DNA of 63,445 nt, the filler included, from Octopus bimaculoides (Eukaryota): the NCBI RefSeq assembly GCF_001194135.2. It is 10 parts of 10 records of this genome, joined end to end, with 100 filler letters (N's around TTAATTAATTAA, not from the genome) between each part and the next. Parts side by side here need not be neighbours in the genome. Positions count along the whole stretch, not along the records: positions 1 to 18,765 come from NC_068982.1; positions 18,866 to 21,283 come from NC_069001.1; positions 21,384 to 25,624 come from NC_069002.1; positions 25,725 to 30,510 come from NC_068986.1; positions 30,611 to 37,094 come from NC_068994.1; positions 37,195 to 48,382 come from NC_068985.1; positions 48,483 to 55,668 come from NC_068991.1; positions 55,769 to 59,474 come from NC_069004.1; 2 more parts are not named here. The stretch is one strand, 5' to 3'. Shown here piece after piece: positions 1-63,445 of the stretch (the first letter of the stretch is position 1; every line of letters begins with the position of its first letter). The notes beneath the pieces were generated by a model. It did not search any database. It was given only the letters and a program-made list of their open reading frames with translations, and had not been told where the DNA came from. A program made the translations under genes and the position numbers.

Positions 1-98
1 GTACTAGGCTTATAAAGAATAAGTCCCGGGGTCGATTTGCTTGACTAAAGGCGGTGCTCCAGCATGGCCACAATCAAATGACTGAAACAAGTAAAAGA

Positions 99-99
<1 letters not shown>
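1..99 (+). mobile_element. 3' end of tRNA/CORE-type SINE (family A)
   Basis: Near-identical to 9942-10045 (AAGTACTAGGCTT..GAATAAGTCC..TGACTGAAACAAGTAAAAGAG), followed by (TA)n. Confidence 0.85.
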
Positions 100-135
<36 letters not shown>

Positions 136-429
136 GTGTGTGTAGCAGTGAGCTGCTATCATCTCTAGGAGACGAGGTGTCCAGTACTGAGGAGTGGCAG
201 AAATAGCCTGAAACTAGGACTGGTCTACTAGTCCTGTCACTAGGAGATGGTATGGGTTCGCTCTCCTGCTCGCAATTTTATCAGATGCAGCTGTGATTTG
301 TTAACCAGCTACAGATATCCTCTTGGGGTTAAAAAATTCACAGTAGAGTCCGTTCGAAAGAACAGCCATGTTAAAGTGGCTACAAATATTACTTGTCAGT
401 ACAACTACTACACTGATCTCTTAGAGAGA

Positions 430-1000
430 TTTTAGAGCTAGCATGATTAAAAAAGAAGCTGCATCTATTTTCATTGGATGCATTAATGTAATTTGAGTCC
501 AGGTTTGGATTTTGCTATGAAGTCACAATAGGGACAATGATGATTTTGATTTTGCCTGTTATTTTCGTGATTGTCTCAATGTATCCTTATACCCTTGCAG
601 GCGTTTTCCTTTACCATGGAATCTCTCTACTTGTTGGCCTTATAGAAGAGATTTAGCATTTGAACAGCATGTGCTGCCCATCTGCATTGAATTCTCAATA
701 GCATGCTTTCACTGGAGACATTGCATTTTTCTTAAATTTTGACATTGATATCTTATCTTGACATTTTATGTTGCAGATATTGCACAGACAGCACATGTGA
801 AAGGTTTCAAGTTTCTTTATATGTCTGTTGTAAGAAGTCCATGCTTCTTCCCCATGCAAAAGTATGGGGTAGAAGTGTGCTCAAAATTTCAGATTTTTGT
901 AAGATATACCTATCTTAGTTTTCCAACTGACACCATGTTCATTTTATTCATCCCACAAATGACTAGGGCTACAAGTGCTTTTGGAAACTTAAATATTCTG
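430..1000 (-). mobile_element. Decayed RTE-clade (BovB-like) LINE, C-terminal ORF region with C2H2 finger
   Basis: Manual minus-strand translation across frameshifts gives LLHGEEAWTSYNRHIKKLETFHMCCLCNICNIKCQDKI, then SMLLRIQCRWAAH, GYKDTLRQS, and HCPYCDFIAKSKPGLKLH at 539-486. This resembles the RTE post-RT region. Confidence 0.8.
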
Positions 1001-1397
1001 ACCTGACTCATTTGATAGATGGAAACTGAAAGAAGCCAGTTGACTATATATATATGTGCACACATACAATTGTATAGGCACATAACAGTGTAACAACTAG
1101 AATTACTCTTCAGAGCATATTCCAGATTTATCTCTAATGCATTAGATCAAATCAAGCCATTTTACACTAGAGAGGCAAATTGGAATTTTAAAAAGCTCTT
1201 TTGTAAACATAAGCATCCACTATAAAAATGTGCATGCATATATGTATACAAGGGGTATGTGAAGTGTGTACAATGTGTATATCCCTTCAAATCAGTGTCA
1301 ATGATACAAATGAAATTGAATTATGAAACAGCTGTAAACATACAGAATTAAATTTTATTTACCTGTTACTTCCCCAGGATTTTAACTGATTATTACT

Positions 1398-1433
<36 letters not shown>

Positions 1434-2199
1434 ATTTATACGTGTGTGTGTATGTGTGTATGAGTGTGTGTTCATGTTTCCATGTCCAAATACTGTGTGT
1501 GGGAAATTTATGATGAAAGGGAGAAAATAATTTTTCTTTTGAATTGTGAACTCCAAATGTTGGAATATAATAAAATTATTAAAAATAATGAAAAAGAAAT
1601 CCTTTTAGTTGTGGTTGTTGTTTTAGTGGGGATGGGGCCTATATGATACATGGATTTCAGGGGATAGTGATTCAGAATATGGGATATAATTACATGACGA
1701 AGTAAGAAGTTTTAATGGTGATGGCTGTCATGAAGATATGAAGGGGAGGAATGCAACGTTTAAAAAAAAACTTAAATTTCAAAACTTTTTTAGATATATA
1801 AGGCTTGTCCCCATCATTTTGATGTGTATGATACAAAAAAGAAATTGGAAAAATTCCTGTCCAAATGGAGAATGTCCAACTTATGTGAGATAGTTATTCT
1901 GAAACTCCATGCATAAATGTATGTATGTATGTATGTATGTATGTATGTATGTATGTATGTATGTATGAATGTATGTATGTATGTATATATGTCCATTGTT
2001 TTATTTCAAGATTTCTTGCCAATAGAAAAAGGAGTCAGTTTCTAACCTAGATCCAGGGTTCTTTCATTGTAATTCCAACATCAACAACAGGGTATTTTTG
2101 TATGTATGTATGTATGTATGTATGTATATATATGTGCAGATTTGTATGTTTTGTTTTATGTATGCATTCATATGCATATACTTGCATATCTAGACATGC

Positions 2200-3560
2200 T
2201 CATATATATTTAAGTGATAAACTTCTGGAAAGTTCTACAGATTTTTACAGTTTCAGTGATGGATTGGATCTGTAGTCTTTGAATAAGCTTTCTCCTTTCT
2301 GGTTTTGAGAATCCTAATTTTTGTTGATTGGTATTTAGGCAGTGTGTTACATATCCCAGAGCCCCAATAATTACAGGCATAAACCTGAACTTGTAATCTG
2401 GATAGAGTAACTGCAGATTTCTCAATAGTTCAGTGTAGGTATTCTCTTTTTCACTGATCTTCAGCTTTATGTTAACATCCGCTGGGCAGCTAATTTCCAC
2501 AGCTGTGCACAGTTTCTCTTCTCTGTCCCAAATCATTATATCAGATCTGTTGTGCTTACATTTTATTGAGGTTTTCTCTGGGACATTCTACCAGTATTCC
2601 TTTTTATTATGAGTGGCTATGGCTTCTACCATACAGTGGGTTCCTATTTCTTTGTCCTTGGGATTATCCTTCTGACAGATTTCATTATCGTGTCTCCTAG
2701 TGACAACATCTTGTCCCATCAGTAGATAATACTACGATGACATTTTCAAACAACTGCTTATGATGTGAGTGATATCTTTGGTGTTAACTCCACAAAGTCT
2801 GCATCAGTTGCCACATTTTACTGCTTTTCCTGAATTTCTATCCCTTTTGTGCATCAGGTATTTGGTTGATATTTCTTGTTCCTGGATTGCAAACCACTAA
2901 CCTATCCATGCATAGCCTTCTGCTCATATAGGCTCATCTTTTCATCTGATGAAACATTGCGGTAGAGTTGTGAAACTTGTTTGGGCATGTATTTAAGGTT
3001 ATCAGACAAGGAATGTTGAAGGAGCTGCCTTCCAAGTCTTATGATGTTATCAGCCTCATGTAAACTTGGTCAAGGGATGCACTTCGACACTTGATGGTTA
3101 AAAGATGTTGACAAAGGGATATGATACAACATTCAAAGGCATTTTGGATTGATGGTAACCCTCTGCTGCTTTGTTTTCATTTTAGGTAGAGGCAGTCTGC
3201 ATCACTGTTTATGTAGAAATTATGTGTGCTTGTTAGTATTCTGGGGATTTTCACATCAATGGCTCAGATCTCATCAATCGTCCAATCCAGCAGCCCAAAT
3301 GTTAGTATGAGTACTGCAAATACATTGTGGGTCACTGTTTTATTGAATGCAGAGAGTCTGAGGTCCAAATTTCCTTTATTTGGCTGTAATATTCTTTAGT
3401 GACACATGTTTTGTTACAGGTGCCATTGTAAGATATGTTTTCATCAACCCCCTAAATACCTGTAACATCCCTCATCAGATATAAGGGAAACAGTCAAGTC
3501 ACTGATGGAGATATTGCTAGTCTGGTTTACAGTTTTCTCCCTTTTCACAACCATGTAACA
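2200..3560 (-). mobile_element. 5'-truncated R4/Dong-type non-LTR retrotransposon (RT end, CCHC knuckle, REL endonuclease)
   Basis: YRYLG motif near 3450, CRLCGVNTKDITHIISSC knuckle near 2810-2755, and ORF 2210-2536 (VEISCPADVNIKLKISEKENTY..PVIIGALG), a typical REL domain. Confidence 0.85.
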
Positions 3561-3585
3561 ATATTCATCCTAATTAAACATACAT

Positions 3586-3790
3586 ATGCATGTATGTATG
3601 TATGTATGTATGTATGTATGTATGTATGTATTATGTATGTATTATGTATGTATTATGTATGTATGTATGTATGTATGTTTGTATGTATGTATGTATTATG
3701 TATGTATGTATTATGTATGTATGTATTATGTATGTATGTATGTATGTATGTATGTATGTATGTATGAATGAATGTATGTATGTATGTATG
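3586..3790. repeat. (TATG)n microsatellite
   Basis: Direct tetranucleotide repeat; it explains ORFs 3586-3892. Confidence 0.95.
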
Positions 3791-4079
3791 GACATATGTA
3801 CATGCATATGGCTGTCATTGAAAGATATAAATATTGTTTGTAAATTTGGTGTTTCTCAAAAGAAATCCTTTGCAATGTTTGTTTTGCTCTGAATAACAGA
3901 CACTTGTCATTCTCCCCATCAAAATTGTTGTGAAGTAGTGATTAATCCATTGGAAATCTGCATTCAATGATGCCATTCTTCACCAATAATTATATCAGAC
4001 AAACAAAACAAATAAGTTTGCCCTTCTTACATTTTAATAACTGTATTTATTATGAATTTTAAAATTTTGGCATGAGGCC

Positions 4080-4265
4080 TGCAATTTCAGGGAGTGGGAA
4101 GCCAATTACATCAACCCTAGTGCTCAACTGGTAATTATTTTATTAACCCCGAAAAGATGAAAGGCAAAGTCAACCTCGGTGACATTTGAACAAAGAACAT
4201 AAAGACTGATGAGACGCTACTGAGCATTTTGTCCAAACATGCTAATGATTCTGCCAGCTCACTGC
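4080..4265 (-). mobile_element. SINE family C copy
   Basis: Reverse complement of 17308-17480 (GCTGGCAGAATCATTAGCA..GTTGACTTTGCCTTTCAT..). Confidence 0.75.
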
Positions 4266-4512
4266 ATTAACTATATTTAATATTGAATATTATATACCAC
4301 CACCACCACTCTATATTATACATAAATACATAGATTTTGTGGGGGGGGGGGGNNNNNNNNNNNNNNNNNNNNNNNNNNNNNNNNNNNNNNNNNNNNNNNN
4401 NNNNNNNNNNNNNNNNNNNNNNNNNNNNNNNNNNNGGGGGGGCGATGGATGTGTGGGGGGGTGTATTACAAATTTTCATGTGTCTGTATATGCACATACA
4501 AATATATATATG

Positions 4513-4543
<31 letters not shown>

Positions 4544-4563
4544 ACATACATACATACATATGC

Positions 4564-4628
<65 letters not shown>

Positions 4629-4650
4629 CACAAATATACACACACATACA

Positions 4651-4681
<31 letters not shown>

Positions 4682-5169
4682 CCATACATGCATATATGTA
4701 TGTACAGCGTATGTATGTAAGTATGTATATTTGTGTATAGACAGTTATATTGGTTGGGTGATTTATTGATTGTTAAATTGACAGGTACCGTTACATTAGA
4801 TTATATGCTAGGAATATTTCAGCTGCAGGCAAGTGTCTTATATACTACTGAAGATGAATTTTAAAATATTTCACATACATTGGAACTGAATTAGAATTAT
4901 ATTCTCTTAATATAAATACTTACCAAGTGTCAGTGTAACCTCTCAGTGATTCCTCAATTCGCTAGAAATAGTTGTCAAATCTTTCTGAAAACACACCTAA
5001 TATTCTTTTAATGAGGTTACATTGAATCATGTATTCCTAAACGGACTATGTTTGAATAAAAGATATGATAGGGAAGACTGGATTGCCCTTGAACATAAGT
5101 CTGCTTGGCTAGGACTGACCTATGGCTAATTAATAGCTAACTGTTGTTTCAGTTAGTGGTGACGTAGCC

Positions 5170-5646
5170 TCCATCAGATCAATATGTATTGTGACCAGCT
5201 GGACAAATTAAATGAAGTGATCCACCAGATGCCTCCAGCACTAGCTAAGTATGAGAACATTGTCTTTCATCACGACAATGTCAGACCACACATTTCTTTG
5301 TAGATGCAGCAGGAGTTAATGGGGTTTGACAGGGAAGTTTTGAACCCTTTCATATTTGCCCAACCTTGCATCTTCAGATTTCTACCTGTTCTAGTCTCTT
5401 CACAAATCATTGAATGAACAGACCTTCAACTCTGTAGAGGATGTAAAAGTTCACTAGAGAGAGTTTTTCACCAGTAAAGACAGGAAATTCTTTGAGAAGG
5501 GAATAATGGATATGTCCACATGTTGGCAGAAGATACAAGAATGAAACAGTAATTATATCATTGACTGAATAAATTGCTGTGTGTTTAAATTTTTTTATCT
5601 TCTTTTTACTTAAAAAACCAAACAGACTTTTTGTCCAACCCAATAC
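5170..5646 (+). mobile_element. Mariner transposase C-terminal remnant with right TIR
   Basis: Translates to IVFHHDNVRPH..ASSDFYLF..FFTSKDRKFFEKGIMDMSTCWQKI (DD34D region); ends in TTTTTGTCCAACCCAATA. Confidence 0.85.
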
Positions 5647-5784
5647 TTTATTTTATCTTACCTGGAGAACTGAAACAAGGACTTGGTGAGATTTGGACTC
5701 AGGACATAAAAAAACAGAAAAAATATTGCTAAGTATTTTTCTCCATAACACTGTAACAAAATTTTTACTTTTCTTTTTGTCTTT

Positions 5785-6090
5785 GGTCAGTAAGTGTTAT
5801 TTACTATTTGCTTCTAGCTAGAAACCAAAGGAAATGACTACTATTCCATTCAAATTTTGCTTTTGTAACCTGGACATCAATGTTTTGAAATTGACATATT
5901 TTCCATTACATTTCAAACATTCAGTACTGAGTTGCTGAAGCAGAGATATCATTATAGCAAATATTCTGCTCAATACCACAGATTTGCTTGTCTGTTGCTT
6001 CACCTTAACTACAAAGTTTGAAGGAAATATTAGCCATTTTTCATAGTTTCTGGGGGGTAAGCAAATAGTAAATAACAGTTGCTACCCAAG
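5785..6090. mobile_element. MITE-like element with ~28-bp imperfect TIRs
   Basis: TGTTATTTACTATTTGCTT near 5794-5815 is inverted at about 6059-6080. An internal segment recurs on + at about 27570-27630. Confidence 0.55.
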
Positions 6091-8134
6091 AACAAAATCG
6101 TGATACACAGTGTAATATAATGATTTTACCAGTCCACCAGCCTAAAACACTAGTTTAATAGTAAAAACCTAATTATTTTACCAAAATCTCATCCTTTTTT
6201 AAAGTCAATTTAAACATACAAACAGTATATTTTATTACAAGTATGGTGACCTAAAGGATAGGAGACTTAGCTCAGTTATGGGAATGCCCCAGTTGTTAAG
6301 TTATTATGCATATCCATGTTTATTAAGTCAAAGTCTTTTTATACCTCAGTTGTCTAAATTCTGGTAATTTCTAATAAAGATTAGTCACAGCTAAGGTCTA
6401 ATAACAGTGAAATATGTCTGGAGTTGTCACTGATCAGACTCACTGTTCATTGCATGTCCCTATTCAATTTTTACTTAATTTGGATTACAGTATTTTTTCC
6501 CTTGTCTATCTTTACATTAATCATTAATCATATAGCTAATGATTGTTTTCTCCTCACTACAACCATAATATTAATTCACTGATTTCTTTTGCTTCACTAC
6601 ATTATTTAACATTAACCTCCACCACTAAACTATTTGTTTTTATGCATAAGTCATTCCTAACTAGTTTTCCTCAGGCATTACTTACAGTAAACTACAAAGC
6701 TGAAGTTAAGATATTAACTGTTGACCCTTTGTTTGACAGCTTTTTAGCTCAACCAGTTATAACCGCTCATTTTTTCATTAAACTTACAATATTTTAAAAT
6801 CTCACTCTTCAACTCTAAAGCAAATTACACAAATGCTATTAACTTTCATTCAAAATATTATCTATCTAAATTCATTTCCTATCACATTGTGTTAAAAATA
6901 GCAATGCATACTATAATTTTTTCATAAAAGTATGGTTTGCTTTTAGTAAAATTGTCAGTACAATGTAATCTATGAGTAGAACTTTAGAAATTCAACGCTT
7001 CAATAATGAAAAAATATCAAAATAAAATTACATATCTTTATAAATTTTGCCATAAAAGTGATGTTTTTAAAAGTTTCCTGTAAAACACTAAATCAGAAGA
7101 TAATTAAAATTGGTTAAAACTGGTTCTTTTATTATAAATGGATTAAATTGTTAAGTGTACATAAAATTCAATGAAAACTACATCAAATGACTAACAAACT
7201 AAACTGGAATAAAATATGTAATCTTTATACATTTCAATATATTTCAGTTCTTAAATTTTTTTTTTTTTTTAATTTAACTTAGCTATCCTAGACCAAGGTA
7301 GAAATAAGTGTTCTTACCCTTCCAAGCTTAACCATTGCTTACCCTAGGAAGTGCTTCACTTTTCCCTTCTGTTTGTTCTATCTCAATTTATTGGCCCATG
7401 AGAAAATACTGCTTCACTGTAAAATTTATTTTCTTCCTTCACAACTTGCTTATAAACTCTACCAGAAATATACATAAAATGAAATATGTGGAAACATACA
7501 GATAAATCAAATTAGCTGTGAAGCAAAATTGCAAGAGGATTGCTTTTCTATTTATTATAGGGAACAATATGGTGTTTGTACATCATTTGCAATCTCCACA
7601 GCCAAAGTTTTCAAATAGATAACTGCAGATTCATCAACATTATATATGTTTCAGGTATTATGAATTGCATTGTGTTCTACATAGATATATTAATTAATTA
7701 TGTGGCTAACATATTATAAGCAAATCAGGCAAATTATTAATGTTATATGTAAATGAATTACTTCTATATGCATACTGATTTAGATTACTAGTTCTCTAGA
7801 TATATTGCAAAATGAAGGTGCATCTTCCCTGAAGAGGAGACAGTCATCCCTGAAATAGGGATGTAAGAGAATATCAGGATATTTCAACATTATTTTCAAC
7901 TGTATTTGTTCAAAATTAGTACATGTTTCAAGTATTAAGCAATGCTCTGTATAACTATATACTATTTAATAAATATGTGGGAGAATGTACGAAAAAAAGC
8001 AACAACAGACGAGGACAGGTGGTGTAAACAACAAAAGGATGTATTAGTATGACGCTCGGGAATACGGAAAGTTTAATAAATAGTTATATATATATAGTTA
8101 TGTATATTTCATGGTACTTATATATTTTTTTTTT

Positions 8135-8530
8135 ATGCCCGTGCCGATGGACTGGCCCCTATGCAGGTGACACCTAAAATACACCATTTCGAGCATGGCC
8201 GTTGATCGTTACCAACGTCGCCAGTGGCACGTGAAAAAACATTCGAGCGAGATTGTTGCCAGTGCCGATGGACTGGCTCCTGTGCAGGTGGCACATAAAA
8301 TACACCATTTTGAGCGTGGCCGTCGCCAGTACTGCCTGACTGGCCCTCGTGCTAGTGGCACGTAAAACACCCACTACACTCTCGGAGTGGTTGGCGTTAG
8401 GAAGGGCATCCAGCTGTAGAAACTCTGCCAAATCAGATTGGAGCCTGGTGTCACCTCCTGGTCCACCAGTCCTCAGTCAAATCGTCCAACCCATGCTAGC
8501 ATGGAAAACGGACATTAAACGACGACGATT
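8135..8530 (+). mobile_element. Dispersed repeat family D (internal ~50-bp subrepeats, (GAT/GAC)n tail)
   Basis: Subrepeat TGCCAGTGCC..GGACTGGCTCCTGTGCAGGTGGCAC, then GGAAGGGCATCCAGCTGTAGAAAC..CCAACCCATGCTAGCATGGAAAACGGAC. Copies at 15.5, 16.0, 18.6 and 63.1 kb. Confidence 0.85.
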
Positions 8531-9084
8531 GTATGTATACATATATTTGTATTCACATGTGCATATTTATATGTGTGTATAAATGTCTATGACTTCCATT
8601 TTATGAGAAAGGCTGCACTTAATAAACAATTCATTAGGAATTGCTTTGTTTAATTCGGCTATAATTAAAATATGTAGATGTTCAAATTATGTTTATTCCA
8701 GACTAACCTTCAAAACATCAGATTATTATTGGATGTTTAAACATATTCTTCCATCAAGCATGAATTGTTGATTTTGTTGTTTTATTTTTTTATTCTTTTA
8801 CTTGTTCCAATCACCGGGACACAAAGTCATGAAGCTGCAAACAAACCAACACTGGTTGTCAAACAGTGGGAGAGACAAACCCCAAAATATGCACATATAT
8901 ATATGCATACACACACATACAGACACAAAAAACACACACATATATATATACAACAGGCAACCACACAGTTTCCAAATTGATTCACAAGGCATTGGTCAGT
9001 TCAGGGCTATAGTAAAAGATACATTCTATGGTACCATGCAGTGGAACTGAACTCAAAACAATGTGGTTGCTAAAAGAACTTCTT

Positions 9085-9430
9085 GTGGAGGTGCATGGCT
9101 TAGTGGTTAGGGTGTTGGACTCATGATCATAAGATAGTAGTTTCATTTCCTGGACTGGGCAATGTGTTGTGTTCTTGAGCAAAACGCTTCATTGCTCCAG
9201 TCCACTCAGCTGGCAAAAATGAGTAATCCTGCAATGGACCGGCATCCTGTCCAGGTGGGGAATTTATATGCCAAGGAAGCAGGTAAACTGGCCCTTATGA
9301 GTTGGCATGAACTTCTTAACCACACAGCTGTGCCTGCACCTGTTGCTGTTTTTTGTTGTTGCTGTTGTCTTGCCTGATCAAGCAGACCTATGAACAAAGC
9401 ATTCTAGTCATGACAATTCTTTGTTGGAAT
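9085..9430 (+). mobile_element. tRNA-derived SINE (degenerate)
   Basis: A-box-like TGGCTTAGTGGTTAGGGTGTTGGACTC head related to 50503-50560. Confidence 0.65.
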
Positions 9431-9609
9431 ATATATATGATTACATTATCCAGTGTAATTATATATATGTGATTACATTACAACCCTTTGAGGTCCATAT
9501 CAGAATTTTTTTCTTTTCTGTAAAAATCTATCCACAATAAATTGCTTATACTTCTTCAATACACCAAATATCTTCACAATTATTTTTTTTTATGCAATTC
9601 CTAATAATA

Positions 9610-10050
9610 GGCGCAGGAGTGGCTGTGTGGTAAGTAGCTTGCTTACCAACCACATGGTTCCGGGTTCAGTCCCACTGGGTGGAATCTTGGGCAAGTATCT
9701 TCTACNNNNNNNNNNCCCACTGGGTGGAATCTTGGGCAAGTATCTTCTACTATAGCCTCGGGCTGACCAAAGCCTTGTGAGTGGATTTGGTAGACAGAAA
9801 CTGAAAGAAGCTCATCGTATATATATGCATGTGTATGTGTTTGTGTGTCTGTGCTTGTCCCCCTAGCATTGCTTGACAACCGATGCTGGTGTGTTCATGT
9901 CCCCGTCACTTAGCGGTTCGGCAAAAGAGATCGATAGAATAAGTACTAGGCTTACAAAGAATAAGTCCTGGGGTTCGATTTGCTCGACTACAGGCAGTGC
10001 TCCAGCATGGGCGCAGTCAACTGACTGAAACAAGTAAAAGAGTAAAAGAG
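9610..10050 (+). mobile_element. Full-length SINE family A (tRNA head, CORE-like segment, internal microsatellite, (AAAAGAGT) tail)
   Basis: GGCGCAGGAGTGGCTGTGTGGTAAG head, GGTTCAGTCCC B-box, CORE-like CTTGGGCAAGT, internal (TA)/(TG) tract. Multiple copies in the window. Confidence 0.9.
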
Positions 10051-10555
10051 AATATTTACTTCTAAGAATATAATGAGATTATTCTAAGCATCAAATACCT
10101 ATGAGGGTCCTTCCAAATAAAATAGAATTCAAAGGGGTCCATAGGTAAAATAGGGTTCACAACCACTGATCTAATGTAATGTGATGTGATGAAGATTTAG
10201 CTGCTATTTCTAGTAGATCAAGTGTCTACATAGAGGCTCCCATTTGTGGCATGTATACTTTCCCTACAAATAGGAGTGAATTAAAATTATAGCACTACTG
10301 ACAAATAGACTATGATTGGCAGAATAATATCAGTACAAGCTACAATTAAGTAAATAGGTTAATAAATCTCATTATATTGCTATCAGTACTAGTGTTATCA
10401 ACCTTGACAGTGTGTGTACATGCATGTGCATGTGTACATGTAAATGTGTGTGCGTGTGTATGTGTGTGTGATAAGATTTAAACTCTTCTTGGTTTTAAGA
10501 CCACAAATGAAGTAAATCTAGCCCCAAGCCAATGATATTATTGTGTGCCACTTAC

Positions 10556-10641
10556 CTAGCTTGCCATGGAGAGCGGGTTTTATTCTGGCAGACATTGCCA
10601 AATGATTAACTGCTAAAATGTTAAATTGCAGCAGGTAAAGC
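10556..10641 (-). CDS. Candidate internal coding exon of an unidentified minus-strand gene
   Basis: Acceptor TCTTACAG, donor CTAG|GTAAGT, 86 nt, open frame LYLLQFNILAVNHLAMSARIKPALHGKL, in non-repetitive sequence. No homology checked. Confidence 0.4.
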
Positions 10642-11329
10642 CTGTAAGACATTGAACTACAACTCAAAAGCTCTATATTTTATATCTTCAACCCCAGTAC
10701 TATTTCTATGTCCTTAACCTAGACATCTAATTTTAGCTACTTCAAATGCTCAACTTCAGATCAAAGTAATCAATCATCTTCAACATCTTTGATATTCCTG
10801 CTAATTAGAGGGGTCTGTGGGTGATTGCAGGTGTGTAGCAGTCTACTTCATATTAAAATCATAACATTTTAATTTAGAATATACTGAATTTAATGGATGG
10901 AAACTGTGCAGAAAAGCCCATCACACACATGTGCACAGACACACACAGACAGACACACACACACACACACGCACACACACACATGCACACACATACACAC
11001 ATACAAGCATATACTTGTATGTGTGTCTGTGTCTGTGTGTGCGTGTGTATGTGGTCAAGGATGTAGACATCACCAAGAAAACTGAAAGACGGTGCTCTTC
11101 AAGTGAAGTCTTTTTGATATTTGTTCTGCTCTGATTTATAGGGAAGGTTCACAGGATTGATCTGAAAATTGACCAATCAGTTTGAAGCTGTGGCATGGAC
11201 AGTTTCTCAATTATTCTAGAGATTCATGCCTTTTTACCCAATTTAAACAGTTTGGCACCAAAATCACGGCAGACCACAATAAACCTTTAAGTAAGAGTCC
11301 TCACTGTTCTCTTCCTCAAGCTTTAACAA

Positions 11330-11445
11330 TGTGCTCTTACGTGCCACCAGCACAAGGGCCAGTCAGGCGGTACTGGCAGCGGCCATGCTCAAATGGTGTT
11401 TTTTAGGTACTACCTGCACAGGAGCCAGTCCAGCGGCACTAGCAA
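11330..11445 (-). mobile_element. Fragment of repeat family D
   Basis: Reverse complement of the subrepeats at 8270-8370. Confidence 0.7.
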
Positions 11446-11640
11446 CAACAACAAATACAAAGTGTTTGGCTGACTACTGTTTTATCATTTGTTTTATTTG
11501 AATGAAATTAATGGAATTATCAGCAACAACAGCAAGAACAGGAACAAAAGAAGTGATTATACAGTTCTATATTTAAGAGATGAGGAATTATTTACATTAT
11601 TTACATTTGACGGATATTTGTCCTCATCTTGTTTGTTGTT

Positions 11641-11686
11641 AACACAACGTTTCGGCTCATATACCCTCCAGCCTTCGTCAGGTGTC
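11641..11686 (-). ncRNA. Minimal type I hammerhead ribozyme-like motif (family H1)
   Basis: Minus strand: GACAC CUGACGA A GGCU..AGCC GAAA CGUU GUGUU. Confidence 0.6.
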
Positions 11687-11739
11687 TTGGGGAAATTTTG
11701 AACCTTAGGAATGAGAACCCAGGTTCAAAATTTTCCCAA

Positions 11740-11785
11740 GACACCTGACGAAGGCTGGAAGGTATACCAGCCGAAACGTTGTGTT
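11740..11785 (+). ncRNA. Minimal type I hammerhead ribozyme-like motif (family H1)
   Basis: GACAC CUGACGA(11745-51) A GGCUG-loop-CAGCC GAAA(11773-76) CGUU GUGUU. Palindromic AACGUU stem III; stem I GACAC/GUGUU. Confidence 0.65.
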
Positions 11786-12434
11786 AACAACAAACAAGAT
11801 GAGGACAAATATCCGTCAAATATAGATAATGTAAATAATGTAGAAGTGATTATGTATTCCTTAGACAGCTAACTCCTTAATTATGAGTTGAAATCTATGT
11901 TGGACACTGAATTCTGCATGACTTGTAACTATGAAAACTAGCTACAGGGCTCTTCTGATAAATTTATCAGCAAATTTAGTGAGAACTGACATTTTGTAAA
12001 ACTTCTTTTGAGCAAGTTACTCAACACCATAAAGGCTGTCTCATTTTCTCAAGTATGTTTGTATATTTATCAAAGGTAGTAGTAGCATGAATAAAGTGAT
12101 TTGGAGCTCAGAATCCAGAGCAAATTGAAGATCCCTTTTCCTGGGAATTATATCTTCCATTCTATCATGATCATTATATCTATCTTCATCACCATTGTTG
12201 TTGTCATTGTCATTGTCATCATCATCATTGTCGTTATCATCGTCATCATCATCATCATCATCATCATTTTTGCATCCACTTTTCATGTTAGGTTAGATAA
12301 GCCATTACGATCCAAGTCAGTTCTCATTCAAAGTTACTGCCCTCTTAGACAGGTTTGAATATAACATCTTGCTCAAAACATTTCATTTTGACATGGTTTT
12401 TATAGTTGAATGCTTCTCCTATCACCAGCAACTT

Positions 12435-12735
12435 TGATGATGCACTGGGTGCATTTTATCATGACACCAGTTCTATAGAGATTGCTCTGTCCATGGCCCG
12501 AATAAAGGCCCTCTTAACCCAACTCTTATTCTCCTCATTTGTTAATCATTAAACAGAGTGTACAGGGTGCATTTTATTGTAACACAAACTCTTGAAAGAT
12601 TGCTTTGTCCTTGGCCAAACTAAAAGGTTCTTTCAAACTTACACTTTCTCTGCTCATTTGTTAACTTTTACAGAGTGTGCTGGGTATATTTTAATCAAGA
12701 CACCAACACTAATAAGATTGATTTGTGATCTATGA
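12435..12735. repeat. Degenerate ~115-bp tandem repeat (about 2.5 units)
   Basis: Recurring GGGTGCATTTTA..ACAC..AGATTGCT.TGTCC.TGGCC..CTCATTTGTTAA..ACAGAGTGT. Confidence 0.65.
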
Positions 12736-14029
12736 GGCTTAAAATCTTCACTGCACTGTTTCCATTCATTCAAGGTAAACAAAATTATTGCAAATAACAA
12801 TTTTCTTTAGTAGTAGTTAACGGAAATAAGATATTACTTTATCATAGAAGAAATGTATTCCATCAACACAAAGTGGTTAGAAACTTAACTGTTAAAAATA
12901 GCAGCCAAATTTTCATCATATCACACTCTATCACTTAAAATAAAGAGAAATTGATATTGGATAATGTCATCCTAAATACACTGTCTTTCAGTTTGTTTGT
13001 TTTGTTTGTTTTTATTTGAAAAATAATGGAAATAATGAAGTCTACATTAATAGAATTTATTTATGAAAGATATTTAAATAACGGATATTAAAGTGTTAGA
13101 CCAACCAAAACAGTCTCTGGCCTAAGATTCTGGTATAATATCTACAAATACATCTGGGCGAATGTGATGTACATTTGATTGATATAACTGAAGAAGGGGA
13201 ACTAAAGCGAGAATAATGACATAAAACATGGTAAGACATCTATTTGATAAGAAATGATTGCCAAAGGAAAACAGGAGTAAAACTGATCAATCTCGTTGTT
13301 GTTGTTGTTATTGTTGTTGCTGCTGCTGCTGTTGCTGTTGTTGTTGTTGTTGTTGTTGTTCTTGTTCTTGTTGTTTATTCACAGGTAAACCCTCATCAAG
13401 AAGATATGATCGAAGTATTCCAAACATTCATCCTCAGACATGATTTCATCTTTAAAATGGTAGGATATGATATCTAAGAGGCTTTGTTGCTATTTCTAGC
13501 AGGTTGAACAACCCCATAGAAGCTTCCATCTTTTATACATGTAACAAAAACTTCTAATATCCAAAATATGAGTACTAAGCCATGACACAAAATGTCCAAT
13601 AAAATAGCGCTGCCATTGTGTTTCAAGACACATAGACATTAATGCTTGCTGCCATCAATTTCAATTATTCAAAGTCTACAGACAGAATTATTTTGTCCTC
13701 CTCTTTCTTTTGTGCATATAATGGACATAACTCCATACATTTTCAGTCTCTCTTACTAAAAAATTGTCATCACTACTTCGCTCAAGCAATTCTTCACAGG
13801 TATAATGCTGTGCTAGAAATGCCAACCTTCAACTTGGTAACACCAAAATTCACGCCTTTGTCTTGTTTTTATTTCCAATCTGATTCACACTAGGACAACC
13901 CTGTTACTACTTCTATGCTACAGTTTAATGCAAGCTTAGGGGTAGTTTTTTTCAAGATGTGGACCACAGAAGACATAGCTCATCATCACATAGGCCACAG
14001 TACTAAAAAAATTCAAGGTAATTTTCCAT

Positions 14030-14257
14030 TTAACCCTTTAGCATTCAGGTTATTTTGACAAATGTTTTGTTTATTTATTCACATTGTTTTGAGTTAATCA
14101 TGTATCGTCTTGTAGCTTTGAGATTTAAAAGGATATGAATGTTTATTTCTAGAATGACATTATAAAGTAGATGGGAGAGGTCAGATCTGGCTAGTTTGAA
14201 CATAAAGCAGTAGAATATTTTGGTTGGATATGGCCAGTTTAACTGCTAAAGGGTTTA
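14030..14257. mobile_element. piggyBac-like MITE
   Basis: TTAA-CCCTTTAGCA ... TGCTAAAGGG-TTTA termini. Confidence 0.7.
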
Positions 14258-14708
14258 GCATACCATTCAAAAAAATTCCATGGGCCACACTTTGCCCATA
14301 ACTGGTTTAAAAGTTACAGTTAGTGATGGCATGCTATTTAATAAAATATAACTATTTTCCAGTGAGGCAGGCATTTTTTTCTTCTTTTGTATCTTCAAAA
14401 CTATTCCAACCTAAGGCTGCACAGAACAAAAAAAATAATTTAAATGCTCTTAAAAGTGTAATAAAAAAGAAATGCACAGGAAAGCAAAATATATCTAAAT
14501 AAAATACAAATAAAGTATAATAAGTAACTTCATTATTAAGCAGCTATATGACTAAATTGGGAATTTTGAGATGATTTTATTGGCATAAGATGCAAATGTA
14601 AATTGCACTATATTGCAATTGTTGTAGTAAAGCATATGTTAGCTAATACTATTCTCTGAATCTAATGCCGAATGTCACTTTGAAAATATTTTTGCTTTTA
14701 TTCTTTAC

Positions 14709-14754
14709 CTGTTGTTTTTTTTTTGTTTTTTTCTTTTCTGTCTTTCATCATATC
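14709..14754 (-). CDS. Candidate 46-nt exon (same hypothetical gene)
   Basis: Acceptor TTATTTCTGCAG, donor CAG|GTAAAG, phases 1 to 2 fit the neighbouring candidates. The A-rich low-complexity content is suspicious. Confidence 0.25.
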
Positions 14755-15344
14755 CTGCAGAAATAATTTACTTTGATGAAGTTTATACTAAGCAAGCCTC
14801 ATGGTTTCTAGCAGGCAATCAATCCATCAGTGCAATACATTAAAATATTTTCAAAGGGCAGGAAATATTGCATAATAAATTGCATATGTATGCATATGTG
14901 TGTAAGCATGCATGGATGGACACACACTCTCTCTCACACACACATACTCATGTGTATGTGTGTGTGTGTGTGAGAGAGAGAGAGTATGTTGTATGCACAC
15001 AACTGCATTTTGTGGTTGTTGTTTTTGCTCTGTCAGTCTTGCCCTGTTGGTGTAGATTCATAACTAAAGATGTTCCATTTGTGACCATCCAACCTACATT
15101 TATATTTTTATCCCTCCAGAACTAAATTAACAAATGTCTTAATGCGTCTTTTGTCTTTTAATGCATCTTTTGTATGATATAAAGAAAGTTTGGTTTCTAT
15201 TTCTAGCAGACTGGATGACTCTTGTCATACAGCAGTAAAAACCTGGAGAAATCATAAGAAAATACATACAAAACATTTAAGATGGCTGTCAGTAAAGGAA
15301 TGGACAACCAAGCAGCTTACATCATATGACCAATTTTACATTAC

Positions 15345-15545
15345 TCTTTTACTTGTTTCAGTCATTTGACTGTGGCCATGCTGGAGCACCACCTTTAGTC
15401 AAACAAATCGACCCCAGGACTTATTCTTTGTAAGCCTAGTATTTATTCTACCAGTATCTTTTGCTGAACCACTAAGTAATGGGAATGTAAACACACCAAC
15501 TTCAGTTGTCAAAGTGATGGTTGGGGGACAAACACAGACACACAA
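15345..15545 (-). mobile_element. 3' half of SINE family A (interrupted)
   Basis: Reverse complement of 9850-10045. Confidence 0.8.
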
Positions 15546-15910
15546 ACACCGTCACCATCGTTACCAGTGTCGCCTTACTGGCAGTTGTGCCGATGGCACA
15601 TGGAAAACAACATTCGAGCGAGGTCGTTGCCAGTGTTGCTGGACTGGCTCCTGTGTAGGTGGCACGTAAAAAAACACCATTTGAGCATGGCTGCTGCCTG
15701 TACCGCCTGACTGGCCCTCATGCTGGAGGCACGTAAAAGCACCCACTACAATCTCGGAGTGGTCAACATTTGGAAGGGCTTCCAGCTGTAGAAATTATGG
15801 CAGGTCAGATTGGAGCCTGGTGCAGCCATCTGGTTCGCCAGTCCCCAGTCAAATCGTCCAACCCATGCCTGCATGGAAAGCGGACATTAAATGATGATGA
15901 TGATGATGAT
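15546..15910 (+). mobile_element. Repeat family D copy
   Basis: Matches 8135-8530; (GAT)n tail at 15892-15910. Confidence 0.85.
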
Positions 15911-16019
15911 ATATATATAAAAAATTAATGNNNNNNNNNNNNNNNNNNNNNNNNNNNNNNNNNNNNNNNNNNNNNNNNNNNNNNNNNNNNATATATATAT
16001 ATATATATATATATACACA

Positions 16020-16410
16020 TGGCTTCCGTGCTAGTGGCCCGTAAATAGCACCATTTTATCGTAATCGTTACCAGCGTTGCCTTCTAGCACTTGTGCTGGT
16101 GGCACGCTAGAAAATCATTCAAGCTAGGTGGTTGCCAGTGCCGTTGGACTGGCTCCTGTGCAGGTGGCACGTAAAAAACACCATTTTGAGCATGGCCATT
16201 GCCAGTACCATGTGACTGGCCCTCGTGCCGGTGGCACGTAAAAGCACCCACTACAATCTCGGGGTGGTTGACATTAGGAAGGGCTTCCAGCTGTAGAAAC
16301 TCTGCCAGATCAGATTGGAGCCTGGTGCAGCCATCTGGTTCACCAATCCTCAGTCAAATCGTCCAACCCATGCTAACATGGAAACCGGACGTTAAACGAT
16401 GATGATGATA
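16020..16410 (+). mobile_element. Repeat family D copy
   Basis: Matches 8135-8530; (GAT)n tail. Confidence 0.85.
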
Positions 16411-16555
16411 CATGTATATACAACAGGCTTCTTTCAGTTTCCATCTACCAAATCCACTCACAAGGCTTTGGTCGGCCCAAGGCTATAGGTGTCACGCAGT
16501 AGGACTGAACCCTGGACCATGCAGTTGGGAAGTAAGCGTTTTACTACACAGAGAT
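16411..16555 (-). mobile_element. 5' half of SINE family A
   Basis: CTTCTTTCAGTTTCCATCTACCAAATCCACTCACAAGGCTTTGGTCGGCCC is the reverse complement of 9755-9815. Confidence 0.8.
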
Positions 16556-16651
16556 AATCTTAAGCAAACATTTCACTTTCTGTATGAGGTTTAAAAAATT
16601 CTAACTGTAGGGAAACCCATTTGCAACAGCTTACTATCCCACCAGGGGGAT

Positions 16652-16732
<81 letters not shown>

Positions 16733-17307
16733 TCTCACTCTCTCCCCCCCCTCTCTCTCTCTGTTTCAACATGGCCAAAACTGGAGATAAGCACTGGTGC
16801 AGAACAAGGTCCTTGAAAAGAATACAAAGAAATAAATTTACAAATTATTATTATTATTATCATCACTCATCTCACTGATATTATCATTTTCATGTGTAGT
16901 AGCACCAGTGGTTGCAGCAACAGCAACAGCAGCAGGAGTGGGAGTAGTGGTAAGGGTGGTAGTTGGGCCTCAGATTCCTATGCTATCATAATAGTAGTAG
17001 TTGTAGCATTAGCCGCTGCAGCATATTATTATTATTTTTATTTTTATCATTATCACCATCACCACTACTACCATTATTATTATAATTATTACTATTTCCA
17101 TTTATTATTAAAAGATTTTACTAAATGTTCTTTATTTTCAACTTTTGTCTTGTACTTGAGATAATCATAAATTTGTGGTTGTTGGAGGAAATAGTTGGGT
17201 AGCAGCTTGGTGAATAAATCATATTCTACAAGTCTTATTATTATCATTATTATTATTATTATTGTTATTATTATTATTATTATTGTTGTTATTATTATTA
17301 TTATTAT

Positions 17308-17480
17308 TAAGGCAGCAAACTGGCAGAATCATTAGCACATCAAGCAAAATGCTTAGCAGCATTTCATCTGTCCTTACATTCTGAGCTCAAATTCCACCAA
17401 GGTTGACTTTGCCTTTCATTCTTTCGGGCTTGATGAAATAAGTACTAGTTACACACTGGGGTTGATGTAATTGACTAGCC
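17308..17480 (+). mobile_element. SINE family C copy following (TTA)n
   Basis: GGCAGCAAACTGGCAGAATCATTAGCAC..CTGAGCTCAAATTCC head. Copies at 4.1, 50.0, 58.2 and 62.7 kb. Confidence 0.8.
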
Positions 17481-17754
17481 ATTATTCAACATTTGGTAGT
17501 TTCAGGCAAATTCGTGATGCATTACCTGCTACATCTCCATGTTGCTGAGGTGTATGTAGCATTACGTGTTTTTTTTTATTGTTGTTGTTGTTGTTGTTGT
17601 TGTTGGGAGTATGCAAATTCTTCCCAGTGTTGTATTGCGCCAGTTTCTTTTTTTATGAGATGTGATGCAGTCCTTTGTTGTACTAGTGTTTGTATTGTGT
17701 GTGTAATGCTTTGCTGTTTCTTTTCAGATATCATCAGAAAAAGGTAATTAAAAT

Positions 17755-18022
17755 GACAGATCTCGATGTCATTGAACATTTATGGTGCATTTTAGAAAAA
17801 CAAGTAAGGAGTCGATATCCTCCACCATCATCACTACAAGAACTGGAGACTGTTTTAGCTGAAGAATGGACAAAAATTCCTTTGAAAACAATTCAAACTT
17901 TGTACTAGTCTATATCTTGTAGAATTCAAGCTGTAATTACTACCAAAAGCAGTCCTATCCCTTATTAAAATAAATTTGTTTGAAATTTTAAGGTGTTACC
18001 ATTATTTTGTCCAACCCCTTGT
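17755..18022 (+). mobile_element. Tc1 transposase C-terminus and right TIR
   Basis: DLDVIEHLWCILEKQVRSRYPPPSSLQELETVLAEEWTKIP resembles the Tc1 DD34E third motif; terminus TTTTGTCCAACCCCTTGTA. Confidence 0.85.
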
Positions 18023-18458
18023 ATATTTAGTCTTTCACAGTGGAAGTGGTTCCATGAAGGAATGAGGATTGAACTGAAGACTCATTAAATTCACTCTCCT
18101 AAACTACGAATGATATTAGTGCAAATTTACTTGATACCTCATCAAAACTTTTGATGTATTGTGAATGACATAACTTATATACATAAGAGTATAAGGTTGA
18201 CTTAACAATAATTACTAGAATATCAATATTATATGTAGTTGTGAGTGTGGTGGAGTGCATGTGTGTGTATGTGTGTGTGTGTGTGTGTGTGCGTGTGTGT
18301 GCATAATTTCTTAAGCTTTCTGCTAAAGCAGCTGCTAAAATAATGAATATCATCAACTATAAATACAAGTAGTAGATATGTAGATATGTGTGTATGAATG
18401 TATGTATATATTTATGTACACATATATCTATCTATCTATCTATCGATCGATCTGTCTG

Positions 18459-18493
<35 letters not shown>

Positions 18494-18494
18494 G

Positions 18495-18535
<41 letters not shown>

Positions 18536-18569
18536 TTATCTGGAAATGTGCTGTGCGTGAGAAGACCCG

Positions 18570-18765
18570 GCAAGCCAAGTGAGATCGTTGCCAGTGCCCC
18601 TGGATTGGCTCTTGTGCGGGTGGCACATAAGATGAACCATCCTGAGCGTGACTGTTGCCAGTACCGCCTGACTGGCCTTGTAGGGTTTTTGAGCGAGATC
18701 GTTGCCAGTGTCCCTGGACTGGCTCTTGTGCGGGTGGCACATAAAAGACACCATTTCAAGCGTGG
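18570..18765 (+). repeat. Subrepeat array of family D (truncated at gap)
   Basis: Two copies of GAGATCGTTGCCAGTG.CCCTGGA.TGGCTCTTGTGCGGGTGGCACATAA. Confidence 0.8.
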
Positions 18766-19137
18766 NNNNNNNNNNNNNNNNNNNNNNNNNNNNNNNNNNN
18801 NNNNNNNNNTTAATTAATTAANNNNNNNNNNNNNNNNNNNNNNNNNNNNNNNNNNNNNNNNNNNNGGTGGTGGTGGTGGTGGTGGTGGTGGTGGTGACGA
18901 TGATGGTTTTTGGCCAAAACTTTGAACGAATCAGGCAAACGCATAGTACAATAGCCAAGACTGAGGCGGATCAGTGTCCTCTGAGAAATATCTACTCGTT
19001 AGTGTGGCGATTCTTGGGTTTTAGACTCATTCCGTTACCCACTTGAACCGTGGTTGTTGTTTGTATTTGTAATTTTTCTTCTTTTTTTTTTGTAGCCATT
19101 TACTCTCTCTGTTACTGTCTTTCGAGACAGCTCTCGC

Positions 19138-19225
19138 CTGGAGAAAACTTCTTATGCTTCTCCAACCAGTCACAGATATCTCTGAAAAGTGCCGTACACA
19201 CTCCTTCTTCTGCTGAAGCATCCAT
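19138..19225 (-). CDS. Candidate first coding exon (ATG at 19225) of an unidentified gene
   Basis: MDASAEEGVCTALFRDICDWLEKHKKFSP. The upstream acceptor TTTTTATTTGGTAG and donor GATC|GTAAAT define a possible 65-nt intron at 19233-19297. The downstream donor is either GC-type (CAG|GCGAG) or ACA|GTAACA. Confidence 0.35.
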
Positions 19226-19593
19226 TATAAAACTACCAAATAAAAACATAAATTATCTCATTACTTCATTTAAATAACGTAGCACACTTTCATTTACGAT
19301 CGTTGAAATGGGAGAGAATATCAGAATAATATATAAGGAGTTATGCTTGAATTGTAAGTGACTCGATCAGAGAGCGTGTGTTTAAGCTGAAACAACTACA
19401 GCAAGGATGAGCCAAAGCTGTTCAATTTCCTTTAAATTTCAATTTTGACACCTCATAAAATATACTTAGAGTGAATTTAATAGCGCGCAAGTAGCTTTGC
19501 ATGCAGCTAATGGCTTTTTTACGATGCATCTCTAAATATATAAGGAACAATGATATATATTGGAACATGGCAGTAGGCAAACTGCGAAAAGAC

Positions 19594-19667
<74 letters not shown>

Positions 19668-20231
19668 NNNNNNNNNNNNNNNNNNNNNNNNNNNNNNNNN
19701 NNNNNNNNNNNNNNNNNNNNNNNNNNNNNNNNNNNNNNNNNNNNNNNNNNNNNNNNNNNNNNNNNNNNNNNNNNNNNNNNNNNNNNNNNNNNNNNNNNNN
19801 NNNNNNNNNNNNNNNNNNNNNNNNNNNNNNNNNNNNNNNNNNNNNNNNNNNNNNNNNNNNNNNNNNNNNNNNNNNNNNNNNNNNNNNNNNNNNNNNNNNN
19901 NNNNNNNNNNNNNNNNNNNNNNNNNNNNNNNNNNNNNNNNNNNNNNNNNNNNNNNNNNNNNNNNNNNNNNNNNNNNNNNNNNNNNNNNNNNNNNNNNNNN
20001 NNNNNNNNNNNNNNNNNNNNNNNNNNNNNNNNNGGAATATGGTGGATAAAATCAGGGTTAACAGATCCTCTTGTATTTTCTCCCATAAATTCTAAAATAA
20101 AATTTAGGATTTATGGTGGGTCAAAGTTGGGAGCAAAAACATGACAGTGAAGACATACAAGGTAACCGAACGAAAACAAACATGGAGGGTCGTTAGACCC
20201 GAACGAGAAGAAAATAGCAAACCTTGGAGAT

Positions 20232-20298
<67 letters not shown>

Positions 20299-20497
20299 TA
20301 CGAGGTGGTGTCAAAAGGTTCCCAGACTGGTTTGGTACCGTGCCAACAGATGGCAGCACACGTTTGCGTGTGCAGGGAGAGCTAGCAGTGACCTTCATGA
20401 GGCAGTGTACTGAGTGACATTGATGTATTTACCTCACAAGTTGTGAAATTTGTAATTTGTGATCACGTGTATGTTGCAGTCTGCGATTTTGTCATGT
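20299..20497 (+). mobile_element. Left end of a mariner-type element
   Basis: TA-CGAGGTGGTGTCAAAAGGTTCCCAGAC terminus of mariner TIR type, after (GATA)n. Confidence 0.6.
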
Positions 20498-21209
20498 TTC
20501 AGTCAATGGATAGCACATACATACATACATACATACATGCATACATATATGCATACATGCATGCATACATACATACACGCATACATATATGCATACATGC
20601 ATACAAACATATATGTCTAATTTTCGGTTCGTTATGTTTCTTGTTAAATTTTTCCGTTTGTTGTGTTCTTTTTATTCAATCCTTGATATATATACTAAGT
20701 GGGACCCGTGAAAATTCTACGGAACGAAAAACATTACGAGGAGATATTTAAGAAAGAAAAGATAATTTGCATTTTTATAGCATATAAAACTAATTGTTGC
20801 TTGTGCAATAAATGGTACGAAAATATACAATAACAATCCATACAATATTTAATACACATATCATTCATTAGTATTCAATTCTATTGAAACTGCATAATCA
20901 ATATATAATTGCATATTCCTTATTACGTAATATTTTATTATAATTATTTCACATTATACACAATTGATGTGCACAAAACGATATAGAGAATATACACAAT
21001 GTTATTATTTACGAGGTTTAGTTTCAATTCCATTGCAAATGAAAGGAAGTAAAATCCACAGCTATTTTGCTAAGATATTTCACTTCCAGCCTCAATAATG
21101 CTATACGATTTTGAAATTTCCCTCTGCCAAATACATTATATTTATTTATTTATTTCTCCCCTCTCTCTTTCTCTCTCTCTCTCTCTACTTATCTCTCTCT
21201 CTCTACCTA

Positions 21210-21240
<31 letters not shown>

Positions 21241-21242
21241 AC

Positions 21243-21283
<41 letters not shown>

Positions 21284-21689
21284 NNNNNNNNNNNNNNNNN
21301 NNNNNNNNNNNNNNNNNNNNNNNNNNNTTAATTAATTAANNNNNNNNNNNNNNNNNNNNNNNNNNNNNNNNNNNNNNNNNNNNTATATATATAGGTATGT
21401 ACATATATGTATGTATATATGCATATATTTATATATTATTTATATTATTATATGATCGAACGCCACGCATCCTTTTCTAAGTAATTTCATCTATATATAC
21501 ATATATATATTCGATTTCCTGCCTTCCTATAGAGAAGACGTGAATTTTTTTGTCTCATTCACTCTCCAATTAGCGTTCAAAATAATAATTTTTCTATCGT
21601 TTTGGTCTAACAGCCCTTACCGTTTGTTTTCACTGTTCTGTCTTGTTTTTACTGTCTTTTACTGTTTTGTTCTCACTGTCCTGTTCTTG

Positions 21690-21965
21690 TTTACACTATC
21701 ACCCTCCGCAAAAAATTCCAAATTTTATTTAATTTGCTTTGCGGGAAGGACTGTTCCAACGAAGTTGCGTATTGTCCTTGCCTTCGAAACGTGGAGTAGA
21801 TGGAAAAGGGACAACTGAAGAAGGGAAATATTCTTTATGTTGCATGTCTCGTTTCTCTGCTTTTTTTTTTCGTTGTTCGAAAAATGTTCGTTTTCTGTCT
21901 TCGTCTATATGTTTTTGTTTCTCATTGTGTTTAACGTTTTTTGTGATGTCCTGTACCCATATATG
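21690..21965 (+). mobile_element. Dispersed repeat family E
   Basis: CCTTCGAAACG..CTGAAGAAGGG..TTTATGTTGCATGTC..GATGTCCTGTACCCATATATGCAT, shared with 47075-47285 (+) and 53095-53230 (-). Confidence 0.75.
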
Positions 21966-22414
21966 CATGTATGTATGCATATAGATGTAGGTATGTAGGT
22001 ATATGTATGGATATATGCATATAATTATATATTATTTATGTTATTATATATATAGATATATATATATATATATACAAAGAGAGTTAGAGGTTGAGAATCC
22101 AACCCACTAAGGGATAATATCTATCCAATATACTGCTAGGAGGGTACCCAATTATTGTTACAATAGTGTTTTACCAAGTGCAGTCAGTGGGTGCGGGTAA
22201 AAAGGGGTTTTACCCTAAATTTATATAGCAATAAGAAAATGGAGGGGAATATGAGGTACTCATCAACTTGCAGACACTGTACTCTGTTGATTAATCCGTT
22301 TATTTTACAAGCAAACGGACAATAAAGACAATATACAGGCACTTACGACATACCATCATATCAACAATTAAAATTTCAAATTTAAAAGGACATCTATCAA
22401 CCGAAGAAGGGACA

Positions 22415-22550
22415 AAATCTTACAGCTGTTTCGGCCTAGCATTGGCACGTCCCATTCTGTCTATATAGCTCCAGTACGCTGGAGTGATTGGTAGATGAAA
22501 AGGATGCAATGGGGATACATGCATGATTCACTAGGCCTCTTCAGAGATTT
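22415..22550 (-). ncRNA. Type I hammerhead ribozyme with 91-nt insertion in stem II (family H2)
   Basis: AAAUCU CUGAAGA GGCCUAG [91 nt] CUAGGCC GAAA CAGCUG UA AGAUUU. All core nucleotides are intact; 6-bp stem I, 7-bp stem II, palindromic stem III, GUA site. Confidence 0.8.
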
Positions 22551-23696
22551 ACAAAATTCAATTCATGAATTTTGCAAAATTCAACTACAAATATAAAAAT
22601 ATATAAAAAAAAACATATAAAGAGTCATAAAATCTCATATATACATGCATATGCATGTATACATTACCATATACAGAAATACATGAATACAAAAACATAA
22701 ACACATGAATACCTATATGTGTGTTCAGATGTACATACAAAGATGGCTGTACATGCATACCAAAAGAGTCAAAAGTCACTGTTACTATATATGAGAGGAC
22801 AGACACATATATATATACCCACCCACACATACATACATACATACACATATGTATATATAAATACTCCCATACATACATGATCCCTGGTACAAACGTTTTC
22901 AGTTGCGTTTGGAAAGTAGTAACGGTGCAATGGTTCTTATCACTGTATTTTTATCACAATGTTCAGACATATATGTATATATATATATATATATTTGTTT
23001 ATATGCTAAACCTGTGGGGTACGAGTTCTCTATGTGGTGGAGGGGTCTATGTAGAAATTATTTCTTGAAGAATTGTTGAGATAATAATGTGTAGACATTT
23101 TAAACTGCGATGAGATACTTCGTTATTTTTTCGTTTATGGAGAAGATAGGGTTCTGCTAGTAGTGGGTATTTGGAATCCTGCTGGCATTTGGGGAGGGAT
23201 TATTTTTGCTGTTAAGTCCTCTCATCTAATTGGACATCTATTGTTTTAAACTGTCCTGGCTTAGCTACGGTTGGATAGCCACTAACCGGTCAAATGAGTT
23301 AGGCGTGAGTATACATACATCCACACATACGTGTGCATTTATATATTTATATACGTGCACACATACATATACATATACACACACATACATGCCTGTATAT
23401 ACTTATATAGATGGTATGTATATCCAAATACAAAGATTAAATAAGTTATTAAATAAATTATTAAGAAGTTTATATGCGGATGCAAATAAATATTCGTATG
23501 TACGTATACGCACATACACGACCACACTATAATCAGGGGTAAAGTAACAAAACAAAGCAATAACATAGTAACACTATAAGACTGCTCGTATTCCACTTCA
23601 TGTATGTTGGCGTTAAACGCTAAGATTACGTCTATAATACAGTCTTCGATTACATATTAAAACTCCTACACATTAAAATTCCTACACATATAAAAA

Positions 23697-24535
23697 GTAG
23701 GACCTTTATGATTTGACGGGCAACATTTTTTTATGTAGTGTTTTTGGTACCGAAACACTTTCAAACTTCGTATACTTGTATATTTTGTGGTATAGAACAG
23801 ATAAAAAATTTTGTATTCGAAGTTATTTCACGTTAAAAATTGTCTTATTTCGATAATTTCAACTAATCACTGACGTCTATTCAGTTGAATACAGTTTGTG
23901 CTGTGACGGTGTATATGGTATTAATCCCCGTTAGTTCTGACGTTTCCGATTAACTAGACTGTTCGTAAACAAAGGGGAAAAAGCCATCAAAATACTTGAA
24001 TTATTAATGCACCTTCACCAAGTGCTTCATTTCCTAGAAATAGCAGCCAAATCTTCTTCAAATCAAACACTAGTTTAGGGTTAGGGTTCGGGTTTNNNNN
24101 NNNNNNNNNNNNNNNNNNNNNNNNNNNNNNNNNNNNNNNNNNNNNNNNNNNNNNNNNNNNNNNNNNNNNNNNNNNNNNNNNNNNNNNNNNNNNNNNNNNN
24201 NNNNNNNNNATACGCACAGCGTAAATTATTATATAAACAATATATGCGTATAAATTACGATTAAACCGGATGAAATATGTCACAGGGAATAACACACTTA
24301 ACACCGGCTGTTTACAAAAGAGCACTGACTGTATTCAGCTGAATAGACGTCAGTGATTGGTTGAAATTACAGAAATACGACAACTTTAACATGAAATAAC
24401 TTGCGATGTACAATTTTTTGTTAAGAAGGCTAAGAGAAAAAGTTGTTTTGTATGACACATTCTACCAGTGTCCCAAGTTTGAAAGTGTTTCGTTAAGAAA
24501 ACAAGTGTTGGCCGTCAAATCACAAGGATCCAAAA
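23697..24535. mobile_element. Foldback/MITE-type element with ~200-bp imperfect TIRs
   Basis: 23700-23895 is the inverted counterpart of 24325-24535 (AATCACTGACGTCTATTCAG.TGAATACAG; GAAACACTTTCAAACTT; GATTTGACGG). Confidence 0.75.
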
Positions 24536-25410
24536 AGTATACCTATATGTTATCAAATTGCAGTTATTTTAGGTAAAAATACGATCAAAAGCTATTGCAC
24601 CCGACCCATTGTCTTAGATTATGCTTAAAAATTTCTTATGTCTGACAGCAGGATTCCGTAGAGTCACTTAACTAATAAACCTCTAAGGCAGTTATTCATA
24701 AACTCAGTGATTCACGTGTAAGTATATCTCATCATTTCTACTGTTAAATTTATATATGGGACACTATTTATTATAGAGACAAGAGTGGATGGGGGTAGTC
24801 CTAAAATTTGAGTATCTTTCATAACTTACTATTCTAGCTATTAATTAACCAATACATCAGTTCATTCATCAATCAGCCAATCCTTCACCTACTCAAATGA
24901 GTAAATAATTAATTGACTAAACAATCAATCGATGAATAAATCAGTCCAAACCCTGGCTAAAAGTAGCGTTGAGTACCAGAGTCCATAGCCAGTAATAGAC
25001 ACTCACCCACACATCTTTATATATATATACACACTCAAACGTACACACACACATATATACACATATACACGTACACACTCACACAACCACACACACACCT
25101 GCATACATATACATATAAGTCTACCTACACATCCACATAACTGTATTCATACATCAGTATATACATCTACATGTGCATGCAGGCATATAATACATACTTA
25201 ATTGTCAATACGCACGCACATACATACCCAGATATAATGCATACCCACCTACAACTACATATATGTGTACATATAGATGCATATATCTTAATACATACAT
25301 CTACAAGCATATGATATACCCATAAATGATTGTAAATATATAGGTACACATACACCTACACATGGTGGTTGTTGTCTACTCCTTAAACAGAGTTTGACCA
25401 CCTCCTGCAC

Positions 25411-25620
25411 CTACACCTTAGCCCTTTCATGGCGTCTGATGTGGCTTTTTAAACCAGACAGTGTTTTGAAAAAACACCCACACAGATTGCACCTCTGATT
25501 TGCACTACCAATACCTGCAAGTAAGTTCTGCTCATTGTGGATCCTAACATGTCTTTTAAGACCCCCATTGGATTTGCAAACCCTCTGGCACACACCACAT
25601 TCAAACGTGTGCACAGACAT
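25411..25620 (-). CDS. Two C2H2 zinc fingers at an ORF C-terminus, probably the 3' end of an RTE-type LINE
   Basis: ECGVCQRVCKSNGGLKRHVRIH and RCNLCGCFFKTLSGLKSHIRRH with no TGEKP linker. The stop is followed by a short tail and microsatellite; the 5' side is cut by a gap. Confidence 0.65.
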   Translation of the reverse strand: MSVHTFECGVCQRVCKSNGGLKRHVRIHNEQNLLAGIGSANQRCNLCGCFFKTLSGLKSHIRRHERAKV

Positions 25621-25724
25621 ATAANNNNNNNNNNNNNNNNNNNNNNNNNNNNNNNNNNNNNNNNNNNNTTAATTAATTAANNNNNNNNNNNNNNNNNNNN
25701 NNNNNNNNNNNNNNNNNNNNNNNN

Positions 25725-26100
25725 CTAGCGTTCTATAGAGGGTTAGTGGAGGAAAAGTGCGACGACGTTCTCGGGGAAACTCTAGGCGTCGAAGATAATC
25801 AGTTAAACAGTTTGTTCGGGAGAACTTTCGGGCCGGGGCCCATGGATAATTTCCAAAGGTCCCTCGCCTGGCAGTGCTACCGAGGTGCGCTACCTGTTCG
25901 AGATAAACTCTACCGGCACGGAAGTGCCGTCAACCGGGCCTGCTCGCGAGGTGCGCTCAGGACGACGAAACCGTTCTGCACGCACTCGTCCAGTGCCCGA
26001 GTATTGCTGACCTGTAGGTTTATATCGAACAGCTACTGTCACGTGTAGGACGGATTCGGCTATCAGCTGAATCCATCGTGAGGATTGACCCGCCAACAAT
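25725..26100 (+). mobile_element. L1/Tx1 ORF2 C-terminal zf-RVT fragment
   Basis: WQCYRGALPVRDKLYRHG..C.R(fs)CAQDDETVLHALVQCPSI, a zf-RVT signature. Confidence 0.8.
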
Positions 26101-26399
26101 AACAGAGGTGCTGACCACAATCTCTATCACAGCGCCGACAAAAACACCAACAACACAGCTCTTGACAGAGGAATAAAATACAGCAAATTCGACCCACTGG
26201 AACTACCCCTTCCCGACTCTGACCACTCAGACACGTTGTACGGAGAGGTCGACAGAACTGAGTGGATAGAAGTCACACGTAAAAGACTAAGAAAAAGGCA
26301 CAACAGTACATCAAAGAATAAACAAGCAGTACTCCCCGCCGCCAAAAAAGGCAATCGAAACCACCCGAAAACAACAACTCACCAACACCCACGCTTCCA

Positions 26400-27560
26400 G
26401 CACTGGATGTGAACGGTAGTAACGGTGGAGCCTTCAGTCTGGTGGCTGTTTACACACTGAAAGGTGCAGGACAGCCGGAATACTTTAGGCATCTGGAGGT
26501 CTACCTGGGTATGTCTCTACCTTTAGAGTTAGTGGGCAATTTCAACGCCATCTTAGGTGCACATTTGGATTGTGTGTGGCTAACCGATAGGAAAGGGGAG
26601 GTTGCAAAAGTCTCGCAAACCTGCTCAAACGCTTTCAACTATCTGACAGTACCGACTGGATTGTCCGAATGTGCCAATGTAGACATAGGCAAATCGCATC
26701 GGAGCATCCAGATCGTATCTAGATAGAGTATTTTGCAGGTCTTTAGGTAGGGATAGTATTAGTTGTTCACAAATATAAAATAGTCGGCTACAGAGATCGC
26801 AAATTGGTAACCTATAAGGTCGACTTAGATAGCATACGTAAATAGGGCCCCGGCTCCTGGTAGCTGAATACATCACTCCCGGCGTACCAAACTTACAGAG
26901 ACCGGATTAAAGGGTTAGTTCAGAAAGTTTGACGAGGGTAGTCGTTAACAATAAATGCTGGTATAGCCTAAAAAGAGCCATGAAAGTAGAATCCGTTAAA
27001 CCTTAGCAAAGCTTTAGCTGTAGAAAGAAATAGATTACACGGTGATTTAGTAAGAAAGTTAGAAGAGGTGCTTAGGAAAGGCATTGCAGCTGACGTGCTG
27101 GCAGCGAGGTTGGCCCTCGATGAACACTTCAACGCCAATCACGAAGCTTGCATTGTCAGAGCTAACTCACGTGCTCTCAGATTTGAAGGAACCAATGCTT
27201 CCCGATGGGTCCGGGTGACTGAGGCGCAACATGGCAACAGAAACACTAGTCTGTCTTTGGTAGACCAAAATGAGCGCACGGTGAACGAGCCGGTGCTGAT
27301 GTGTGCAGGTTTTCAGCAGCATTTTGCCGAATTGTTTGGGAGGAACGGTGGGCCAGATCGCAGGATGGATTTTACTGTTTACCCAGATGGTCTGCCACGA
27401 CTCTCAGCAAGAGATGCGGAGTGTTGCGAAAGGCCGATAACAACTGAGGAAATACGGGACGAGACAATGAGTTGAACGGTGGGGGGGGGTGCCAGGATTA
27501 GATGGTCTGCTTTACAATCTTTGTTCTAGTATGCCAGACTTGTTTGCAGGGCTTATGGTC
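26400..27560 (+). mobile_element. L1/Tx1 ORF2 fragment: APE endonuclease, linker and RT start
   Basis: FSLVAVY..YFRHLE..LVGNFNAIL; GPGSW*LN; FQQHFAELF..LPRLS..CERPITTEEI; PGLDGL. Confidence 0.85.
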
Positions 27561-27730
27561 AAACCGGTTAAGGTCAAACAACTGACAAGCAAATCTGTGG
27601 TGTTAAGCAGAATATTTGCTGTAGCCCATCTTTTATATCAAGACAAAACAATGTACATGATAACACTTCCAATCAATTAAGATCAGAAGCCATGAGAGCC
27701 ACTGCCTGGTACTGCATCCGGGAATTTATA

Positions 27731-27769
<39 letters not shown>

Positions 27770-27772
<3 letters not shown>

Positions 27773-28140
27773 TATGGCCTAGTGGCTAAGGTGTTGCATT
27801 TTCGATTGTGAGATCGTGGTTTCAGTTCCTAGCCAGCGTAGTGCATTGCGTTCTTGAGCAGAACACTTATGTTCATGAGCAAAACATTTCACGTCGCTTT
27901 GCAATCACTTCGACATCTGATGCTTAGTACTCGGTTTCCCTGTTCAGACAACACTTATTTGATGGAGAGAGCGAGCTAATGTCCGACACGAACATTTGAT
28001 CACAAAACAAATCATTTGTGTAGGTCGTAAGGCAAAAGTTGAACACTCATTATTTTTTTCTACTATATTTCGTTGTTGCTTTATGTAAATTTCATCGAAC
28101 AGATCACTGATTAAAGGTATTCCAACCGTGACCACTCCAT
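27770..28140 (+). mobile_element. tRNA-derived SINE family F
   Basis: TGGCCTAGTGGCTAAGGTGTTG head; related inverted copy at 45470-45760. Confidence 0.65.
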
Positions 28141-28524
28141 CTTTTTAGCTCACATTATCCACTCTGTCGGTTTCTTATTTAAACCTGTCGAATGCTTTCG
28201 ATTTGAAGAAAATTTCACCGTTGAATTTCCCCTTTTTGTTTCTCCTCATACTCTGTGTGCGATTGTTCTCTCTCTCCCTCCCTCACTCGCTTTCTTTGTT
28301 TGTTTCTTTTTTTCTTGCTACTCGTCTCATTGCAGCACACCTCCTCTTTGTCTTCATCTCATTTTCTTATTTTCTCACTCACTGTTTTTCTCTCGAAGTC
28401 TGCCTATTATTTTTTCTTTTCTTAGCCTCGCTTTCATAAGATTTCTTCCTTTCTCTCCGCTGACTCTCTCTCCCGCTGTCCCCCTCTCTCTCTCTCTCTC
28501 TTTCTTTCCTCCTCATCTCTTTTC

Positions 28525-28575
<51 letters not shown>

Positions 28576-28762
28576 GTTATTAGTTTATTTATTCTTTTCA
28601 TTTCACGTTTCAATAAGTTCCTAAAATTGCTAATATATATACCTGAAAGTACGTTGCTGTATCTAGATAAATATGTGTGTGTTTTTAGCTGTTTCTGTCT
28701 CCGTACGCCATTTTATCTTCACACGTAAATACACACATTGACACCACGTGCACATATATGCC

Positions 28763-28820
<58 letters not shown>

Positions 28821-30174
28821 TATATATACAATGTCTTTATAATTATATGCTTGGGTAATTGTGTGTATGTGTGCGGGCGCTTAAGTGTGTGGGTGTGAGT
28901 ATGTATGAGCGTGTGTGCGTTCGTGCATGAGTTTGTATATTCATGCTCTAAGTTTTAACATAAAAGCCATAGATCCATTTATACACACACCCACTCTCCA
29001 ATATACGAACGCAAGCATACATGCATATGTACAAACATACGCACTCGTTCAGGTGACAGTAAAACTAGACGACTAGTTGATGTATAATGGCAGAACGCAC
29101 ATTATATGGAATATCATGCGCCAAGAAATCAATATCTACTTTAGCTGACAACATTCAGCGAATAGAAATAATAAATGGTTCTCTGAGATAGTATTATTCA
29201 GTCAAATCGAATTCGAGCTTCTTGATCATTCCTGCTAATTTCCACTGTCAAATGCAGGCTGTCCTTTCTATACAGGTTAACAAACTAGTTCCCGTTATAC
29301 ACTACCTTTTTTAAGCCTTCTGTTTTGATCTATTCATTGAGATCTTATTTATTTCTTTTCTATAGAAAGTACGTTTTTGTTATTCAAATTGAGAGATATT
29401 TGTGTAGGCTTACGTGAAGAAAATACAAAAGAAAGAAAAAAGTCACAAACGGGAAAAAGAAATCTAATTGTCTTTTATAATACATTATTATCATGAACAT
29501 AATGGCAAATGTGTTAAGTTGGAAGAAATAGAAAACCACCTTATTAGATGTCTTAGAGGATTTAGTTTCTGTCTTCAGTTGCGTCCTGAGTGCATTTATC
29601 CTACATGGGCCAATTTCGGTTTTTATTAATAACATCGTTAAAATATGTACCAGAAATATACTGGAATCGATAAATGCACTAAAATCCTAAGTTCGTGTAC
29701 CACACTGATTTCTGTAGTATTATATCATAAATAAAATAGTTATCAGTGATATTCACAAACCAATTAATGTCCCAGTGTATTGCTGGCACGTTGATTGCGT
29801 GAGAAAGGCCTTTGCTCTAATAATCCAGATCCTAAGTTACTGATTCGTGCAGCTGCCTACTTATCGGTCCCACTCTAGTAGACCTACAATATGTTAACTG
29901 CGGGACAAAAACATGGACGTGACCTCCAGATCTCTCACTCCATACAATTTACCTGTTAACAATAACTATCAGACACTTTTTTGCATTATTTCTTGGGGGA
30001 ACGAATATGCATAAATTGAAAGAAAACAACCGCATGGATCAATTAATTTAGAGTAGCAATTATCACCTTAAGAGGAATTCTGAGACGAGTGGATGGAGAA
30101 AGAAGAAACTACGACACGTGAGTTGTTCTTAGCCACTAACTTCGACCTTTGTAATTTTATTATTATTATTATTA

Positions 30175-30510
30175 TTGTTCAGTAGTTTTATTTTTATAAC
30201 GTGCTTTCACTTCACTACCGAGCGCAGCTCTGTGCGCCTTGGGTATGTGCTGTGGTTTGCTGTGGTGCTCTTATGTTTACTGTATTGAAAGTGTTTTGCG
30301 TAGAATGTGTGCAGTACCCAGTAGTGCAATTTACTGTATGTTATATATATCTGTAAGTCCTGGTGTTTTTGTTATGTATTTGTCTGAATATTTTTTTATT
30401 ATACCTAAGGCACCTACTATGATAGGAATTGTTTCTGTTTTTAGACTCCACATTCGAGTTATCTCTATTTCCAGGTCTTTGTATTTTGAAAGTTTTTCCA
30501 TTTCTTTTCG
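30175..30510 (-). mobile_element. 3' end of R4/Dong-type LINE (REL C-terminus and 3' UTR)
   Basis: KEMEKLSKYKDLEIEITRMWSLKTETIPIIVGALGIIKK; ends at a (TAA)n tract. Confidence 0.85.
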
Positions 30511-30610
30511 NNNNNNNNNNNNNNNNNNNNNNNNNNNNNNNNNNNNNNNNNNNNTTAATTAATTAANNNNNNNNNNNNNNNNNNNNNNNNNNNNNNNNNN
30601 NNNNNNNNNN

Positions 30611-30896
30611 GAGATGGACAAGAAACAATAAATCATATTATCTCTGGCTGCCCAGTCCTGGCTAAGAAGGAATATATTCACAGACACGACAGAGCTGGAA
30701 CCTATATACACTGGAAGCTATGCCAACACTATGGAATAACAACAGAAAAAAGATGGTATAAACACACGCCAGAAAAGGTCACAGAAAACGAGAAAGCAAC
30801 CATACTCTGGGATATGCCAATACATACAGATAGAGAAATTAAGGCAAATAGACCAGATATAGTTGTCAAAGATCATGAAGAAAAAAAATGCTTTCC
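30611..30896 (+). mobile_element. R4/Dong-type LINE fragment (knuckle to PD motif), inverted relative to 30175-30510
   Basis: Uninterrupted frame ETINHIISGCPVLAKKEYIHRHD..ILWDMPIHTDREIKANRPDIVVKDHEEKKCF. Confidence 0.9.
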
Positions 30897-30964
30897 CGGT
30901 AGTGAAGTGAAAGCACGTTATAAAAATAAAACTTCTGAACAATAATAATAATAATAATGATAAA

Positions 30965-32050
30965 CGAAAAATTTGATCATATGCACAGAAGTTTAGTTTC
31001 ATGTTCATTCACAAATGCAGCCAAGTCTGTGATGTCATAATTTGTCTCCCTTGCTATGTCTCTTGAAGTTAAATGACTAATTTGACGGTTTGTTTTTGGC
31101 AGTCCAGAGTCAGACTCTTGAAAACTTTTGCCTCACATGACCAAAACTTGATCCTTGATCCAAAACTTGAAGCACAATCAGTGCTTCATTAAAGATTGTT
31201 TCAGAGAACTGAATATTGATATCTGGGTTTGCCTGTTGAACTGCATACTTTAAGTCCTCAGCCATCTCCTCACAATGTTTCATCCAAAGCTGCAGGGGAC
31301 TGCCAAGTTGACACATGTTCAGTATAATTGCAAACTGTGTTTCCTGAGAGAATCTGATACTGATGCTTCAGTCAATGCAAGGTCCCAATGCTCATCATTT
31401 TCTGAAAAACCTTGTTGATAGCATCCTTTCCCATAAGTTTCACACACTCGACCATTTACCTTCCTAGAAACTTGGAATGATTTAGGACCGCATAACTTCA
31501 AAAGTTGTAGCGTTCTGCTTGGCTTGGGGGTACACTGCGATCTCTTGCAAGAGCGTCAGCCCGTTTCCTCTTGTGTCATTTATTGTTTCTCCAGGTGTAT
31601 TACTTTGGTAATTGTGGTAAAGGAGTTTTTTGCATTTTCATCTACTTGATACAACTTTAAAAAAGCTGTAAGCTTAGTTTCTTTTGAGGAAAGTGCTTGT
31701 TGCAAGGCTGTTTGTTTTGTAAAGATAACCCTGTGGCCATTTTCTAAGTGGACACTCAGAAGAATGATGGCTGGGTGCCTCTCATGAACGGGAAAATTAA
31801 AGATGCGCCAAAAGGTCTCATTGGTACTGATATATCTTCCTCTGTCATAAATTCTCGTCATTTATCTGTTGACTGCCATTCTGCATTAGAGTGTATGTTG
31901 CAGCATCTAAACCTTTGCTTATATATTTGCAAACATTCTTAATAGAGTTAACAGAGTTGCAGAATTCAACATTGATTCTAGCTACCTGTACTCGTCTTTG
32001 CTTCATTGTAGAATATGATCATCAACATCTACCCCGACTCTTCTCTACAA
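30965..32050 (-). mobile_element. Helitron RepHel fragment (end of Rep domain and inter-domain region)
   Basis: INVEFCNSVNSIKNVCKYISKG; GRYISTNETFWRIFNFPVHERHPAIILLSVHLENG; GPKSF..VNG..ENDEHWD; ARETNYD. Frameshifted. Confidence 0.9.
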
Positions 32051-32829
32051 GAGGAGTCGGGGTACGCACTATGCACTACGCACGTACGCACTACGCACGT
32101 ACGCACTACGCGCGCGCGCACGCACACACACACACACACAGAGTATGAAACAACTGATGAAATAGAGTGTGTATGTGTGTGTGTGTGAGAGAGAGAAGGG
32201 GTGTGTTGTCATGTATACGTACATACATAAATAAATATGCATACATCTTTTTTGTATGTATGTATGTGTGTGTGTGTGCACGTGAGAGAGAGTGAGTGTC
32301 ACTTAGACATCACTTTCTCTGTCTGTCTTTGTCTCTCTCTCACACATACGCACACATACATACAAAAAATGTATACATATGTATTTATGTACGTATACAT
32401 GACAACGCAGCCCTTGACTGACTTTTTCTCTCTATCTCTCTCTTTCTCTCTCAAACATGCACACATACATAAATGTATACAAACGTACATACAAAAACAC
32501 ACGTGTACGTGTGTGACTGACTTGTGTGTGTGTGCGAGAAAGATAGTGAGAAAACAATGAATGAAATAAATATGAAATGAAGAAATCGTATAAATAAAAG
32601 CTCTTGTACTAAATATTTAAACTTGTGAACTTAGTAGATATTTCTTTCAGTAATTTATCGTAGTTGTTTGCAAAAAGCGAATTAAAACTTGAAATGAAAA
32701 CATTAAAATAATGAGTGAGAGGTTTTGCAAATGAAAACGGAAAATTTCGCCGTTGCTATGTCAATACCGGAAGCTGACACTGAGAAACCTTTTTAAAGTA
32801 GTGAATCATATATAGAAAACAATATTATT

Positions 32830-33250
32830 TAGAAATAATACATTTCTAAATCTCTCAGAGAGACTTAAGCAGTAGTGGTGCGATAAAGTAGTTGTATACT
32901 GCCAACTTAACGTGACAGTCCCAATAAGGGAATATACTACTGCTATTTAGCCCTAGGAAGCTGGACCGCTTCCTGTCGGCCTTGACACATTTCCTGTGTC
33001 CTTATGTTTGCGAGGGGGAGACAAAATCCTCCACCCAGCCCAGCCTACATTCAGGGACATGTTTTTGAGTTTTTGCTCGTCATCAGCCTGAAGTAGCATG
33101 ACTAACTGGCTGAAGAAGCTTGTCAACCCTTCGCAAACATATACTATTTCAGTGAAACACATTCACTGATTACAAAAATTAGAAATAATACATTTCTAAA
33201 CCTCTCAGAGAGACTTAAGCAGTAGTGATGCGATAAAGTAGTTGTATACT
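32830..33250. repeat. 71-bp direct repeats (32830-32900, 33180-33250) bracketing a hammerhead-bearing insert
   Basis: Two copies with 2 mismatches, 350 bp apart. Confidence 0.85.
33050..33092 (-). ncRNA. Decayed minimal type I hammerhead (family H3)
   Basis: UUCAGG CUGAUGA C GAG-CAAAAA-CUC AAAAA CAUG UC CCUGAA. Perfect 6-bp stem I, palindromic ACAUGU stem III, GUC site; G12 is replaced by A. Confidence 0.6.
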
Positions 33251-33380
33251 CAATAAAAAAATAAACTGATGACCCTATTAAGTATCCGAGGTCAAATTAT
33301 TCACTCATCCCAAAAATGGAAGCATCCGTTTCTGCGTGAAGAGCGAATACACACACAGATGTCTATTTTATATAAGAAGA

Positions 33381-33431
<51 letters not shown>

Positions 33432-33727
33432 ACATTTGTGTATGGGTGTATGTATCTATATGTATATGTATAATAATAATAATATTAGGGATAAAAATCC
33501 AAATTTACAGGTAAAAACTCAATTTAAATTCAATTTATTAAAAATTAAAATTAAATTAAGTTTCACAGTATAATATATATATATATATAGTTTTAGGGAA
33601 AAGAACCAAGGTTCATGAACTCATCGATGAACATCCACTGTCACATATAGAAAAATTAATAAGTAAAAGCACAATAAATAAGTATAATATAATACAAAGT
33701 AAATATCATAAGATAATGATAATAAAA

Positions 33728-33833
33728 CGACTACACGTGTTCCATAACCAATTTTCAAATAGAAAGAATATTTAAATCGATTAAAACTATCGAAAATCAA
33801 TTTTATTAAAAAATATAGCTAATCTTCAGGTCA
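33728..33833 (-). ncRNA. Decayed type I hammerhead with long stem II insert (family H4)
   Basis: UGAC CUGAAGA U UAGCUA [long AT-rich insert] UGGUUA U GGAA CACGUG UA GUCG. GAAA has become GGAA; palindromic ACACGUGU stem III; GUA site. Confidence 0.5.
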
Positions 33834-34039
33834 AAATACAACAATGATAATAATAAAAGAATAAATAACAAATGAATGTATATAAAATACTTATCATATT
33901 AAGATATATATATATGGGTGCGTATATTTGTGTGTAATCCTCTTTTACAGGTACTAACAGATGGCAAATGTAAGTTCATTTTTCAATTATATCCTCGTTT
34001 TTTAAAAAAGGAACATTCACCTTGTCCTGCTTTTATGTT

Positions 34040-34170
34040 CTGGAAGCAAACTAATAAACTCTGATGCTTATTCTATCGGTCTTCATTTGCTGAAGTGCCT
34101 AGTTACAGCGACGCAAATAAACCAGCGTCAGACGTCGAGCGATGGCTGGGGGTGAACACAAAGACAAATA
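34040..34170 (-). mobile_element. SINE family A fragment
   Basis: CTTATTCTATCGGTC..TTTGCTGAAGTGCCTAG resembles 38385-38470. Confidence 0.55.
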
Positions 34171-34194
34171 CATGCACTTATAGATACATGCATA

Positions 34195-34622
34195 TTATTC
34201 TTCTATTAATCCCGTTGTGCTAAATAGTGCACTTATATTTGCTAGGAAAAATTCTAACCTCAATTGAAGAGAAATTAAGTTACTTTGGAAGCAAGGAAGT
34301 CCCTTATTTGATTTGATAACAAGTATTGGGCCATAAAAAATATTAATGATTATTTTGATTCCGCCCAGGTTACAGACTTAGTAGGTATATACATATTATA
34401 TCATTTTCATAATGAATTTGCAGACATTAAAGGTGTACTCTATAGAAATGATGCACTATTTTTGATTAATAGTCAATCCAATAGAAAACTGAATCTATAT
34501 AAGAAAAAGATTCTATAGTTTGTTTTTAAAAGATTTAGTTTATCTACCTCTATAGAAAGTGAACATGATTCAGATAATTACCTGGATGTTAATCCGAACC
34601 TTGTTACTGGCCTATACAATCC
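34195..34622 (+). mobile_element. Penelope-like element reverse transcriptase fragment
   Basis: YFDSAQVTDLVGIYIL..KGVLYRNDALF (YRDD-like at 34441-34452)..NYLDVN.NLVTGLYNP. Resembles PLE RT of the GSxDGAE..ELVG type (Naiad-like by inference). Confidence 0.8.
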
Positions 34623-36824
34623 ACACACACACACACATACACATACATATATGATATTTTTGTATATATATATGTGGTATTATTATACCTTCTTGTATCC
34701 TTTAAGATTTTTTCATAACGTAGGAAATCTTTTTACGTAAGTTTATCTGTTATAGAACCAATTATCTCATTTTTTGCCTTTAATCTCTGGTTTTCAGTCA
34801 AGAGAAAATGTGTACCCCTTTCTCGTATAAAATCTGAATTTAATTATAGGTTCATTGTTGAATGGTTTTATCAGTACCACATTAGCAGTTTGCTAGGTTG
34901 AAGTATTAAGAAGCTTCTATTTTATGTAAAAGTACTCTACCTTTTTAGGGCTTAAATTAGTTTATATATCCTTCTTCTCTTACTAGCTCCTTATATCCAT
35001 TTCTAAATTTTACTATTTATTATAGAGAATTTAATAATATATAAATTTTGCTAAATTTTGGATATACATTTTCCCGCTGTACCCTTAATGTTCATTTAAA
35101 TCTCATTGTGACCTCCTTTGTTTTCTAATTTAGGCTCCTCTCAACTGATAATAATAAAATAGTTTACGTCACCCATACCCTCCCTCTTTCTGGGCATATA
35201 CCACTATCTTACTGACATCTTCTGAGATTTGTTCCTTTATGTAGTCATAGCAAATTTATAGCCATAGTAAATTAGGGGTTTGGGAGAGTATCTGACATTA
35301 ATTACTTTATCAATGTTTGCTTGGTTCCATTACTGGCTGCAAATTTTTAATTATAAAATAGCTCCGAGGTCACAGAAACACTTGTCGAACTCGCAACGCT
35401 CTCTCCTCTCAACTTCTTTGAGTGCATACAATTTAAGTAAGGTTGCTCTCTGTCTCTCTGTCTCTCTCTCTTTCCCGCTCTCTCCTCTCTCTCTCTATAT
35501 ATATTTACTTGATTGTTTATCAACNNNNNNNNNNATATATATATATATATATATAAGACAAAAATAAAGAAATTATTGGTATTGTTTTAGATATTTAGGG
35601 TACGCTTAGGATAGAAAGAATGCCATTGTACCTATTTAAGGCATATACACAGTTAAATTCACTTTTTGTTTTCTAATATACCCTAATCATAATTCTTGTG
35701 AGGTTACCCTATATATACATCACTGAACGGTGAAGAATAGAAATATCAGTGATAAAACAGAAGAAATAAGCTTTGCTTTATAAATGAATTCCTTTGACAT
35801 ATTACTTTTGCATCAAATTATAGGCATTCCCATGTCATTCTATAAAATAATTTGACATTTTACAGCATGGTTGGCAAAGTCATTGCACACTAGCAAAGTC
35901 TCTAAAAACCTAAATGAAAAATTCATTTAAACGATTAGATTCAAATAGGAATTAAATGTTTTGAACACCTATGGACTTACGAAATAAATCAAAATATTTT
36001 TCACAGCATGGCTGTTATATCATAGATTCCACAGCAGATACAAAATTAAAGCCAAACTCACCGTGGTCATCCCATCATTTAAAAAAAATGTATCTAGCAC
36101 TACATTAGTAAATGAGTTCTTCACGATTTTTTCTACTCTGCAGTAATAATTTAAAGTAGATTTTCTCTTTCGATAGCGCAACATTCTACCGTTACTTGAT
36201 AGTTCGATCACCAAAGTTGATGGTGGCCAAGAGAAATGATAGATAAGTGCAAGATTATTGTTATAGGGAGAAAGAGCTGCACGCACATCAAACTCACTTT
36301 TTAGTTCTCATGCGACATGTTCAATCTCACGTCAAGACAAATGAGCTTGTCTGAGAATGCAGTAGCTTGCCAAAATGACTGCATAAACCCCTAGTTCTCA
36401 TAATATCTTCAAACTAGCTACGAGTCCAGGCTAAACAGTGTGACTTCTAAGAACATGATGGTTGTTACTATTTGCGCTAGTTACACCCATTGACCTGCTG
36501 CCACCAGATTCGAAGATGTGGAAATAAATATTATTATTCATTCCTGGCATCATTTGAATGAAATGTAAACATTCCACTAAACATACAAAAATAGTTACCA
36601 TGCCTATGTATACGTTATTGGATAGCCATTGATTCTCTTGAGTTCATTTGTATTTCGAAGTGTTTTGTCTTTAATCTTGTGTGGTAGACAAATTCACATA
36701 ACAAGTTGTACTAGATTATGTTATTCGTAGCTCTCACAAGTGACTTATTATATATTTAAATAAAGATAAATAGAAAAGGGTAGCATTTTTGTGCTTTTTT
36801 CTGCTTATTTTAGTCAAAACAACT

Positions 36825-37015
36825 CACTATTACAGTTCTATATCTAAGAAATGAGGAATTATGTACATTATTTACATTATTTACATTTGACAGATATTTG
36901 TCTTCATATTGTTTGTTGTTAACATAACGTTTCGGCTGATATACCCTCCAGCCTTCATCAGGTGTCTTGGGGAAATTTCGAACCTGGGTTCTCATTCCTG
37001 AGGTATTTTTCGATG
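36825..37015 (-). mobile_element. Single copy of the H1 Penelope-like terminal unit, next to (TTA)n
   Basis: Close match to 11558-11720. Confidence 0.85.
36921..36966 (-). ncRNA. Minimal type I hammerhead-like motif (family H1)
   Basis: GACAC CUGAUGA A GGCUG-GAGGGUAUAU-CAGCC GAAA CGUU AUGUU. Confidence 0.6.
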
Positions 37016-37021
37016 TTGTTG

Positions 37022-37094
<73 letters not shown>

Positions 37095-37194
37095 NNNNNN
37101 NNNNNNNNNNNNNNNNNNNNNNNNNNNNNNNNNNNNNNTTAATTAATTAANNNNNNNNNNNNNNNNNNNNNNNNNNNNNNNNNNNNNNNNNNNN

Positions 37195-37244
<50 letters not shown>

Positions 37245-37294
37245 GATCTATCTATCTATCTATCTATCTATATATCTATCTGCCTATCTGTCTG

Positions 37295-37367
<73 letters not shown>

Positions 37368-38297
37368 ACATCTATCTAACTATCTTTTCATCTACCTAAA
37401 GTATAAGAAGATTCTTGATTGGAAAATGGTTGTAAGGAATAAAGAATGTATACGTGTAAAAGGCTCATCATTTACTGAAGAACAGTGCGTTCGGAGAACA
37501 ATATATAGGCCGATTCATATTTGTAATTCTGGTCACCAAGTTGAAATCTGTTGCTGGCAGAAGGAGACAACTCTCCTCAGCTCAGTGGACATCAAGGACA
37601 ACGCTATCTCCAAGTTCATTAAATTCCGTGGCTGCACATGGTATCGGAGTGCCTCAAATTCTCGACATGTAGGAAAAACAAAGTTCACTAAGAACAGTCA
37701 AATAATATATCTGACGTCCGTTTTAAAAGAAATGCAGTGAATTTTATTAGCTTATACTTATTGATTGAACAGAGTAGTTTCGAGACTCTCTGCATTGTGG
37801 ATTAGGTTTCTCAAAGTTGTACCCGTATATCGGTTATTTGCAGACAAATGACATGATGTAAGTTTAACTTCCCGTTCTCAGTGATTTTCAAGCTAACTGT
37901 TACCCAATTTCAAAATGTACGCCATGTAATATGTAAAACGACTTTTAAGTGTGTCGTGATGTTTAGGATTACGCGGTATGGCATCGATTCAATTATCGAT
38001 AACTGACTGAAACCGAAAGCCTTTGAGGCCAGAAAAGAATTTCATTACAGTTAGCGACTGTTACACCTGGTTAATGATTAAAGTTCTGCAGTTAGTATTG
38101 TGTTTACAAGATTTCTGCTTAGCGGAAAAGGAGGATGGTCATTATTCCGGCTTCTCCATGGGGTCATCATAAAATGAAATGTCTGTTCTCGTGTTTTTAT
38201 TTTGTATTTAGTATACAAAGAAACCAGAGCTTTCTCTTATTTCTCCAACTGTATAGAGATGACGGTTTAAGAATATCATACATCAAGAACCAATACT

Positions 38298-38735
38298 AGT
38301 TTCAGTCATTTAACTGTGGCCATGCTGGATCAACGCCGTTAGTCGAGCAAATCGACCCCAGCAATTATTCTTTGTGAGCCTAGTACTTATTCTATCGGTC
38401 TCATTTGCTGAACCGGTGAATTACGGGGACGTAGACATACCACCATCGGTTGTCAAGCAATATTGGAGGACAAACACAGAAACACTAGCATATACACGCA
38501 CACATACACACACACACACACACACCCATGCACACACACATACACATATATATATATTTATACATATATACGACGGGATTCTTTCAGTTCCCGTCAACGA
38601 AATCCACTCACAAGGCTTTGGTCGGCCCAAGGCTATAGTAGAAGACACTTGCCCAAGGTGTCACGCACTGGGACTGAATCTGGAACCATGTGGTTCGTAA
38701 GTAAGCTGCTTAGCAAACAGCCAGTCCTACGCCTA
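38298..38735 (-). mobile_element. Full-length SINE family A with expanded internal (CA)/(TA) tract
   Basis: Reverse complement of 9610-10050. Confidence 0.9.
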
Positions 38736-38774
38736 CCACACTCTTCTCCTACTTAGCACGCACCCACTCCTACG

Positions 38775-38830
<56 letters not shown>

Positions 38831-41429
38831 NNNNNNNNNNNNNNNNNNNNNNNNNNNNNNNNNNNNNNNNNNNNNNNNNNNNNNNNNNNNNNNNNNNNNN
38901 NNNNNNNNNNNNNNNNNNNNNNNNNNNNNNNNNNNNNNNNNNNNNNNNNNNNNNNNNNNNNNNNNNNNNNNNNNNNNNNNNNNNNGGTTCTGCTTCAGGA
39001 TGTACTCAGTTTCAACCGAGTATGTCACAAACAAGACAAAATAAAAAATTGAAATTCATGAGATGCTTTATTAATCACCTGACGATACACATCTGCCGCT
39101 AAGGATGCACAACAACCACTTGTACATTATCCCACCAGGAATGGACCGATGCAAGATGGATTGAAACGATTGTTGTGTTTAATAAAGAATCTCAGGGATT
39201 CCATTTTCTGTTTCTCTCACTTGTTATGTATTTACATATACATATGTGTATATATGNNNNNNNNNNNNNNNNNNNNNNNNNNNNNNNNNNNNNNNNNNNN
39301 NNNNNNNNNNNNNNNNNNNNNNNNNNNNNNNNNNNNNNNNNNNNNNNNNNNNNNNNNNNNNNNNNNNNNNNNNNNNNNNNNNNNNNNNNNNNNNNNNNNN
39401 NNNNNNNNNNNNNNNNNNNNNNNNNNNNNNNNNNNNNNNNNNNNNNNNNNNNNNNNNNNNNNNNNNNNNNNNNNNNNNNNNNNNNNNNNNNNNNNNNNNN
39501 NNNNNNNNNNNNNNNNNNNNNNNNNNNNNNNNNNNNNNNNNNNNNNNNNNNNNNNNNNNNNNNNNNNNNNNNNNNNNNNNNNNNNNNNNNNNNNNNNNNN
39601 NNNNNNNNNNNNNNNNNNNNNNNNNNNNNNNNNNNNNNNNNNNNNNNNNNNNNNNNNNNNNNNNNNNNNNNNNNNNNNNNNNNNNNNNNNNNNNNNNNNN
39701 NNNNNNNNNNNNNNNNNNNNNNNNNNNNNNNNNNNNNNNNNNNNNNNNNNNNNNNNNNNNNNNNNNNNNNNNNNNNNNNNNNNNNNNNNNNNNNNNNNNN
39801 NNNNNNNNNNNNNNNNNNNNNNNNNNNNNNNNNNNNNNNNNNNNNNNNNNNNNNNNNNNNNNNNNNNNNNNNNNNNNNNNNNNNNNNNNNNNNNNNNNNN
39901 NNNNNNNNNNNNNNNNNNNNNNNNNNNNNNNNNNNNNNNNNNNNNNNNNNNNNNNNNNNNNNNNNNNNNNNNNNNNNNNNNNNNNNNNNNNNNNNNNNNN
40001 NNNNNNNNNNNNNNNNNNNNNNNNNNNNNNNNNNNNNNNNNNNNNNNNNNNNNNNNNNNNNNNNNNNNNNNNNNNNNNNNNNNNNNNNNNNNNNNNNNNN
40101 NNNNNNNNNNNNNNNNNNNNNNNNNATATATATATATATATCAGTAGAGAACAAACTATGCTTTTTAACCTGTATATACTGAAACATAACTAGAATAGTG
40201 TGGTATTCGTCTTGAGAAAGCGTTTCGGTAACATGCACTCACCCTATATGCATATCACGGTGTTGGTCTCTTTTCTTCTTATATCTACATTCAGTAATAC
40301 ATACAACTTGCACTTTCTCACTAATATTTAATTTGTCGCTAATATGAAATATGTATATAGATACGTGAAACTGCACACACACACACGCACACACACACAT
40401 ACACACACTTATATACGTATATATACATGTATATGCGAGTGCGCACGCGTGTGTGTGAGTGTATGTGTACATTTACATATTTAGGTATGCATATATTTGT
40501 GTGTTAGAGTGTGTGTCTGTGTACATATGCATTTGCATCACTGTGTGTGTGTGTGAACGCATATGTATACATTGATTGCTAGATAAATAGACAGATAACA
40601 CTTTTTATACAGTTCCAGAGAAAACCAATTAAAATACTTCTGCATAATTCAGAAAAAAAAAACACAAATGGTAAAAAAAAAAAAGAAACAATTCATGAAA
40701 ATCGCAATATTGTATACCAAGTTTCTGCGATTTAGTTCTTAATTAAAATATCACACTGATTTTGTATGATGTTTTCTCTTTTAATTTAGTTCTTAATCTA
40801 CAAACATTTCACTAGTATGCAATGCCTTCTGGCCACTAATTAGACACAATTTTAGCTGTTAGCGCCATCTAGCAGAAGGTGAGTGCATATCTCATGTATA
40901 GAAATCGTGTCGAGTTTTCAGTTAATTACTTACTTAAGTATATTAACACGCTTAAAGATCAACATCGTAATTGAGAAGCAAATATTGAACAGACGTAAAT
41001 GAAGAATAATATTTTACTACTTTTTCTCCAATATTTGTTTTTCTTTCTTTATTTTTTTCCTAACTTGTATCTTTAGTTTGCCCTGGAGAAATGATATTTA
41101 AAAAAAACCAATATCGTGTGTATGTTACTGTATGTATATAAATCTGGGTCCGTTGCTATATGTATAGATTAACCTCCATGATCTTCCCCCTAAACTTCTG
41201 ATCGCATCCTACGATTACAAACCCCTGTCTCATTGTATTATTTTATTATTTTAATTCCGTTGTTTAATTCTTTCCATTCTTATTCTTCATTTTCTTTATG
41301 CGTGTGTGTGTCTGCCTTTCATCACGTGACGCTGTTTCTTTCTCTAAGGCGCCCTGTTTGCATAAGCGTGTGGGCGTTTGTGTGTGAGTGTGAGTGTGAG
41401 TGCGAATATAAGTAAAATATTGAAAATAT

Positions 41430-42030
41430 TTTCCATTAGAATTTGCAATTTGCTCTTAATTGTTGTTCTTCTTGTTCTCCTTGTTCTCCTTCTTGTTGCT
41501 CTTCTTCTTCTTCTTGTTCCTTTTGTTGTTCTTCTTCTTATTCCTTTTCTTCTTCTTCTAATTCTTTTACATCCTCTTCTACTTCTTCTACATCCTCTTC
41601 TATTTCTACCACTTCTATTTCTTCCTCTTTTTGCTGTTGTTGTTGTTGTTCTTCGTCTTGCTTTTTTTTCTTCTTCTTCTTGTACTTCTTCGCCTTCTAC
41701 CCTTACTCTACTTCTTCCCCCTTCTTGATTTTTTCTTTTATATCTTCTTTTTGTTCTTCCCCTTCTTCCCCTTCTTCCGCATCATCCCTTTCTTCTTGTT
41801 CTCATACTTCTTCCCTTCTTCCTCGACCATTTTATCATCACCTTCTTCCTCTTCCTCTTCCTCTTTATAATTTTCTTCTTCTTCCTCTTCCTCGTTATAA
41901 TTTTCTTCTTTTTCTTCTTCTTCTTCTTCTTCTTCTTCTTCTTCTTCCCTCCATCTCCTCCACCCTCATCTTTCTCCTCCTCTTCCTCTTCTTCTCTTCC
42001 GCCTTCTACCACCTTCTTCTCACTTTCATC
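41430..42030. repeat. (TTC/TCC)n pyrimidine-rich low-complexity tract
   Basis: Direct inspection; it explains ORFs 41378-42156. Confidence 0.9.
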
Positions 42031-42620
42031 CATTCCTGCATTCTAGCCAATAGTAATGAAAAACAGACATCCTTTCAACTTCACCCCTTCGCCTCGTTCT
42101 TTTTTAAAAACTCCAGTCAAAAACCTTCCAACTGCAGTATAAAACATCACAACTAAACCAATTCATTACTTCAAACATCGATATAGTTTGACCCATTTAT
42201 ATACGGCACATATGACACACTTTCAGAATAGACACAAGTGTATAACTAGTATGCGAAGAAAAGAAGTACTGATTTGTCTCAGATATGTGGATTGTAACCT
42301 CGAGAGAAGTTAGTATCTTTTTTTTTTATAACCGCAGGATTGGATTTCAGCATATTTGGGTCTTTATCCGGGTTTGTTGAATATGTATGTTGCTAATGTA
42401 TGGCTTCTGACGAAGCTATTCAATAGAGTCATTTTGCAGATGATGTCGACATGTTTTCTTCTAAAAATAAAAATAAAAATGCTTAAATAAACTAGTTATA
42501 TGTACTGAACGCTATTTCAGTTCCTTTTTTTATTATTGTTTTATATGTTTTCACAAAAAGAATCTCCATAGGTTAGTTGCCATTTTTACATATAAATACT
42601 GGTAGATAACGAAGTGTAAA

Positions 42621-42667
<47 letters not shown>

Positions 42668-44468
42668 ATAAGAAGATGACGATGGGAAAAAGTTGTACTA
42701 GAAGAGGAAGGAAACAGAAAAATAGGGAAGAAAAACAACAACAACANNNNNNNNNNNNNNNNNNNNNNNNNNNNNNNNNNNNNNNNNNNNNNNNNNNNNN
42801 NNNNNNNNNNNNNNNNNNNNNNNNNNNNNNNNNNNNNNNNNNNNNNNNNNNNNNNNNNNNNNNNNNNNNNNNNNNNNNNNNNNNNNNNNNNNNNNNNNNN
42901 NNNNNNNNNNNNNNNNNNNNNNNNNNNNNNNNNNNNNNNNNNNNNNNNNNNNNNNNNNNNNNNNNNNNNNNNNNNNNNNNNNNNNNNNNNGGAGGAGGAG
43001 AAGAAGAAGAAGAAGAATAATAAGAAGAAGAATAAGAAGAAGAAGAAGAAGAAGAATAAGAAGAAGAAGAAGAAGAAGAAAAAGAAGAAGAAGAAGAACA
43101 AGAAGAAGAACAACAAGAAGAAGAAGAAGAAGAAGAAGAAGAAGAAGAAGAAGAAGAAGATCTTACGATAACAATGTAACCATATCTTTAGTTTCTCTTC
43201 ATTTTACAGTCTTAGAAATGTGGTAGTGTTTGCATTGAATAACCTACTCTGGGATATACTGTTTATTCCAGCAAAGAAAGTAGGTGATGCGAGGGCTAGA
43301 ATTCTAATGTTAATTGCTCTCCTGAATCAAGGTTGAAGTTAGAGTAATAGACAATATTTTTTCGGTATATAATAGATGAAATGTAGATGGAAATAAATTT
43401 GAAGTATTTGATTGTGAAGTGTATAACTCCAGCTGAACTACGTCCATTGAAAGTGAGTTCTACTGGGAATGTTCGTTTCAGTAGTGTGACGTGTGTTTAG
43501 TCTTCCATTTCGTCCATGTTATTGAAAAACCTAGTTCTACATCCGCATGTACATTTGTAAGCGTAAATGAAGTGATGCGAATGCACACAATGATTTGAAC
43601 CAGAGCCTTAAGCATGGTTCACTGGGACGTCACTCTCGTTGGTAATTTAAACCACTAGTAATTTATTTTCCTTTAGTGTATATGTAATTGACTACAAAGC
43701 CTAACAGTTGCCTGAGTTTTGATTTAATAATCAATTTGTCTCTTTTCTTATTCAACATTTTCACAAAAGCAAATAAAAGGGAAGACTAACTGAGCTCATT
43801 TGGGCACATTAGAACAAGCATCAAGATAATGACTATAGTTATCTGCATGTGCAACAGATGATTTTGCTAATTTACACCAAATCCTGTCTTCAATGAAGCA
43901 ATTCAATTAAGCGAATTTAGTGAACAATCTGCATGATATAACTAACACGTTACTGATATCATACGAGTGAGTAAATTTCCGATACAATATTCTGGAGTTT
44001 CAATAAGCGTAATGTCTTTATGAACGACCGAAGAGGAAAACTGAAAATAGAATACTGTGCTACGACAATTTTCTACCCTTTTAGCTAGAGAATGCTTAAT
44101 AAACTCCAGCTAAATGATCATCNNNNNNNNNNNNNNNNNNNNNNNNNNNNNNNNNNNNNNNNNNNNNNNNNNNNNNNNNNNNNNNNNNNNNNNNNNNNNN
44201 NNNNNNNNNNNNNNNNNNNNNNNNNNNNNNNNNNNNNNNNNNNNNNNNNNNNNNNNNNNNNNNNNNNNNNNNNNNNNNNNNNNNNNNNNNNNNNNNNNNN
44301 NNNNNNNNNNNNNNNNNNNNNNNNNNNNNNNNNNNNNNNNNNNNNNNNNNNNNNNNNNNNNNNNNNNNNNNNNATATATATATATACATACATAAGTATG
44401 ATTTATGTATGTGTGAGCGTGTTAGTTCAAATGTATTTATGTCATGGGTATGCATATATATGTGCGTG

Positions 44469-44509
<41 letters not shown>

Positions 44510-45469
44510 ATTTGTGTATATATATTTATATATGCATATCTACATGCACGGACAAATGCCTATTTGAATCCATGTGTATTTATATATGTATACATGTGAG
44601 TGTGTGTCACTGACTTTCATCATCGTAATACAGCTGCTTGAAATACTTTAATTGACAGCAATTATCCCTGCAATTTGAAAATGAATTCTCCCTTTAATCG
44701 ATTTCAACATACGGGAATATGTAGGAAAATAACTTAACCCTAGCAATATCCACTCAGAAGCAGCTTTGGGAAATTTAGTCAAGAGCAGGGTTTTTTGCTA
44801 ATATGAGCTGTTTTAAAATAATAAACACGTTTCTACCTTATTCGACCTCATTAGACATTTTTTTCACATTTTCAACCAATACGGAATATCGACCAATTTA
44901 TGTAGAAATAGAGTGAATGCATCGAAGCTGATCATGAGGATCAACAATAGAAAGAGAATGAAAGTTCTCAAAGGCCCTTCCTGCGTGCTAAATACCCATA
45001 TGGGTGCGCCTCGCATCAGGTTCTCGTTTGATCTCCTTATTTCAGTTGTTTTTTTAGATTATTTTTTGATATTTGCGAATTAATCTCTTAAAGTTTGTTT
45101 GAAACAGTAAAATATCGAGTTAATAACACCGATCATTTAAGAGTGTCCATCAATTAAAAGATATAAAGAGATTCCAGCCATGCTTGAATTCTAAAAGCAA
45201 CGAGAAAGTGTATGAAATCCAATTATATCAGCTGATGCAAATTTTTGGAGAGTTAAAGCAATGCTGTTAGACGTTAATCTTGTCTTTAAATTCAACAGAT
45301 GTATTTTCATCTTGTTTGATCGTATCAATGCATATTTCCCCTTGGTTGGGAACATGAAGTGATAATAACGTATGGAAATGGTGATAAAATACTACCACTG
45401 ATGGTGAATGCAAATAACATATATGTATATGTGTGTGTGTTTGTCTGTGTGTGTATGTGTGTGTGTCTT

Positions 45470-45760
45470 CCGTCGAAGACAACGTGTGACCATTTAGCTT
45501 TTACCAAGCGACCTGCACATATGATTGGTTTATGGTAACCAAACGCATGTGCCGTACAGCAACTTGCTTTCTCCATCAAATAGACGTTACCTGAACAGGT
45601 GTACGCCGTAACACGCTTCAGGTGTAGAAGCGATCGCTGAGAAACGTTAGATGAAGGGTTTTACTGAAGAACACAACGCACTGCCTGATCTAAGAATTAA
45701 AACCATCTTTTAGCGATCATAACTGCAACAGCCAACACCCTAACCAATAGGCAATGAGTC
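45470..45760 (-). mobile_element. SINE family F copy
   Basis: Inverted similarity to 27770-28060 (CTCCATCAAATA, GAACACAACGCACT). Confidence 0.6.
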
Positions 45761-46764
45761 CGCTCACACGCACACACACAGAGACACACACTCGCACGTA
45801 CGCACACACACATACACACGCGTGTAATTTAGTTGTCCCTAATTGTGACTGAGGTTTCACTGATATTGTTAGAATTAAGTGTTACAAAAACCTAGAACCG
45901 CAGGGAAGCATATTTTCATATACTGACGGGAGATAACAGCCATATAATCGAAGTAAGATCACTGGACTATATTAGGTACGCCTGTAAAATTGCAAGTACG
46001 TAAGCAGTCACTAATCCATCGCTGAATAGTTTCGCTAAATCCAAACTGTCAGTATATACATTTACCATATACATTTATAGCTGATCAATCCGAATGCTAA
46101 TGTAAAAATTACAAAATAACTAACGCAGCGTCATGCAATACAAAAACCAAAGAGAAAATGTTGTATACAACCATGCCTCCATGCATCCATGCATGCGTCC
46201 GTCCATCCGCCCATCCATCCATCCATCCATCCATCCATCCAACCATCCGTCCGTCCGTCCGTCCGTCCGTCTCTCCCCCCCTCTCTCTCTCTATCTATCT
46301 ATCTGCATGTCTGTCTGTCTATCTATTTGCATATATGCATACATATATATTCGACAAACCTTAATAAAGACCCATATTAGTTGAAATCCGTTCCTTCATT
46401 TATAAGAAACAATATATGCCCTCGAGGTAATGCAAATAATTAAGTTGAATTCGGTATCATCTCACTGAGGACCGAAAAAATTCGCTCTAGGTGACAGATA
46501 ACAGATTTGTGGGCAAGGTTATCTATCCAATATATAAACACACATATATAAGAGCAAACGTGAATATGTCTCAATTTCCTTGATGCCAAATGCGAATTCT
46601 ACGACAGGACCTTTGAACACATGACGCAGTGACGTACTTAATTCATATTTATGCGACTGCAAATGTCAATTCGGTCATATTTCTAACTATGATACATTGC
46701 ATGTGAAGCTGCTGCTCTTACACTATGAGTGATTTACTAACTTTCATTGCGGTATTATGTTCAA

Positions 46765-47010
46765 GGGTGGAGGCGCAATGGCTCAGTGCTTAGGGCAGCG
46801 GACTCGCGGTCGTAGGATCGCGGTTTCTATTCCCACACCGGTCGTAGTGACTGTTTATTGAGCGAAAATCCGACACTCCGGCAGAGGATGGTGGGGAACG
46901 CTGCTGTACTCTTTCACCAGAACTTTCTCTCTTTCTTCCTGTTTCTGTTGTGCCTGTAATTCAAAGGGGCAGCCTTGTCACACTGTGTCACGCTGAATCT
47001 CCTGGTTTTT
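46765..47010 (+). mobile_element. tRNA-derived SINE family B, 3'-truncated
   Basis: GGTGGAGGCGCAATGGCTCAGTG..GGACTCGCGGTCGTAGGATCGCGGTTTC matches 50503-50755. Confidence 0.85.
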
Positions 47011-47074
47011 AGGGTATCACGAAAGACTTGGCTAGAGGTACAACATTCTGAGTTCTGTAACAGGGCTTCGAAGC

Positions 47075-47285
47075 CGCGTCTTGTTCCTACCTTCGAAACG
47101 CGGATTAGATAAAACAGAGGACATCTGATGAAGGGAATGTTGTTTATGTTGCATGTCTTGTTTCTCTGTTTGTTGTTTTCGTTATTCGTAAAACAGAGTT
47201 CCTTTTCTATGCATTTGATTTTTATGTTCTCGTTTCTCATTCTGTTCACCTGTTTTTGATGTCCTGTACCCATATATGCATATGT
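47075..47285 (+). mobile_element. Repeat family E copy
   Basis: Matches 21770-21965. Confidence 0.75.
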
Positions 47286-48832
47286 ATATACATATATATG
47301 TAGGTATGTACGCATATGTATCTCTATATGTCTATATGCATATATTTATATATTATTTATATTATAGTATATNNNNNNNNNNNNNNNNNNNNNNNNNNNN
47401 NNNNNNNNNNNNNNNNNNNNNNNNNNNNNNNNNNNNNNNNNNNNNNNNNNNNNNNNNNNNNNNNNNNNNNNNNNNNNNNNNNNNNNNNNNNNNNNNNNNN
47501 NNNNNNNNNNNNNNNNNNNNNNNNNNNNNNNNNNNNNNNNNNNNNNNNNATATATATATATATATATATATACATACATGGGCTAAATATGTTCTAATAG
47601 TGTCTCGATTGATGTGATGTAGGTTCAGATTTTAACCTAAACAATAACATGCTTGTAATTCCACATAGTCTGGCCTTTGCTATGCAGGTCGTTGCAAGGA
47701 TTTTCTTGTCGATAGAAAAGTGCTGTCAAGAGAGTTTGACATATGAATATAAAATGCGAGCTAAGAGTGACGAGCAAATGTCGAAATCATGCATTATATT
47801 GCTGTAATTATTGAGAATGTTGTATGTATTTGTACACGAAAATCAATGTTGTCACTAAGACCAATCAAACAACAACGATTCCGTGGAAGAGTATTAGTCG
47901 TATGACAATAAGACGTAGAAATTCCCTTCTCTTCAGCAAATGTAATGTGTCTTTCCCCTTATATTCAGCCAATAAGATACGCAAACACACAAGGAGGCAA
48001 CTCGCATACATACACCGTCAGAAGCTGGCATACATAACAATGCATACACACACAGGTATAAACGCACAGACACAGATAAGACAAAACGATGTTTCGTATT
48101 TATGTATGTGTATACACACAAGGAAACACAACTCCATGCAACCAAATACACAATGTCACAAAGATACGCGCACGAATACAGAAATACTTTTGACCGCCAT
48201 TGTGTACGTGCGGATGTTGCAATGTGTATACGTATGAGCGTGTGTGTATGTATATGTGTGTGTATGAGCGTGTGTGTATGTATATGTGTGTGTATGAGTG
48301 TGTGAGAGAAAAAATATATAAGCATATATATATGTGAGTGCATTGAAATATACATACATGTATATTTGTGTATATATATATANNNNNNNNNNNNNNNNNN
48401 NNNNNNNNNNNNNNNNNNNNNNNNNNTTAATTAATTAANNNNNNNNNNNNNNNNNNNNNNNNNNNNNNNNNNNNNNNNNNNNATATATATATATATATAT
48501 ACCCAAATCAAAGAAAAAGATTATATTTCTTATTTCCTGAACATGAAAATCTTGGGTTACTGAAAATGGCTATTGATTCTTAATTTACGTCACATTTGTG
48601 CCCATTCAGTCAGAACAGATTTAGTAATTACAACAACAACAACATATACATGAACAATTTTTCAAATATGAAAGTTAGACATTCTCTAGCAAACCATTCA
48701 AGCATCAGTCACCAGTTTAAGGATGATTTCATGTGAACCTTTAGAGAAACCATCCATAAAACCAATTGAGAAACAGCCTTGATGTGATTGCTCAACTGTG
48801 ACCAGACATTTAAATCCCAACAGCTGAGATCA

Positions 48833-49560
48833 TTAACCTTTTGATACCAGCCCATCTGAGACTGCCCTTGGTTCTATGATACAAGCTTCCTAGTTTAATG
48901 TGATCTAAATTAAAACCTATCAAAACTTCCTGCTAATTTACGATCCAAATTTCAGCTTAAAAGTGACAAAGTTATTTTGCTAAATGATTTATTGTTTTCA
49001 AAATTAATTGAAAGGAAGGTGGTGCATTTTAAGAGAAGTATGGTAACAAAAAGGTTAAAGTGGTTTAAATGAAAACCTTCCATCAAAATTTCATGCTAAT
49101 TTATGTAACAGAAATAAATTTATTTCTCAAATGCGTGATAATGCTATAAATAGCGTGATCAGGATAAATTATCCATATAATGCAGAAAAATACATTACCG
49201 GCCAGCCCGCGTTTGAGAAATAAATTTATTTCTGTATCTTACAATACATCTCAATGCTTCTAAAGACAAACTTTGTTTGTTTACTTTCATCGTAAAGTTG
49301 AATTTATGCGACAGAGTTATTTTGCTTAATTATTGTTTTCAAAATTGATTGAAAGAAAAGCAGTGCATTTTAGGAGAAATATGGTAACAAAAGGGTTAAA
49401 GTGATCTAAATTACAACCTATCAAAATTTCACGCTAATTTATGTTCCAAACACCAGCTTAAAAGTGACAAAGTTATTTTGCTAAGATCTTCATTGTTTTC
49501 AAAATTAATTGAAAGAAAGGCAATGTAATTTTAACAGAAATATGGTAACAAAGGGGTGAA
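48833..49560 (+). repeat. Three tandem ~160-bp units with piggyBac-like ends (TTAACC..GGTTAA)
   Basis: Recurring GTGATCTAAATTA..AAGTTATTTTGCT..TTGTTTTCAAAATT..TATGGTAACAAAAGGGTTAA. Confidence 0.75.
49109..49234. mobile_element. 126-bp MITE with 27-bp TIRs nested in the second unit
   Basis: CAGAAATAAATTTATTTCTCAAATGCG / CGCGTTTGAGAAATAAATTTATTTCTG, 1 mismatch. Confidence 0.75.
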
Positions 49561-49664
49561 GCTCTATATAAGCACTACAGGTTGGTAGAGCCATAATCTT
49601 AAGTGGCTGAGAAAGACATCCTTTGTTGTATATGATGACACTGGTCTTTTATAAAGTGCTTAAT

Positions 49665-49975
49665 GCTTAGGGTATTTGGCTCATGATCATAAGGTCATGA
49701 GTTCAAAACCTGGCGGTGCATTGTGTCCTTGACCAAGTCACTTTATTTTCCATGTTGCTTCAGTACACTCAGCAGGCAAAAATGAGTATTACCTGTAATT
49801 CAAAGGGCCAGTCTTGTCACATTCAGTGTCATGCTGAATCTCCTTGAGAACTACCTTAAAGGTACTTGTGTCTGTGGATTGTTCAGCCACTTGCATGTTA
49901 ATTTCATGAGCAGGCTTTTCCATTCATTGGATCAACTGGAACCCTCATCATTGTAACCGATGGGGTGCCAGTTTA
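49665..49975 (+). mobile_element. Degenerate tRNA-SINE with family B 3' half
   Basis: CCTGTAATTCAAAGGG.CAG.CTTGTCACA..GGATCAACTGGAACCCTC shared with 50700-50885. Confidence 0.75.
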
Positions 49976-49979
49976 TAAG

Positions 49980-50160
49980 GTGCTCAACTGGTACTTATTT
50001 TATCAACCCCGCCACCCATCAAAATAAAAGAAAGAAAAAAAATGAAAGGCAAGAGTACTTAATTTATCAACACTGAAAAGATGAAGGGCAAAGTCGACCT
50101 TGGCAGCATTTGAACTCAGTATGTAAAAGAGCCAGAAGAAATGCTACTAAGCATTTTGTC
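49980..50160 (-). mobile_element. SINE family C fragment
   Basis: GATGAAGGGCAAAGTCGACCTTGGCAGCATTTGAACTCAG is the reverse complement of family C. Confidence 0.7.
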
Positions 50161-50404
50161 CATTATTTTGTTCTTTATTATTTTCAAAATTAACTGAAAC
50201 AAAAGCAGTGTTTTTCAACATAAATATGGAAATGAAAGTGTTAAAGGGAACATAAAGTAAGCAGGGCCTACCCAGACAAGTATAAATACCATTTATCAAA
50301 TATAAAAACTGAATAATTTCCAATTTGTTATAACACCAAATATGAAGTGACCCATCTAACTCATACCAGCATGGAAAAATAGATATAAAATAAAAATGGT
50401 GAGG

Positions 50405-51674
50405 TACAAGGTACATTCAAAAAGTTTAGAGACTTTTTTTAGGAGTGGCAGTTATAACTGTCCTAGAATATTGTAATTTTAGTATATCATTACTATATAT
50501 CTGTGGAGGTGCAATGGCCCAGTGGTTAGGGCAGTGGACTCGTGGTCATAGGATCTTGGTTTCGATTCCCAGACCGGGCGTTTTGAGTGTTTATTGAGCG
50601 AAAACACCTAAAGCTCCAAGAGGCTCCAGCAGGGGATGGTGATGACCTGGCTGTACTCTTTCACCACAACTTTCTCTCACTCTTACTTCCTGTTTCTGTT
50701 GTGCCTGTAATTCAAAGGGTCAGCCTTGTCACACTTTGTCACGCTGAATATCCCTGAGAACTACGTTAAGGGTACATGCGTCTGTGGAGTGCTCAGCCAC
50801 TTGCGTGTTAATTTCACGAGCAGGCTGTTCCGTTGATCAGATCAACTGGAACCCTCAACGTTGTAAGCGACAGAGTGCCAACAACAACTATATATCTAAT
50901 AAGCTGACCTGCCAACTTGAGTGAAAGAGATGGCTCTAACAGCACTTTGAACACACCCTAAAAAACATTGTGTGTTGCAGCTGACTGGTTTGCAGAATGC
51001 AGTCAAGATGCTTAGCAGTTTACCATGCAATAAAGTTTTGTGTTAAACTGGGGAAAAACGCTACTGAGATTTATGGAATGCTCCAGACTGCTTCTGGATT
51101 AACTTTTACACTGGCACAATAGGCTCAAGGATGGTAGAGAGGAGGTGAGAGATGATGACAAAAGTGAGAAGGAGAGGGATGTCAGAATATCAGAGATGGT
51201 TGAGGAAATCTACAATTTTCTGGATGAACGCCATTGTGTGTCTATAAAGATAATAGGCATGCAAGTTGGAATTGGTGTGGTATTTGTACACATGAGCAGA
51301 GTTTGTTCCTAGGGTGCTCATGTACAAAATCTGTTCAGAATTTGTTCCTAGGATGTTCATTGAGAAGCATATTGGTAGCCAACTACTGGAGAGAAGTGGA
51401 CATCAAAACTGTCCGTCACCTTCCCTACAGTTCAGTCCTTGTGACACTCGGTTGTTCCCCAAGCTAAAAGAGAGCCTTAGGGGTAACTGTTTTGAAGACA
51501 TTCAGGAAATGAGGGAGGCTGTGACAAGGGTCCTTCATGAAGTGATTGTAGCATTACAAGTGCATTGAAGTCAAAGAATCCTACTTTGAAGGAGATTAGA
51601 GTTTTGTATTTCTTTGAAATTAAGAAATGTCTCCTCCTGAAAAAAGTTTGGAGACTTCTGAAATGCACCTTGTA
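50405..51674 (+). mobile_element. Internally deleted mariner element with both TIRs
   Basis: TACAAGGTACATTCAAAAAGTTT / AAAGTTTGGAGACTTCTGAAATGCACCTTGTA. Internal remnants CVKLGKNATE and PCDTRLFPKLKESLRGNCFEDIQEM. Confidence 0.8.
50503..50889 (+). mobile_element. Full-length tRNA-derived SINE family B inserted in the mariner element
   Basis: A box TGGCCCAGTGG, B box GGTTTCGATTCC, (CAA)n tail. Confidence 0.9.
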
Positions 51675-51983
51675 TAATCAGTAAATAGTTTATTTTTCTT
51701 GTCAAAATGTTTTTACATCTAGTCTCATGATGATAAGGTCTTCATTGACAATTTATTTCATGAATACTTATTGCTTATCCTGAGATTTTTACTCACAACA
51801 TTGAGCCTGATATAAATACCACACACACACAGATAGTAGATATATACATGGATACAAACATATACATATATGTATAAATATACATATATACATATACACA
51901 CACATGCAATATATCAGTAGTTGGTTTATGATAAATCTTATCAGGTATTGCATTAGTGATTAGTTGTGTGTGAGGTGTGAGGT

Positions 51984-52070
<87 letters not shown>

Positions 52071-52625
52071 GTGGGGCATTGAGTGACACTCTCTCTCTTG
52101 ACAGAAATAACTACCAGATATCTAAATTATCAGAAACTGCAACCAATTCCCATGAAGTGCAAAGTTAGGTAATCAGGGTTTAGATATAACCTTTAACACA
52201 GCATCTTGATTAATGATAATGATAACTTATGTGAGGCTGAGAGTCAGTGTGTGTGTATGTGTTATATGTGTGTATATGTGTGTGATTAAGTGTATTAATA
52301 TATAAGCATATATGTGTGAATGTACACATTTATCTATGCATATATATAATTATGAATGCCTGAGTGGATGTATATTTGTGTGTGCAAGTGTGCTTATGTG
52401 TGCACAGTCATGCATTTGTCTGTGTGCATGAATATATGGATGAGAAGATCTATACTTGTGGGTGCAAGCATGTTTATGTATGCATGTATATTTGCATGCA
52501 TATACACGTATATACATGCATTTTTATGCTTGCATGAATTTGTGTGTACCTATGAGTTTGTGTATATATATGAGAGCGCATATATATTTACATACTTGTA
52601 TAGGAGTGCAGGTGTGAATGATGCA

Positions 52626-52663
<38 letters not shown>

Positions 52664-52744
52664 TGTGTGTGTTTGCATGTATGTGTTTGTATATGTATAA
52701 AAATGTATATGTGACTGTATAGGAAGCAGTGTGTGTGTGTATGT

Positions 52745-52912
52745 ATTTTTTAATCTTTTCTACTTGTTTTAGTCATTGGTCTGTGGCCATGTTGGGGCAT
52801 CACCTTGAAGAATTTTTAGTTGAATACATTGACCATAGTTCTTATTTTTTTAAAGCCTGGTACTTATTTTATTGGTCACTTTTGCTGAACTACTAAGGTA
52901 CAGGGATGCAAA
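52745..52912 (-). mobile_element. 3' half of SINE family A
   Basis: TAGTCATTGGTCTGTGGCCATG..AAGCCTGGTACTTATT..TTTTGCTGAAC; the 5' part resumes at 53395-53465. Confidence 0.7.
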
Positions 52913-53094
52913 CNNNNNNNNNNNNNNNNNNNNNNNNNNNNNNNNNNNNNNNNNNNNNNNNNNNNNNNNNNNNNNNNNNNNNNNNNNNNNNNNNNNNNNN
53001 NNTATATATATATAAAAATACAAATGATATGTGAGCATATGCAAACATATATACATATATGTACATACCTACATCTACATCTATATATAGATGC

Positions 53095-53230
53095 ATATCC
53101 AGGTACAGGACATCAAAAAAACGTGGATAAAAAAGGAACAGGAACACAAACAAAGCACAAAAAGCAAACTTTTTTTACGGACAACAGAATGAACACATAG
53201 GAAAACAGACAAGCCACATATAGAACTTAT
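53095..53230 (-). mobile_element. Repeat family E 3' part
   Basis: ATGCATATCCAGGTACAGGACATCAAAAAAC is the reverse complement of the family E end. Confidence 0.6.
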
Positions 53231-55404
53231 AAATTATCCTGGTGGATACCATATTATTTCACAAAAAGGTATAGATGCCAGCTATCCAATTTCATAGTAC
53301 TCAAGCTTAAAAGAGACATGTGCTGTAGAAAACTTTTTAATAAAAAAAGTTTTGGATGTGAATAAATTTCCACTCTGCTCTTGGTTATCAATTGAAAATG
53401 ACAGGCTTCTTTCAGTTCTGTCTACCAAATCCACTCACAAGGATTTGGTCAGCCTGAGGTTATAAGAGGTTTGACAAAATAGAGATCAATAAAATAAGTA
53501 TCAGATTTAAAAACAAGCAGTGGCATTGAAGTAATTGGCTAATCCGTTAAAGGCAGTGCACCAGCAGAGCAATCAAAAAGGTGAATCAAAGTTAGGAAAG
53601 AAAAATATATAAACGTTAATAAAAATATATAAATGTCTGCCATAATCTTGTTTACATTCTTAGAAGTAGCTCTATGCAACTTGCTTTGTGTAGTTTGGAA
53701 GATGGAGGTAAATGATTCTTGATGAGTCTTTAACTGAAGATGATACCAGCTAGTTTGATCCTAATTCCAAACTTCCAAATTTCTGTAGATAAGACCTCTG
53801 TATATATATTCATAATCCACACTAACACACCCTTCCTGATGCTAATCCTTACCTGTCTTTTAAGTAAGGGGCCACTGATACCTTGCAGTTTTGAAAGCAC
53901 AAATTATTTGGATGATTTGTTGACAAGAGAAACTGACTACACCATCCATAACACTTTTGTAAAAGTGACTGCGGATGTAAGCAGACATACACACATAGTA
54001 CTGACCAGACTACTGACTGTTATACACCGCTGGTCATAATGCACTTCCTCACATTATTGTAGCTTTTGAATGATGCCACCCTGCTGATAGGCAGGTCAAT
54101 ATTCCCCTTGAACAAGATGATAGTCAATCACAGGGTTACCTATTTACAGCTGAGTGAACTGGAGCAACTTGTAACGAAGCGTTTTGATCAAAAATACAAT
54201 GCCCAGCCTATTCAGGAATTGAAACCATGATCTTGTGATTATGAGTGGAACACCCTAATCAATAGGCCACACATCCACACACACACACATTGAGGGTTAA
54301 ATAATTTGTTAGTTGGGGGGAGATAATCCAATTTTTTTAATGGGGGTGAGATAACCAAAAAGTACCCAATATTTTAATTTTTTTTTTTCATAGAATTCCT
54401 AATAATATTAAATTATGATATAAGAGAAATTTTTTTAAAAACATTGAATGGTTATGAAGGTCCTGTAGAGTAAGATAAGGATTAAAAGAGTCCACAGGCA
54501 AAAAATGGTTGAAAACCACTGCATTAGACAGACACCTGCCCAAGGTGCTGTGTAGTGGGATTGAACCCAAAGCTAAGTAGTTGGGAAGTGAACTTCTTAA
54601 CTACAGTCAAGCTGTTGTATGATTTGAAAGGGATTTGGCTGCTGATATCCAACAGGTTGGTGAAGTAAATTGTGAACAGATGTCTAGTATTAATGATAAT
54701 GGTGGTTTCAGCTGCAAAGACTGTGATGATGATGACAATGATGGTGACGATGATGGTGATGAGGGTGGATTAAAGATAATGAAGCTACTTATAGGTAGTA
54801 GTGATAACCTGCAACTGTGGATGTTTCACCTTCACCCATCCAGATGATGACGATTCTGGAGTTAGTGTATATGGGAGGTGGAGGAAACCTTATGAGGAAG
54901 TAAGCTGTTAAGACAATAACATGATGATTCAGAATCACCTACCTTACTAGCCATTCCTCCCACTGCCACCATCACTACCACTACTTGTCTGCCTATAAAA
55001 CTACATTAGTATTTTGTAAGGGGGAGGGGGAGAGATAGGAGGCATAGGGGAGGAGGTGGAGAGAGAGAGAGAGATTTAGCATGTTGGTTTTGTTTATCAT
55101 TGTCCACCAACATCACAACATAGCTACATATATCTCACCCCCATTGACTTGTGCATGTTACACACATTCACACATACACACTCACACACCTCACTGGCAC
55201 TCACACACCTCACTGGCACTCACATACTTGCCCTCATGCTCACACATTTAATCTCACTCTAACATTTTTCACACACTCTCACTCTCCTGTGCAAACACTC
55301 ACATGAACCAATGAGAGAGGCCACTCTATCTTCTAGAAATAGCAACCAAATCTCCCTTGAATCATACCATGACAGTTTAAAAATAGAAATGATGCAGATC
55401 AATG

Positions 55405-55668
55405 TAGTCTGTTGTTGTTGGCACTCCGTCGCTTACGACGTCGAGGGTTCCAGCTGATCCAATCAGCAGAACAGCCTGCTCGTGAAATTAACGTGCAAGT
55501 GGCTGAGTACTCCACAGACACGTGTACCCTTAACGTAGTTCTCAGGGATATTCAGCGTGACACAGTGTGACACAGTGTGACAAGGCTGACCCTTTGAATT
55601 ACAGGTACAACAGAAACAGGAAGTAAGAGAGAGAAAGTTGTGGTGAAAGAGTACAGCAGGGTTTGCCA
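55405..55668 (-). mobile_element. SINE family B 3' portion
   Basis: Reverse complement of 50650-50889. Confidence 0.85.
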
Positions 55669-56245
55669 NNNNNNNNNNNNNNNNNNNNNNNNNNNNNNNN
55701 NNNNNNNNNNNNTTAATTAATTAANNNNNNNNNNNNNNNNNNNNNNNNNNNNNNNNNNNNNNNNNNNNGGATCGTTGGTAAACGTTCATAAGAGAAAGTA
55801 GCAATTGAAACGATGTGTAAGAGGAATAGAAATAGTTAATTTTAGAGGGGCAAAGTAATTCTGTATGTAGTTTTAGTATCTGTCATCACAGTATCGAAAT
55901 GTGATTGTTTCAGTTTTGATAGTTTCCTTTTTCTCCTTCCTTTCTTTTTGTATTTGCTGTTGGATTTTTCGTAAAGCTTCATAAGAGAAAGTAGGAGTTG
56001 AAAGGATTTGTATTAGAAAGAGGAAATTAGATTTTATTAGGGAGAAAATGTTTACCTCCGTAGTTTTATGGATTTTATTCATTATTAGGAAATTTTTGGA
56101 GTGAAAAGATGACGCAGTGACCTAACCTTATTGTATTTAGAATATTAATTGCGATTGTTTAATCGAAGAAATTTTGAATTGTGTAAATGTATGAATTTTA
56201 AACATACACACACACAGAGTAGATTTGCCTTTTATAGTATAGATT

Positions 56246-56443
56246 CTTCATTAGCTGTTTCCACTATAAGATGTGGTTGACTCGTAGCTGAATGCCTGAG
56301 TAACAACTTATAGCTTTATCAGAGCCTCAAGCATTGAAGTGCATTTTCTGTTAGAGGCTCTGATGAAGCTGTTAGGTGTTACTCAGGCACTCGGCTATGA
56401 GTCCACCACATCCTATAGTGGAAACAACTGTAAGCTAACGAAG
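56246..56443. repeat. Inverted repeat (~85-bp arms, 25-bp spacer) of a hammerhead-bearing unit
   Basis: 56246-56328 versus 56354-56443. Confidence 0.85.
56356..56436 (+). ncRNA. Type I hammerhead with extended stem II (family H5)
   Basis: GGCU CUGAUGA(56360-66) AGCUGUUAGG..CCUAUAGUG GAAA(56421-24) C AACU GUA AGCU; GUA site. Confidence 0.6.
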
Positions 56444-56590
56444 TATATATATGATAACCGTTTGTTCCTTTGTTATCTTTTTTTTTAATTATTATTAGCA
56501 CTTTATGCTCGACTAATGCTTCGTTCAGAATCCCGTATATTGAGTTTTACACCAGGTTATTAACAATGTAATACCTAAATGAAATGTGTG

Positions 56591-56789
56591 TGCGGGAGGT
56601 GCTGAAAAGTTCCTGGCTTTGGGTAAAAGAAAATACCAGAAGATCAGCTAACTATGATTTTATTCAAAATATTTCTCTCTTAGATTCACATATTCATTAG
56701 TCTTTCGGTTCTAAAAGAACTCGGAAGGTTGGGTTTCCAGTCAGACCTTCCGCGGTACCCTTAAATTCAGGAACTTTTCAGTTTATACA
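56591..56789. mobile_element. Mariner-type MITE
   Basis: CTGAAAAGTTCCTG ... CAGGAACTTTTCAG TIRs; inverted copy at 59836-60042. Confidence 0.75.
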
Positions 56790-57049
56790 CACACACTCAT
56801 AATTTTAATTGAGAGAACTGAAATTAATGTTTTGTACGTTTATTGTTATTCATGCTGTGAGTATTATAACATAACTAGTTATTTTGCACTGCTTGACTTG
56901 GTAACCATACCATTGTTATTTGAACACTGATAGCCATGAAACGGTGTGAAGTGCTGCTGGGGTGATCGCTTGGATTCTGGCATGGGAACACAGGGTTTTT
57001 TTTTATTATTTTTTTATTATTTTGGTAAAATATTTTATTAGTTGAACGA

Positions 57050-58095
57050 TATTTCAACGCTCCGATCACCACTGGTATCACTTTTACATTACCCTCTCGC
57101 ATTCCATACAATCTTGCCATTTCCACTTTTAATTCGGAGTACTTGGTGAGTTTTTCAACCTCTTTACTCACAACATTCATGTCATCTGGTAAAGCTACAT
57201 CAATGACCTGACAGTATTTGTCTTTCTTATTCAATATGACAATATCCGGTCGACGGTGTTCGATTACACGATCCATCTCAAAATCCTAGTCCCAGAGTAT
57301 TGTTACATTTCCATCCTCCTGCATAACTTATACCAGTTCTCTGTTACTTCATATTGGTATTTACGTCATAAGAGCTAATGAAGATACACACACACATTTT
57401 ATCGTGGTGGCGTTTGTATTCTTTCTGTGCAAGGCTCCCACATTCACTTACCAAGTGGGTCACATTTTCCATACTCTTTACACAGAGTCTGCATTTCTGG
57501 GTGTCAAAAGTTTTATAGATGTTATACTACACTGACTTGGTAGCGAGAGCCTGGTCTTGTGCAGCGATGATCAGCCTTCAAATCACCTCGCTCAAGCCAT
57601 ATCCACGATACTGTATTATCCTTAACGTCTTGTGTATTCCTTTCAAACTGTCCATGCATTCTCATTTCAAGGACTTCTTTTCTCTTCTCCTCGGCTCTTT
57701 GGTTAAACTCTTCCTCGCCCATCATTTCATCTGCATTTACCCCCATATCTTTCGCAGCATATTGCATCTGGTCTTCATCACTATTTATCAAATACTCGGC
57801 AAGCGCTCTCCTTTCACTCCTTATACAATGGTCTGTACTAATTAGTCCTCTGCCACCATTCTTTCTTTTCATATACAGTCTGTTCACGTTTGCTTTAGGG
57901 TGTAGCGCCCCTTGCAGCGTCATCAACTTACTCATCCTTCTATCCAGTGTTGATATTTCCTCCTTAGTCCATTTGAGGATGGACGCACTATATCCGACCA
58001 CCGCAACTACCCAGATATTCATTGCGGTAATCAAATTTTTGGCATTCAGGTTGGATTTCAACACTATCTTCACCTTTTTTTGATACGCTTCACGT
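57050..58095 (-). mobile_element. R4/Dong-type LINE fragment (RT thumb to REL endonuclease)
   Basis: ORFs 57522-58073 (RLYMKRKNGGRGL) and 56875-57276 (RRPDIVI..IDVALPDD..KEVEKLTKY..PVVIGAL); the 5' end abuts (TAA)n. Confidence 0.9.
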
Positions 58096-58099
58096 GTTA

Positions 58100-58164
<65 letters not shown>

Positions 58165-58265
58165 CCGCCAAGATCGACTTTGCCTTTCGTTCCTTCGGCG
58201 TCGATAAATTAAATACTAGTTAAACACAAGGGTTGATTACATCGACCCCACCACCAAATTTCAAG
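58165..58265 (+). mobile_element. SINE family C 3' part
   Basis: CGACTTTGCCTTTC..GTCGATAAATTAAATACTAG. Confidence 0.7.
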
Positions 58266-58284
58266 CCTTGTGCCTTTAGTAGAA

Positions 58285-58526
<242 letters not shown>

Positions 58527-59835
58527 TTTATTGAAGAGGCGGATGAGAGTGGAGAGGGAGGTGCACACTTCTAGCAAATTTAAGAATTTGCTAGATGAGT
58601 GGATGAAAGTGGCAACCATGTTGCATGTGAACGGGCCGGCTCTGAGCATACGCTTCTGAGTGGAGTAAGAGAGAGGAAGCACTTGCCTAAGTGGTCAGGG
58701 AAACCGTGATTTTCTGTGGGGTCTGCACGGTTTTGTCTTGGAATTCTTCCCTTACTATTAAGGAATTGTAATTGTTTAACTTTATTGTTCAATTTTGTTA
58801 TTGTTTTATATGTTTACACGGTAAACCCCTCCGTCTGTACTTTTGTATTTGCGTCCCTGTGGCCAAAAAAGAAAACATTATTATTCATTTATATGTGTTT
58901 GAAAGAAATATTTACGTCTGCATATTCATACATGCATGTGTGTGTGTGTGTGTGTACATGTATGTACGTGTGCAATGTATGTATGTGAATTTCTACATTC
59001 ATATCTTCACATGTGTGCGCGTTCGTAGAAAGATATTTATGTAATTGCATCTCTGTTCGCATAACACCTACCTTTATTCAGAAGCTAATACATATCTACG
59101 TCCATAAGTTCAAACTGATGATTATATAATAACCATGAACATCATGCTGTATATATACGTGTGTGTGTGGCGGGATTCTGTTTGTGTAAAATTATGAATG
59201 TGTGTATGTGTACGCATTTTTCATTGCATTTTATCTCCTGTCAGGATCTTCTGTTTAGCCAGCAAATTATTTGAATAATATGCATTTTCACGTGATCCTC
59301 CAATTTAGATTTTTATTCGAACGCTCTAAAGTAGAGACTAGCTCATTACTTACGGAGCTGTATTATGTGAAATCACTTTCGTAAGGGCTTTGCACGAAAC
59401 TCTTAGCTCTTCAGTCACTGTTGTAATGTAACTTACCACTGATTAAAAGATATTTACACACACACACACACACANNNNNNNNNNNNNNNNNNNNNNNNNN
59501 NNNNNNNNNNNNNNNNNNTTAATTAATTAANNNNNNNNNNNNNNNNNNNNNNNNNNNNNNNNNNNNNNNNNNNNTACATATATTATACATATATATATAT
59601 GTATATATATGTGTATGTATGTATGTATGTAACTATTAGAAATGCAAAAAAGAAATGAAAGAAATCTCGAATGCAGTAGATAACTGCGAAAACTGCTTAG
59701 AGGATAAGATAAAATACCCTTATAGACGGAATAAATTGGCCAGCAAGCCTCTGCAGTAATTAATATTCTCCTGCATTCGAGATCTCTTTTACTTCTAAAA
59801 TATTAACTCAATCGGCGTTTCAATGTTTGAACATA

Positions 59836-60042
59836 TACGAGTGTATGCTGAAAATTTCCTGGCTTTTAAAGTCCTGGTCGGAAGCCCAGCATTCCGAGTT
59901 CTTTTACAGGGCTTAAATAAAACCGAAGGACTGCTGCAGTAATTGAATCTGAGCGAGGAATATGTTGAATAAAAACATTATTAACTAATCCTCCTGCATT
60001 TACTTTTACCCAAAGCCAGGAACTTTTCAACAACCCCTCGTA
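59836..60042. mobile_element. Mariner-type MITE with TA ends
   Basis: TACGAGTGTATGCTGAAAATTTCCTGGCTT / AAGCCAGGAACTTTTCAACAACCCCTCGTA. Confidence 0.8.
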
Positions 60043-60729
60043 TGTTAATCTGTATGTGTGTGTATANNNNNNNNNNNNNNNNNNNNNNNNNNNNNNNNNN
60101 NNNNNNNNNNNNNNNNNNNNNNNNNNNNNNNNNNNNNNNNNNNNNNNNNNNNNNNNNNNNNNNNNNNNNNNNNNNNNNNNNNNNNNNNNNNNNNNNNNNN
60201 NNNNNNNNNNNNNNNNNNNNNNNNNNNNNNNNNNNNNNNNNNNNNNNNNNNNNNNNNNNNNNNNNNNNNNNNNNNNNNNNNNNNNNNNNNNNNNNNNNNN
60301 NNNNNNNNNNCTCAAGCAATTTGCACTAATTAGTGGTTAACTTAGTACTTTTCTTCTTTTAGTAGTGGAACTCAAAGTAAAACAAAGCAACACCAACGTC
60401 CTCTCAACGATTAGCCAGGGATGATTTTTAAAATGAGAATATCTGAAATAAACTCAACTGCTCTCACAAACGAGAATATTAAAAATGAACCCGACCGCTC
60501 TCAAAAATTAAGTTAAAAAAACAGGAAGAATAATCCAGAATCCTTGTCCGGTACCAGATCGATCTCAAAATCTAATCAGTTTGTGCCAGTCACAAGGCCA
60601 AACATCCCTGAAAGTTTCATCCGAATCCATCCAGCGGTTCTCGAGATATCTTGTCCACGGACAAACAAACAGGACTGATAACAATACCTCCGTCTTGCTA
60701 AGGCAATAAAGCTATAAACAGCACTTATA

Positions 60730-60818
60730 AACAGCCACTTGCACGTTAATTCCACGAGCAGGTTGTTCCGTTGATCGGATCAACTGGAACCCTCGGCGAC
60801 GCAAGCGACGGAGTGCCA
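60730..60818 (+). mobile_element. SINE family B 3' end
   Basis: CAGCCACTTGCACGTTAAT..GGATCAACTGGAACCCTC..GCGACGGAGTGCCA. Confidence 0.8.
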
Positions 60819-61030
60819 TATATATATATATATATATATATATCATAAATAATTTGGACAAATACGTATAATTCGATTAGAGTAGAGCACTGGCACAGTT
60901 TAGGCTACTTGTTGTCATCTGCAGTTGTGGCACACGTCTGTTGGATCTACGTCAGGAACTCCGCAGTGACAGTTAGGGCAATATTATTAATAAATAGTAG
61001 GAGATGAATTTCGTATAAGACTTTTATTAG

Positions 61031-61075
61031 GTACAACTTATGTTTCGACCCATCAGTCTGGGTTTCCTCAGGTAC
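61031..61075 (-). ncRNA. Type I hammerhead (family H6, left arm)
   Basis: GUAC CUGAGGA AACCCA-GACUGA-UGGGUC GAAA C-AUAA-G UU GUAC. Confidence 0.6.
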
Positions 61076-61331
61076 ATTGATAAAGATGTCTCACTGGAGA
61101 TTTTCACTATCGGTTAACTTGTTGTTATGTGCCCATCAAGTTCTCTACTTTCATTTTTCTCTGAGCAGTTATGACAGCGAACGCTGATTAGGCCATTTTG
61201 TCTAAACTGGAATGCATGTTTTCCACGTTCTTATTTGAATTTTTTGCGTTTCTGTACATAATATTATTTGATTTTGTTCAATTTGATGGGCAGCCGATTC
61301 TAAAAATCTCTAGTGAGACTTCTTTATCAAT

Positions 61332-61376
61332 GTACCTGAAGAGACTCAGACTGATGGGTCGAAACTTATGTGGTAC
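61332..61376 (+). ncRNA. Type I hammerhead (family H6, right arm; position 17 is G)
   Basis: GUAC CUGAAGA GACUCA-GACUGA-UGGGUC GAAA C-UUAU-G UG GUAC. Confidence 0.6.
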
Positions 61377-62659
61377 CTAATAAAAGCCTAATACGAAATC
61401 CTTCTTCGAACCCACAAGAGTTAACAAGTGAGACAGAGACAGGCAGAAGCAAGAAAAATGCTGCTGTTATTTGAATGCTATAAAAATATGTCTTTAAAAA
61501 GACTTTTCTTTTAAATTTACCAAAATTNNNNNNNNNNNNNNNNNNNNNNNNNNNNNNNNNNNNNNNNNNNNTTAATTAATTAANNNNNNNNNNNNNNNNN
61601 NNNNNNNNNNNNNNNNNNNNNNNNNNNAGCAGCCAAACGTCCCATAAAATGATCGTCTTATGTAAGAACTGGATGGTCATGGACAGAATACTGATGATCA
61701 CAAATAAGTCTACTTGCTCATTGTTGACACAGGGCCAAACAGCATTGTGGCTACACTATGTCACCACCACCATCACCACCACCACCACAACTATCACCAC
61801 TACCATCAGAACCACCACCACCACCATCCAGAGACAACCAGCTCAATATGACCACTGCTGCTTCTACCACAACCACAATTATCACCAACATCATCATCAT
61901 CATCATCATCAGTAGCAGCATCATCATCATCAGCATCACCATTGTTGTCATTGCCATCATTATTGTAAAGATGATGATGATAGTTATGAACACCTGTTGT
62001 AGAGCTTGTTCTCCACCACCCCAACTATCACCTTCCCCACCATTACAGGATTCTAACCACCACTACCACTACATCAATACTACCATCTCCACAATACTAA
62101 AAACGGCTTCCACCACCACCACAACCAATGCTACCACAACCACCATCACCACCATGAATTCTAGCACCTACATCACCTACCACTGTAACCACCACCACCG
62201 CCATCAGGGCCACCATCACCACCACCACCTCCGCCACCACCATTTTTAGACAGTGCTATACAAAAGTCCTCATTCTGCTGTGAAATGAGTCATGGCGGAA
62301 ACAAAAGATGAAATGCTAAAAGCGAACATCACACCACTGNNNNNNNNNNNNNNNNNNNNNNNNNNNNNNNNNNNNNNNNNNNNNNNNNNNNNNNNNNNNN
62401 NNNNNNNNNNNNNNNNNNNNNNNNNNNNNNNNNNNNNNNNNNNNNNNNNNNNNNNNNNNNNNNNNNNNNNNNNNNNNNNNNNNNNNNNNNNNNNNNNNNN
62501 NNNNNNNNNNNNNNNNNNNNNNNNNNNNNNNNNNNNNNNNNNNNNNNNNNNNNNNNNNNNNNNNNNNNNNNNNNNNNNNNNNNNNNNNNNNNNNNNNNNN
62601 NNNNNNNNNNNNNNNNNNNNNNNNNNNNNNNNNNNNNNNNNNNNNNNNNNCACCATCAT

Positions 62660-62790
62660 TGTTATCTTCAAAGATGGCGAACTGGCAGAACCATCAGAGC
62701 AGAATACCATGCTGTGCAGTATTCTGAGTTCAAATCCTGCTAAAGCCAACCTTAGCCTTTCATCCTTCCAGGCCCACTAAAATAATGTAC
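62660..62790 (+). mobile_element. SINE family C, degenerate
   Basis: GGCGAACTGGCAGAACC..TTCTGAGTTCAAATCC..GCCTTTCATCCTT. Confidence 0.65.
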
Positions 62791-63009
62791 CTGTCACCTT
62801 CCCCCGCTCCCCTCCCCACACAGTCCTGGCCTCCAGCCCCTGTTAGAGATTACTATGATCTTCATTGAGGTCCCCAATCAATTTTTTTTTTTGCTGCACA
62901 GACTGGTTTTACACGGAGGGAGGGGTCATGTGCATAACAAAACACATATAGTATATAATTTAATTATTGCATATACAATGCATACATAATGCATATATAT
63001 AATACATAT

Positions 63010-63300
63010 ATATCATCATCATCATCATCGTCATCATCATTATCATCATCATCATCATTATCATCATCATCATTTAAAGTCCGTTTTCCCTACTGGCATG
63101 GGTTGGACAGTTTGACAGAAATCTGGAGAGCCAGTGGCTGCACCAGTCCCCAATCTGATCTGGCAATGTTTCTACAGCTGGATGCCCTTCCTAATGCCAA
63201 CCACTGTGAGAGTGTAGTGGGTGCTTTTTATGTGCCACCGGCACAGGAGCCAGTCACAGGGCACTGGCATTGAACACATTCAGATGGTGCTTTTTACGTG
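63010..63300 (-). mobile_element. Repeat family D copy with (GAT)n tail
   Basis: Reverse complement of 8300-8530 (TTCTACAGCTGGATGCCCTTCCTAA); (TCA)n at 63010-63075. Confidence 0.85.
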
Positions 63301-63394
63301 CACATATATTTCTCATATATAATGTGTATATAAAACATGTGTAATACATATATATTATATATAAACAACATAAAATATTACATACATAATATTT

Positions 63395-63445
63395 TACTTA
63401 TTTCAGTCATTAGACTGCTGCCATGCTGGGGCACCACCTTGAAGG
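63395..63445 (-). mobile_element. SINE family A 3' end (runs off the window)
   Basis: TTTCAGTCATTAGACTGCTGCCATGCTGGGGCACCACC. Confidence 0.75.

What the first reader, a model, noticed from the sequence alone, without database searches (positions are those of the whole stretch)
11558..61400. About ten hammerhead-ribozyme motifs from about six unrelated repeat families in one 63-kb window
Seen: the type I hammerhead order (stem I, CUGANGA, stem II, GAAA, stem III, NUH, stem I') occurs at 11641(-), 11740(+), 22415(-), 33050(-), 33728(-), 36921(-), 56253-56326(-, broken), 56356(+), 61031(-) and 61332(+). Stem sequences differ between families while the core and pairing are kept. Several have palindromic stem III (AACGUU, ACAGCUGU, ACAUGU, ACACGUGU). 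Established: minimal type I hammerheads with palindromic stem III occur in Penelope-like element (PLE) terminal repeats and in non-autonomous retrozymes, and can act as dimers. Inference: this genome has a diverse, high-copy population of short ribozyme-bearing PLE or retrozyme elements that ORF-based annotation misses.
Basis: partly seen in the sequence, partly recalled or inferred. Interest (0 to 1): 0.85.

Follow-up and report, generated by a model that had tools for sequence, protein, structure and literature searches.

The report
tRNA-headed Penelope retroelement with hammerhead ribozyme
The hammerhead motifs are real but mostly decayed ends of Penelope-like jumping genes in an animal genome that is likely an octopus, which is a known arrangement; the new point is that the commonest family carries a tRNA-derived stretch at which many copies begin, so it likely uses a captured RNA polymerase III promoter and spawns short SINE-like copies.

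Summary
All ten motifs are present, far above chance, but only 3 of 10 are fully intact. The window is not one locus: it is ten scaffold pieces joined by spacers, and the motifs lie on five contigs. They belong to six high-copy families with different stems and a palindromic stem III: minimal hammerheads of Penelope-like element (PLE) pseudo-LTRs, as described in 2014 (PMC4209133). Families A and F are tied to coding frames; B-E are not. Family A is an autonomous PLE (reverse transcriptase, C-terminal GIY-YIG-type domain) with the hammerhead inside the start of its ORF, inverted 5' copies and an optional ~33-nt tail. Of 19 unselected copies holding the A box, 12 begin within -12..+3 of the head's first base (about 1 expected), and the 2.5-kb ORF lacks TTTT on the sense strand (P 0.008-0.21 by null). 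Likely reading: a captured Pol III promoter. No RNA evidence for the start or for cleavage.

The parts
11549..11560 (+). left copy of a 12-bp target-site duplication around the family A inverted pair
11561..11705 (-). family A pseudo-LTR 3' part, inverted copy, with the ~33-nt tail; intact hammerhead at 11641-11686
11702..11841 (+). family A pseudo-LTR 3' part, direct copy without tail, 5'-truncated just before the ORF start codon (no tRNA head); intact hammerhead at 11740-11785
11842..11853 (+). right copy of the 12-bp target-site duplication
22415..22550 (-). family B hammerhead, intact, 105-nt stem II region; the repeat runs from about 22045 to 23560; no ORF link found
32829..33250 (-). family C, about 1.2 units of a ~350-nt repeat (72-nt direct repeat); hammerhead at 33050-33092 with G12A, family majority intact
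33728..33833 (-). family D hammerhead, A13G in this copy, family majority intact; repeat about 33439-33915
36831..37094 (-). third family A copy with tail; hammerhead at 36921-36966 with a stem I mismatch; runs into the (TAA)n tract and is cut by the end of the scaffold piece
56253..56330 (-). family E inverted copy, broken (G8A, deletion in stem III)
56356..56436 (+). family E hammerhead, core intact, one mismatch in the palindrome
61031..61075 (-). family F hammerhead, core intact, palindrome broken
61332..61376 (+). family F hammerhead, palindrome and cleavage position broken; inverted partner of 61031
18766..18865 (.). first of nine artificial 100-nt spacers (others start at 21284, 25625, 30511, 37095, 48383, 55669, 59475, 61528); not biological

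Best explanation
The ten motifs are decayed hammerhead ribozymes in the terminal repeats (pseudo-LTRs) of at least six repeat families, two tied to Penelope-type coding frames and four likely of the same kind, and the commonest family (A) opens its pseudo-LTR with a tRNA-derived head that likely acts as a captured RNA polymerase III promoter. Shown: the family A unit is head (~75 nt), (TAA)n, start codon, hammerhead inside the first codons, then an ORF of about 840 codons (reverse transcriptase, C-terminal GIY-YIG-type domain), then the same pseudo-LTR again. Copies end at two fixed places about 60 and 95 nt past the cleavage site, often carry an inverted 5' copy, and pile up their 5' ends at the head's first base. 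Inferred: Pol III starts at the head; the PLE protein binds the RNA and starts reverse transcription internally just past the hammerhead, as shown for the anole element; copying back to the RNA's 5' end gives a ~250-300-nt solo pseudo-LTR, a SINE in all but origin, that keeps its own promoter. Longer copies arise when copying starts in a downstream pseudo-LTR. The template is uncleaved RNA, so the hammerhead is not what sets the ends; it would cleave only as a dimer or with protein help. After insertion the copies decay neutrally. Odds by step: PLE pseudo-LTR hammerheads 0.92; head is tRNA-derived and marks the preferred 5' boundary 0.9; boundary is a Pol III start 0.65; whole ORF also read by Pol III 0.35.
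For: RT: Pfam RVT_1 E 1.8e-10; 3 of the 120 listed relatives carry PF01541 GIY-YIG beside RVT_1, and the family A C-terminus aligns to one of them (P0100) at 39%, E 1e-53. Link: 23 of 30 ORF-anchored loci have the hammerhead region and 22 of 30 the head downstream; 30 of 30 head-anchored loci have the hammerhead 124-173 nt downstream. Hammerhead in frame with the ORF in L362 and L366, as in the anole element (PMC11167929). Tail in 58 of 115 copies. Head aligns end to end with true tRNA genes of G000 (best Ala-TGC z 7.2, Arg-TCT z 6.9), with A and B boxes identical in the 29 head-anchored copies scored (these were picked by likeness to the head). 5' ends: among 41 copies not selected on head or ORF, 19 hold the whole A box and 12 of them start at -12..+3; 1.0 expected from the rate inside the head, P about 1e-11 (inverted partners are not independent). 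In contigs of run X15 (kind unrecorded) depth rises 5.4-fold across the head start and strand-switch joints fall at 2043-2057 of L169. No TTTT in the 2511-nt majority ORF, 4.5 expected by base shuffle (P 0.008) and 2.9 by synonymous-codon shuffle (P 0.028); copies 22 observed against 145/85, while the ORF type linked to family F has 47 against 30/36 and a LINE 17 against 20/23. The head no longer folds as a cloverleaf (z +1.58), as expected of a promoter rather than a processing signal.
Against: No direct RNA evidence: in the one raw-read RNA run (X24, 6% read, both directions about equal, possibly another species) no place where many molecules begin or end was found on family A or C, and depth rises only 2.9-fold at the head. 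A ~10-bp fold-back hairpin straddles the head start and could itself stop reverse transcription. The TTTT deficit rests on one master lineage and weakens under Markov nulls (P 0.08 order 1, 0.21 order 2); some small control sets are also low (a piggyBac-like frame 2 against 4.3/6.5, one LINE set 6 against 10.3/3.7), and 5 copies have TTTT just before the hammerhead. Of seven copies that reach the ORF start only one (L377) begins at the head's first base, one begins inside it and the rest are shorter. An uncapped Pol III RNA would translate poorly. Pfam itself did not name the family A or F endonuclease domains. Families B-E have no ORF link in 20-25 loci each. Double compensatory changes within families: 2 cells in all.
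Confidence: 0.62

Rival explanations
1. Passenger SINE: a simple tRNA SINE with a (TAA)n tail was once inserted in the PLE's untranslated region and is carried along. The element is transcribed by Pol II, and 5' ends pile up at the head because reverse transcription stalls or folds back at the hairpin there.
For: Hairpin across -15..+10; many head-start copies have an inversion joint there; the Drosophila element has a Pol II-type promoter (PMC2377424, abstract); head plus microsatellite looks like an ordinary simple SINE.
Against: The hairpin's upstream arm is itself a short inverted copy of the head's 5' end, the mark left when an RNA that began there was inserted (inference); ends spread over -10..0 rather than one stall point; no free-standing copy of the head was seen in 30 of 30 head-anchored loci; TTTT deficit on the sense strand only.
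Confidence: 0.25
2. Processing signal: the head is cut from longer Pol II read-through RNA by RNase P or a similar enzyme, giving templates that begin at its first base, much as HDV-like ribozymes free R2 RNA.
For: 7 of 37 head-anchored copies start exactly at position 0; read-through RNA is present.
Against: The head does not fold as a tRNA (193 of 200 shuffles fold as well), is missed by ARAGORN in 19 loci and by Rfam, and many copies keep 1-10 bases upstream of position 0.
Confidence: 0.08
3. One reading: a population of stand-alone retrozymes that self-cleave as dimers, circularise and spread through circular RNA.
For: Family C has a ~350-nt unit with partial tandem copies, in the size range of animal retrozymes (10.64898/2026.07.22.740005); B-E lack an ORF link.
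Against: A and F are ends of ORF-bearing elements; no copy ends at the cleavage site; none of the 25 family C loci showed a direct repeat long enough for two full units; no back-joint in the RNA run for family C.
Confidence: 0.15
4. Chance motifs or an artefact of how the window was assembled.
For: The window is a join of ten pieces and is about six times richer than the genome sample.
Against: 0 palindromic hits in 100 window shuffles and in 5 shuffles of the 1-Mb sample; three window copies checked with flanks match G000 at 100% over 2.7-3.2 kb; six unrelated stems all pair.
Confidence: 0.01

Closest known systems
Minimal type I hammerheads of PLE pseudo-LTRs (Cervera and de la Pena 2014, PMC4209133; dimer cleavage as reviewed in PMC6765202)
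   Same: Type I order, short stem I, extra base after position 9, palindromic stem III, many families per genome, thousands of mostly single copies, pairs on opposite strands.
   Different: No octopus or mollusc is named in its main text; long stem II inserts in families B, D and E; no tRNA-derived head reported (0 hits for tRNA).
Poseidon element of the green anole (Frangieh et al. 2024, PMC11167929) and canonical Penelope/Poseidon PLEs
   Same: RT then C-terminal GIY-YIG-type domain, hammerhead overlapping the ORF start, two fixed 3' ends giving a 30-40-nt optional tail, inverted 5' copies, no RNA ends at the cleavage site.
   Different: Family A has a tRNA-derived head and (TAA)n upstream of the start codon, a sharp 5' pile-up there, and an ORF without TTTT; the studied Drosophila promoter is of Pol II type (PMC2377424).
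Schistosoma Sm-alpha and Sj-alpha SINE-like hammerhead elements (seen only as reviewed in PMC6765202)
   Same: A Pol III-type promoter followed by a type I hammerhead in a short, high-copy retroposon.
   Different: Those are described as tandem and self-cleaving, and the passages read name no autonomous partner; here the promoter-like head is part of the autonomous element itself and the copies keep the uncleaved hammerhead with PLE ends.
Animal non-LTR retrozymes (PMC7229834; 10.64898/2026.07.22.740005)
   Same: Family C: ~350-nt unit, type I hammerhead, partial tandem, no ORF found.
   Different: No two-unit array or circular RNA shown here; families A and F are ORF-linked.
tRNA-derived SINEs with LINE-derived tails
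   Same: tRNA head with A and B boxes, lost cloverleaf, 3' end recognised by an autonomous partner (recalled general model; PMC5786205 seen as a search listing).
   Different: The partner is a PLE, not a LINE, and head and tail sit together inside the autonomous element's own terminal repeat.

Membership tests
Penelope-like element, EN+ (family A) | PLE-type reverse transcriptase | tested here: met
   Pfam RVT_1 E 1.8e-10; 1196 relatives, some with GIY-YIG in the same protein; no tree built
Penelope-like element, EN+ (family A) | C-terminal GIY-YIG endonuclease in the same ORF | tested here: met
   39% identity, E 1e-53, to the C-terminal part of P0100, which carries PF01541; no direct Pfam hit; 837-codon majority frame
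Penelope-like element, EN+ (family A) | pseudo-LTR at both ends of the ORF, inverted 5' copies, optional 30-40-nt tail | tested here: met
   definition from PMC8557442
Penelope-like element, EN+ (family A) | placement in the Penelope/Poseidon clade by RT phylogeny | not tested
   inferred from domain order only
Penelope-like element (family F) | RT plus GIY-YIG ORF upstream of the hammerhead | tested here: inconclusive
   7 of 20 ORF-anchored loci have the hammerhead region downstream; Atlas neighbours at 0.95 carry PF01541 in 31% of members; no Pfam hit and no RT linked in one copy
Penelope-like element (families B-E) | RT plus GIY-YIG ORF | tested here: inconclusive
   none of their own within about 1.5 kb in 25, 25, 20 and 23 loci; inverted 5' copies present
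PLE minimal hammerhead | CUGANGA/GAAA core, stems I and II, palindromic stem III, NUH | tested here: met
   all six family majorities; 3 of 10 window copies fully intact
PLE minimal hammerhead | self-cleavage as dimer or with protein | not testable with these tools
   no read ends piled at the site in run X24; needs a bench assay
tRNA-derived SINE (short family A copies) | tRNA-derived head with A and B boxes at the 5' end | tested here: met
   box consensus is recalled; parent tRNA not settled
tRNA-derived SINE (short family A copies) | transcription by RNA polymerase III | not testable with these tools
   indirect only: 5' pile-up and TTTT deficit
tRNA-derived SINE (short family A copies) | independent lineage mobilised by a LINE | tested here: not met
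   ends are PLE-type and the head is shared with the ORF-bearing element
Non-LTR retrozyme (family C) | two or more tandem units each with a hammerhead | tested here: not met
   only partial tandems in 25 loci of about 3 kb; the assembly is gapped, so arrays may be collapsed
Non-LTR retrozyme (family C) | circular RNA | tested here: inconclusive
   no back-joint in raw-read run X24; library type is poorly suited

The most novel reading that the evidence does not exclude
Family A is an autonomous, protein-coding retrotransposon whose whole 2.9-kb template RNA is made by RNA polymerase III from a captured tRNA promoter, with terminator runs purged from the ORF, and whose own 5' end is copied into tens of thousands of SINE-like elements: a SINE born inside its driver, and a direct link between PLEs and tRNA-headed hammerhead repeats such as schistosome Sm-alpha.
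Probability: 0.3. Interest if true: 0.85.

Novelty: new variant of a known kind. Interest (0 to 1): 0.55.

Why it matters
Family A adds three things. It ties a tRNA-derived, SINE-like repeat to a named autonomous partner that is a PLE; I found no such case in four searches aimed at it (Repbase, Dfam and most subscription papers are not covered). It gives a simple route to SINE birth: internal initiation by the PLE protein copies the element's own promoter-bearing 5' end. And if the TTTT-free ORF reflects Pol III transcription, a protein-coding retroelement would be using the polymerase for short non-coding RNA, which makes the open question of what PLE hammerheads are for (translation of uncapped RNA, or a brake on it) directly testable. 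About 10 family A copies in 872 kb suggests some 20,000 in this genome.

Tried and rejected
Rfam scan of the window: no hammerhead family among the 150 rows shown of 239. The repeat finder was swamped by N runs and microsatellites. ARAGORN (19 loci) and Rfam (one locus) did not call the head a tRNA. Parent tRNA not settled: only Arg, Thr, Ala and Lys genes were recovered (17 matches). Pfam gave nothing for three short ORF fragments. Scan of metagenome contigs for relatives, to see whether sister PLEs have a head: 57 pattern matches, none confirmed. Run search: no RNA holder listed. Reads laid on families A and C: no piled ends, no circular joint. Within-family covariation: uninformative; core conservation figures are inflated because copies were anchored on the core. 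Test of shared against private T-creating changes: 0 shared at 50 scored opportunity sites, but fewer than one expected, so no power. A CUGANGA-bearing repeat at 21815 and 47125 was examined and rejected as a hammerhead (no GAAA after stem II). In one search one locus (L161) was read on the wrong strand; one search repeats the count with strands taken from the alignment. In one search the reading frame was off by one; one search repeats it. Papers seen: PMC4209133 (passages, part 1 of 4), PMC11167929 (parts 1-2 of 4, the main text), 10.64898/2026.07.22.740005 (parts 1-3 of 5), PMC8557442, PMC6765202, PMC7229834, PMC13282606, PMC8967140 (passages), PMC13725137 and PMC2377424 (abstracts). No supplements were read; those of PMC4209133, PMC8557442 and PMC13282606 may list octopus PLE consensus sequences.

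Full report
Source. G000 has 2.34 Gb in 145,327 contigs. The closest named relative of the family A protein is an Octopus sinensis protein at 79% identity, so the host is likely an octopus (inference). The window is not a locus: nine identical 100-nt spacers divide it into ten pieces, and the ten motifs map to five contigs of G000 (C2, C22, C14, C24, C76094). Three pieces checked with flanks match G000 at 100% over 2.7-3.2 kb.

Observation. Each of the ten coordinates holds a type I hammerhead order. A strict descriptor accepts three (11641-, 11740+, 22415-); 100 block-wise dinucleotide shuffles give a mean of 0.08, at most 2, and no palindromic hit. Three more keep the core with one stem or palindrome mismatch, and four have a lesion in the core or at the cleavage position; the family majorities are intact in all six, with six different paired stems I and palindromic stems III. 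The ten are seven insertions, three being inverted pairs; the pair at 11561-11841 lies within a 12-bp target duplication. An eleventh remnant lies near 39079. In 100 evenly spaced 10-kb stretches (872 kb without N) a slightly looser descriptor found 13 hits, 7 palindromic, against 0-2 hits and 0 palindromic in five shuffles: about 8 per Mb (3-17), or of the order of 16,000 intact motifs in the genome, against 50 per Mb in the window. BLAST with the six cores gave 24 rows in that sample, 14 of them family A and none family F.

What they are. Many copies in every family have an inverted partial copy at the 5' side, and family A copies end at one of two fixed places, with or without a ~33-nt tail (58 of 115). 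These are the marks of Penelope-like elements (PMC8557442, passages). Four of the first 20 family A loci ran upstream into coding sequence. This led to an RT (RVT_1, E 1.8e-10) followed by a domain that aligns with the GIY-YIG-bearing end of a relative. Of 30 loci found with that protein, 23 have the hammerhead region downstream on the same strand; three of the seven misses have 494-667 N there and one is a contig end. In L362 and L366 the hammerhead is also found at the front, in frame with the ORF, about ten codons after an ATG; the majority frame over 20 long copies is 837 codons. This is the layout of the anole Poseidon element, where reverse transcription starts at two internal sites past the hammerhead, producing the optional tail, and where cleavage is not needed for insertion (PMC11167929, main text). 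Family F has a second ORF type upstream in 7 of 20 ORF-anchored loci, with a weak GIY-YIG lead. No ORF of their own was found for B, C, D or E. Family C is a ~350-nt unit in partial tandem. So far this matches Cervera and de la Pena 2014: thousands of minimal hammerheads per genome, in several families, mostly from truncated PLEs, some in pairs on opposite strands. A 2026 preprint argues that animal retrozymes derive from PLE pseudo-LTRs.

The new part. Just after the stop codon of family A, and before a (TAA)n tract and the start codon of the next unit, lies a ~75-nt stretch that aligns end to end with true tRNA genes of this genome (best z 7.2 and 6.9 among 18 distinct genes) and has A-box and B-box sequences (consensus recalled). 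It does not fold as a tRNA. It was never seen alone: 30 of 30 head-anchored loci have the hammerhead downstream, and 22 of 30 ORF-anchored loci have the head. The window's three copies lack it (two truncated, one cut by a scaffold end). Among 41 copies picked without regard to head or ORF, 11 end before reaching the head, 5 are obscured by N or an edge, 6 end inside it, 12 start at -12..+3 of its first base and 7 run further upstream. The rate of ends inside the head predicts about one in that 16-nt window (P about 1e-11; paired copies are not independent). In the evenly spaced sample alone the figure is 4 of the 6 that hold the A box, with two more at -17 and -145 and one at +5. Contigs of run X15 show a 5.4-fold depth step and strand-switch joints at the same place. 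Under the internal-initiation mechanism, a pile-up of 5' ends most simply maps the RNA's 5' end, and a start at a tRNA-derived A/B-box unit points to Pol III (inference).

Pol III stops at runs of four or more T (established, recalled). The family A majority ORF has none in 2511 nt; expected 4.5 (base shuffle, P 0.008), 2.9 (synonymous codon shuffle, P 0.028), 2.4 (Markov order 1, P 0.08) or 1.6 (order 2, P 0.21). Across 140 coding segments of copies, 22 runs were seen against 145 or 85; outside one site next to the hammerhead (5 copies) every run is in one or two copies. The ORF type linked to family F shows no deficit (47 against 30 or 36), nor do two LINE-type sets and a Tc1-like set, though some small sets are low. 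This is one lineage and one statistic: suggestive, not proof.

Against. A fold-back hairpin across the head start could stop the RT, though it looks like the relic of an earlier 5' inversion at that very point. Only one of seven copies that reach the ORF start begins at the head's first base. The single raw-read RNA run shows both directions about equally, no piled ends at the head or the cleavage site, and a smaller step at the head than X15; a standard library would lose short unadenylated RNA, so this is weak. How an uncapped RNA would be translated is unexplained; self-cleavage can drive cap-independent translation in RNA viruses (PMC13725137, abstract), but here the cut would fall downstream of the ATG. 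A split is possible: protein from Pol II read-through, templates from Pol III.

The hammerhead's role. Genomic copies keep it uncleaved, with 60-95 nt beyond the cut, so inserted templates were uncut. Inverted pairs cannot dimerise in cis. Double compensatory changes within families number two, as neutral decay predicts; the informative covariation is between families.

Prior work. Four searches for a tRNA-headed PLE or PLE-driven SINE found none; a search for hammerhead, Penelope and octopus found four listed papers, none on this by title or abstract; two octopus repeat papers have no mention of ribozymes in the main text. The nearest case is the Pol III-transcribed hammerhead SINE-like repeat of schistosomes (as reviewed in PMC6765202). 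Three earlier notes of this scan describe tRNA-bearing, ribozyme-free repeats with PLE-type ends in other genomes; they are unchecked leads, but family A offers a model for their origin.

Verdict. The finding as given is real and of a known kind, and the clustering is an artefact of the window. Family A is a new variant worth following: interest 0.55.

Noticed in passing
window 39075-39178 (+); L357 about 6350-6460 (+): Decayed hammerhead, likely of a seventh family with a long stem II; an intact look-alike lies in L357.
   Followed up: partly
window about 59370-59418 (-): Possible twelfth, degenerate hammerhead-like motif; no second copy in the loci held.
   Followed up: partly
window 21760-21957 and 47069-47270 (+); L104, L197, L269, L292, L294: Repeat family with GAAAC upstream of CUGANGA and a hairpin after it, with an inverted partner in L104; does not fit a canonical hammerhead order.
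   Followed up: partly
L297, L304, L329, L151: Further unrelated hammerhead motifs in the loci, so the genome holds more than seven families.
   Followed up: no
family E loci L071-L095: Two subfamilies differ by a linked pair of 3-nt changes that stay complementary just 5' of GAAA, hinting at an alternative hairpin.
   Followed up: no
L203:6801-7508 (-), L090, L232, L385: A third GIY-YIG type (PF01541, E 6e-5) with no hammerhead seen in the sequence held downstream, up to 1.5 kb.
   Followed up: partly
window 8224-8539, 15557-15919, 16099-16418, 63059-63301 and 46767-47002, 49792-49970, 50503-50888, 55411-55657: Two other abundant interspersed repeat families, probably ordinary SINEs.
   Followed up: no
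window 57522-58208 (-): 228-codon open frame whose translation resembles a non-LTR retrotransposon fragment by eye.
   Followed up: no
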